Source of the DNA: Phallusia mammillata | Lineage: Eukaryota | Direction: 5' to 3' | DNA length: 64,000 bases | Assembly: GCA_965637545.1 (NCBI GenBank) | Contig: OZ281494.1 | Span: 35,092,001 to 35,156,000 of the forward strand | In this document: in pieces, positions 1 through 64,000 of the stretch | Layout: each line of letters begins with the position of its first letter | How positions within the stretch are numbered: position 1 is the stretch's first letter | Program-made: the position numbers and the translations under genes | Notes under the pieces: model-generated | What the model was told of the DNA's origin: nothing | The model's database searches: none | The model's input: only the letters and a program-made list of their open reading frames with translations

Positions 1-350
1 CCCCTTTTTGATGTCTGACACTGGTTTGTTCCAACCTTAACTAAAGGGTTAATTGCATGCTACCGATAACCTCGATAAAAGGTCATTGGACTTGGCTACC
101 ACATTTTTATAATGCCTGGGGAAGTTTTAACTTGTTTAAAACAGGCCTTGGACAACAATATTGAGATTAAGTCTAGAGATTGGGAGCATTTTTCCTGTTC
201 TTTTTTATTCCTTTTTTAGTATATATAACAAAACAATTATGTTAGTAGGTCAGATGGTGTATATAGTAGATTGTTAAACAAGATTTGAAAATATAAAATA
301 GCAGGTCTGTCGCTCTATTTAAATTACTAATTAAACTATTTTGTATAAAG

Positions 351-3289
351 CTATGAAGCAATCTGCAATTCTCTTGGAAAATTTACGGGTTTGTTGAAAG
401 AGACTGCAATCATCTTAGCAGTAAGCTCTTATGAAGAAAAAATTGTTTCAAAAATTGTTGCACATGTGTTTATTTGTGACAACAATGAGTCAACAAAATC
501 AACTGAAGATGTGAAATCCCTCAATTTACTTTACGAGAAGATTATTCTGCTGAGGTTAATAATAAAACTACTTCACATTGGAATAGTTTATTGTGCAAAA
601 TACAAACTTAAACTAATAATCAGTCACAGTAAACTGTACTATAATTATTAAACCAAATCTAGTGGGTATTATTCCTTTAATATTGTTTTTAAAAATGTCA
701 AGTGTGAATTTTGGCCTGAACTAATAAACAAATAACTAAATAACAAATTCTATAAATGCAGAAATCAAACACAAAATGTCCAGATTCAAGTTAGTGCTGA
801 GAACACAAAAGCAGAGCCCCCTAAATTTGATGCGACGCTGAGTATAAAAGATTCCTGGGAGTTTCTTCTGACAAGAACAGACAATGCAAACTGGAAACAA
901 GGAATTAATGTGGTTAATCTGGAGATCACGTTCAGCAGTCCAAATCAAAAAGATATCGTCAAGTCTGTGTTCCTTGAGAAACGTCATTTAAGTAAGTTTG
1001 ATTTTTTTTACAATTCTAATTAACAAACATCTGATGTTGTATTTAGTTTGTTTGTACTAGAAAGAAAGTTACAAAATGTTTGGTTCTTTATAGCAGCTGT
1101 TCCACTCTGACATTGCTTTACATGTGAGATTTGTTTACTTGATGTTAAAACAAAAACCTTAAAATGATGCCCGGATTGAAAAAACGTCCAGCAATATGTT
1201 GCAAACAATACAGTGCACGACAGCATGGCAGAAAGGTCAAGAGGTTCTTGTCTGCAGTGCTACCTCACAGCAAGTGGTGTCTGGAGATTAACACACACCA
1301 AATGTAAAATAAGAAACAAAACATAATTATGTGTGCCCTTCGTTGATCCTTCCAAAGTTTGACCCAGGATGACCTAGCGGTTCACCCACAGGCCCCCAAA
1401 ACGTGTTAAATTTTAACAACTACTGTACTTTCTAAAGTACATCATCCTGATTTAAACTGGCTAAACAGGCTTGGATTTTGCATATGTCAAGCAAAACTTT
1501 GTTGATGAAGTTAAAAAAATAAACTTGACTTTGTGAAAGTCGCATTAAATGGTCTTTAAATTATTGTTGTCAGTTTGGCCACTGCATGACCACGGATCAC
1601 TAAAGGTCAATTTGTAGGTATTATAAATTAGGCAAATTGGTATTGTTAAACACTAAGAACTGTGGGAGGTTACTACAGATCAATGGTACTCATTTTGCTA
1701 AACAAAGTTAAGTAAAAAACAAATTGTTATATATACCTTTGTAGCGATAGGCTTTTTAATTTATAGTGTCTTGAGTACAATTGTTAAGGATTTTTAGAAA
1801 TAAGTGTGTTTGACAGCAGATTCAAGATTTTTAGAACATTTGACAGTAGATTCATACAAACACGCAGGTGGGGACCCATTCGTTTTTTTTTTTTTTTTTC
1901 AAAAACAATCATATGTGTAGATCAAATGATGTATATAGCAAATTGGTATATATGATATAGAATATATAAATGGATGTGTATTAGAAAGCCACCTTTCTAG
2001 TTTTTGTTGTGTGTTATCCAGCTTCCTAAATGTGACCAAGTTTAAACAATCTTAAATTTGATTAACCATCACAGTTTGTAGAACATATTAATGTGGTGTG
2101 TCGAATATGACTTTTGCCCACCAAATTATTTACCCCCAATTACTTTAACCTGCTTTTGTATTCCAGGTGCTGCTACATCTAGAAAGCCGCCATCAGATGT
2201 TGACAAAGGTAAGATTTATTTTATATCTGTAAGTGTAACCAAAAATTAGTTAGGCTTAGCGGTAAACTGCTTGCAACTTGGATTGAAATTGTGTGGTGTT
2301 GTAAATAGTAAGTATCCAAAATTTGGGGTTGTATCGAAAATGCATTTAACACCTTTTTACACGATTTTTAGTAATTGGTTTGGGTTAAGAAAGCAAAATT
2401 CAGTATTTTATAGTTAGAAAACAGTGTAAAATTTAGGGGAAGCAACAATGGAAACCAATAAACCACCATTGCATGATGGTAAACAATCACTCCTCTAAAT
2501 TTGTGTTTACCATTATATTTTAACCAGACCAAAGTGTTGGAGATGAACAGGATATTGAAATGTGGGAAGCATCAGTTTCAGGAGCATCAGTGGTTGGGGC
2601 AAGGAATGTACATCAGACTTTTATTAGTAAGTACTTTACAAAAAAGTAATTACGAAAAAGAAATTGTTCCTTTTTCCTATATTTGTTAGTTTATTTTATC
2701 ATCCCAGCTAGTTTGTTAATGTGAAATGTGTGTGGGTTCACTGAAGGTCAACTGGGGTTAACTGGGGTCAAACTTTTATAAGTATCAACTTTTTGATTTT
2801 TGAAAATGTGTTTCGTGCATTTTACTTATTATTTTGGGATCTAAAAATGAGCATCCCCCAAGAAAGTGCTACTATTTAGCAAGTACATATGTGTGGGCAC
2901 CCATTATTATTTTCTACTTGCGAAAACAAATATATATATATTGGAAACCATTTAAATTTTGTTAACAAATAAATATCCAAAACAATGGTAATAAATAGTA
3001 GATGTGCAAAATCATTAAATATGTAAATAACAATACATAGGAAAGTCCCCTCTTGTAGTTACAATATGGTGCTAATATGGGCCATTACCTTAGCTGATTA
3101 GGTCTGTTGACACATGTTAAAATGGTGTTTGAGTATCAAAGTGTTGGTATAGGATTTTTACAGTAGGTGATTTATAACCTTTCTCTATCATTTTAATATA
3201 CCCACCAAAAATATTATGCATTCAATGTATATTTAAATATCTAATGTAGTTAACACAAAATTTTTACTGGTTCAGATTACAAACCATGA
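351..3289 (+). CDS. 3' part of an unidentified multi-exon gene; weak resemblance to ZU5-end/UPA region with a RHIM-like C-terminal tail
   Basis: Phase-consistent AG/GT exons 351-554, 762-991, 2167-2208, 2528-2626, 3276-3289 (TGA) give an open frame YEAICNSLGKFTGLLKETAIILAVSS...KIVAHVFICDNN...NQTQNVQIQV...SGASVVGARNVHQTFINYKP*. The 5' part lies outside the window. Domain identity is by eye only. Confidence 0.6.
1328..2000 (+). mobile_element. Degenerate non-autonomous Helentron/HINE-like element (same family as 37686-39179)
   Basis: Shares one repeat-unit block (GATCC..AAGTTTGACCC..GGTTCACCCACAGGCCCCCAAAA), the downstream GTCAAGCAAAAC/GCATGACC blocks, GGGGACCCAT (1870-1879) and the terminal GAAAGCCACC..CTAG (1997-2000)+T-run with the 37.7-39.2 kb copy. 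A further decayed piece lies at ~2730-2905. Confidence 0.65.
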
Positions 3290-6200
3290 AATCCTGTCTC
3301 AAGAAAAGGAACTCTTACTGGGAAAGCATGATGCAGTAAAACACCCCTCTAAAGTAATCTTGTCCTATTTTACAATTACTTTATTTTTTAAATAATGACA
3401 TGACTATGTCAGTGGTGGACCTTGATGACATGTCATTGTACTTTAAGATAAACAAGTTTTAACATTTGTAATTCATATTATTACTACTTGTACTACACAC
3501 TTGTAATAAGAAACTTGGGTAACTCTGAGAACTGAGATGAATTTGTTTTAAATTGTGTAACTATTCAATTTAACAGAAACACAAACCAACTTCAGAAACC
3601 TAAGTTCATTAAACAATAAGTAAACAGCCTGGATTTGTTGCATTGGTTTTTATATTAATGATTTGTGTTTGTTTTGCAGAATTGAATCACTTTTCTTAAA
3701 TCCTAGTTGCAGATTTTTGAGTAAACACTTTGGATGTAAATTGAGTTTTTCTCGGATTTTCACACTTCCGCCATCTATTATTTATTTTTTCCTCTGTACT
3801 TCTGTAAATTCATTTCTTTTATTATTGTAGTTTCTTCAGTTTCTTCAAGTTATTAGTTTTCCTTTTTTTACAATTTATTCTTTTTTAATATTTTGCTCAC
3901 CTGTTATGTATTGTGGACACTGTGAGAAATATTTTGTATGATAGCGTTGACATACAGTTGTGCCAAGTGCAATAAATTGATGTCTATTAGATGTCAATTA
4001 CGTGCCTACTATATTAAGTTGAGCTATATGTTCTTTTTCAATTGTTAACTAGACATAAAGGTTGTAAGGTTTTACTTCCATTTTTGGCCTATCAAGTTGA
4101 TCGGACTGTCTGGATTTTGTGACTGCTGAAGTAAAAATTGTTTAGTAATCAACTTGCCCACCTTTTCCAGTTTACAGCAGACCCAATATGATGATTTTTT
4201 TGTCTGATATTTAAGCCAACTTTGAAAAGTTTGGTTAGGAAAAACCATTAATATCTGCATGTTTGGATAGTTTGTTCAACTTTTAACACCTGGGTTATGA
4301 AGGCAATAATCAGTTAATCTAATACATCCGATAACACGTCCGGGTTAAAGCAAAGAACAGGCTGGTAAAGTGAAATAATTTTGTGCCTCCTGTTGGCAAC
4401 GAAACGTCGCAAGTCGTTATAGCACCACCACGTGAATAAAACAAACTCGTGTTAATACGCAAGTGGGCGCAACGAAACCACAGAGGTTATGCATTCATTG
4501 TGAGAAGTTTTTAGGTTGGCTGGCATGATGTCGTATGTTTTATAACAGCACAAAGTGGTAAAAATGTCATACAAAATTCCAGTAGGTTTAAAAAAGTGTG
4601 AAAGATGCAAGAGGTACTTTGCAGTTGACTCACTCAACAAGTAAAAAACATGCTTTTGTGACTGTAGGTCCGTATTAAAGAAACATTTTGTTTACGCTGC
4701 GAGCGTTGTCTTGAGGGCAAAGGCGCAAATCCGTTGCAAATATTGGGCGGAACCCCTCTGGTTATGAAACTTGTAAAAAAATAACCTTGGTAACGTCACA
4801 TAAAGTGGTAAAATCATGAAAACATTATAATATGCATTCTAACATTATAATGTATGTAAAAAAAAAATTGCAAACGGGTTGCTTTTCCACGTAAGGGCAG
4901 CAAAGCACCGCGTCCCTAAGCACACAACAAAAACCTCTAGCAAGTTACGCCACCTTTTACAAAAAAATTCAGACTCTGCATTATTTCGTGGCAAGGCATA
5001 GTTGACTATTTTACCATGTTTTTTATGCTACAACTCGCCATTCTGAAATTAGAAACTTTTACCCATTCAAATAAACATTTATAAACGTACCAGATCCAAA
5101 ATTAAGATAAGGCAGAAGAAAATACCCTGTGTGTTTCCACGGACAAATTGATATAGGTTATGGCGTCATTTTCAAGGTCTGGCTAATTTCTATTCGATAA
5201 TAAATATATATTTTTAACCTGTTTAACGTGTATACTTGTTAGGAATAAATAGAGTGATAACTTTTAAAGGCTCGATTTGTGGCCGTGCAACTGTGTATTA
5301 AGGCGCTGTAAGCAAACTGTTGTGGATCAAACAGATAATGTGTCGCCCAACCAACGCTCCGTCGCCTCTCAACGCTAAAGTAAATTAACTCGCAGAATAG
5401 ACTCGTTAATTGATCTGCTGACGCATCAAACAACACTCGAGCGACTGCCGCCATTTTTACTCAGAATCGGGCGGTTTTCAAAACGTATCGGATGGCTAAT
5501 TGACGCCGCCAAAGGGAAAAAAGTGAAAAGAACGCTTAAAAGATGCTGTGAGGCCAAACGAGCGGTGACTGCGTACACTTTAGCCCTTCTTGCGACACAA
5601 AACATCGGGTAATTGTATCTGCTTTGTATGCCGGCCGCATGCGACTGTTGTGAAAACATGAAAGTGTTTATTACGCGTCAGATCTGGTGACGGATTTTGG
5701 GTTCGAGTAAATTTGATTTTTCGGTCTGTGCGATTTTTTTTATTTGCGACCAATTCCATTAGCTAAAGCAGAGACGTTTTTCCATAGGAACTGGAAAGTT
5801 AAAATCTGCGCCGTGCATCCGTAAAGGCTTTGTTTCTTATTTGTGTGGTGCAGCGGCGCTAATATACTTGTTAACAAAACAAAATGATCTCTACTTAACC
5901 CCCAAAAATGTTTGTCCCGCTTGTTAGACATGTTTAAAAAAACAAATTTCGGTATTTATAATGATTCTAGCAACTTGTATTTCAATAAACCACAGGGAAT
6001 AAATCTATCACTTCAAACAGTAAAAATATGCATTTGAGACCATAAAGATCCCCGGGGAAAAAAACGCGGTCACAACAACTAAACAATGGCGCTTGAGGTA
6101 TTCTTCGGTGCAAAATGTCACGAGTTTGCGCGCCAAACACACTTCTTGAGTACAGATATCATGTCAACTATGTTTTTGACGTATTTTATTTGTCCTTTGA

Positions 6201-8439
6201 AGTACAAAACCGTTAATAACAAAACAATAAAACATATTTAACATTGATGCAAGGCTCTATAAAACGTATCTTGGTTGCCAAAATGTTAACCACAGCTGTT
6301 TTTTGTCTTATGGGAGTTTGCAATAAATGAAGACCACAGAATTTTAAGGTTTGTATTTTGAACAATTTATTTTGTGACCTCTGTGACAGAGGTTTTAGAA
6401 TTAGTTTAAAAAACGTTTAAAACTTAGCGGTACTAAAATTCGTAGACGTCGTGGGAACAAACCATCAGCCACCTGACAGTTGCAAATGAGATGAATAGCA
6501 AACCGGACGTTTGGCTTTCATTAAACGCTCAAAACAACAACCAGAGAGACAACCTTAGCTTCCAGCAACTGGTCTTTGCTTCGACAGTCAAAGGGTTCGT
6601 TGTGCCTTCCGAAAAAAACATGTTCGACTGGAAGCTTGAAAGGCCTCGCATCAATGATCGGCGATCCACAATAAAAGTGGAACATGAAATTCGGCACTGG
6701 AACAACATTCTTGCCGATTCTGCCCAGAGACTAACACGCCAGCGTCACAAAAGCGCGATTCTTCGTCCGACATGAGTAGATAGTCGGTTTGAAAATACAC
6801 GAAATTCTAGAACGGACGCGAAACAGTCTCGCGGAATGAAGGGGGCGGCAAGGTGATGCGTTTTTGTGTCGCGCGATCGTTGAAAAGGAGCGAGAGCTGT
6901 TTACACGAAGTCTGATGCTGTTGAATTCCATTTGGTCGATGTTAAACACAAGCAAACTGTGATCGGACTTGTGTAAAATCTGGTGCTTGCAATCCGGTTA
7001 ACCGCTGTTAGGTTAAGCTACACGCGTCCTACACATGTACGCTCCCTTTGTGCAGTGGAAAAAACATAACTTAACACAACTTAAACATTGCTACTACACA
7101 GAAAGCCATGTAAGAGTCGCGTGACATTATTGCGGTTGCCAGAAGTGGGATTTTCTAATTGTTTTGGGGAATTTTATTTCTAAACGCACAAAATAATACG
7201 TTTTTTGAAGGTCATAGTAATTGAGCATTTTTTGAGGTTGCTTGCCAATTTTTGAAAATTGTTTGTAAATAAAATTAAAATTGTTTAAACACCCAATGGC
7301 ATGTGCATATTATGACAAATAGCTTTTTTAAACCAGTGCTTGTCTTTATTCTATTATTGCTTTACGCGTTAATAACGGCCATCACTTCACCGCGGGTTTA
7401 ATGTACAGTTATTTTGTTGTTTATGCGGCATAGGCTTTTATCCTAATCAAAGTCTTACCAAATTACGTGTTTGTTCCAGAAAGAGCGTACAAATAAACGT
7501 ATTGTTTAAATTTACGTCACAGCTAAAACGAGGGAATTAAGATATCGGACGCCATTTTTGCTATATTAGTCTCGAATCAGTGCAAGGCGTTGGCTCCTGA
7601 CGTCAGAACGTGGGTAAGTTAATAAATTCAACATCTGACAAGTTCCATCGTGAAATGCCACACACGCGTACGAACTTGTGCGTTGAAGGTCGATCTCATA
7701 ACTCGTAACGAATTTGCTGTAAAACTCCAAAACGAGGAATGGCAGAAGCAATGACTACGGTTTAACCTTTACAACAGAGGTAATTTCCGAATACAAGTTA
7801 CCTGTGTTTATATAACGAACGCTTTGACATTTTATGGACTTTATTTAGACTGATCGCTTAATGCCTTTTACAGTTTCTCGTGTGTTAACTCTTCAATAAT
7901 TTCTTAAATCTGCCGGAGTAAGATAATGTCAAGATTTTTTTGCAATCTTGATATGATGATGATTCATTCAGACTTTGTCACCTTTATTCACGCCAAGATA
8001 AACAACAATTCGCTCTAATCAGCTCAGCGAGCGAATACAGTTCAGAAATACTTGGTAATTAAATTAATGCAAACTGGTAATGCAAACAAAGTTTGGGATG
8101 CAAATTGCTACGTAATAATAGTTAAGTTTTGTTATTGAAAGTTCGACGCAAAATTAGAAAATCGATGTCAAACGAAACGTGCGCCGTTTAACGGATCGTC
8201 GCGTATTTAATGTGCGGCGCCGCAGCCAGCAATGCAATATCACGCCCATTACAATACTACGTTATGTGAACACTTTAATGTCGTTATTTTTATTAATTTC
8301 TAACTTTGCACTTTAACTTGCCAATATTTTTCTGTTTTTTTGCCAGCTGATATCCATAGTAAGCAGAAGCTGACATGTTTGTGCGTGTAGTATGGATTTT
8401 AAAACTATTGTAAGACAAACAACTGAATACAAGAAATGT

Positions 8440-8540
8440 ATTGTTTCAATTGGTACTTTATTGCAAACACGCAAATCGTGCCATAAAAAATCACCTCAAG
8501 TGCCGACTTCGGCACGCGTGCCAGGCGCTGCCGACCCCTG
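8440..8540. mobile_element. 3' fragment of a hAT (Charlie/Buster-type) MITE
   Basis: Ends ...GGCACGCGTGCCAGGCGCTGCCGACCCCTG (8540); similar to the 3' part of the 36403-36713 MITE; no 5' TIR found. Confidence 0.55.
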
Positions 8541-8583
8541 ATCTATATGTATGGAGTGTAGCAGGATTAATAAAAGGTTGAGC

Positions 8584-8883
8584 TGCCGTATTTATTCGAT
8601 TGTAAGCCGCATTTTGTGATGTTAGGTACTATTGTTTGATAACACTTCTTTATAATGCTACATAGTACAACTATTTGTCAACAACTGTTAGTCACGCAAA
8701 TAATTCTATCAAAACGTACGTTGACGTGTAAAGGCAAATATATACGTAAAATAATTTCGAACGCAAAATCAATCAAAAACTACGGGTGTAGAAATAATAT
8801 CGGTATGACATAAAATGTAAGCCGCACAAACGGTAGGGTTACAAACTTTATAAGCCGCGGCCTACAATCGAATAAATACGGCA
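8584..8883. mobile_element. Tc1/mariner (Tc2-like) MITE, ~300 bp
   Basis: Terminal inverted repeats TGCCGTATTTATTCGATTGTAAGCCGC ... GCGGCCTACAATCGAATAAATACGGCA; CCGTATTT termini are typical of Tc2-type elements; no ORF; TA TSD not clean. Confidence 0.7.
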
Positions 8884-11800
8884 CAGTACACAAAAATGAA
8901 CAATTCCAACGGAAATGCCAAATCGCTTCGTTTCAAATTAACTATTTATGGTTGTTTTTGGAAGTGCACATTAATATCGTGATTCCTGATACCTTGGAGA
9001 AAGATTCATTTACTTCCCGATCGTGTAAATTAAAGCGGATTAGCCTGGATTTGAACCCGCATCCTCACGATTTATAACATCATAGTTTGGGGCATTTTAA
9101 ACGTGACCCGTACAACAATTTCAACATTGTCTTAAAAACGGGAAGGAAGTTTCTAATAAGTTGAAAAATTTGTTTGTAAATCCGAAAAAGATAAAACGGC
9201 GCGCGATGCGTGCTCTTGAGCTCCCTTAAGTGGTAGACTTAACAAAAGCAGAAATGCATTCATCGCTTATTCGTAACCCTTTGTAAACTTTACAAGCGTA
9301 TTTGTTTGTTTCGATTAACTTTGATATGAGTTTTACCATTATAAGTTTTAATAACTTACCTAACAGTCACTTGTAGGCTATGGAAGATATCTGCTGTAGC
9401 ACATTTTACATTTTTGTCGCTTTAAGTACCTGCAAAAATAAACACAATAAGTTACTTAACTAAATTAAATGTAGGAAAAAATAAACACATTTGATTCATA
9501 TAATGAAAAAAAAGAAAAGTATGTACACTCTTGTAAGCTTTTATATTTTATTCAAAAGTGATAACGAACACACGAGCAATGACCTGCAGCTTATGTTGCA
9601 CATTGCGACATGTGGTGAGATCATGATTTTAATTTTGTCCATAATCTGGTTTCAAAACAAACATATCGATGGCTTTATAAGGCGTTGCTGAACCGAAACA
9701 ATCAAACAGTAGGACGAACATTTGTTTTCCCAAGCATCTTACCGGTTTTATCACAAATCGCAACTTAACCAACTGATTTAATCCGGTGTAGTTTGCATAT
9801 ATGACGCAATTAAACGAGACTCGAATTGTTTGTTATGCTTAACACTTAATCTTAGGTCAATTGCTGCAGAATTTAATGCAGAACAAACTTTGGAACAGTG
9901 CAGTGTCGTGATCTTAAAATAGTTTAAACTTTTTTGATATGAAACTTTGGATTGGGGAATAAATTTATGTGTAACATTTTTTCTGTAAAGTTTGGCACTA
10001 TGAGAGGCACTAGCTTTTTTTCGTTATAGCGGATTCTTTCAGCTATACGCAAGTCTGTAAACCCTACTCATCATTTCTCGGTACTGTATTTGAAAACTTT
10101 CAAAGTACAGTATTTCTATGAATATTTAGCTTTTTCTGGTTTCTTGAATCTCTCCGACCTTTGGTGTACGCGAACCCAAGTTTGGGAAACACTGCAGTAA
10201 AGCAATTGTTGGCGCGTACTGTTAAGGGTAGAGCTACGAAAGTGAGAACTTACAACGAACAAGGTTTGCGTAATACCGATAGATGGCGCAAAGAGAAATA
10301 CGAAATATTTAAAAAAGCAAAACCGTTTGAAAATGCTGACGGTTAGGGTATATTAGGTTAAGGTATTTTAGTAAAAATGAAACAAATTTGAAAACGTAGT
10401 TTATAACTTGTAATTTGGTTTATTACCCCGAAATAACTGTGCTCTTTATGCTATCTATTGGAATTTAGCAAACTTCAGTGATTTGAGTTCTCACGTTAGT
10501 AGCTTCCCCCTGTTGCGAGTTACAATGCGCAAAGAATATTTCAGTAAATATGACATTAGTTTTATTGTTTATTCCGCTGGAACAGTAAGTTTCTCCTTAA
10601 TGACGACATTGTTTTTTTTTAAATCCAGTTTGTCTTTGGTTTTTGATTAGATACTGAAACTGTTGTTTTTATCACTAAGAGGTTCTGATCGAAAGCACAT
10701 AAACTTCCCAGAAAAGTGCCGATGTGCACTGTTTTCTAGGCAATCGCTGCACCTTTGTAACCTCTAGCAAGATGCAATTGCACCTTTGCCCGTGTTTACG
10801 ATTTGAAGTCACGTTTCGGGTTTGTGGGGCCACGGGAAAGACTAGATAGTCGGGTTGTGTTTACTTTCAGGCACAGCAAGCGTGAATGTTTACGCAGACG
10901 ACTAAGTTTCTCGCACATCAACAAACCCGGCGGGAGCGGTCAAAACACAAACACATCAAGACGGTCTGATTTAGCTTGGAATAAAGGTCTTTACGTAACG
11001 CTTGTCGTTGGAGATGAGATTGGCTCGGTGATAGAACACGTTTTAGGCAATTGCATCACGTACTTCGGTCCGCCGTTGAAACAGAGCTATTGTTTCTGTA
11101 GCTGGATCAGGAGCTTGTGGAAAGTAAAACTTCCGAAACGTGAGACTTATGGGCCTGATTTTGGTTGTTTCGCGGAACCCGGGGGTTCCTACCACCTGGT
11201 GGTGTTTAGTTAAGGGGTGCGACGCGTTAAAGGCGGCATCAGATTTTACGACTGCTTTTAGACTAAGTTGTTTTCCAACATCCGCTTGAAAAACAGTTTT
11301 TTTAGTTTTAACTTTTGTGTTTTTCTCTGAAAAAGTCTTATTTAAAATTAGGCATCTATTTTTGGCAGTATGGATTGTAAACTATTTCATTTAGTTATGC
11401 TTGCTTTATGTCGATTTACATTTTCTTGATTTTTAATAATTGTTTGTAAAGCTTAATTTTTTTAAAAAATACCTCTAAAAATATGAGAGAAAACAACCAA
11501 ATGTGTGAAACAAGAAGCCTATCCGACGAAATTTAAAAATAATTTTAGGGGTAAATCGCCAAACAATCAAAATAATAAGTTACATTGAAGAATAAATGTT
11601 TTTATCTTTGTTTCAATTAATCGTAAATAACTTCCATTGAGCAATAATTAAACCTTTTAAAGATCAAGGTTAGGTTAAGTTCACGCTTCAATTACATCAC
11701 CCTGAAAGAATTACCGATTGTTTCTGATGAATACGGATCGTGCAATAAAAGTGCTTAGTCATCGCGTCGTTTGCAAGAGATTTAAAGGAAAGTGCGTGAA

Positions 11801-12859
11801 GTTTTTAGTTAATTTAAACTTCTATGCAGGCAAACATTTAACAAAACCAGTGATTTTTACAAGTAGACGATATTCCCTTTAACGCCATAAAATAAACAGA
11901 ATTAAATAAATGTATGATTTTGTCAAAATGTTGTTGATTTTACCAAAATATGCATTGTTTGTTCAGACAACAGTCCTAAAAATACAACATTTCACCTTCA
12001 TAGTTAAATTTTTTTCTATGAACAAGACATCCTAAATATTTTTGGGCTTCATTTTGAAAACAATATTAACTTACAAAAGAAATTGTCAAACCACCGGACA
12101 TTGTTTTACTTTCAAATACTTTTAAAGCGATTTGAAACAAATCTTGGAAAGCAAGCTTTACCACAAAAATGGCAAGTTAAATTTCGAACCGTTGACTTTA
12201 GTTTTGCTTTAAAAAGTTGGTAACGAAGGAGTTAGAACTGATTAGGTTGGAAATTTGATTCAAACCAAAACAATTCCCTGCATGAAATGTCAAACCTGCT
12301 TTGTCATCTTTTGCAGGAAGAGATAGCGTCAAATAGGTGTCATGGGGTTTGGTTGTTTATATATTAAAGAGGTCGCTGTGATGGCGATGGAAATAATCTG
12401 TCAATCAAAATAAGGTGGGGCCTATAAATAATATTACACCATCGCTATTTTTGACTTTGACAAATGGAAATTTAATCTGCAAATGATTTACCTTGATAAA
12501 AATTGTATTGGTTTAATTATTAAAAGCGTTTAATTTGAAATGAAAATGGCAAAATAGCGCACTCCGACACTTTCCGTCGCATAAACAAACGAGGAAGGCT
12601 GAACAGTAAATGTTTTTTGCTTTTTTCTCATAATATTTCTCACGATTTAATAAAATGTTTACAACATTTCTACGTAAAAAGCGGGCAAAAATATCTTTAA
12701 CGTTTTTGCACAGTGAAAAAGTGATGCCAGCCTACTCAAACTAAAGATGCTTTGAGAGGGGATTTCAACTATGATTCACGCCACATCATGCAAGTAATTA
12801 GACTCACGATATAAAAACCGTCACATCCATCTATATCAAATAGACAGAACCAAAACAAA

Positions 12860-12900
12860 TAAGCTGGAGTCAAGGGTTCGAATCCCACCATAAGTTTTTT
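12860..12900 (+). repeat. tRNA-derived SINE-like fragment (B-box)
   Basis: GGTTCGAATCC at 12875-12885 followed by CACCA and a T6 run; no full cloverleaf. Weaker B-box-like pieces at ~9040-9075 (-) and 13572-13582 (+). Confidence 0.3.
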
Positions 12901-15364
12901 GTGGCCATGTCAAACACCCTGGTCTGCTGTAAAGCCTTTGTAGGCCTTGCATGATTTAATTGCGATTCTACTGTGCCTTAGTTAACAGTAACTAAAATCA
13001 ATTAAGAGAAACATATTACTCAGGTTTTGGTGAGGCAGAAGAATGTTTCGATTTTAAGGTAAGGGCTCCAATAAGTCAAGATTTTGAGTTTGAATTTTCT
13101 TGTTTCGGTTTACCAAACAAAAACTACTTGCCCAACAATTAGTAAACACTCACTAGAATACTTGATTTGTGACATAACAAACTTTACTGACAACGCACAT
13201 TCGCTGTCGACCTCAACCTAATCACGCACAGACACACTGACGTTACATGCGTTTGGTGGCGCAAAAGGGCTCAGCATTGTTGTTGTAACGGATGGAAGTT
13301 GAACATTTTAGGGAAGGATAAATCACGGAGCTAACGTATATACGGGAATATTCAAAAATAATAAGGGCTAAAACTTTATTATGTTTATAAATGGGACAGA
13401 CAGACAACTAGCTAGTTACTGGTTTGAATTTATAAAAGCAAAATGGCGGCACACATTAAAAAAAGTCTTGGACATGTTGATGTACCTGAACCGTTAGTAA
13501 AGGCGTGTAGCATCAAGTAAGGTGCATAACTGGACACGTGATTTTTAACCGTACATGCTCCTAATGGTGTTGGTTCAATTCCCAGCAACTCGAAATGTAA
13601 TTTTAATTTATTGCCAGTGAAAAATCTTATGTCGGCCTTTGCTTAAGTAAGTTACTAAAAGTGCGTTCTCGGCCTAGTTGAAATAAAACTGAAAATCTGA
13701 CCGGTCAAAAAACTAAAAGGTTATTTATTGCATTAAACATTTTTTTCTGTTTGGCTTTTATAGATCAAACAATTCTCTTGTGTCTAAAGTCGTTTTTTAA
13801 ATATAAAGTTTTTTCTGACAACGAATACAGGATGAAACCTGCGGCATACAGTACCGGGCTCCACAGTGTTTTTTTTTATACATTTCAGCCGGTGGTGGCA
13901 GTTAAACTAGAACGATAATAATCGAAAAAGCATTGAATTGAAATTTGTTGTCATAAAAGTTATTCAGACAGGAATGGGTTGCATCAAAAATCCCTTGTGA
14001 GAATTTAAATCCTAAAAAAGAGTTTTGAGTTTAGATTATATTGTGGTTAAAATTACAAACCATCACCCAAACCAAAATAGGTCAGCAAAAACAGTCGAAA
14101 CGAAACAGTGTGCACCTTCCGAAGATTACTTATCATTTATTGGCTTGATGCGTTTGTATGAGTAAAATTCTACATCACCACACCGACCATGTATAGATTA
14201 GGTATTTTTCAACGGGGACACAACACAGCATACTGTTGGTTAAAGTGAAAAAAGACAACTTTTTTACTTTGCACCATGTGATAGTCTTAATATTTTCCAC
14301 GATCCGGTTGTCTTGTGTCGATAGTTTATTAAACAAAAGCAAATATTTGCGCGTTCGGTCAAGCTCAGTAGAATTTTCTCAAGTTTGAGAAATCATAAAA
14401 ACGTATGTTTCTCCCTGGCATGTTTATCTCAAGCTGTTGGGAACAAACGAGAAAATGTAGTTGTACGTCAGTGTGTGGAGGCGCCGACGAGCAAAGCCAA
14501 CCCAATACACCGTAGTTTATTTGCCATGCTGCACGCAACAGTACCACAAGGCTCCTATCGGTCTCCAATCAGTAACATTGCTCACCCACAGGCCACCTGA
14601 AACGATAGTGGGTACATGTTGGGGTAAACACAACGAAACTACTATCACAAACAAAGCTGACCGCGCTGGTGTTGTCAGAAACAACAGGCGGTCGAAATCA
14701 GCTCAACAAAATGCAAATCACCCGGCCTTAAAAGCTTATGCCTGTTTCAAGTTTAGGACCCTCGCAAGTAAAATATTTTGTCGCGTTTTTTCGTGGATGT
14801 GATATATCACGATACTGTAAAACCCCGTATGAAAAACGTGAGTTCATTTGCTTTGGTTTCATTTCACTCGACGTCAATGCCACCTGCGCGATTTCAAATT
14901 CAGGTGAAATATTGCATTGGTTCGAGCGGTTTTCGTCTGCTCATTACTGAGTGTATGGAATATCAATAAGACTTTACGTATATCTAAATATTCCGTCAGT
15001 CAAACACGAAAGAACTACTCAGGTGGCCGGAAAATATACAGCATTCTTAGTGTTTTCCCGCGACACATATAAATTGGCTCTCCAAGTTATCTTAATGTAG
15101 GAACTACAATTTTGTAACTGCATTAGCATAAAATGCATTTGTCTCAGGATTTAGGCTTGCAAGAAACTACCAACGCCATTGTTTTTACCAAGGTACACTC
15201 TGAGGCTAAAAACACCCTAAAAACTGTTCCAACAACTTAATGAGTTGGAACATACTTCTTGTCACAATAATGGGACAAACTAAGGTACTTTAGGGTTGTC
15301 GCTCACAGTTGCATGCCGGCAATTTGTTATCAAGTGCAAATACATGAAATATGAGCGATACGAA

Positions 15365-15430
15365 ATTCTATTTGAATAAGGAACTGAAGATGTCATTTAG
15401 GCGAAATATATATCTTCACATGAAACCGTA
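15365..15430 (+). mobile_element. Spliced-leader-headed hammerhead repeat, copy A1 (core intact)
   Basis: Exact ATTCTATTTGAATAAG (15365-15380), then GAA-CTGAAGA-T-GTC/ATTTA/GGC-GAAA-TATATA-TC-TTC: complete type I hammerhead core with predicted cleavage after C15414. Confidence 0.8.
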
Positions 15431-16255
15431 AATATTCTGAAGAGACAAACGAGCCAATATATTTTTTTTTAAATTACACGTTTCGACAAGTCTGTTTTCA
15501 TTTTCAAATGTAAAACCCAGGCAGCAAGTAAAACCAGTGAAAAGGCGAGAAAACATGGGTTAAATAATTTGCGACATGACCTCTAATGTTAAAATCTGTT
15601 TCGCAACTTTTGCGTTAAGTCAGCTTTCTGCTAAGTTCCGTAACTTGTCAAGCAGTTCGGAAGCGTGATATATTTCAAAACACAATGAGCTTACGGTAAA
15701 CATCCGGCGTTTGGGTTTATTTACGTCATTTGGCATTAACTAGATTAATTATGTTTCTATAAAACATAGGCACGTTGTATATGCTATTAGATTTGAGGCG
15801 GGATAAACCACCGGATTAAATGTGTTTTACTTAATTTGCAACTAACTGGTGCAAAATATCCTGTATACAAATAAGCGACACCTGCCAAAACGTTGTGTAA
15901 GGGAATGACTATATGCGGTCGCCTTGAAAGCTTGAAAAAGATATCACTTGAAATCGTTGGGCTAAATATAACACAACATAGTTTAAAACCGTGTTTCTTA
16001 TTGATTTCTTATTGAGTTGTAGTTGTTTTTGATGATAAGTTTTATATTTAACATTTTGGTCACTAAAAAATATCAAAAGTTGTAATAAATGTGGTAACAC
16101 TAAATACAAAATGGCAGGTGCCTTTATTCTTGAAAATGTCTGTACTTTGCCTTTACTATGAACTAAAACGAAAGGAAAAACATAAAATCGTAATGTACGT
16201 GATGGAAATTCATGTGTTTATCGCGCACTGTACTAGTCGCATTCAGTGTTATTTA

Positions 16256-16301
16256 CCATGATGAATTCGACCTGTATAGGACGTCGAAACGTCGGAATAA
16301 A
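16256..16301 (+). ncRNA. Degenerate minimal hammerhead motif, family B
   Basis: CC-ATGATGA..GAC-CTGTATAGGAC-GTC-GAAA-CG-TC-GG followed by AATAAA; 5' core altered; shares CCTGTATAxGACGTC with 44330-44345. Confidence 0.5.
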
Positions 16302-19300
16302 ATTACATTTGCCAGAAGAGCTATGTAAACTTGATATTATGCCGGGCAGCAATACCTTATTATACGCAATGTACGTGCTAGTTTTTTGTTGAAGTCGTCG
16401 TGACACTTTAGGTGTTTTTGTCAGTTCTCTGCCAGCTACCAGAGTTCGTGCATCTCAAACAGTAGGCCTCAACTTAATGGATAAAAGGCGTTGAACCTAA
16501 ATATGGACCCGCAAACTTCGTATGAAAGATGAAAATCACCATCAGTAGTTTACAAGACTGTCACGTTTTTTTGCTGCTGATTTTGTCGAAAATTTGATGG
16601 TAAATAGACGAGACGTTATGCAAGGAAAGATTTCTGCTTACTGCTTGGCACAGTGGGAAATGTTTTCCCGATAAAACTGCGTTTTAAGGAAAAGTCCAAC
16701 CTGTTTTTGTCGCGTAAAAATGAGTTGACATTTTTTTTCACAACATAAACATTGTTTACACTTTTCTATGAGATAAATTGGAACACTATGCTCTTTGTGG
16801 TTACTAAATGTTGTAGTATATTTTAAGAATTGTGACTAAAACAATCACAAACGGTTTTGCACAGACAATAGCTTTGGGATATCTAAAAATACAGAAATGG
16901 ACAAACATTTTCGCGCTGCCCAAGGGTTAAGTATTGTATTGTGGACCCGCCTTTAACGAAATACTAATGTTTGGTGCATACAATTTTACTACAACACAAT
17001 AGTCAACATGACGCTAATGTTGTAAGAAAGTGGAGTAGTTTTACAGTAAAAAAGTGACTAGATATAATAATGGTCAATGATACCCAAATTTCACTCATTT
17101 TGTGGAGTTTAGATAAGTAAGTAATTCGGCGTGAACCATTGTTTGCCCGCACCATGGATAAAACTGGTGACCATTTCCAGTGTTAGGAAGGCTTGTGAAC
17201 CAAAAAACTAGCAACCGGGGTTTAAGTTAAGAAAAGGCGTGGGTTAAAAACTAATTAACAGGCTTACTCGAATAATCCAAATTTAAATCCGCCTCAGGAA
17301 TGCATTAACGATCATAACTTTACCAGAAATACTAAAAAATTAAACTGTTTGTCTTGCACGGCCGCCACAGTTGTTTACAAATCTCAAACAAAAGTTTACA
17401 CTTCACGGATGAAGCTTCGCAAAAAGTAAACAACAACACAGCGAGGTTGGGCTTCGAAAAATTTCCCGCTACTCCGCTGCCGGTATTTGTTGAGCCCTTC
17501 AGCGCATGGAGAGCGGTTTTCCGGCCAAATATCACGCCTGCTTCCAGGAGCTGGCACTGGGAGAAGCGAAACTTTCTGTGAAATTACGGCGCAAATCGGC
17601 CTAACGCGCCCGCAACCGGACAGGAACGTGCCATTATTTTATGTAGGTCGTATTGAGATATCATCTCCCCACGGTAGGAAATGGTGCCGACGTTATCTTT
17701 GGCTAATTTTGCCGTGAATCAGGTATCCAATTGCCGCGGCGCGGAGCAACGGGCCCGATGTCTTATCGTCGCAATACTATTTTACACGCTGTATTACAAG
17801 CAGATGATGATAAAGCACCCAAGCAACAGTTAGGGGAACCGATCACACATAAGATTGAATGCATATTGAAGCTAAAGGTAAACTTTCTAATGCTCAATGC
17901 GACGAACTGCGGTTCATGTAAAAAGGAGATTGGATTGTAAAATGAAACCCTAAATTTGCTCGGCAACAGCGACTGTTGAAACATTTCTCCAATATGTATT
18001 TACACTATACAAGCTCGCTTGCGGTTTGTTTTTTGTTAGGCTTATTATTAAGTCCTGATTTCGCAATTCTAGGTACTTGTAACTGATAAATAAACTGGCC
18101 AATAGACAATAGTTGTTAAAAACGACATGCTAACTCCTGAAACGTTCCGATAGTGATATTGCGGTTAAGGACTAGCTTGCGTTTTACCATAACCGTTTTT
18201 CAGATAATAATACGTCTGCTCCATTTGTAGAAACTTTTCATTTTGATTATTGTAAAAATAAACAACGTAATTTGTAGATAGGTTTTGTTTTATTTTTTAA
18301 CAATTATATAACAATTATTTTATTGCTTTTTTGTATAAGAATTATTGTGGCTTTGGCGTTTGTTGCATGCGCAAAATTAAAACTCTTACGGAAACAATAT
18401 TCACGAGAAGAACTTTTCAAAAGAATCCACATCAAGATATTTACCTCAATTCGAGTTTTAGGTTAAAGTTTCAGCAAATTTCAACAAATACACGGTGTTC
18501 AATCACAAATACACGCCGAATGTTATGTGGAAATGTCATCAGGTTTCCTGCATTATTTATGCGTATTGTAAGTGCTACGACCTCTGATTCATATGTCAGA
18601 ATTCTGCAGTGATTATGGTGTGAAATCGACATAGCATTGTGATAAAGGGCTCATTGTTGCATAACTATAAAGCCACCTTTGCAGGTTTTTAAGCAAAATT
18701 GTCGTTTAAGTTGGGGGTGCCGATGCCACCTCATAGGATTTTCAAGCGTACCGCTAAAAATTCTTCTTTTTGCATACTCGTCTTACGTTTGAGGGCAGTG
18801 GCAGTGGAGTCACAAATTGATTTCGAAAAAAATTTTGGCAACAAATCAAAAACTGTGTAAACCAAAGTTGTAGAGCTTAATGACCATAAACGGGATTCCT
18901 TTATAAAACCACAAAGCCTTATTTTCTACCTGTTTTTTTTTTGTTACCAGTCCCAGCCATCACATTAGTAAGTTATAAAATGTAGAACACTTTAAGCCAA
19001 TCAGTGGAAAACAGTTAAACAAGAAGTTAGGCGAGAGAAAGAAATTTGTACTTCCACCCCAGTTTAATCTTACAAGATATATTTTCACCCTTGCATTACT
19101 CAATAAACTAAAATAACGACAATAAAAAAACTTTAACTTAAAATTCCTTATCGTGCAAAAACTGACAACGTTATCAATTGTTAAATATACTTTGCACGTT
19201 TTAAGCGTGAGTACATGCCTTGTATTTGAGGTAACCTTGCGTAAAAAACGTGCGACAAGGTGTCTCTTTTATACCTAAATGTCGTCCATGCGCTTACGCA

Positions 19301-22300
19301 ATGCATGTAGCGCAATAATGTTTATTTTATTAACGGCCTTACCCAATAATGCCGGGGCTTCCCAGCCAAACCCGCACACCTTTAATTAAATCGAGAAAAT
19401 CATTTGCAGGATTATTGCGATGTATTACGTTAAACAACCATAAGCTGACAATTAAATTTAAACAAATGTTTGATTCAAGCAAACACTTAACCGTTGTTTT
19501 GAAGGTTTTTGTACATTGGATGTTCGATGAATGTTTGAATCAAGTTTAACGGATTATCTTAACTGTATAATTGAATAAAACAGAATTTTTTAATACGCTA
19601 CACCCGGTTAACCAGATTAAATTAGAAAGTAGTTGAATAAAACATTATGACTCGAAATTAAAACAAAATTTGACCCAAAGTTGAAGTTTGAAAATTAATA
19701 TTTTTTTCTGCTTTGTGTCTTTGCCACAGCTCGAGAAGCGAAATGGTGTGTTGCTCTTGGCAAAAACAGAAACTAATTGCGCGATTTAAAATGGCTGTCC
19801 AAATTTCTCAGTTAGTACCAATAACACCAGTTTGAGCGCATAAGATTCGCTTGATAACCTGCAATATAAGTAACGACAATAGAAATATAAAAGTGTATAA
19901 ACTGTTGCTGATAGACATAATAAACTGAATAATTCTAATCAGGAAAATAACGGCCTAAATAGACTGAAAAGGCGACATGCTTTATTAATCAAACGTTTCG
20001 ATTAACGCTAATGATGTCATTAGGATTTGCCGAAACGTTTGATTTATAAAGCATGTCGCTTTTTGCGTCTATTTAGGCCGTTTTTTTTCTTTTTATGAAC
20101 AGATCTGTGTAAGGTTCTGATTCTGACTAACACTTTTTTGGGAAAAAGTGCATCAAGAATAATGTTAAGCGACCTAGTAAACAATGGGTTTTTGATTTTT
20201 ACGGCACAAAAAAGTTATTTTTCTCTACGTGGTTGTGAAATGCGTAGAAGCTTAATCATGACAAGGGCCGGATACACATGGGTCGGGATCGTCACGTCTA
20301 AATCGTGACGTCACACAGGTAGGCGAGGGCGGTTCCTGGAAGTGCTCCGTAATTGTGCCACGACTGAACGATCGTGTCGTTACTAAGGCGGGCGCCGGAA
20401 AAACTCTCCGGTTTGGAACAAACGTGGTTAGAATTTGGCGCAAGTTTAATGCCATCGGCTGGGATTTTTGAAATACGGTCGCACGTAATGCAGCCTGTCG
20501 AGTATTTGACACGTTTTTGAAATAAAATAAACACAAGAAAAATGCTTTTCATGCTGATCAAGCAAAACGCACTTTAGTGCTGGTGTTAAAATAGCCACCG
20601 TAAGTTTTAAATAGGATATCTCATTTACAGTGAATTTCTAAAAATACAGGCACAGCACATTTTGCTATATTTCGCTTCTGCATGTAAATACAGAATTTTG
20701 TTGACTGAAAAGAATCGTGAATTTCAAATGGGGCCATTATGGGCTCATATGTACAGAAAATTTCCTAAAAATACATTTTATGAAATGTCAACACGCACAT
20801 ATTTTGATAGTAAAACAAAGATTTTTGTTGACTCAAAACAAACGTTCAACAATACGTATAGTCTTGGAAACCACTCTGATCTATACTTGTCCCTATTTTA
20901 AAGATCAGAACATTCAGAAACTAAACATTCGGTCAGAGGTTGGCACAGAGTGGCGAAAAAATTATTCATTGCTAAAAATCGTTCGGGTACTTTTCCACTG
21001 AAAAGTTTCTATCTTACCGAGCGGCAGCATTCGCCAAATATGGAAATCTAGGTTGGATGAAGCTAAATTCGTTTTTACCTAATCAGTTCTATTTATAAAT
21101 GCGGTCACGCCTAATTAGTGTGGATACAAGCTGTCTTAGTTTGCAGCAGCCCATTGTCTTGAAGGTGTGTGATAAACCATTGTTACAACCATTTTTATTA
21201 CAATTTTTCGATGAGAATTCTGTGATCGCGGGTCTGCATGTCCGTTTCAGGGCTGATCCCAGTATGAATGTGTTCATCTTGGCTACTTTCATAAAATATA
21301 CATCTAATGTCCAGTAACATTTCAGCCTTTTGCAATTCCTAATAGTATTTTGGAACGAAACACAATATGGTTGTTGAATTTGTGAAACTTCCCTAAGATA
21401 CACTCTTCTCATAAGCAAAAAATATTTTTGTGGCATAAAATTGGTTGTGTGTGACGTAGTCGTGTTAAAGATACTACTTACAACCGGAGGCGTTGATTTT
21501 TCATTTTGTCGAAGAGAAAATAAAACGCGACGTCAGCTTTCTGTGTTTTTGTTGTGTTAGAGCGCGACAAAATGCTTTGTGTATAACGATGCCATATACA
21601 AGGGCACAAGCAAAACTTTAAACCAAAACCGTTATTCTGCAACAGTGCGAAAATGTGCTCTTTGCCAATTGTTTTCCATAAAACGCGTGTTTGTGCCTAA
21701 ATTTTGGAAAATCATAATTCAAAACACCTGAGATAGATACGCGAAATACATCAAATATTCAATCATATGTGTCAAAAACTCAAAACATGATTCAACAAGA
21801 TTTCCTGTAATCTTCAGGCTTCCTCAATTTACACCCAAATCACAACGAAGACTAATTTTTATTACTTTCGATTAACGCTAGCGGTTTTTACTCGCTTTTG
21901 TGAATTTGGTGTCAATTTGTATTGTGGGTTGGCGGCCAGTTAAGACCGTCAATTAAAGTCTCACTTATAATGTTGTAAGCCTGGTAGAAACATAAAGCCG
22001 GCGCCAACGATGATGAATTGATTAGACAAGAGAAAATAAAGAAAAAAGGCGGCGGCGTTTTTCTTTTTTTCGGTTCGCTCTCTCGTATTGAAGTAAAAAT
22101 CCCACGTTTCTGCGATAAAGTTTCGAGGTGATTTTAGGGTATATGAGAAGGCAGCATGGGAATTTGCTCGCGCAGATCTGTTAAGCAGTGCAGGGGGAGG
22201 TTGATGCCGTAGTTGGCCAAATAAAGTGCTTTAATTTGCTAAAATGAGTCAAATGAAATCGTGAACTTGAAAAATGTTTCGTACAAGTTTTGTTTTAGAT

Positions 22301-22430
22301 TGAAGAAAATATACAAGTTTAATTTCATTAAAATTTGGTATCGGTCAAAAATAGCTTTTATAATCATTGTCTGTGTTATCCTGTAGCAATTTAAAACTAA
22401 TTTATTGGCATTTAATATTGAAAACCGATC

Positions 22431-25400
22431 ATGGTCATCCAGCAACCACCAACCAACAGCTTCTTTCCTGGTCGCGCCAGCCTTGATTATTCAGCGGGAA
22501 ATGGGCATTCCATTCTAGGCGACACGGCACCACGATTTACCGGGGTCTACACTGCGCAGTCAAGCTGCACGGCTCTGGTTTCGCCGCCAAGATTGTGTCC
22601 ACAAGCTCCGGTTACACCGGTGGAGAACACAAACCGATACACACCAGGAATACTTGGAAGATACTCTACAGTGGTAACTACTCAATAACTTTTCGTGTGT
22701 AATTTAATTTAGGTTTATGCCTTACGTACATGACTTAAAAACCAAAATATTCTGTATCTAAATCATTGCAGAGTTTGAATGATAAAAAAAGTTTTAGGGT
22801 GATTTTTTAAACTTCTTTCGACTCGTCAAATTTATTTTTTTCAAAAAACGTGAATTTAAACGGTTTTAAAAAGCATTGATACAAAGCATCGACATTTGAA
22901 ATAGTCGCTGGTTAAGCGCATAGGGTAAATTGACGTATGCGATATGTCTCAGATTATAGAGTACCAGTTTTTTGACAGCACCTAAGACTTTTATTTGGTA
23001 CAAATGATAACCGAGGTGTTATTTTAATAAGTTTGAAATTACACTTTTAAACTAACTCGCACCTATATTAGCCCGCTACCGTCCGAAAGTCGCTGCATTT
23101 CGCAATTAGAAACAACAAGGGATTGAGACGGCTCAGTGACGGACGATCCCTTCTTGTCCGATAATTGCCACTGGACGTGTTTTGACAGCGGATTTAGCCC
23201 AACGACGAATCGCTTTCTAAATGTCGCACGAAGCTCCCTCAAGCGTAGATTAAGCTACCCCACTTAAGGGCTGACCAACTAAATAGGAATATTCACCATT
23301 TAAATAGGTGATAAATAACAAAAATGCAAACGTAAAGTCAAACAATGCTTGGTGATAAATTAAATTAACAATTCATTTTTGAATTATACAAGAAACTGAT
23401 AACAATACGTCAGAACACAGCAACAATTGTGATGGAAATGTTTTTTTCTTAATTGCGCATTTTAGTCGTTCATGCGGGGTTTACCTCACTGCTTTGCACA
23501 AAATAATTCTTTCGTTGTTTGTCGAGTTTTGTTCGTATTTCCTCAAAAACATACTGTTCGTAACATCAAGAAAAATCTACTCATTCCGGTTTTAAAGGGT
23601 TTGGTCTGTATCATCTAAAAATTTGTATTTCCTCTTTAGAGTCCTCCAGTGGACGGAAAACCTGAAGTGGGTGAAATGTGGTATGATGGTTATTTACCAA
23701 CAACGAGAAGTTACTATTCCTACAGCGGCTACGGGTGCCAGGCGAGGTAAGTTGACTCGACGCTCTTGTTCGACGTTTTACCAAATCAACTGCTGACGTT
23801 ACCCCCTAGACGCCGCAAAAAACAAGAAACTGAATAAACAGCCATTTTTGGGCAATAAGAAACATGTTTGTGCAAAAAAAACTAAATTTAAACAAATGAA
23901 TTTTTACTCCTTCCCATTTTCACACACTTTAATTTAACGGTTTCATTTGTGTTCAAGTCCGCTTTTGACAAATAGTGACTCATTTAAAAATGACAATATT
24001 CCTGTACTTAAACCAGTGCATATAGCCTATCAATCCAACCTCTTAACGAAATCTGATCTATTTGTAAAGCTAGGTGGTATACGTTATTTCACAAAAACGT
24101 TCAAATTCGTTTCATTCGATTACATTACATTCGGGTTGAGCATTCTGTTTTAATCGGAGTAAAAACAAAAGTCTATTTTAATACGACGCCATTTTGATGC
24201 TACCTTAAATCGCCAGCAATTAGGCTACAGTCGATCAGCGGCAAGCGGTTATTTAGGTTTAACACTCGCGCGGTGAAGGTCGTGTGTTCGGGCCAGGGTG
24301 GGGCCAACGACAACAAGACTATCGCTTGTCTCAGACCTCGCTACGTCCGTGCAAGAGACTGTGTGCAATTGCGCATTGCCCAAATACGCAAGCCTGCTAA
24401 TGCGCGAGCTCACAAGCACAGTAGGGTATTGTTTTGTTGTCATCATGAATCAAGTCAATCTGGATTTGACGTCTTTGTTTGTTGCCGTGTCCAGAATTTC
24501 GTGCATGGCCTCGAGCGTTATGACGACACACATGAGCGCCGCGCGGACGCGCCACTGGGTGTCTTTGCTTCCCGGCGTCGATTCCGCTATTTCGGCCACC
24601 GGTTCGGCGTCATATCGAATGTTATTGATTGACGCGTTATTGTTTTGTTTGCGGTATCGGTGCGTCTTCAACATAAGTGCCATGCGTCTCAAGCAACGCT
24701 CCGCTCATAAACGCACTAATGTAATAGATACAAGTCACTACCTCATGGTTCATTATCCGAATGTTAAATGGTCTGACTTTGTTAATTTATCTTTAGATTG
24801 AACTCTCACCTATTTACTGAACCTAATTAAGGATAAGAAACACAAATGTAATAGCACGATTGGAGTAAAAAAATCGGTTGCGGTAGGGATTTAATCCTGA
24901 TGAATTTATCGTAAGCCTGCCCCCTCCCAGATGACACGGCCGCAAAGTTTCCGTATCCGTAGATATAACTAATCATACTTAATCTCAGATTTGCACCGAC
25001 CTCCATGAACGACCCTGGGCACCGTAAAAATGCCACCCGCGAGTCGACGAGCACTTTGAAAGCGTGGTTGCAGGAACATAGCAAGAATCCATATCCGAGC
25101 AAAGGAGAAAAGGTTATGTTGGCTGTCGTGTCAAAGATGACTCTGACCCAGGTAAATGGCTCGGTAATAAAAAGCTTCAAAAAAGAATTCAAATAACCTA
25201 AGTTGTTTGCTCAGAATATCAAATAAAAACTTTAAATTCTTGTAGGGTAATGTAAAATTTTTATGTAAAATAAGTTTTAGTTTTGGTGCTAATATTCGCA
25301 TTTCGTCATTGGGCCGTAGCGTAAACGATGCGAGTAAAACTTTTTCCGAAACCTATCTATCTTTCACGGCGAACTAGGTTGCTGCGGTATTGTGATCGAA

Positions 25401-28400
25401 AAACACCTCTTTACCGACCAAATTAGCAAAAATCTGCTTGTGTTTTAAAAAATAAATGTTTCCTTAGGTTTCAACATGGTTTGCAAACGCAAGACGCCGC
25501 CTTAAGAAGGAAAACAAAATGACTTGGATTCCGAAACATCGCCCCAACGACTCCGCAAGCCTTTCTAGCCAGCAAAGCACTTTGACTGATCAATCAATGC
25601 GAGTCGCAGGTAAACGTGGTAGTCAATGCGGCGGTGTAGTGAAATGTTTACAGTATACTGAGCGTGGGCACACGGTCAAGATGTTATCGCAAGAGCCTTT
25701 CTCATTACTTTCTTTAAATCCTAACTGCGCCTGCGACTGCTTAAAAATGTAATCAAAACGGCATCAAACCTATACAAATCGCATAAGTAGGGAAATGTTA
25801 GACATTTTGGCGTTCGCAATCACACAGAGTGTTTTGATAATTTTTTCAGACTTTTTTCTTGTAAATCGCAACAAAATTCGACTGTACAAAATTAAAGAAT
25901 TGCCTTTGCGTATTTTATCGCTTAAAATGTGGTTAAATACCACAGTTGATGAATAATACATAACATTAGCTCTTACCTCTTGTAATCCGCCATTTTCAAA
26001 TCATTCACAGACGCAGAACTTGAAGACAAGCCTAAATCCAAAATGAGTTGCACGAATAACCTTGGACTTGAATCACCGCCAATTTCCAATGTCGGTACAT
26101 CCCAAGGCGGCGCGGCCATTTTGGATCCAGCTTTACGCACCGAAAACACAGGATTCCCTAGACTTGAACACAACAACTACAATTCTCCATTGTCAGGCTC
26201 CTACTATCCCTGCAATAATCAGCCCTGCTGGGAAAACAACGCCTGTCCTCCCAGATTTAGCCAAAAACCCGCCGATTTGTACAACTGCAGTCAGCCTATT
26301 GTGTGCGGAGGGCAGGTTCCCATGCCCAACAATTATCCGTACTTGTCTCACAATCATTTGTTGCCTAAAAACATCGGTGCTTTCGACACAAATACCAGTC
26401 AAAACTTGGCACAAAACGATAAACTTCAAAATCAAATGAAGTCATTTTGCCAAGCACCGACAAACGGTTATTGTAACGTCACAGAACCTGTACATACGCA
26501 ACAAAGCAACCACGTGATCACAGCCAACCAATCACCGTGGAGAACCGCACAAACTGGTAACGAACATTGCATTTCAAGTTTTTCGGGGTCAAACGGTGTT
26601 CCTGTCCCTAAATCGGGTTCAAACGCGAGTTTTTCTGATGATTTTACGTCGAATCGAGGCAACGAGGGCTCACTTTCAACTGGATACTGCAGTGAAAACG
26701 CGAATGAGCCAGGGGACTGGTATTCCAGCAAAAACGAAGGTATGTTTTACGATAAATTATGTTGGGTTTGCTTTAACAAAAAGCAACTCTATTTTGGGCT
26801 TAAACGTGTTTGTGAGCCCAAAAGAATGGAATGGCCTTTACTGTAATTATGTCTGGAGATTTCTTTTATTTCTCATGTTTTGGACATTGTGTTGTAAACA
26901 ATACCTAATGAGACAATATACAGAAATAAAAACAGGATCAATTTTGGCAACTCGACAAAGCATGACAAGATAATGATGTCGCAACTGTTTCCATTTCTGT
27001 AGCTTTAGGTGGTTAAAGTTGATTACAACCCAAACTATGAGGCATTGATAGTTTTCTGTTTACAAAACTAAATGAAAACCTGAATGTAAACTTTATTATT
27101 TTTATATTCCAGATTCATCTCCGGAACCACAATGTGATTTGAACTACTCGCTTGCAAAAAGGTAAAAATAATTTTTGATCGTTTTGAACAAAATTTTGCG
27201 CAAATTTATAATGTAAAGAGCCACATACTTCAAAGCACTTAAACTGTTAGCATTTTAACTAAATTAAAGCGTTTTACTGTTCAAATGTTGCCCAAAAAGA
27301 CTACCGCCAAAAATGGACTGTATCAAAATTTATGTGTTTTTGTTTAAAACACACAACTCAATTGAGAAAAAAACTTGAAAAATGGTAAATAAAACAACTC
27401 AAAACTTATTCGGGCAAACATAATGGCGTCATAGTGAACCCAGAAAACCCATTAATCGGCTGCAGTGGGCGGTTTTGCCAAAAATGGGAGCGTGCTTGTT
27501 GGTATTCCGATCGCTACAGCGACTGTTTTGGGTAAAGCAGCCACATCCGGCAAATCGCACATCTGACAAAAGACGGCAGTCTAAGAAGCGTCAACAAAAA
27601 CTGCCGCAGAAACCGGCAGGATAATCGTGTTTGACTGGCAGTCGCTTGATAAGGCGCTTAACTGGCATTGGTGGAGCTTTGTTTACGTTTGTGCGGATTC
27701 AGGGTGTGCAAGGAACCCAGACTTCGCGATTTCTGCGTCATTTCGTTGCAACTCGACCAAATCCGGGCGTAACACATACTTCTGTGACAGATCAACCAAT
27801 TTGTGGCGACGCTGCGACATTTCAATACAAATGCAAGCGCACCTACATGACTTAATGTGTCTATTTTAATATCTGCAGGCAACTGGGTTCACGAGTGTCT
27901 CAAAATTAGGAATTAAAAAGCCTTTGCGTTTTTGCGCCATTTGCCACAGTTAAATTTGAAATCATTTTAATAAATCTGTTTTTGAGAAGTTTTGTCACTT
28001 CAATAACAAAAGCCTTTAGGAATTTTTGTGTCTTTTGGCACAGTTCGTTTTATATACATCTGGAAATTGGTGCAGTTACTAATTTTCGAAATCGAGAATA
28101 AGCAATTTTTCATTTTAACCTTGCCAGAAACGTATAACATCATCAGTTTGACGTGTTGCTGATCACGTCGCGTCAACATCGTATCCTTAACGACTTTACG
28201 TCGCGTGTCGCTTTAATTGTCGCCGCCCTTTGATCGCGACATGGTTAATGTCGCACCGCTTGATAGTGACTCGAAAATTGGTGGTTTGGAAGTCAGTGCA
28301 CTCGCGTTTAGGACAATGACCAAGTCACGTCGTTCGCTTTAATCTTTTCGCTATTAACTTGACCTGTTAAGGAGATGACGCGGTCTGTGGTTGAAATTGG

Positions 28401-29501
28401 GACCGAAAGCTGGAACCGTTATGTTTTTTTACACAGTTTAACACTTTTTGTTGATAATCATACACATTTAAAAATCATACACTGAAGCGGATGCAAGAGA
28501 GGTCGCTACAACACATTCTTTGTCCAGAGCAAAAATAATAATATTAAAAAACATAATAAAAAACAAATTTTAGGCAAATATGTTGGTCAACATGAAATTT
28601 TAAATTTTTTATTAGCTTGGTTATTATGCTTGGACTTCTGAAACGTAATCTATTATGCATTCAGTTTGTTTGTGCTCCTGTGTGGTTACCAGTGAGAAAT
28701 AAATGCTTGTATTTTTTCCGTATTTCAACTCATTTACCATTTACTTTTTGTTTATTTTCAGTTCTTGGGAACAACCAGTGAAATTTTCCAACAACATCCC
28801 GGTCGCCCAGCAACAAGTCTGGTGATGTACAAGAAACCAACAATGAAGGTAATTAAGCCTAAACAGTAACGTTCGAACTTGAGAGTGAAAAAAAGGCAGT
28901 GGTAAAATGGTAAATTTGCTTGAAACTGTATTGATGTTAATGCTTTCCTATTCGATTTTTTGGGACTTGCACGGCAGCTTATATAAAGGGCGTGGTAAAA
29001 TGGGTCAATGCATACTGTTTAACCGATTTGGTCATTCAATTAATGAACTGAAAACTTCTATAACTTGAGTTTAAATAAGTTGAGTTTATTTCGCTTTTTG
29101 AAAGAACACATTGCGACACAATTGCACTAAAACATTCACCAAGTGGGAATAGCTGCGCAACGTTGTCATGGTCTGGAGCGTAAAAAGTGGAATAGTTGTG
29201 TAACGCGCTGCAGCTACAACGCCATGGTTTAATGAAAAGTCAATCGCCCTACATTTAGTCATAATAACTACAATTACACTGTTGTTCATTAAAATACTGG
29301 ACCCAGACTTAAAGCTTCTAATTTTTTTCACAGGTGCTTAAATCTTTCATCGACAATTGCTCTACCTCAACGACACTGGGGAACTTCCCGAATAGCGGCC
29401 GACAAGCGCTTGCTGTTTTGCGCCCCCATGCGTCGACGGATGCCGCTCCCCAGCCGAGCTTTGACTTTTCGTTCCCGTTTTTTTTTCTGTCTGTTGAATA
29501 A
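22431..29501 (+). CDS. Irx: Iroquois-class TALE homeobox transcription factor (divergent paralog)
   Basis: Exons 22431-22673, 23640-23746, 24989-25151, 25468-25609, 26011-26739 and 27113-27161 are phase-consistent and encode [44 protein letters not shown]|[20 protein letters not shown]. The 3' end is ambiguous: exon 28762-28825 ends in a stop, or 28779-28848 plus 29334-29501. Confidence 0.9.
29136..29235 (+). repeat. Short dispersed repeat (second copy ~43757-43865)
   Basis: Shared AATAGCTGCGCAACGTTG...TGGA.CG.TAAA.AGTGGA...AACGCGCTGCAGCT blocks in an Irx intron and a SIRT7 intron. Confidence 0.6.
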
Positions 29502-30339
29502 CTTGCCTGTTGCAAGGTGTTGCTATGGTGCTTGCGCAAATTTAATAAACTTTTTACAGACAAACTTCCGATTGTAGTGATCAGTTGCACGCTTGCACCT
29601 AGTTGGCGAAGTGATTAGCGCCAACGTCGACGAGCTCACAAGGTTGTTGGTTCTAACCCCGTCTCGACCACTTGCTTTGATCAAGATTCGATAGTCTAAA
29701 ACTTTATGAATCAAACTCGAAAAGTCACTATATTCGTAAAACAATCCAGTTAAACATGATTACAACAGGCTTGTATTCAGGCGTTGCCCACCCACCAAGG
29801 ATAAAATTTAAACAGTGACGAGAAAAGTAGAAATATTGAGCAGTTTCATCTCACTTTTGGGGCAAATATGTTGGGGTTCATGCAAAATGAGTAGGGTTTG
29901 TTTGCGTTGTAGGCCTACAGGAGTAACTAATCATGAAGTGGGACTAGCTTTTAAAGTATACGCTGTGATTTGAAACACGAACAGCGACAGAAAAAAATCG
30001 AAGGCGTATTTTACACAAAGTCACAAACGGACCAAGAAACACTAAACTTGAATGTTGCAATTTTTTGTATTTGTGTAAATCTCAGACTACAGACTTTTGT
30101 AAGAACTGTGCTGTTTAACCTAAAAACCTCAAACAAGTAAATTAATTTTATGATTTCTGTGTAAATCTTGTTTAATTTGTTTTCGGTATTTCGGGGAGCG
30201 TAAAATCTTAAGATTTTTTAAAAAACCTATTTAGTTTTATTTATGTTCTACTTTTGTATGTAAAAAATTAAATCAACTTTTATAATCTGATGCAATTTAA
30301 ATCGATTCATACTTTTATTGTAAGCGGTCAAATTTCTGG

Positions 30340-30512
30340 AAAAATCCATTGAAATTGTGGGCTGTTGCGTCATAACGCCATCACACAATCACGTTGCCAG
30401 AGGTCGGTTGCTAACTTCGATGAGCACATGGTGGAAATGCGGGACTGATTGCGAGTTTGGCGAAAATTGCGTCATTCGTTTCATTGCAAGGTTAAAGCGA
30501 GGAAAATTTAAC
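30340..30512 (+). promoter_or_regulatory. Probable promoter/5' leader of HSPA9 (and possibly of the whole trio)
   Basis: Relatively GC/CpG-rich block upstream of HSPA9 with two TTGCGTCAT motifs (30365-30373, 30467-30475), a GTAAGC donor at 30513 and acceptors at 30835/30842 ahead of the ATG at 30891. Confidence 0.45.
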
Positions 30513-30890
30513 GTAAGCGTATTCGAACATCACAAAAGTGTCGTTCAAGATAATTGTTGTTTCTTTTCTTTGCGTAGTAAATTTTGTTTTGAAAAATAAA
30601 ATAAAATTGTGACATACTTTTGGGTGGGAATAGTTTTGTACTAGTTTTTGATATTTTTTAATAGTTATGCTTGTCTAATTTAGCTTTTAGCTGTAAGTTT
30701 AAATATTAAATGTTTTAACGGTTCAGTTTTTGCAAATATATTCTGTACATTGAAGTATATGCAGAATAAAAAAACTTAAAAAGCTATTTTGTTCATTAAA
30801 TCAAATTAGGTTTTTCACTTTTCATTTGTTTTCAGATTTCAGGTTGTAAAACTAATTTATATCAAACAATATTAACTCAAAAACTGCACA

Positions 30891-32966
30891 ATGTTTTCAT
30901 CAGTTAGTCGAACAATATATCAACACCAAAAGAAGGTTTACCAAAACCTTTTAAAACGAAACACTCATGGAAAAGCGGCAAGTCTTCAAAGAAACCAAAG
31001 ACTTTCAGCAATGTGTAACCAATTCCTAACTCGGTCGTATGCCTCCGATGCCATCCGAGGAGCAGTTGTCGGTATTGATTTGGGCACCACAAATTCCTGT
31101 GTGGCTGTTATGGAGGGAAAGCAGGCAAAAGTTTTAGAAAATGCCGAAGGATCCAGAACCACTCCATCAGCCATTGCATTCACAGCTGAAGGAGAACGCT
31201 TGGCTGGAACTCCTGCTCGACGACAAGCTGTTACCAACCCAGGAAACACGTTTTATGCCACAAAGCGTTTAATCGGAAGACGCTTTGATGATGCAGAGAT
31301 TCAAAAAGAACTAAAAACGTCCACTTTTAAAATTGTAAAAGCCACAAATGGTGATGCATGGGTCGAGGGCACTGATGGAAAAAGATACTCTCCATCGCAG
31401 ATTGGTGCATTTGTGCTCACTAAAATGAAGGAAACTGCTGAAAACTATCTGAACCAGCCAGTGAAAAATGCTGTCATCACGGTGCCTGCATACTTTAATG
31501 ACTCTCAGCGTCAAGCCACTAAAGATGCTGGACAAATTTCAGGGCTTAATGTGCTTCGCGTTATTAATGAACCAACTGCTGCTGCTCTTGCTTATGGATT
31601 GGACAAAACTGATGATAAAATTATTGCTGTGTATGATTTGGGTGGCGGAACCTTTGATATTTCCTTGCTTGAAATTCAGAAAGGAGTTTTTGAAGTAAAA
31701 TCCACAAATGGTGATACCTTGCTCGGTGGAGAGGACTTCGATAACACCATTCTTTCGTACTTGGTTAAGCAGTTTCTGAAGGAGCAAGGCATTGATCTTA
31801 AGAAAGATAAAATGGCAATGCAAAGAGTTAAGGAGGCTGCAGAAAAGGCCAAGATGGAACTTTCATCATCTCTTCAAACTGATATTAATCTGCCGTACTT
31901 GACCATGGATGCAAGTGGACCAAAACACATGAACATTAAACTCTCAAGGTCCCAACTTGAACAACTTGTTGGAGATCTTATTAAGCGCACAATCAAGCCT
32001 TGTGAAAAAGCCATACAGGATGCTGAGGTGTCTAAGAGTGACATTGGAGAAATTCTTCTTGTTGGGGGAATGACAAGAATGCCAAAAGTACAAGAGACAG
32101 TTCAAAGTGTGTTTGGAAAAGCTCCGAGCAAATCAGTAAACCCAGATGAGGCTGTAGCTATGGGGGCTGCTATCCAGGGTGGTGTTCTAGCTGGCAATGT
32201 TACTGACGTGCTTTTGCTTGATGTAACTCCACTGTCACTAGGAATCGAAACTCTTGGTGGAGTATTCACTAAGTTGATCGAGCGCAACACAACTATCCCC
32301 ACAAAGAAGAGCCAGGTGTTTAGCACAGCTGCCGACGGACAAACCCAGGTGGAAATCAAAGTTCATCAAGGTGAACGTGAAATGGCTTTGGACAACAAAC
32401 TTCTCGGACAATTCCAGTTGGTTGGAATCCCTCCCGCGCCTCGTGGCGTGCCACAAGTTGAGGTCACTTTCGATATTGATGCAAACGGTATTGTTAATGT
32501 TTCTGCAAGGGATAAGGGAACCGGACGTGAACAACAAATTGTCATCCAGTCTTCCGGAGGACTTAGCAAAGATGAAATTGAGAACATGGTAAAGAAAGCT
32601 GCAGAGTATGCGGAAGAAGACAAGAAACGCAAAGAGAAGGTTGAAATCGTCAACCAAGCTGAGAGTGTCATCCATGACACTGAGAGCAAGATGGAAGAGT
32701 TTAAAGATCAACTTCCCAAAGAAGAGTGCGACCAGATTAAAGAAGAGATCACCAAGCTCCAAGAAATCCTTGCCGAGAAGGATGCCAAGGAGGTTGAGGA
32801 GATTCGCCAAGCGTTCTCCAATCTTCAACAGAAGAGCCTAAAACTTTTCGAAATGGCATACAAAAAGATGGCCGCAGAGAAGGAGTCTTCCGGAGGCAGC
32901 TCTAGCAGCTCTTCAGAAGAGCCCAAGAGTGAGGACACAGAAGAACAGAAGAAAAAAGAACAATAA
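30891..32966 (+). CDS. HSPA9: Mitochondrial Hsp70 (mortalin/GRP75), 691 aa, intronless CDS
   Basis: Single ORF with a basic, acid-free N-terminal presequence ending RSYAS; Hsp70 signatures [46 protein letters not shown]; mitochondrial-type motifs ([16 protein letters not shown]) and no C-terminal EEVD/KDEL. Confidence 0.97.
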
Positions 32967-33426
32967 ACAGCACAAATATGACCAACTCTGTTAAAATCAC
33001 GCAGCCATGCCAAGGGGAGACCTGAAAAGAATTAAAGCCACAAACTTCACCATTTAAAGCGTTACATAAAATCTTAAAAATCTGGTTTTGTTTTTCTCGC
33101 TGTTGGTTACAAAACTGCTGCTTTCCTGCTTAAAAACTTTGCTACTTTAGCATATTATGTTCAAATAAAGTTTTGAAATTAATTATGTGAAAAATGAACA
33201 TATGTTGAAATAGAGTGTACAAATGTTTGGACATAAGCACCATTAAGTGTGTACATAGTGGTTTCAAAATGTTTTGTTGTTAAACAGTCAACATGACAGT
33301 TGTACTTTACAACCAAACTTGTTAAAATTTAACATTGTCCTGATTGCTGTGTGCGATGTGTACATTGTAATTAGTGTTTTGTGTTTCAGAGTTTAGGGCT
33401 GAAGTGTTGTTAGATGCAGGGTTAGA

Positions 33427-36400
33427 ATGTCTAAGCAGTTTAATATAGAAGTTTATTCTGTGGAAACAAATGAAAGGTTTCCAGTTAAGCGCGTTTCCAG
33501 CTCAACAAAAATTCATGAATTGAAGATAAGACTGGAGTTAATAGCTGGTATACCAACACATCTGCAAAGGATAATGTACCTTGATCAAGGTTAGCAGTTA
33601 CTGAAGTTAAAAAAGTTCAAGATGAACGATTTAGTACCTAATTTTTGTTGCATCATGATTCAGTTGTAACTATTGGTCAGTTTATTAGGTTGCTATATAT
33701 ATATATCACAAGAACTTGGACAGAATGGTGCCATACATATGATAGTGTATCAGATATTCTACTATGATTGTTAATCCGAAATCAATTGTATTTTAAAACA
33801 ATACTTTAGTTCAGTAGTTGGCAACCTTTGTTACTGTAGGGCCAATTAAAAATGTCAAAATTGGATTGCGGGCCGCACATGTGCATAACACAAAGTGATT
33901 TTGCTTTGTTTCTTATCAAATATGCTTAACTACAAGTATAATTCGTATTTGATTCTAGACACATTTTCGTCAGATCGCAGAAAACTAGCATCAGGCACAT
34001 TAATCAGCTCAAAAATATGAAATAATTGGACTCGTTTGACAGTACTTTTGAAATCCAAGCGTCTCTGCGGGCCGCACAACCTTTAATGAAGGGCCTCAGG
34101 TTGCCCACCCCTGCTTTAGTTATTCTGGTTAAATATATGAAAAATAAAAATAAATTGGGAATGTGTTTAAATGGAGACATCTCTACTATAATAATGTTTG
34201 AGATAAATCAGTTTCTTGTGATATTTGTATTAGATTCATTTTATAAACTCCAACACAACTGTATGGCCTTGGGTGTTTTTGCCTGATAAGGCCCTTATAA
34301 TTGCAAAACAGATGTTAAAAAACCTTGCCTTGCCAAAATTATGCAAAATAATAGATTTCAAAATCCACGCTTCCCCAAATACTCCTAGTTGTAAGAAAGA
34401 ATAGTTCCATCAAATCCAGCGGTTGAATGTTAGGAAATCCTTGTACACAGATTTTGTTGGCAATACAATTTCAGCAATGTGTCCCTGTGTTGAAATAGTT
34501 GAAATATCAAGACTGGTTTAATACAGTAACTTTACTCTTAAGTGGTTGGCTGACAGTACTGTCTGTTAATTAATGTCACAAATACTGCATGCAAAGATGT
34601 TCAAGTTAAAAATAGCATATATAACTTTACTAGAAAATGACATTGATGATGGACAACTAAAAAATAACTTAAAAACCCTGTGAATGTTTTGTAGCAATTA
34701 ACACAACTAGTTACATATATATTTTGGAAGGGTGTGTGTTACATGTGATGTGCAATTGGGCAATGGTTAGAAAAACTGCATGTTTAAGCTAAATTAAACA
34801 TGCCAGAAAATTCACCACATCAAGCAGTTACGCAGTGGTGTATGTGTAGGTGATATGGAAGACAACAGCACATTGCGACATCATGATGTGGTCACTGGTG
34901 CAAGTTTGACCTTGAATATTTGGAAATCCTGGTCATCGTTGATTCGAGCTTGTGCAAGAGGACACATTGCCGATGTAAGTTGGTTACAAATTAAATAGTG
35001 CACCAATCTTTTGATTGAATAGTCATGTTTAGGTCAGGGGTCGGCAACCTTTTTTTCACTGTTGACAGACCTTTGTTTAGCAATGAAAATTTATTACAGC
35101 CTGTTTAAATTAGGGCTACTCTAAAATATACAATCTGTATGCAATCTACTAATAAAACTGATGAAAATGTTAGGGCTATTAGAGCCAGGGTGAAGGTTTG
35201 TAATACAAAAGATAAGTTATATACTTGAGACTTGCCAATATGGCCGGATTGCATTACTTAAATCATTAAGTATTTAACCTAAAAAAGTGGACGGCCAGGT
35301 AAAAAACTCCTCACCGTGGCCTGGTGGTTGCCGACCACTGGTTCATGGAATATAATTTACTGTTTAAATATCCTGAATGAGTAATACAAGCAAGCAATTT
35401 TATCACTTCCGTTGTAACTTTACATCATACTTTTTGGTTTTGTGGGAAAAGGAAGTTATACCATTTCTGTTTAAAGCAAATGTTAGAACATTCTGATGTT
35501 TTAGCACAAGACACATGCTTGTATTTTCTGTCTATGATGTTTGTGTTCGTGTAAAAGACACCATAGTACACTTAATTCTTGTGTGAAACCAAAAGACAAA
35601 AGCAGTTACATGAGGAACAAATGTTTCTGTAGGTTTTATTCATCTTAAGAAGACTTTAGTAAATATTTTTTATTTCATCTTAAGAAGACTTTAGTGAAAA
35701 TATTGTAATAATTTTGCCGATAAAGTCTGGTATGTAAAAATGAAATATTATGGACATGCTTGTTTTGTAAAGAATTAAAGCAAAGGGTTTTGCTTATATG
35801 TTTGTTGCCACTAAACATAAAATTATTACTCTGAAATCCTTTGGTATAAGCCACTCATACAAATGTTGGCATCATGCATAATGTAGCATGCTACCACAGG
35901 TGATGGACTTGGGTGTAACGATTGATAGCAGTTTCCGAAACCCCAACATTGAACACATGGACCCCGAGGCAAGAAAGAAGTGTTTTCTATCCCGGGCAGC
36001 AATTGCTTTGTATGTTGCTGTACATCGTGGGCATTTGAGTCTAATTAAGGAATTGCTGAAAACAGGTTATTATGTTTTTGTTGGCATTGTAACTAACTTA
36101 GCAAATATATTCAAATATTTTGCATATTTCTTATTTTAAAGCCAATTACATACTTTTCTGAGAAAATATTACAAACACACAAGTTTGTTTTGTCTGTGAT
36201 GTTCATTAATTTGCATTGTACATCATAAATTATTATTATGAGGTGATAAAAAGTGTTCACTTGTTGCCTAATTTGTTCACTCCAAAACAAGAATTATGCA
36301 TTAGACATATTTTGTAGTAATTTGTTTTTTCCTAATAGTTTGACATTTTTCCTTGGCAAGTGTATGCTGTTTAGTTTGCAAAGGATGTATGATGTGCTAA

Positions 36401-39400
36401 ACCAGGGTCAGGCAACCTTTTAGGCGACGCATGTCAATTTACTTTTATTTTTCCATGTGTTAATGACCTCATGTGCCAACGTTTTTCTAAATAATTGTGG
36501 TTCGTGCCAGCATATATTAATAATACAGAGAAAGCATTGTTTTTTGTGCATGTAAGGCTGAATTTTAAGATAACGGCATCATAAAAACTATAAACATGTA
36601 GTATAACAGATCAAATTGTCACTTCAATGTAAACATGCAAACCGGTTGGTGTGCCATGAAAAACCACCTAGCGTGCCAACCTTGGCATGCATGCCGGGGG
36701 TTGCTGACCCCTGTGCTAAACACATTACCAACAACCAACAAACAGTTGATGTTTATATTTTTTCCAGGTGTTGACATTGGAGCTACAACCAAGAATGGTC
36801 GTAACATTTTGCATGTGGCTGCTGCTAATGGCCAGGACAAATGCATTGAACTGTTGTTAGCCAACGGAGCAGGTTGGTTTTATCAGTGTTTTTAATCTTT
36901 TTACTCTAAGGACCACTTTATCTAGCAACTTTTTCTTCAACTTGGATGCAAATGAACCCACCAAACAAACCTACCAACTAACTTTGGATTTTTTCCACTG
37001 AAAGTTGTTGTGTAAAATTACTTTTTATATATATCCACATTAATTGATAATTTTTTTGTTGGCTTGAAAATATGCTGAGGAATAGGTCAATGCCATTTTG
37101 CTTAAAGGAAATTGTAACAGCACTATTGCACTTAAATATTCACAACATTGGAAATAATGGCACCAAGTCAGAATGTTAAAGGCATTTTAAAATATTGAGG
37201 TAAAAAAATGATGATGCCTAACAGTGATAAATGTTTTTGGCAAAGACATGGTTTAATGTATGATTTAAATTTTAATGTTACCGATAAGTTCATGTATTTT
37301 TCACAGGTCATCTGATCAACGCGACAGATGATTTGGGAGAAACTCCGTTGCAAACTGCATGTTTGTGGGGACAGAAGGCATGTGAGGGAAGGCTATTTTT
37401 ATTCCAGGTAGAACAAAATGTAATTTTTACGTAATGTGTGTCTTTGCATTTTTTGTTGTAATGTTTTTATTGTATATACACAATAACATTTGTTTCTTTT
37501 TTTAACAAAAATTGTGCTGCACGGATATACTTAACAAGGGGTGCTTTCATTTTAATGTTACATTGAATTAAACCCTGCAGGTTTTGTTAACTAAAAACAT
37601 ATTTTCTTTTTTTATCAGACAACTCACATTGTACATCTAGATTTATTCTTTATTGAAAGTGGAAATGCTTGCCTAAAATGTATTTATGGGTCCCCTTCCC
37701 TGAAGGGACACATATTGTTTTTGTCCGTATTTTTTTTTTCTTTTTTCTTTTTTTCTTTTTTTCTTTTTTCTGTCTAACGCTGGTTTGTTAAACGCATTTG
37801 GTCAAGAAAGAGTGCTTCAAATTTATTCAAATTTGGACAGATGTTAGTTATTAATCTAAATTTGATCCTCCTGAAGTTTGACCCCGAATTACCCAGTGGT
37901 TCACCCACAGGCCCCCAAAATGCAAATTTTTTAAAACATGGTTTGTTATATGCGTTTGGTCAAGAAAGAGTGCTTCAAATTTGTTTAAATTTTGTCAGAT
38001 GTTAGTTATTAACCAAAATTTGATCCTCCTGAAGTTTGACCCTGAATGACCCAGCGGTTCACCCACAGGCCCCGAAAACGTAAAATTTTTAACGCTGGTT
38101 TGTAACGCTCGTTTGGTAAAGAAAGAGTGCTTCAAATTTATTCAAATTTGGACATATGTTAGTTATTAATCCAAACTTGATCCTCCAGAAGTTTGACCCC
38201 GAATTACCCAGCGGTTTACCCACAGGCCCCCGAAACGTAAATGTGTCTAACGCTCGTTTGGTCAAGAAAGACACTGTAGGCAGAAGTCCCAAGAGAGTAA
38301 CTCACTGGTTTACGATAGCAGGAGGGCTCAGCTTGACGTCGGACAGACGTTTTACGAGACGTCGTTTCGGTGATTAGAAATCAGCTGTTTTGCACAGCAA
38401 TGCTATTTCGTTTTATTAAGTTGTCACTCACATTTTCAGTTTTGGCGAAGGTTTCACACCTATGACGTGATTTAAACCTAATAAGCGTGCTACGGTTTCG
38501 TATATGTCAAGCAAAACTTGTTAATCAAAATAAAGTTGAAAAATCAAACTTGACATTTTTGCAAGATAAATGTGTTTTTTTAAATGCTCGTTGTCAGGTT
38601 GGCCGCCGCATGACCATGGGTTACTTAAGGTCAACTAGTAGGTATTACTAACACAGTTCAGAACTTTCTTTCATCATAATGTAGTGTTTTTTTGCTATAA
38701 ATTTAGGAATCAACACTCAAGGCATGTATAAATTAGGTTAAACGGTTTTGTTGAACAGTAAGGACGGCGTCTATTGAAAACGGTGTCAATAGGTCAAACA
38801 GTCGTTTGGCGTGTGCACCCTGAGAGGTTACTGCAGGTCAATGGTACGACAATATCTGGGTCAAAGCAAGAGATTAAATTAAAGTATTTGTTTCGTTCTT
38901 TTTTAATGTTTTTGTAATTATATGACAATAATAGTGCAAAAAGAATACGAACAATTTTTTTATTGTTGGGTTAATGCTTTCTAAAAATTTGTTTTTAAAA
39001 ATCTAAAAGTCACCGCAACATTTGTTTACCGTAAATCCGCACAAACACGCGTGTGGGGACCCATTCGTTTTTGTTTACAAAAACAATCATATGTGTGGAT
39101 CAAATGATGTGTATAGTAAATTGGTAAATATCGTATAGAATATATAAAATGGAAGTATATCAGAAAGCCACCCTTCTAGTTTTTTTTTGATTTAGTGGAG
39201 AAAGCGTGCAGGAACAATGAAGAGTATGACTCTCCTCACACAAGATCAGCTAATGGCCCACCAACTCTTTGACTCTTCGTCCAAAACATGGCTGTATGGA
39301 GATCAAAGTCAGATGTATCAGAGTCAGATTTTACCTCCGCAGGTAAATGGCAATGTTATGTTGCTGCAGAGTGGCATATCGGGCCAAGGTTTGCAGGTTA

Positions 39401-40617
39401 TGGATTGGGCTTGAGCTTACATGAAATAGGCTTATATAAGCTATTGCTGTCAGACATAATATCAACCTTATAGAGCTCTTCTGACAATTGTTTTTTGTGC
39501 CGCTGTTTCGAAGTTTTGTACAGGCCACCTTCATCTTGGTAAATAACACTGAATGTGTGTAATACAGTGCTTGATAAATAACAAAGTAAAAAAAGAATTT
39601 TAAAGGCTTAATTTGGGCCTGACTTGTACCTGGCATCATTTCTGCAAAACTTTGTTTTAAAAAACATGGGGACCGGGTTGTTAAAGTTTGAAGAAATGAG
39701 GCTTAATTTGGGCCTGACTTTACACTTGCAGTTTAACCTGAGGTTTAAGATCGTTCGAGTTGTTATTTCCCCTTGGTATATATAACTTTTAGGTATAATT
39801 CACAAACAGCAACTTTCTAGTATCATGTACCTTATTTTTTTACGTTTCAGAAGATTAGATATATTAAATGTTTATTTTTGCAGGAATTCCAAGGCAGTGG
39901 TATTGGTTCAAAACGAAGTGATCATCGTTTGGATAAAATTAAAGTAGAGAATGGTCCAACCAAGACCAAGAGTTTACCTGTGGCGCGCACTTTTGCTGGT
40001 CCACGAAAACTTGTCATAAAAACCCCAATTTCTGACAGTGCTTTGTTGACCAGAGGCAAAATTAAGGAGGGTTTCGAAGAATTTCATCCTCTTAATAATG
40101 CAAAGGACGTTTCCAGGCAAGTAAATGTCAGATAAATTCATGTGGTTTAAGAACTACCTTTCATCTTTGCCAAACTGTTTCGCTTTTTATTTATTTATTT
40201 TATTTGCCAATTGTTTTTTTAGTTGTATGTAACACTTACAAATCATAAATCAGATTTTGCCACGAGTACACTAAAGAATAATAAGTATATTTTGTCAAAC
40301 ACTGATAAAGGGAGTTTTATTCCATTTTCTTGTTACATTTAGATGTTTTTACAGCATGAGGATCCAAACCTATGCAATGTGTGTCTTTTGTAAACTGGTT
40401 TACTAAATTTGGTTTTAAAAAAGTTTATTTTTCCATGTACCTTGTAAATTGTTCTGTTGTGTTTCTTATTGATTCGTTGTGTTTAAAACACAGACTGTCC
40501 CTGCGTGAAACCCTTTCTCAGCAACTTTATGATGAAACAATAAAGGAGAAAAGAATAAAGCAACTGAACAAAATCAAGGCACAAGATGACGGCTACAGTG
40601 TTAAACAATATGTTTAG
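33427..40617 (+). CDS. ANKRD60: Ubiquitin-like plus ankyrin repeat protein, ~387 aa
   Basis: Exons 33427-33589, 34850-34974, 35900-36065, 36768-36872, 37307-37407, 39196-39342, 39884-40116 (GC donor) and 40494-40617 sum to 1164 nt in frame. Motifs GIPTHLQRIMYLDQGDMEDNSTLRHHDVV and RAAIALYVAVHRGH match my recollection of ANKRD60. Confidence 0.85.
33812..34113. mobile_element. hAT MITE in ANKRD60 intron 1
   Basis: CAGTAGTTGGCAACC ... GGTTGCCCACCCCTG termini; perfect 8-bp TSD CTTTAGTT. Confidence 0.85.
35035..35340. mobile_element. hAT MITE in ANKRD60 intron 2
   Basis: CAGGGGTCGGCAACC ... GGTTGCCGACCACTG termini; TSD decayed (GTTTAGGT / GTTCATGG). Confidence 0.75.
36403..36713. mobile_element. 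hAT MITE in ANKRD60 intron 3
   Basis: CAGGGTCAGGCAACC ... GGTTGCTGACCCCTG termini; perfect TSD TGCTAAAC. Confidence 0.85.
37686..39179 (+). mobile_element. Helentron/HINE-like non-autonomous element with internal tandem array
   Basis: 5' ATGGGTCCCC (37686-37695) and 3' GGGGACCCAT (39055-39064) are exact inverted sub-terminal repeats; (T6-7C)n tract 37730-37770; tandem array; hairpin GTTTTTGT-TT-ACAAAAAC (39067-39084); ends CTAG+T-run; no ORF. Confidence 0.65.
37776..38271 (+). repeat. Tandem repeat, ~156-159-bp unit, 3 copies plus a partial
   Basis: Units start at ~37776, 37935, 38091 and 38249, each with GGTCAAGAAAGAGTGCTTCAAATTT...GATCCTCC.GAAGTTTGACCC...CCCACAGGCCC. Confidence 0.9.
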
Positions 40618-41319
40618 TTACCTAGAATCACTGTAACTAGAATTGTATGTGTAATAAATTAGATTTTTTCTAACATATGTTTTTGTATTGTTTTCGCATT
40701 CTGGTATTTTTTTAATTTAATTTTTTTTTTTGATGTGGTACCTGAAAAGTTATTCAATCTTTCTGCATTCCCTGGTGCTGGTGTTTTTTGCTTTTTGTGA
40801 CTGTCGACTGATGGTCAAAGGCTGTAGTGTTGTTGTGTGGTTTTATGTGTCTCAAAGTACTAAAATTTCACTGTATTAAAAATTTGTCATATATTTTGCC
40901 ACTGTCAACTTAAAAATTTGTTGTTTACAAAAAATGCCTTTTTACCGCATTGCCTGAAAGAAGCACTCAATCCCATGCACTTGTTAACTGTGTTTATTTC
41001 ATTGTTCACTGTGAAAATGATTGTTCTGCCAAAGTTTAAAAAGTGATTTGTCATCACATGGTTCTTTATTCTGTAATTATTTTGCAAATTTTCATGCCTT
41101 TCTTGACTAGAAGAATGTTGTGTTAGGTTTTTATATGTTCGCTACCAGAAAGTTTAGCACATTTTGTAATTTTTCAAATTCCTAAAGTCTATTTTATCTG
41201 TTTTTTAGATTATGGCTGGAATAACATAGGTACAAAATATTTCCCCACTTACTACTGCCACCCAATGGCACCTGAAAAAATGTTTAATTTTGGGATTTAA
41301 ATTTTCATCTGGTCGTGCA

Positions 41320-44300
41320 ATGACCTCTGCACTGGTGGTGGACGATGTTTTTGTGCCAAGTTCCTCGGACAATGTTGCTCCGACGATTGAATCTACAACC
41401 ATAAAAAGCAGCTCTTGTTCGAATGTTGAAATTGCGGCACCATGTCGACAGTTACGTCCACGACGAGAGAGTGCAAAGTTTGACGAAAGAGAAGTTGTAA
41501 AAAAGGTGAATTTATGATAAACATCACAAAAATAATTAAAAAATGGGTTTCTGATCATTCTCACTGGCCATATTCCCAGAGCTGAAGTGTATATTTACAA
41601 ACTACATGTAAAAATTTAAAGTAAATTCTTTCTTAAGTTTAAAACTCCTCCCAGTTTGGAATCCACTGCATCGGGACTTGATTTGCAGCACGTCAGTTTT
41701 TGCTCGTGTGTTCAATTTGAGTTGAGTTTTCCAACTCAAGTTAACTTTACTTTGGTTTTACTTGTGTTTATTTTAGCTATTGTGTATGTCATGATTTCTA
41801 AAAACACATCACTAGGCAATGGCAAATGTGAAAAACATATTTTAAAAGCAGATAATGTGGGCATTTTCAAAGTGCTTAATGCTTCAGTACTTTTTTGCTG
41901 AAATTTTTTTGCTAAGGGGGATCAGGAACTATCGCTGCAATTAAATAAAGATTTTATTTCAAAACAAATATTTGCAGTGACCTCAATCATTTACTTAAGT
42001 CTGAATTTTATCAACTTAGATTCGATCGGTTGTTGATCAGCCAACTTTTAGTGGAGATGACCTGGCATTTCTCGAGCAGCATGATTCTTTGGTTAAACTT
42101 GTAAAGAGAAGGAGATCGAGCTACAGCAAGCATAAGGAAAGATCGAAAGAGGTATCAACAACATTTTACTTTCTTGTAAATATTATTCTGTGTAGGGTAC
42201 AAGTTACTAAATTACGGGGTCGGAAACCTTTTGAGTGACGTGTTCAAATTTACTTGGTATTACACTATGACAAACTAATATAATAATTGCCTAATATTCC
42301 AGGGGTTGCTGACCCCTTTGCTTTATTGTGAGTCAATCAAGATGACCAAAAAATTAAAAACCCACTTAAGAATGTTAAAAATGCAATGACGCTATTATGC
42401 AACCTCCAAACAATCAGTTTGGCCAGAGTTTGCAAAGTGCAATGTGAGGATAAACAACTTTATCATTATTTCAGTTTGAAGATGAACCGGAGATTTTGCA
42501 GCAGAGTTGCGTACGATTGGCTGAGGCGATACGCTCCAGTAAACACACAATAATGTACACGGGCGCCGGCATTAGTACCTCCGCTAACATTCCTGACTAT
42601 CGAGGACCAGACGGTGTTTGGACGAAACTACAAAATGGACAAACAGTTACCGTCGGTAAGATTAACACCTGATTTACTGTAGTTTTTATGTGGTGATTTA
42701 TAGCGGTAAAAGTATGTGCTTAAATGAATACAATGCTGTTAAAATACATCATGGTATGTAATAAAATGACCCTTTCACCTGTATCCAGTGGTGGGATTCA
42801 AATTTTTTGTCGGCTGGTTCTATCAAAAAAGTCATTTTTCAGCCTGTTCTGTTACAAAAAGTCCATTGACATTAAGCAGTAATGCTAACCGGTTCGCTTA
42901 TCTCCTAAAATTTCGTGCGACAGTTCTATAGAACCAGTGCGAACCGGCTGAATCCCACCACTGCCTGTATTGATATATGTGTCCATAGCATGAAAATTAA
43001 CATGCTTTTATAGATACAGTATAAGCTTTGAATACCTTTGAGCTGTATCACACTTGTGCAAGTTTCTTTAGATGATTTTTTTCTTGTTTTTTTTCAACCA
43101 ATCCAATGGACACAAGTGCAGCTTGGCAGATTTTCCCACCTTTCCTTTCACAACTAGTTAACATTTTGTTGCTTTTCCAGACCAGAGTTTGGTTTCAGCC
43201 ACTCCCACCTACACTCACATGGCAATAGAGAAGCTTCTGCAAGTTGGTGCGTTGAAATATGTTGTGTCGCAAAACTGTGATGGGCTTCATATTCGCAGCG
43301 GAGTTTCACCTGACAACATTTCGGAAATTCATGGGAACATGTTCACTGAGGTACAACAACAATGCGTTAAAATAATTGTAAGGTGTCTGTTTGGGTTAAA
43401 GTATTACAGCTGGTACTTACTAATCGTACATGTGCCAAGTTTTAAATGTGTATGATCAGAATATATGCATATCTGAGATTTTTATGCTTGTAACATTGCT
43501 ACATATTACTGTTGGTTTTACGCAACACTCACTTCTCATTATGCTGTAGCTTTGTTCATGTGTGCTACATTATTAAAGATAGCGCCATAAAGTAACACAC
43601 ATGTATTTGTGTATTTTACACACTGCGTTTCAAGCACAACAACAAAAAAGCTCGTTGGTTAAACTTGTTCTGGTCTCATGTTGGAAATAGTGTGGATGAT
43701 TTCACTTTGTTTTGCTTGGTAAAAAAAAGGACAGCGTAACAATTTCACCGAACAACCAAGCCAGAAATAGCTGCGCAACGTTGAAATGTTATGGAACGCT
43801 AAACAGTGGAGGGCACAATTGGTGGATAATGGCTAAACGCGCTGCAGCTGATCTAACTGCAGACAAAATCGATTTTAACATTTTCAGATTTGCTCTGAGT
43901 GCCACAAGAGATTTTACCGAATCTTTGACGTCACCGAACACACGGGGCTACGACGTCATATGACGTCACGATGCTGTGACGTGTGTGGTGGAAAACTGAA
44001 AGATACGATCGTACATTTCGGCGAGAGGGGAGATAAGAGGTGAATATATAATGGCGGTGGAATAATAACAAATACTTGTAATCCTCTGCAAACTTATCAA
44101 ATATGCAACATATGTGCTTTTATGATGTAAGCGTAACTCAAAGCGGGTTTTCATGTTGTGTACATGTGTCAAACATGTGATGTTTTTGTACATTTAGGCG
44201 AAACGGGAGATATAAGGTGAATATAATGGCAGTGACAAATACCTGAAATCCTGAACAAACAAATAATATAAATATAGTATTGTTGCATATTTCATAAATT

Positions 44301-46140
44301 ATCTTATTTGTTCGACCCTGATGAAGACGCCCTGTATAAGACGTCAAAACCAGGGATGGTTTGTTTATATCTGCCTGGTGAACAAAAAAGATAGTTTATA
44401 CAACAAATAATAAGTACATTATACGTGCATTTGTGATGTAAGCGGAAATTAAAGCGGGTTTCTAAGCGAGCTTTATGCTGTCTTAGGTGCCAAATCATGT
44501 TGGGTAATATAACTGTGAGCTTTTCATCGATTTAAGAAGAAATGATTTGTGTTTATGATTCCGCTGCTATGTGATTATCAACTGTTAAGCATTATTTTCA
44601 AAACTCCGGTCTCTCCACTAGGTGGCCACACTGTTGGGAGTCAGCTTGCTCGCACGTCAACGACGCTGACGTCATCATCTGTCTTGGATCGAGTCTGAAG
44701 GTTTTAAGATCGTACAAACAACTGTGGCTCACTGACAGGTGAAAACACGTTATATTTTGCGGCAATCAAATCAACTGCTCTCATTCTGTGGCTGTTCAGA
44801 GACGTTTTACAAATCAAGCCGCCCTGTCATACATAAAAAATGTTTTTCAACTGTGTTTGGCTTGTCGACCCAGTAAATTTTTTTTAAATACATCTACCGC
44901 AACGTTAATGACGAAATTTTCGTATTTTTTGGCACCCGAATTATCTGCAGTGCAATTACATAAATCCTAAACACACTTTTATGGCCGATGGCTGTGTTTT
45001 TTCCACTCTTGGACTGTCGTTGACAACTTTTATACGACTCTTGTTGGCGTGTCATTATTCAATTGTATAAATGTATTCATTTTTTTACAAATTTCAGACC
45101 AAAGAAATGCAGACCAAAACTTTACATCGTGAATATGCAGTGGACGCCCAAAGATTCACAAGCTGTTTTAAAAATCAACGGTGAGAAAAAAGGTTTTATA
45201 TGCAAGAGTTGATTCAAGTTGGCAATTACATTTGTGTGTTTGTTGTTGAGAATAAAGTCAGAAAGCATTCCAAAAAAAAATTAATTCCAATATATTTTAG
45301 TAAAACATGACGTTTTGACCACTTTATGGTCATTTATAAAATATGATTTGTTGTTTTGTGTGTTTGTTAAGTTTTTGAGTCGGTAATTTGGTGCCAAATA
45401 TTTCACTATTTTCTATGCAGTCTCGAAATGCTGTTTTTTATTTTTCATTTCACTTAAATTCTTTGTGACTTCAGGTCGAGCAGATGACGTCATGCAACGT
45501 GTGATGACGCAGCTCGGTTTAACTGTGACGTCATATGAAAGGTGAGATTGGGGTTTTGGTTTCGGCACCGAATTGATTTTGTTTTGGCCACAAACAATTA
45601 ACTTTAAAACATAGATATATGCCTCATCAGTTTAATGTTATCTCTGCAAAAATACCGGGAGTGGCACACAAAATATCAAATTGTCCGGTACAATTAATAG
45701 AAGGACTGAATACAATATTGCCACAATTTCACATCTATAACATTTTGCGATATCACACCAAATCAACAACCAAACTGTTTTAGTCCTTATCCTTGTTGCG
45801 TGATTTCTATAGCGATAACGACGCTCTACTTCGCCTCGCAATCCCGATCGCATCTTCGGAATCCGAAACTTTCCGAACTGGTATCATTCGGGTTCCGCCC
45901 ACTCACGCCCACCTTCTTGCTCACGTGACTCCCGACGCAGCGATGCGTGTCGACCCAAACTGCCCCTTCTCGCGCAAAATCGGCCCTGACGACGATGACG
46001 AATCAACGCGCGCCGATTTGTCACGTGACACTGCGGTAGTCTCGACGCAGCCTGACATGCCCGGCTGGTTCGGAAAAGGCCGGAAAAGGGTTTTGGTAAG
46101 AAAAAATTCGAAACGTAAACGGAAAAAAGTTTTGGAATAA
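41320..46140 (+). CDS. SIRT7: NAD-dependent deacetylase sirtuin-7, ~471 aa
   Basis: Exons 41320-41505, 42020-42151, 42475-42655, 43181-43350, 43888-44039, 44622-44738, 45098-45180, 45475-45541 and 45813-46140 sum to 1416 nt in frame. Motifs YTGAGISTSANIPDYRGPDGVWT, VVSQNCDGLH, HGNMFTE, CxxC..CxxC, DTIVHFGE, NMQWTPKD and the SIRT7-type C-terminal GWFGKG plus basic tail. Confidence 0.93.
42786..42963. mobile_element. hAT MITE (CAGTGGTGGGATTCA termini) in SIRT7 intron 3
   Basis: TIRs CAGTGGTGGGATTCA / TGAATCCCACCACTG; TSD CCTGTATC / CCTGTATT (7/8). Confidence 0.85.
44269..44401 (+). mobile_element. 133-bp insertion carrying a degenerate family-B hammerhead motif
   Basis: Flanked by 11-bp direct repeats AACAAATAATA (44258-44268, 44402-44412); contains CC-CTGATGA-A-GACG..CGTC-AAAA (44316-44349). 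Confidence 0.6.
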
Positions 46141-46791
46141 ACCTAATAAATGAAAAATACTTGCAAAAACTATTCCATGCAGTATCGAGGAAAGCAATCA
46201 TTTATCTTACGATACTGCTGCTGTGCAGAAAAATTCTTCTCCCATTTCATGAATTAACTATTCAATATTGAAAAGGGACTCTTAACTGCTGTATACAATC
46301 AAGTAATGGTTACTTTTCTGAAAAAATGGTCTTTTCTTGGGTTTTTTGTTTGTTTGTTTCTACTAGTCCCTATTTCGTGTGCTTTATTCTACTTTGTTTG
46401 TTTGATGGTTTAACGGTTCAGCTTCAATCTATATATTACACTGTGCTTGCATCCAGGAACCTCTTTGCTTTTTAATGCCGTTTCAGAGAGTTAATATCTT
46501 CTTCCTATAAGATTTGATGTTTATTGGCCTGGAAAACATCTGTACCTCAATAAAATCTAAGATATTTCAACAGTCTGAGTTTTTCCTAAAAAAGCTGATA
46601 AATTTTATTTTATCCACCACTAGAGGCGCTAGAAGTAGCTTTGGAAACCCATTCGTCTTCCTTTGGTGTGTTTATCCTGCAATAAGGCGTTCATCTTTTT
46701 ACACTGATTTTTTTAAAAATTAGCTTCCTAATTAAAGAAACAATCCAATCTCCCAAAATTAATTATGTTTCTCCAAAAAAACTATTTAGGA

Positions 46792-47118
46792 CAGTGGTTC
46801 CCAACCTTTTTTGTCACATTCCTCCCTTTGCCCATTTTCGAACTATTCATTCCTCCCCATCAGACGAAAAACAAATATAACATAAAAAATTATAGCAATT
46901 TGAAATAGACCTTGTAATTAGGGATATCCATTTCAGAATCCTTTACAACCGGTTCTAAATGTGAACCGGATGCAAGTTATAATGGACATCCCTAACGTAT
47001 ATACAAAATGATTCTGTAACATTTCCAATATAATTTTTTACAGTTTTTATGAAATTCCTCCCCTGAACTCATAAAATTCCTCCCTAGGGAGGAATTCCTC
47101 CCCGGTTGGGAACCACTG
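46792..47118. mobile_element. hAT (Charlie-type) MITE
   Basis: CAGTGGTTCCCAACC ... GGTTGGGAACCACTG; perfect TSD ATTTAGGA; internal ATTCCTCCCC repeats. Confidence 0.9.
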
Positions 47119-48499
47119 ATTTAGGAGGTAATATACCCATTTGTCAGAAATCTAAGAAATGCAGATATGAATTTCTCTTCTTATGTTTGTTTTACACGTT
47201 GTTTTGTTTTTTACTCAGAAATTATTTGTCGTTGTTTTTATGCCACCTTTTCTAATTTCACAGTCGTCGTATCAGAACAACACGGTTTTGTATTTGTACA
47301 TTTTGCAGTGGTTTGTTTAATAGATTGCTATTCTAGGCTAGTTTCACATAAAGTACGCAAAAAAAAACGAATAGATGGGCAAACTAAGAATAACTGAAAT
47401 TTGTGTTGTCTACTAGTGATGCATCGACGTTTTGGTTGGCTGAAATATTTCGGTCGAATCTGATATTTTGCTGAATAATCGGTTTTGGCCCAACTTATTT
47501 ACAAATTTGTCCAAAACCAAAAATATTAGATGTTTTCTTCAGCTTTCGCATTGTATAGGTTGTTTTGAAGTTTTAGAAATAAGATCCCCTGAGCCAACCA
47601 CCCAAGGTTCAGTTAAAAACATCCGTCTGTTGCTGAATATTCGGTTCTGCCCCAACCTTGTAAAGTGGTTTCGGTGCACCACTATTTTTTGTATCAATAA
47701 ACAGAAGTTTAAAACATGTAATAAACGAGGCTTTGCAGTTTACCTAACAGGAGGATCGTGGTGCTGGTTACACGAGGTTTAGATAGGAGTGTTGTGACCA
47801 AACTGCATTAATTGGAGGGTAATAAAGTATTTTTACTCTGGTTTTAAAATAAGTTTGCTCTTTGCAAACGCCTGGGAAAATAACTTGATCAAAAATAACT
47901 TTTTCATCTATCATAGAACTTTACTTTGTCAAATGTGTTACTTGATATGTTATCGAGATATTTTTGTATCGAAAGAGCTAAGTGTCGGCCGTTGAAACGG
48001 TCGCTAGGTGGCGCTGAGGAACCTTTTTAAGTGATATTTTGCTTTTCTGCTTTTTATTCTGTCCTTCGTTGACTTACATTGCGAAAAAACAAGAATGATT
48101 TTTGCATAATTTTGGCTGTGTTATAAAAACACACAATCTTTTCGCAATTTTAAAAAGACATTTTTTGCTATTATGTAAAGACCGCTGCCTGAAAACTGTT
48201 TACATTGCAATTTTCTGGGTACACAATCTACACGTTGCAACATATGCTGTAAGCTAGCCACGTTTTTCGATGGAAATTGTGCAGCAGTAACATTTAATTA
48301 TGTTCGATTGTTGATAGTTGATACATTCCATTGTAACAATACAACAATCGCTTTGTTATTTTACACTAATCACAACAATAGCGATTGTTGACACTTTCAC
48401 AATGGAATGCATTCATTCAACACACACTCACTAACTGATTTAGTATTCTGGCTATTTTTTGTCACCAAATATTGCAGTCAAAACATGTTTCATCTAACG

Positions 48500-48812
48500 C
48501 AGTGGTTCTCAACCTGTGGTTCGCTTACCACTAGTGTTACGACGGACGTTTTTAAGATGGTACACGGGTAGCTTTCTTTCGTACTTAATTAAATTCGGAT
48601 CCAAAATTGTAACTTAACTGACCCAACTGATCATCTTTGGTTTGGGGCGAAGCTCGTGTTTTGGACATTCTTCTGAAATTGCTCAAAAATCTACTAGCCT
48701 GGTCAAGAAGAACAGGGCTATATCTTATGGTTTACCCACTTAAACCGCGTTTGGCTGGAACGCAGCGATAGAAAAATTCATCAGTTGGTACGTATAAGGT
48801 TGAGAACCACTG
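48500..48812. mobile_element. hAT (Charlie-type) MITE
   Basis: CAGTGGTTCTCAACCT ... AGGTTGAGAACCACTG termini; TSD decayed. Confidence 0.8.
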
Positions 48813-51800
48813 ACTAAAACTAACGCAAACAATCAAATTTCTTCACCTCGAAATTTACTCAAAGTTCCTCTTGAAGTTTTGTTGACTACGAGACACTTGT
48901 TTGATGGAAATTGTCGAATGGGTTAAAATATTTAGGTTCAGAGTAGTGTGTTTGCGCGAGACTCTTAAACGCCAGAAGTTTTAAAAACGCACAGGGTCAG
49001 GGAAAACTGTGCGGCCACCAGTAGGCAGTAAAGGGCTCTTGACAAAGTTTTGTTAGTTTTTCCATTCGGCGCTGAAGTGATGTGTTTTTTTCTTTTGGAG
49101 ATTGTTTAAAACTAAAGAAAAGCTAACTTTTTAAGTTCCACAAATGTAAAAATACGTTTATTGAACTAATTTTAAACCTTTTTTCCCGTTTTTCCTTTAC
49201 ATGAAGACTCATTGTGACTTAAAACGGGATTTTCCAACCAGACCTCGCTAACAGTGCTTGAAATAAATCCACTCAAGTCCACTTAATTCGTTTGAATTTT
49301 TATTGTTTTTGGCGCGACTTAGAGCGGATGAGAGCAATGCTTTGCGCTTTGCAGTCGCCGCCAAAAACAAATAATTAACGACGTTATGCAAAATAACAAA
49401 AATTGAAACTTTGAACGCCAAAAGAGCAAAATAAGAACGACATGAATGCAAAACATCTTGTCAATATTCAAGAAATTACGTTCAATTAATGATTAAAACC
49501 CGGACGAGAACGATAACTTGCTTAAACTTGAAATTTACAGGCTCTTAAGTATCGAAGCTTCTGTATATTTCACATGTAATCCTGGTTTTAAACAGATATC
49601 CCAAGTATTTCTAGCACAGAAGAACGTTGTTTTCAAACTATCAGATTTCGAATTTAATGCCATAATACAGATATACCCTTCGCTATACTAATGACCCCAG
49701 AGATTTGAAAGAGCCGTAAGACAATAGAAATTTAACTTTGTTTATTGAGATGCAGAAAAGCGCTTTGTAGTTTTTAGACATGCTTTTGTGAGAATAATTG
49801 TTTTAAGTCGTTGCCGAACATGTTTTATTGAACCGAACATGTTTATAGCTTAATCAATATCCAACTCCCTGAAACGTTGTTCACATTGGTGTTTAGACTA
49901 CAACAGGGATTGTGTTTCCACACACACAAAGTCTTCGGTAGTTTTGAATTTTGATTAAGTCACTTTTTCAATCATTGTCCATATTGTTCTCAAGCATTTA
50001 ACCTTTAATAGCCACAGAGTTTAGTCAATTGATTTGGTTTTGGTCTCTATATCAGACTTAAATGTTTTATGTCTGCTGGGCTGATGCTAGAGCAGCTTCA
50101 GCCAATCAACAAACAGACAGACCGCAGCCGCATATGGAAACCCCCACAAATCGCATTACAACCGGTCTAGTCTGCCTTCAGACTTAATCAACCGCAAGCG
50201 TGGGTCACGTGTTGCGAGGATCAGAAGCGGATTGGTTATTCTATCACGCTCCGGTGATTTTACCGCTTCCGGCCGGGGCTACTGAAATTTAAGGCTGCGC
50301 AGAATTAAGCACGAATTCCGAAATAACATAGTTTTCGATATAAAGCAAAGCTACTGTGGCAGTTTAGTCGGTTTTTGCTTAATACCCTGTTGTAAGTTAG
50401 ACTCAATTTGCAAAACGGTTTAATTTTGTTGGCGCCTTTACACATTTGCTTTGTTAATTACACCTTTGGAAATGTTTTGCCGCAACGACAATATTAACGT
50501 TCAAAATATTCTTGTGGAGAATCGCGTTATTTTACCAATATAATATAAAAAAAGTTGAATCTTTTGCGGAGCTGTCAAGAATCCATTATCGTTAGGGATG
50601 TGCTAATAGACATTGCATTATAGTTTAATATTTTCGTTCTGGATTCTGGCGCTTTAATCGTTTCGAAGTTTTGCTTGATCTACGGTGATAGTTTGGACAA
50701 AAGACAAGTAATTCTGGGTCTCAGCCTCGAGATCGACCTTTTTTGTTTCATTGATTCAAATTTTTTCATTTTTTCTGTTTTTCATTGAATTTCTGAATCA
50801 ATGCCCTTGAACTAATCGTGGTCCTGCGGAACTGCGATGCCAAATAGCGACCTAATCTCGTCAGGCCGTCACCGCGAGAGTCGGAAATGCTATTTAACAC
50901 CGAGTGATTATGCTGTCGTGCAAGTGTCAGGCGGTTTGTGTAATGCACACGATAATTGAACGTTTAACACCAAGACCGGAGCTGATTAGGTGAAGGGGGA
51001 TAATTTCGGCGAAGACTCACTTATTCTCAGTCGTCTATTGCTTACGGCTCTTCTCAGGGGTCAAAAGGTGCTGTTTTTGTGAGTGTATGAAGGCTCAGGT
51101 AAAACGCACCGATTTTGGCTGTATAGGATTACCTGTTGGGCATCTGTTTAAACCTCTAACGACCATTTAAACTTTAGATTTAACCAAATTGAATTCTGCT
51201 TTTAAATATTCGGTTATGGCATTATATTCTAGTGAAATGGGGTCATAGGGTAATCTTTTTGCGAAAATCGACGTGTTAATTTATATTGGAGTAGTTTGTT
51301 TGCTTTTGCAGATACCGGTTTTAAAGCTGCTTTGTAAGGCGCTTGCAACATATGCTACTGCGGAAAGGCAAGACGTTGGTTTTTGACGCTAGGGGGGTTG
51401 TGCTGTTTAAAAATGCTTTGACATTGCGAAAAAATTACGTTACTTTTCGCCCAAAACAAGTTCCCGCGGAAATTAAACAAATTACGGAAATATCATTCGG
51501 AATTCCCTAATACGGCACAACATACGCGATACAGCTTCTGAAATAGTGCATTCAATCGAGTTGACAATTAACCGTTTGTGATAATGTCCGTCAAGTGGTC
51601 CCTTGTGGAACTCCCACTGAAGTCTCTTCCATCGAGCTGAGAGAAAGGAGTCTCCCTGCCGCTGTGGATTTCTTGGTTTTACTTTAAGCTTTATCTTCAC
51701 CTCGTTCCATGCTTTTGCATCGAGTCTTGTGCTTCGCATCGTCCACTGAAAAAACAAAAACAAAATTCGTTTAGACTTGGTTAAGCATTGAGAATCGACT

Positions 51801-53778
51801 GTCTCCATTGCTAAACTATGGCCTTTATTGAATGACAACTATCAAAAAGTGCAATTGTTTTGTCCTGTTTGTGATGTCACATGCTGTCTTTGGATGATCG
51901 TTATGCGCAATTTTGCATAACTAGCTAAAATCCTGCAATCAACTTTCGTTTTTATGAAATACACATTTAGCCTTAAGGACCGCGAGCCCTCGAAATAATG
52001 GCAAAGGGACCGTTTTGAAAAAATATGAAAAAGTTTGGGAACCGCTGTTTTAGATCAATTCATTTCTGTACATTTTGCCAGGTTAACCTTTCAGTGAGTT
52101 TGGAAAATGTTAGCTACAAACTGCTTGAAATTAAAGCCTCCAATTTGTCATATTGCTAAAAGTGGGTGTTGGTTATTTTGTAAAACCATTTAAAATCAAT
52201 TGTTTTTGTCGCCTTTGTAATGAAATATCTACGAAATCGGGTATACAATAGTGACCAACTGTTTTATGTTGGGTAGTCAGTAGATTTTAAGCAGCAAACG
52301 TCTAATAGAAACCTAAGTCACCATAAGCAAACAGGAAAAAACAGTCTACGTAAATATAGAAATCTATTGTTAGCATTTGGGACTTAAACTTCATTTTTCA
52401 GTCAAAACATAAAAACAACAAAATTACCAAATAATCTAAGACGACCCATACTCCAGCTTCTTATAGTTAAGCTCACAATGCAAGTTGCTCAAATAGACTT
52501 TCTCTATATCAGAGTTCTACGAAGCGAGTGTTTATAACCGACTTCACGATCTTGTCGGCTATCTCGACCCTCTATTAGGGAATTAATAGTCACGTTGATG
52601 TCCCTGAATATTCGAGAAACCCGATAATGAAACATTCACAGACGAAAGCGATTGTGTGGTTTGCCGATTACAGATTTAAACGCAGCAATTTTAACACCTT
52701 CGTCGGATTATGAAATAATCTAAACGGCCGCTTAAAACGTTTTGAGATTCGGATTTGTTTAAAATTACTTTTAGTTTTTAACAAATTTTAACTTGTTTGA
52801 TCTGAAAGCAAATTAAAAGGTTATTTGTCAACAGAAATGAATAGTGTTTTCTTAACTGTTTTTTTACTAAATGCGTTTTTTTTAACTTGGCTTATTTTTT
52901 GCAGGGTTGTACTTCCGGCCACTGCTCAAGTCACTTGAAGAAACGGAGGGTTGTCGTAGGTGAAAAGGTAATCACATTTAATTTTTTGTGGACGCGCCGC
53001 CAAACTGCCTGTACACAAGCTTCCGGGGCTTTAAGTTTATTTTGAGATATTTAAGTTCAACGCTAACCCAAAGAGTGCTGTGACCTCTACATCGCAAAGG
53101 TCACGCTGCACCCGGACACGAAACGATCACAACTTCGGCGTAGACGAAACGCAATTCGCATTTTAGCGTCTACGAGAAGCAATTAAGGACAGGCAAGAGT
53201 GTTTTTCGCCACCGACAACTCGGCAATGTGCGGTCGTCTGTGAGGTGTGTGTCTGTAATTACCCGCTACCAAATAGCCGCAAAGACTGGCACTGGCAAGC
53301 TAACAGCCGTCGCAGCAAGTTTTCCGCGACCTGTCGTGATTTTCACAGCCTGGCACTTTATTTTTGACCACTTTAAAGCCGCCGCTGCTTGCACGGGATT
53401 CGTAATTATCACCGCGAGGTTACTCGAGTTCAAATCGGTGACAACGAGAAAACAACAAACTCATGATTGCAACTTGTCACTACAGTTTAAGGCTAAAAAA
53501 CGTTCGGTGTTTTCCTGATTTTAACAACACGCGGGAATTTACAACCAAGTCAGCACTTTGCCTGGTTTCCCACGTGACTGTTTGAGCCAATAGGAAAGCG
53601 GCAAACGTAAGTGCTTTGATCGGAATTGATTTGCAGTCGTTTCACACCGATTCACACTACAAATTCGGCGTCTATGGTGAACATGTTTGAGTAAGTGTGA
53701 TTGTATTGAATTTATTTCAAATGTGGAAAAGAGTTCCCAAGGAAGCAGGATCAGTCGATTTCTTAAAAAAATCTTTGA

Positions 53779-53829
53779 GAAAATATATTTCACTTATTGG
53801 CATCGTCAGTTTCTTATTCGTATAGAATC
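53779..53829 (-). mobile_element. Spliced-leader-headed hammerhead repeat, copy A4
   Basis: Minus strand reads ATTCTATACGAATAAG (14/16 to SL) AAA CTGACGA T GCCCAATAAGT GAAA TATAT TT. Confidence 0.7.
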
Positions 53830-56219
53830 ATAAGTATGCTGCCTGTCAGAGGGTCAGATACTGGCTACTGCTCAATCCATTGATTCTATATTTAATTTAT
53901 TGTCAGACAAGTTAAAGATTTCTTGAGAAAGAAAAAAACGCTTTGCCAAATTGATGTGCAGAAGTTCACTTTACCACAGTTTCTTCATTTGTGTGAATAA
54001 TTTTAGATTCTAGCTGCCTGCCTTTTAATATTGGGCCTTTATAAAAATAATTGATCCTACATGGGGCAAATTAAGTCCAGCTTTGCTGAAATCTGACCTA
54101 AAACCGCCTTAAGGTGACCTGCTTTCAACCCTGGGTTGCGGAAAGACAGTCTGTATACATAAACTTATGTTGCAAAGCCCCGTCTAATTATGTCTCAACC
54201 CTGACTCTCGGCTCATGGGATAACATCTCAACACAAACATGCCCGGCTAGAGCGAGGATATTTGATAAGAAACATCGAAATAGCAATTTGCGACCCCCCT
54301 CTCACGATGGGTTCGGGCACTAATCGAAAATTTGGCAGTCATTAGACCAACGTGCAAGCCGCGAATTATGATAGAAAACGGAGATAGCTATCTGTTTCGG
54401 GGTGTGCGGCTTTCGCGGAATGTTGCAGGGCTAGTGCTGCCTTTACCACCACTGTAATGCCTTTAAACCAATGCTGCGGATCAAATTTTCCCACAGGCAG
54501 TGGATTGTTATAAACTTATGACTTGTTTCTTTGTTTATTTATGGCAAAAACTTAATGCAAATTATTCGACATTCGCCTGAAGTTAAGCTTTACCAAATAA
54601 GGCTCTGTTCTCATGCAAGCTTGTGCAAGATTTCGTAAGCCAACGTTTTCTACACCGTTAATAGTTTTTGAACAAGTCACATAGATGTTCTTGTAACGTT
54701 GTGCACGATCGTTAAGTCGCATGTAACAATAATACGTTTAACATAATGTGTCCTAAACTATTTGTTTTGTATTGTGGTTCTGTCGCAAATGACTTACATT
54801 TTTGAAGCTTAATATTAATCTAAGCAAAACGAAGGCCCAAAAATGCCCAAGTAGATTTACTCTATTATTATTTCCACGACAGCATGAAGTGTAATTCCAC
54901 CTAGTTTTGCATTCAAGTGCTTTTTAGGGACAGTTTGAAACACTTTACAGACGGTCAAGACTAAATGCAGTGGGTTTGTATAAGCTTTTAGATTACATCA
55001 CAACTTGACACACCCACAGTGTATTACGAAACTCGTTCGTTCCAATATTCTTACTTGCATAAGCACGTAGCCCACCAAAAACCATGTCAATGCCACCAGT
55101 TACACAAACAACCAACCATACACCATTTCGGAACCAACAAAGCTAAGCGATTATTTTCCCTAATAAGGTTAAACAACCAGAAGGGGAATCACTATCAGAA
55201 GCACATCGGGGACCAATCACCAATTCTTGACCACATAACCCTAAAAATACCACCTGAAGCACTTGTTTTTGTATCAAACCGTTTTCGGAATTACAATTTA
55301 AAGCAACGCGATAGAGACCTATTTTAATCCACTAATCAACATTCAGAAACTATGTGGTCCTTTAATTTTGACAGCTTTACTCTTATCAAGCCGAGCCCAA
55401 AAATTTAATAAAAAGTCAATCTTGATCGAGTTGACAGACGATGTGTAACAGACCAAAAGAAAGCACGTTTTCTGGGGTTAATTATGCAATTGATGATTCA
55501 GATTGATGATTCAGTAGCGAAAAAGTTTTAAAACAAAATATCAAATTGGTTTTTAAAACCCGATTAACCCGTAAACCGAAGTCACTGCGTGGTTGCAAAA
55601 ACAAACGTTAGGTTTTTTGGGCGCCCCAACCTTGTATGATATCTGCTTTATGTAACAAAAATTTTAAAGAAAATGTTCGCTCTGATTTAAAACGTTAAAA
55701 AAGGTTTATTCTGTGACTTTCAAGATTATGTAATTCTGCACATAGCGTTGTTAATGCATTGCCACGTGGTCCGTTAAAATTTTACCAACCAACAACAAAA
55801 GATTTTGTTTGTTTTTGCAAGGCGTATACTATAAACATTAGCTTGCTATCAAATGTTCACCTTAACGTTTCCCACCTAAACCGACTTTACCAAAACGCTT
55901 AACGCGCGTTGTTGACTAATATTCTAAGGTTATTTTGTGAATGTTGGAAGAGCAATAAACTGGTGCAGCCAGGCATAACATCAACTTTACAATATAGCTC
56001 TCTCTAGTGGCTAATATGTTTTTTGTGAGAAGGTTTTGAAATCTTGCTTGGAAATTGAATGTTGTTGATACAGATAAAAGCGGGAAAAAGTGTCACTACC
56101 AAGACTCTAAATAAGACGTATAAATGTTACTACCAAGAAAAATTTCCTAGATGAACTATAGCACACGTTTACCACTATGATATGTCAACAGCAATCCGGT
56201 ATTTACCAATTATAAATAG

Positions 56220-56490
56220 ATTCTGTTTTAATAAGATACTGAAGATGCCTATCACTTAGGTGAAATATATATGTCTAAATAAAACGGTGGACGACTTCAG
56301 ACATGTCAAAGTTTTCAGTCTGTTATTACATGCGACTGTTGTCTCCATCCCACGTACTGAGTCTCTGGTGACTCGTGATTTATAATATACTACACACAGT
56401 TTACCAACTATGGACTATTTTTTAAACAACAACCCACAACGTACACAAACCAATTCAACGCATATTTTGACACATTTTACACAACAGCTA
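56220..56490 (+). mobile_element. Spliced-leader-headed hammerhead repeat, copy A2 (longest colinear copy)
   Basis: ATTCTGTTTTAATAAG (14/16 to SL) ATA CTGAAGA T GCCTA-TCACT-TAGGT GAAA TATATATG TC; continues AAAACGGTGGACGACTTCAG...GAGTCTCTGGTGACTC...CTACACACAGTTTA, shared with the 62.2-62.5 kb copy. Confidence 0.75.
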
Positions 56491-57947
56491 AAGTCCACAG
56501 CCGCCTTATGGAATGTCAAAGGTCGTATCGAGGTCACAACCAATCATTGACCCCCGATAATGCCAAAATTAACCGCTCCTAGCAGTAAAAGGCCAAATAT
56601 CTCTTGTTAGCCCGTTTCCTATTGGATTCTAATGACCTTGTAATTTGCTATTTAACACACACTTACTTTGGGGACGTTCCAATTTCCACGCTGGGGCTCT
56701 TTGACCCTGGCGACCCTGTAATTTGAAAATAAACTTTTGTGAGAATTACAATCACTCTGGCGCCGGCGTCTGCCCTCAGTGGGTTGCGTATTAGGGGCTT
56801 ACCCCTTTGTTGCACTAGGCAAGTGTTTGCCAGTGACATTTTTTTCTTTGCTAGTTTTTTTTTATCTTAAGTATAACTGACTGTCGTAAACATTTAGTCT
56901 AAGTGGCGTTCTGTAACACAGCCTTTTTCAGTTTTTAAGACATTTTACCAGTAGTAAAATAGAGGGTTAACAAATTTGCCATTCAACTGGTATGATGCTA
57001 AACAAAATACTAGTTGTTTTTCAAAAACTTGTATTTTTGCTAACGTTTCGCCCACCAGAACGGCAGGTACAAGTTCTTGAAAAACAACTACTATTTTGTT
57101 TATCATCACACCAGTTGAATGACACGTTTGTTAAACATGCAACCTGGTGGACGAAACGCTTGTTCCAAATATAGGTTTGGTGGAAAGTTTAAAACTTGTT
57201 GCTTTATCTGACTATAGATTATGTTAATGTTGAAACTACAAACAAATTCCTGAATGTTGTGACAGATCTGGGTCAGATTTTATTGTAATTAGCCTAACAC
57301 GTGTTTACATGATGTAAACTTCTCAGCAACGGTGATTTGTATCTTTCCTAAAACGTGCGAAGTGTAAACAACATACACAAACTTCAATGGGCGTCCTAAG
57401 CGTGTTAATGGTTGTAAAGTGCTTTAAGTTCGCTCTAAGTTACACCGCATCATGCAAAGTTAACTTTAACGGGGCTGGCACGTTTCGGGCGTCGCTAAAA
57501 TTAGCTTAAAATCTATTTGATAATCGCTGGTGGATCTGTAAACACCCTGCAAGCCCTGTGCCTCACATAAAGCACATCAAGAACGAGCGTGTCACTGTAT
57601 CGGATGACCCGAAGCTTGTTTATCCGACGCTGGCAATTTATTTTCGGCACCCGGACCATCAGGCTTCTATTAGTGGGCTTCGCGGGGCGATGGTTGTTCG
57701 TGATTAGTGCCACGGCTCAAGTTTGATGCCTGACCTTGTCCTGACACTGCGATCATCCTTTTCCAGTGCGCTTTCGTGGTTTTATCGCACCGCTCATGTG
57801 GTTTTTGAACTCGGCCAATCTAAAAATGGTGCGAAAAGCGACTTCGGCTGATTTTTTGGGACAAGCGGTTTATGCGGTTGGAACGATTTTAGTACATTTA
57901 CCGTGTCAGCAGCGGTACGATTTACTGCGTCACAGCGTCTGTTGTGG

Positions 57948-60900
57948 TCAGACAGCTGGAAATAAATTGGATGCGTTTATAATTGCTTTTGATTGGACGT
58001 TAATGGGAAAATGCTTGCTGGGTTATACATAGAGCCTGTATTTAAAAAAAAGTGCAAAAAGTTTTTTATGGCTAAACTTTCATTTATAAACGCAATTAGG
58101 CTGACTACATAAACCATAGTCTGAAACAACTGTGGAAACGTATTTAGATCGGAACACTATACACGGACTTGAAAAGTAATTTAATCATAAACATTACTGC
58201 CAAGGTGCTGGTGTATATAGAATACATCGTTCAGACGTTTCAACCTACACTGATGATGACAACAGAGATTGTCTATTTGGGCCGTTATTTTCACCATTAA
58301 GATCGAGTTTGTTAAACAAACTTAACTGGTTGAACTGTTGTACAGAAAAGTCAGCCTAATTGCAAGAATGTTGAAGGTTTGTTTTGATCTTATCCAAACT
58401 CTAATACAACTCGTCATATCAACGTGCAGTGTGAAACAACATAGGTAACAAAAAAACATCCTGCGTCAAAGCATCGACTCACCCGTATAGACGTTCTGGT
58501 TGACTGACGGCGACAGTGACGTCATAATGTTGTGCTTAGCTGTGACGTCACCGAGGGAGGTTGGGTGGTGGGGGTTGATAGCGATGTGGGGCCGTAATTC
58601 AGTGTTTACCCCGTCCTGGGGGTAGTAGGGACTTGCGTACATCGAAGCTGGGCTCGCATTGGTAGCTTGGCCGTAATACGGAGCACCGGGGCCGCTTTGT
58701 CCCGGTCGGTGGGGGTGGAAGAGAGCTCTCGAATTGGGCGGACTGACCGTCGCCGAACTGGGTGACGTGGCAGCTTCGAGGGGAACCCCCGTGACGTCAG
58801 CGTGCTGCGTGTAATTGTTCGTCGCTTGGAGACGGTCGGTGACGTCACGGTGAAAGTAGGGTCCTGCGGCCACTAGATGGGGCGGAGGGGGCAATCGCTC
58901 CCCTTGTTGGTAATAGTCAGTGTTTGCGTTGTTGCGACCGTAGCTGGGAGCTTGATACGGCGACGTTGAGTCGATGGGTCGGACCCCGCTCGACGGGTTG
59001 GGGCTGTTCCCGGGGATTTCACGACCCCTGGGTACGGGATACATCGCGTTGGGTAAGTAGTGTTCCGCCCCACGTTGGTAAGCCTCGGCCCCGCAAGCGT
59101 ACTGACGCTGATATTCGGCTGAAGCTGGTGAACCGGTCACTATCTCATGCACCTCACCCCGCCCTTCGGATGACTCAGCGCCGCTAGCGGAATGTCCGAT
59201 GCTGCACGACTCTGAACTCGGCGCCATGACATTCGGGTAACCGTGCTCGGACCAGGGTTGGTGACTCACCGGGTAGTGGTACTCGGGAGCCGGTCGAGCT
59301 CCTATCTGTTCCCCTTCTCGAACTAAACCGGGGCTCACAATAGGGGCATGTCTTCCCAAGCTTGGTGCCGGGAAGTTATCGGAGAACTGGGCATTTGCGT
59401 TGTAACCTGGCTGTTCTACATCTCTTCCGACGTCGAGTCGTTCCTGAGGGTGCATCGTGTATCCCGGGCGCGCTTGTTCGTTTACAGGGGACCAAATAGC
59501 TCTGCTCCCAGCATCGGGGTGTCCGAAGCGGGTTTGACCGGATTCGCAGGTCATATTTACCGCCGGTTTGTATTCCGAGTCCGAAGGCGGTGGGAACGGG
59601 TGGTGGGATTTCTCGCTCGGTGCCGAGTTCGGGTCTGAAGTGAAAGAGTCAACTCGTTCGTCTTCGAATACCGAGTTGTCCTGGGAAAAGTTGGATCCCA
59701 TCTCGTTGTTGTTTGTGCTCGTCACTTCACGTTCTGCTGAGTCATCTGAGTCAGCACCTTGTTCGTTGTCTGATCTGGCGTCTGTGGGTATTAAAGACAT
59801 TAAGTTTTTTTTGTGAGACTTTCACTCTGACATGATAAATTGTCCATTACTGTTCAGTTTAAAACTCTCTGGTGAAATTGTTCTAAGGTTCGCTGGTTTA
59901 TTACTGTAAGTTTTTTCTTCGAGACATATTTTAATATTTGATGAAACATGGCTGAAATGTAGGTTTGTTTCAAAACTAAACAGTTAGAGGATTAAACAAA
60001 GTGAATAACATTTGATTACAAGCGCTAAAACAATCGCCGTGGTGATTCAAATTTCGTAGATTTACATTTTATAACTTATTAGCTTGTATTTTGATGCTGA
60101 GGAAATCTAAAACCGTTTATTTTGCACCTAAATTTTCTTGGTTTGAACTTCGTAAATTCATTTAATCCATTTGGAAAAGCGTTATTTGCTTCTTAAGTCA
60201 CATCTGTCTATCAGGCGTGGTAAAAAATCACGTAGAACGTTTTGTTTCTGACGTCACATTATCATGATTGTTACGTGGAATGACGCGGGGCGATCCATGG
60301 ACTCTCGCGATCGCGTTCTACTTTCGCTTGTAATCGACTTGTAATCTTCGCCGGATTACAAGAAAGAATCAAAACACACAGGAACGCGCGATCGCGTCGC
60401 TACTGTCACGTCACAATGCCGATGTTCGAACGGCGCCAACTGTAACATATTGCGAATCTACGTCGAACGATTTGTTTGTAAACATCGATGGCGACGCCGT
60501 GACGCTGACTTTGTGACGTCATAAAGCGGCAACGCGACTTTCGTTTAAAATACGTAAATGAGGAATTTTTGAAACAAGAATAAAATAGTTTTTTAATATG
60601 CAGTTAGGTTTAAGGGTTAATTAATTTTTTTCTGTGAAGTTATGGAAATATTTAAATTACCTAAAATTGAGGTTGTTCTGGTATTTGTTCTTTAACTTGT
60701 GGCTAAATCATCATCTGACGTAAAAAGCTAATTAGTTGCTGATATCGTTTCTCATGGTACTGTTTTTTTTAATAGAAATAATCACCAATTTACTATTAGT
60801 ATTCGAAATTACCCGTTAAGCAATAAGATTCGGAATTACCCGTATCAAGATTTTGCGAATCCTCATCGTCTCCATCTTCCTTCTTGTCGTTGGATCCGGA

Positions 60901-62190
60901 TGAGTTTTCGTTAGAGCGATTTTTCGGCACCCAAGTCATCTTGTTTTCCTTTTTCAATCTTCGCCGCGCATTTGCGAACCACGTCGACACCTGGCATAGA
61001 AATCATAATTAATACAATGCAAATATGACGTCAATATTATGACTGGTGATCCACAAGTGAAATCAGATAATGTCATCAGCAGTTGTTAAGAGTTGAAAGT
61101 CGAAATTTAATATGGAACATTATGTTCGGATCTGTTTACAAGTTTAATGATGAAAAAACCGGCCCAAATAGACTTATATCAATGATGATGGCATGAGCAG
61201 GCATGTCACTTGTTACATCTATTTGGGTCGTCATTTTCATCTTTAGACATTTACTATGTAATCAAAAACCTAGTGTATAAAACCCTTGTAGGCAATGCGA
61301 TGCCCAAAAAACTGGTGAAATATATATTCTGTGCAAACACTGTATACCGGTTGATTCTGTTTGGCCTAGGGTTCTATACACTGGATTTTTTGGATTAGGT
61401 TGGTGTAGAGCAGGGGTCCGCAAATAGTGGGTCGCGACCCAAATTTGGGTCGCGAGACCTTCCAGTCTGGGTCGCTAAATATTTTTAATTTCCCATGAAT
61501 ATAAGCATCGCATCTACAGTATTAATGAACTTCGGCTTTATTCAACCTTTTAATTATTATTGCATTGTTACAAGTGACTACGTAACTGTTACATACACCG
61601 AGCTATCTTATTAACTGATCAAGACTATAGAAGTCGAAGAAGATCTTCAGCTGGCGTCTCTTAATTTAAACCTCGAATTGATTTGTTGTGTTCTCAACAC
61701 AGAGCACACCGTTCTCAAGATAGCAACTGACATTACCATAATATCAGTCTTAGTGTTTTATTTAGTTGCTTAATTGGTATTTTCCACAAACTTACATGCT
61801 AACAAAATGCTTGGGTCGCGAGAATTTAGAGGAATTTTTTAGGGTCGCGCCAAAAAGTATTTGCGGACCCCTAGTGTAGAGAACCGTAATCACCGGAGCA
61901 CTGCGACTTTAGGGGCTGATTTCAACACTAACTGTACTTTATTTACCATGTACAATCCTACAGGCAGTCAAGCTTTTGTTCAAACTTCACTAAAGATTGA
62001 AACTTTCTCGGTTAGTTGTATGAAGTTTACCTGTGTGAGGGTCATCTTGGTAATAATGGCCAACATAATCTTTTCCCCTTTAGTCGGGTAAGGGTTTTTC
62101 TTGTGCTCTTGCAGCCAAGCCTTCAATGTGTTCGTTGATTCTCGCGTTGCATTTTTCCTTCTGACTCCATCGTTCATCTCCATGCTGTAT
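57948..62190 (-). CDS. Irx: Iroquois-class TALE homeobox transcription factor (canonical homeodomain); 5' end not resolved
   Basis: Phase-consistent exons 62031-62190 ([54 protein letters not shown]), 60840-60990 ([20 protein letters not shown]...) and 58483-59781 (acidic stretch, SRAIWSP degenerate IRO box). Candidate last exon 57948-57955 (AV*) or 51684-51745; candidate upstream exon 62673-62794. Confidence 0.92.
61411..61873. mobile_element. hAT MITE in an Irx intron
   Basis: CAGGGGTCCGCAAATA ... TATTTGCGGACCCCTA; perfect TSD GTGTAGAG; sub-terminal GGGTCGCG repeats. Confidence 0.9.
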
Positions 62191-62235
62191 CTTAAAGAAA
62201 TAATCGTGCTTTACTTGAAATTCCGTTTATATGCT

Positions 62236-62470
62236 AATTTTGACAGAATGAAAACTGAAGTCATCCACCGTTTTTCAAGATATGTATGTTTCATCTTAGT
62301 GATAGGCAACAACGGTATCTTATTCAAATAGAACCGAGTCTCTGGTGACTCGTAATTATATAAAATGCTACACACAGTTTATATTAATTTGTCCAATTTA
62401 ACCCATAACGTCCTCATAGGCATACGGGACAGTCATATTGAAAACACGTAAATATAACACGAAAAGTTAG
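62236..62470. mobile_element. Spliced-leader-headed repeat, copy A3, with 5' inversion
   Basis: 62319-62333 is the reverse complement of SL nt 2-16 (15/15). 62236-62318 matches copy A2 on the minus strand (hammerhead core mutated), while 62335-62470 matches A2 56358-56490 on the plus strand. Confidence 0.75.
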
Positions 62471-62842
62471 TGTTTAACTTCTCTTAAATAAAAACACACA
62501 AACAACTGCCTCGTATTGGATAATTGCATTCGGCTTAGCGTTGGGCCTCGTAAAGCCGCGGTCCGCGCACGAACAATAGAACAATAAATTCACGTCGTTT
62601 GTGACGCCATGTTGACCAACACAACGCAACACTATCCGTGTGGCCTCGAACTTGGTCGGTCGCTTTGCCTACCTATGACGTAATAGCGTCTTTGTGACGT
62701 CACACGCTCGGTAAGCGGCTTTGCGCTCGGCACACCTCGATAGCGAAGGTGGAGCAGCGTAAACACAGGAGCGGGTGTGGAGACGCTGAAATGCCTGGAA
62801 TTGAGGTGTGACTTGCAGACGAACGAACGTTCACTGAGGCTG

Positions 62843-62861
62843 GGTGTGTGTGTGTGTGTGG
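62843..62861 (+). repeat. (TG)n microsatellite
   Basis: GGTGTGTGTGTGTGTGTGG run. Confidence 0.9.
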
Positions 62862-63295
62862 CTGTAGTAGTGCTTATGTAAGTTGCGACTTTTATTATTA
62901 ATGCCCATCTGCCTTGATGAAAAGCAATCGAGATGATTTTTGATCTTTGGATTTGGATTTGTCCCTTCAGCTGCACTGGGACACATTTTTCGTGGGCAAT
63001 GAGTCGCTGTTTTGGGTGAATACGTTTTGCACTGATAATAACAACAGCGATTGTTGGATCGTTTATCACACAGTGTATTAACTCTGCTGCTATTATATTC
63101 GTTGCTAGTGATTCCAGTCTTTTTGCTTTCAATGGATTTTGGTTTACATTACATTGGGGCAAAAACTTTTAGGGTTATTCGATTTTGTTTTGATTGAAAG
63201 ACTTTTGTTTTGGGGGGTGGTAACCAAACACGTGCCCCCCTCTCGGGAAAGCCCCCTACCCATCCTTGTTTTGCCGACGTTACAGCGCTTGTGCG

Positions 63296-63535
63296 TGACA
63301 CAGTCGATGCAACACAAACTTACAAACATACTCACAACACATGCCCTAAGCAAACAAACAGACACACAAACTAACACACACACATAAATAGACAGACAGG
63401 CACACAACATACAAACACTTTGGCAGACACACAAACATACAATAAACAGACAGATAGACATACAACAACAAACCAGCTGTAACGTGGATAGACAGACACA
63501 CAGAAACTCAAACAAGCGTGTATGTTGTGAACACA
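63296..63535 (+). repeat. Degenerate AC/AGAC low-complexity tract
   Basis: Dense ACAC, CAGAC and CAAAC units; explains the spurious C/V-rich ORFs. Confidence 0.85.
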
Positions 63536-64000
63536 TCGAGCCGATCCCGTAGCTTCTGTCGAGTCAACTTAATCCCAGGTATTTCCGAACGATCCCGCAT
63601 TCTAGAACGTGACGCGGCTTTACGTCACCGCACTCGTTGTTCACACGAAGCCGGCCCGCTCACCCCCCACTAGTTGCTTAGCGACCGGCTTCAACACGCA
63701 GCGTCTTATCTGTAGCGGTTTCTATCGAGTATGTGGAATTTTTTGAGGAGTCTGCCATCGCGAGTTGCCTTGTTTGTTTATTGGTTAGCGTTTGTATTTG
63801 CCGCTTGCTTGAGAAGATTAAAGTGGATCGCCAAATTCAAACTTTCTCTGATTGTGATTGTGTAAAGCAAATTTTTCTTTTTGAATTACAAATTACAAAC
63901 GTTCGCCACTAAAACACATGGAGGATATTGTTGGGTGCGGTTTCTCTGGTAACACTGGCTAACTATCAATTGCGCTATTAACAAAACTGACCAGATTAAA

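Follow-up and report, generated by a model that had tools for sequence, protein, structure and literature searches.

Dispersed repeats in a sea-squirt genome that begin with the spliced leader and carry a Penelope-type hammerhead motif

Why should unlinked repeats in the genome of a sea squirt all begin with the leader used in trans-splicing? The stretch of DNA analysed here, a window of 64 kb, contains four occurrences of the spliced leader (SL) 16-mer ATTCTATTTGAATAAG at up to two mismatches on both strands: copy 1 at 15365-15380 (+), with 16/16 identities and no mismatch, copy 2 at 53813-53828 (-) and copy 3 at 56220-56235 (+), with two mismatches each, and copy 4 at 62319-62334 (-), with one. 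Chance would give 0.18 such matches, and four were reached in 0/100 shuffles. The earlier note on this DNA had claimed four copies sharing this start, which is borne out. Its plus-strand start positions also stand, but those on the minus strand were one nucleotide off (53828 and 62334 are correct). In every copy the SL is followed by 3 nt and then by a module of the form CTGANGA-T-hairpin-GAAA-(TA)n, and the likeness between the copies begins at SL nucleotide 1 or 2. The dinucleotides directly after the 16-mer are GA, AA, AT and AT in copies 1-4, as the earlier note had read them, with GT in 0/4. An SL RNA gene has a GT donor after nucleotide 16 and an Sm site, AGCUUUGG, in a 46-nt RNA (PMC7986045). 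The Sm motif AGCTTTGG was not found near any copy, and occurs in the window only at 16870 and 46637.

The 16-mer of copy 1 is identical to the SL of Ciona (PMC7986045, PMC1488885). The mtHSP70 encoded in the window is just 86-91% identical to that of Ciona intestinalis. As the host is an ascidian other than C. intestinalis, we infer, by sequence identity, that the 16-mer is this species' own SL.

Contigs of two DNA runs (X1 and X2), aligned on copy 1, gave a genome-wide view. About 180 contigs per run cover positions 15365-15417, the head of the repeat. Summed depth over these positions is 19,000-23,500 in X1, against 84 in the single-copy flank, and 4,650-5,600 in X2, against 23, which puts the head at about 200-280 copies genome-wide. 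The high copy number suggested from the window is thus confirmed. Per run, about 60 contigs first resemble copy 1 at SL nucleotide 1 or 2; loose ends lie before 15365 in 45 of the contigs of either run, and before 15366 in 14 and 15. The flanks upstream of this boundary are AT-rich and unrelated, giving a near-random consensus (agreement 0.42-0.44); the proposed check that homology begins at SL nucleotide 1 across the genome therefore comes out at nucleotide 1 or 2. No variant letter reaches a share of 10% among the roughly 180 contigs on copy 1. This suggests that copy 1 lies near the family consensus, and that the pattern is star-like, with one or a few masters close to copy 1.

A sister set of contigs, 16 in X1 and 11 in X2, leaves copy 1 before 15379 for a common consensus, CCTTTATTATGTTTTATCCTGTGGTTTTGT, followed by AG and, across the junction, GAACTGAAG. 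Agreement in this consensus is 0.61-0.65. In this set a T-rich, polypyrimidine stretch ending ...TTTTGTAG stands in place of the SL, exactly at the junction, and the 11-16 contigs per run have ...GTGGTTTTGT plus AG, directly before GAACTG, in common. Two runs presumed to be RNA (X9 and X17; the RNA label is a guess) hold a member reading ...TTCGGTTAC plus AG. The earlier note had asked for a master locus in which an AG acceptor occupies the position of the SL, and these 11-16 contigs per run fit that description. The sister set may well be the unspliced source, carrying a trans-splice acceptor.

The copies differ in what follows the head. Copy 1 continues into a low-copy body (15445-15544, +), whose contig depth of 290-570 against 84 in X1, and of at most 139 against 16-23 in X2, corresponds to about 3-7 genomic copies. 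As we read the sequence, a candidate degenerate second unit, CTGAAGAG..GCCAATATAT, lies at 15439-15466 (+), 55 nt 3' of the first core. Copy 2 (53760-53828, -) consists of the SL-like 16-mer, AAA, and CTGACGA..GAAA (53788-53809), with helix II degraded. No convincing target-site duplications were found for copies 1 and 2. Copy 3 (56220-56398, +) is a long-form element, E, of about 179 nt, made up of the SL-like 16-mer, the hammerhead cores (56239-56265), a body and a 3' segment X, which contains the hairpin GAGTC-TCTGGT-GACTC. Its right target-site duplication, GTTTACCAACTATG, is at 56399-56412 (+; shuffle p = 0.0005) and its left one at 56167-56179 or, alternatively, at 56203-56215. If the far-left duplication is the true one, copy 3 has 40 extra nucleotides (56180-56219) 5' of its SL.

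Copy 4 has two arms. The inverted arm (62241-62334, -) begins with the SL-like 16-mer, has a mutated core and corresponds to nucleotide 1 (or 2) to about 103 of E, with 75 identities in 106 columns of a global alignment with copy 3. The sense 3' arm (62335-62376, +) is segment X and adjoins the inverted SL end; over 49 nt, 62333-62381 (+) and 56356-56403 (+, 3' of copy 3) are identical at 44/49 positions. The statement that upstream flanks are unrelated thus holds in general but not for copy 4, which is flanked by this same segment X. By its sequence, copy 4 is an insertion with a 5' inversion of the twin-priming-like kind, the reverse complement of nucleotides 1-103 joined to segment X. Its left target-site duplication, GTTTATATGCTAATTT, is at 62225-62240 (+; shuffle p = 0.0055) and its right one, GTTTATATTAATTT, at 62377-62390, both with boundaries at most 3 nt from the points where likeness to copy 3 stops. 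Head, body and 3' end are common to copies 3 and 4 as one unit. Penelope-like elements (PLEs) carry hammerheads near their 3' ends, insert with 5' truncation, inverted copies and 30-40-bp tails, and prefer (TA)n as target (PMC8557442). A LINE reverse transcriptase would account just as well for duplications of 13-16 bp and a twin-priming-like inversion.

The module behind the SL matches a minimal hammerhead. In copy 1 (15381-15417, +) the helix I 5' strand GAA is followed by CTGAAGA, an unpaired T, helix II (GTC-ATTTA-GGC), GAAA, a palindromic (TA)4, C17 and the helix I 3' strand TTC, with A15.1-U16.1 and C17 forming the cleavage-site UH. No other sequence in the whole window matches a relaxed hammerhead descriptor. 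A match arises by chance about 0.26 times per Mb of strand, with a probability of about 1.6e-5 in a given 60-nt stretch. The CTGANGA and GAAA boxes are intact in copies 1-3, and in copy 4 the first is changed to CCGTTGT, in line with the earlier claim of a core present in three copies and mutated in the fourth. A T directly 3' of CTGANGA, the unpaired base between positions 9 and 10.1, is present in 4/4 copies. The G10.1-C11.1 pair is present in copy 1 (GTC..GGC) and replaced by G-U in copies 2-4. Helix II is just 3 bp, including one G-U. The palindrome AUAUAUAU, predicted to form helix III and loop 3, comes immediately after GAA in copies 1 and 3.

A covariance-model search, proposed earlier as a check, produced nothing: the Rfam hammerhead models had no match at the gathering threshold in the whole window, nor at E<=10 when copy 1 and copy 3 were each searched alone. 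In copy 1 the hammerhead fold is at +4.4 kcal/mol, against -8.6 kcal/mol for the minimum free energy structure, a competing hairpin that sequesters the core with a pairing probability of about 0.99. Fold z-scores are unremarkable. The claim of self-cleavage in the earlier note is thus supported neither by the Rfam models nor by the energy of the monomer fold. Copies 3 and 4 were mobilised despite a 22-nt insertion at the cleavage site, so cleavage is unnecessary for mobility. The hammerhead may cleave at some stage.

The boundary at SL nucleotide 1 or 2, the acceptor-bearing sister set, the duplications around copies 3 and 4, and the lack of a GT donor or Sm site support the view that the repeats arose by retro-insertion of an RNA with the SL at its 5' end. 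We think it probable, if well short of certain, that they are dead-on-arrival retrocopies of an SL-trans-spliced terminal-repeat RNA, whose source was either a Penelope-like retrotransposon or a non-autonomous element derived from such a retrotransposon. The link to PLEs is suggested by the type of motif and the position of the acceptor; as the hammerhead is of the PLE minimal type, the family is best seen as a PLE terminal-repeat derivative rather than a new class. The earlier reading, retrocopies of an SL-trans-spliced RNA belonging to a retrozyme/SINE-like family, therefore keeps its first part and is refined in its second. The source elements would carry a 3' splice acceptor (...TTTTGTAG directly before GAA) 3 nt upstream of the CUGA box of a PLE-type minimal hammerhead. 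In an ascidian, an acceptor without a paired donor would receive the 16-nt SL via the host spliceosome, giving a product that runs 5'-SL-GAA-hammerhead to the element's 3' end; the long-form RNA of copies 3 and 4, about 180 nt, would retain that end. Reverse transcription at a nicked target would then leave duplications of 13-16 bp and no poly(A), and in some cases would invert the 5' part. Dimerisation or cofactors may be required for cleavage by the putative hammerhead, as has been reported for the minimal hammerheads of PLEs. The copying was presumably the work of a PLE reverse transcriptase and not of one from a LINE. An autonomous element with the same hammerhead, sought within the window, was not found: no reverse transcriptase or GIY-YIG reading frame lies in the 64 kb, including the interval between copies 2 and 3. 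SL-started hammerhead repeats number a few hundred in this sea-squirt genome, and we found no description in the literature of SL-started copies combined with a Penelope-type hammerhead.

A LINE might instead have mobilised a SINE-like retroposon with no link to PLEs, whose RNA was SL trans-spliced and whose hammerhead likeness is due to chance or is a decayed, functionless remnant. We consider this unlikely, although the duplications and inversion are what target-primed reverse transcription by LINEs typically produces, the conserved hairpin in segment X resembles the LINE 3' tails recognised by stringent reverse transcriptases, and the missing PLE reading frame, the empty Rfam search and the unfavourable monomer fold all suit it. 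It has to account for a full descriptor match in the family consensus against the low chance rate given above, for three PLE-specific features beyond what chance needs (the extra base at 9/10.1, G10.1-C11.1 and the palindromic helix III; PMC4209133), and for an acceptor located at helix I, as in Drosophila virilis Penelope. More doubtful still is that the repeats are chimeric retrocopies, in which an abundant small RNA, the SL-capped 5' cleavage fragment of the hammerhead with about 50 nt, was picked up when the enzyme switched templates on finishing the reverse transcription of other RNAs. U6-L1 chimeras acquire U6 snRNA by template switching. Such an origin predicts a high-copy head with unrelated bodies behind it, and the 200-280 copies of the head against about 3-7 of the copy 1 body look like this, as does the loss of likeness to copy 1 in most contigs at 15411-15417, beside the predicted cleavage after C15414. 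However, the loose-end consensuses after 15411, 15413 and 15417 resemble each other and copies 1-3 (TCTTCA / CATGTAAAT...), so that likeness probably runs on beyond the cleavage site, interrupted by indels; head, body and 3' end form one unit in copies 3 and 4; and a fragment ending in a 2',3'-cyclic phosphate is an unproven template.

Two further readings place the origin of the SL in its own genes. It is improbable that an element which, like NeSL-1, SLACS or a Tx1-type LINE, targets SL RNA genes and is transcribed from their promoter gained the SL by fusion to that promoter and not by trans-splicing. The fusion falls exactly at the end of the exon (nucleotide 16), where the sister set carries a polypyrimidine-AG acceptor and lacks the SL. 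Behind the leader there is no sequence of an SL intron, no GT donor and no Sm site, and the unrelated flanks have their own target-site duplications. Least credible, to the point of being very remote, are SL RNA pseudogenes or orphan SL genes. SL RNA pseudogenes are described as 'rife' in Ciona in PMC7986045, citing Yeats et al. 2010, but the letters after the leader are not GT in any copy, AGCTTTGG is not within reach of the copies, and a hammerhead-type module common to hundreds of copies lies downstream. With neither GT donor nor Sm site, the SL RNA gene or pseudogene reading is contradicted.

The PLE minimal hammerheads (Cervera & de la Pena 2014, PMC4209133; Craig et al. 2021, PMC8557442) resemble ours in having CUGANGA and GAAA cores, a base left unpaired between 9 and 10.1, G10.1 paired with C11.1, a short helix I and a palindromic helix III, which implies that they act as dimers. 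Helix II differs, with 3 bp here against 6-8 bp in the published examples, whose reported activity in vitro is low (PMC4209133). PLE copies, too, are mostly solitary, truncated and dispersed, with inverted arrangements and no poly(A), and in D. virilis Penelope the 3' end of an intron lies at the 5' end of helix I (PMC4209133), the same place as the acceptor here. In contrast to known PLEs, on our best reading the acceptor serves SL trans-splicing and its spliced product is copied back, the copies begin with a host leader at a fixed nucleotide instead of at random 5' truncation points, and a reverse transcriptase/GIY-YIG reading frame is not linked, none lying in the window.

The schistosome elements Sm-alpha and Sj-alpha, both SINE-like retroposons (cited in PMC2770079), and animal non-LTR retrozymes (PMC7229834; bioRxiv 10.64898/2026.07.22.740005) are likewise short, non-autonomous, high-copy retroposons with a type I hammerhead and ties to PLEs. 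As these sources describe them, those elements occur in tandem or are of Pol III type and produce circular RNAs, whereas the copies here are dispersed, SL-tagged single units. No tandem array with at least two complete hammerheads occurs among the window copies, copy 1 having at most a degenerate second core; the earlier assignment to the retrozymes is therefore not upheld.

Two other systems also involve an SL sequence in genomic DNA. Slamovits and Keeling reportedly described, in 2008, relict SLs in dinoflagellate genes that arose from mRNA recycling by retroposition. There, as here, the SL became fixed through reverse transcription and integration of a trans-spliced RNA, but those are protein-coding mRNAs of a protist and ours a transposon-derived non-coding family with hundreds of copies in a chordate relative. 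NeSL-1, SLACS/CZAR and Tx1-type non-LTR elements are lodged within SL RNA genes, their target supplying the SL. They share with our family a retroelement joined to an SL exon; the copies described here differ in being dispersed, with their own target-site duplications and an acceptor-bearing candidate source.

The 16-nt spliced leader (SL) sequence ATTCTATTTGAATAAG, which is that of Ciona intestinalis (PMC7986045; PMC1488885, Table 1), occurs four times in the window with two mismatches or fewer, at 15365 (+), 53828 (-), 56220 (+) and 62334 (-). Chance predicts 0.18 occurrences, and none of 100 shuffles reached four. A module of the form CTGANGA-T-short hairpin-GAAA-(TA)n lies 3 nt 3' of every one of these sites (copies 1 to 4), which bears out the four SL-headed repeats claimed in the earlier note. 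By BLAST, MAFFT and an nhmmer profile built from the four copies, homology within the window begins at SL nucleotide 1 or 2 and continues for 50-70 nt across all four copies, and for about 105 nt between copies 3 and 4; the same searches found no fifth copy in the window. A first scan of metagenomes for the leader plus core gave zero matches. The contigs from a second scan (OFFU01011009.1, OFGX01007720.1 and OFGA01003877.1) were one unrelated sequence three times over and a chance match: it fits TATTTGAATAAG-NNN-CTGATGA..GAAA, the initial four SL bases are missing, and its flanks bear no relation to the family.

The contig sets for the species comprise two good DNA sets, X1 and X2, and several presumed RNA sets. 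Contigs of four runs, and contigs only, were placed, at a likeness of 80%, on 15165-15764. In either DNA run about 180 contigs matched solely 15365-15417, where the summed depth was 19,000-23,500 against 84 in the flank (X1) and 4,650-5,600 against 23 (X2). The depth ratio gives roughly 200-280 genomic copies at least 80% like copy 1, in agreement with the high copy number suggested earlier. Likeness is 80-95% for most placed contigs, and the family is accordingly not very young. At no position does an alternative letter reach a 10% share among them, and copy 1, with its perfect leader and intact motif, is therefore essentially the family consensus. Their sequences suggest a star-like burst from one or a few masters followed by neutral decay, a pattern which, lacking 10% variants, leaves covariation unreadable from the copies. 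With about 250 copies in a genome of about 200 Mb, the window's four in 64 kb are 30-50 times denser than expected; either copies that are older and less than 80% like copy 1 are several-fold commoner than those counted, or this gene-regulatory region is locally enriched.

The 5' boundary is sharp. In each DNA run likeness is lost exactly before 15365 in 45 contigs and before 15366 in 14-15, and the flanks upstream give an AT-rich, near-random consensus (agreement 0.42-0.44). Another 16 contigs in X1 and 11 in X2 diverge before 15379 into a common upstream sequence, CCTTTATTATGTTTTATCCTGTGGTTTTGT (agreement 0.61-0.65), followed by AG/GAACTGAAG; a related member, ending ...TTCGGTTAC plus AG, is present in contigs of two presumed RNA runs. 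As the leader and an intron both end in AG, divergence before 15379 is exactly as expected of an unspliced source. We infer that these sister contigs, with a polypyrimidine-AG at the junction in place of the leader, represent that source, its AG presumably being used as an acceptor; they answer to the master locus that the earlier note had proposed to look for. The acceptor consensus and the long-form consensus were both sought in the window and neither was found there.

The hammerhead claim fared less evenly. The module does follow every SL-like site, but its first box is mutated in copy 4, and Rfam hammerhead families gave no match at the gathering threshold, nor at E<=10 on 141- and 151-nt pieces of copies 1 and 3. 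Free folds of six segments had ordinary z-scores and no significant structure, and the minimum free energy fold was not a hammerhead. In copy 1 the hammerhead fold lies at +4.4 kcal/mol, against -8.6 for a competing hairpin in which UGAAGAUGU pairs with AUAUCUUCA and the core is hidden, at a probability of about 0.99. At 15385-15419 (+) the conserved CUUCA that follows (TA)n is the complement of the catalytic-box UGAAG, so that in copy 1 a competing hairpin of 9 bp can form, and CTTCAG is also retained farther downstream in copies 3 and 4. In the modelled folds the CUUCA/UGAAG hairpin could be an on/off switch, or could simply be the real structure.

A relaxed descriptor (helix I of at least 3 bp, CUGANGA, 0-1 unpaired base, helix II of at least 3 bp, GAAA, helix III of at least 2 bp closed by A-U, and H17) matched copy 1 alone in the window, and 150 simulated windows gave no match. 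Its chance rate by importance sampling was 0.26 per Mb of strand, or about 1.6e-5 per given 60-nt stretch, figures to be read as roughly ten-fold looser because the thresholds were set once copy 1 had been seen. More telling than these statistics is the fit to the hallmarks of the minimal hammerheads of Penelope-like elements (PLEs). Cervera & de la Pena 2014 (PMC4209133) describe features of PLE minimal hammerheads that are absent from the authors' own search descriptor. The T after CTGANGA, the GTC/GGC and AUAUAUAU in our family match the published hallmarks, whereas helix II does not, having 3 bp instead of 6-8. The indels among the four copies are located in the helix II loop. Judged on these likenesses, the motif very probably descends from a PLE-type minimal hammerhead.

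Reading the motif in this way, the predicted cleavage site of copy 1 (+) falls after C17, at C15414 (AUAUAUAUC/UUC). Copies 3 and 4 have a 22-nt insertion at this site and both were nonetheless mobilised, so cleavage is dispensable for mobility. At 15439-15466 (+), 55 nt past the first core of copy 1, there is a second CTGAAGA followed by ..GCCAATATAT, which may be a decayed tandem hammerhead unit and would then fit dimeric action.

Copies 3 and 4 retain the structure of their insertions. Copy 4 has a target-site duplication, GTTTATAT(GC)TAATTT, with its two repeats at 62225-62240 and 62377-62390 (shuffle p = 0.0055); each is no more than 3 nt away from the point at which resemblance to copy 3 ceases. 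In its interior the reverse complement of nucleotides 1(2) to about 103 adjoins a sense-oriented 3' segment, segment X, which in copy 3 lies about 35 nt downstream of the matching 103-nt segment. Segment X opens with an 18-nt hairpin, CGAGTC-TCTGGT-GACTCG, exactly at the inversion joint of copy 4. On this arrangement of its parts, the rearrangement is the structure given by twin priming. Copy 3 spans 56220-56398 (about 179 nt) and is followed by GTTTACCAACTATG, which recurs upstream at 56167-56179 and less well at 56203-56215 (p = 0.0005), leaving 6 or 40 extra nucleotides 5' of the leader according to which duplication is chosen. Its target motif, GTTTACCA(A)CTATG, is thus present twice upstream and once downstream. 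The doubled upstream motif may have arisen by local duplication, or may represent a PLE-type 'tail' at the 5' joint, tails of 30-40 bp being a known PLE feature (PMC8557442). Both targets begin GTTTA, which may reflect microhomology with the 3' end of the RNA. No poly(A) was found in the copies, and the duplications sought around copies 1 and 2 were 7-8-nt matches only and unconvincing.

Other origins for the leader have to be weighed against retroposition of a trans-spliced RNA. That the copies are SL pseudogenes is scarcely credible: the leader is followed by GA, AA, AT and AT and never by GT, as the earlier note had it, and the Sm motif of the SL RNA, AGCTTTGG, is not found near any copy, so they are neither SL RNA genes nor pseudogenes. 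Elements that target SL genes and so become fused to their promoter would also place a leader at the head of each copy, but this is very improbable, as it is contradicted both by the acceptor contigs and by a junction lying exactly at the exon end.

The 3' side of copy 1 bears on another alternative, that the copies are U6-like chimeras based on a small SL-hammerhead RNA. Likeness to copy 1 stops at 15411, 15413 and 15417 in 18, 34 and 19 X1 contigs respectively, positions that flank the predicted cleavage site, and the body at 15445-15544 has only about 3-7 genomic copies. A 50-nt cleavage fragment could therefore be mobile itself, or be captured by template switching. However, the consensuses of the loose ends (..TCTTCA.., CATGTAAAT..) resemble one another and copies 1-3, so most copies probably run on with indels, we think into a few diverged bodies, and we regard chimeras as quite improbable. 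Neither the window nor the interval between the head-to-head copies 2 and 3 contains an RT or GIY-YIG ORF. This would suit a SINE-like element moved by a LINE, its resemblance to a hammerhead being meaningless, an explanation that is unlikely but carries more weight than the others.

We favour retrocopies of SL trans-spliced RNA from a PLE terminal repeat. In PLEs the hammerheads are located close to the 3' end, and insertions mostly show 5' truncation and often have inverted partners (PMC8557442). Where a host carries out SL trans-splicing, the leader would be added to an acceptor that has no paired donor. If this happened at the acceptor in the downstream terminal repeat, the product would be a short RNA of the leader plus the last ~160 nt of the element, reading SL/GAACUGAAGAUG..., which would retain the 3' end required for target-primed reverse transcription. 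Copies 3 and 4 look like this predicted RNA. Trans-splicing might even be integral to the life cycle of the ascidian PLE, trimming host or upstream sequence, capping the RNA and altering helix I, with the spliced sense RNA as favoured template. SL nucleotides 12-16 would be able to lengthen helix I in the subfamily consensus, and the leader in each new copy (UUCUAUUU..AAG/G) could be reused as an acceptor, in which case PLE retrotransposition would preferentially copy trans-spliced sense RNA. Taken as a whole, we consider this extension improbable.

The window, which contains no Ns, appears to lie within an Irx gene cluster. Stretches at 25026-25156 (+) and 62026-62156 (-) are 75% identical and encode a TALE/Iroquois-type homeobox exon; copy 4 lies about 70-85 nt upstream of the second, on the gene's strand. 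An ORF of 444 aa at 58466-59800 (-), in a GC-rich stretch (GC 0.50 against about 0.37), has no Pfam domain and no close Ciona match: identity is 33% with a C. intestinalis Irx protein, and 64% with an ORF from a Logan contig (run DRR090687). It probably represents an Irx gene's long C-terminal exon. Between the Irx-like genes, at 30891-32966 (+), is an uninterrupted, intronless ORF of 691 aa for mitochondrial HSP70 (mortalin). Identity to it is 86-91% for the C. intestinalis proteins, 87% for Clavelina and 82% for Styela, so the window comes from another ascidian, which, going by the family itself, we infer uses the same 16-nt leader as Ciona. Neither of these two proteins is on record, and the sole relative found through them was a 1.1-kb contig of another species.

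Searches of the full-text literature yielded no paper in which a spliced leader is linked with a hammerhead or PLE, and no report on hammerheads in Ciona, although a mention may exist in three key Ciona SL papers (Yeats et al. 2010, Vandenberghe et al. 2001, Matsumoto et al. 2010). Each component is known already, be it the minimal hammerheads of PLEs, the intron acceptor at helix I or the SL relicts left by retroposed RNA; what appears new is finding them combined in one family, hundreds of copies strong, in a chordate relative. Ascidian genomes are reported to contain orphan SL copies or 'pseudogenes', which can mislead SL-gene finders; the family may explain some of these, and it is a marker for dating and counting the retroposition of trans-spliced RNA in a chordate relative.

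The PLE replication route is unsettled, and an SL-headed family bears on the question of sense or antisense template discussed, with intron retention, by Arkhipova et al. 2013 (PMC3846280). Should the copies be the work of a PLE enzyme, they would be a natural record that sense RNA processed by the spliceosome can be reverse-transcribed and integrated, and an acceptor abutting helix I would be common to fly Penelope and the ascidian element. In Drosophila virilis Penelope the spliceosomal intron's 3' end maps to the 5' end of helix I, and the spliced and unspliced RNAs have differing hammerheads (PMC4209133). The acceptor of the ascidian family lies at the same place, here 3 nt before CUGA.
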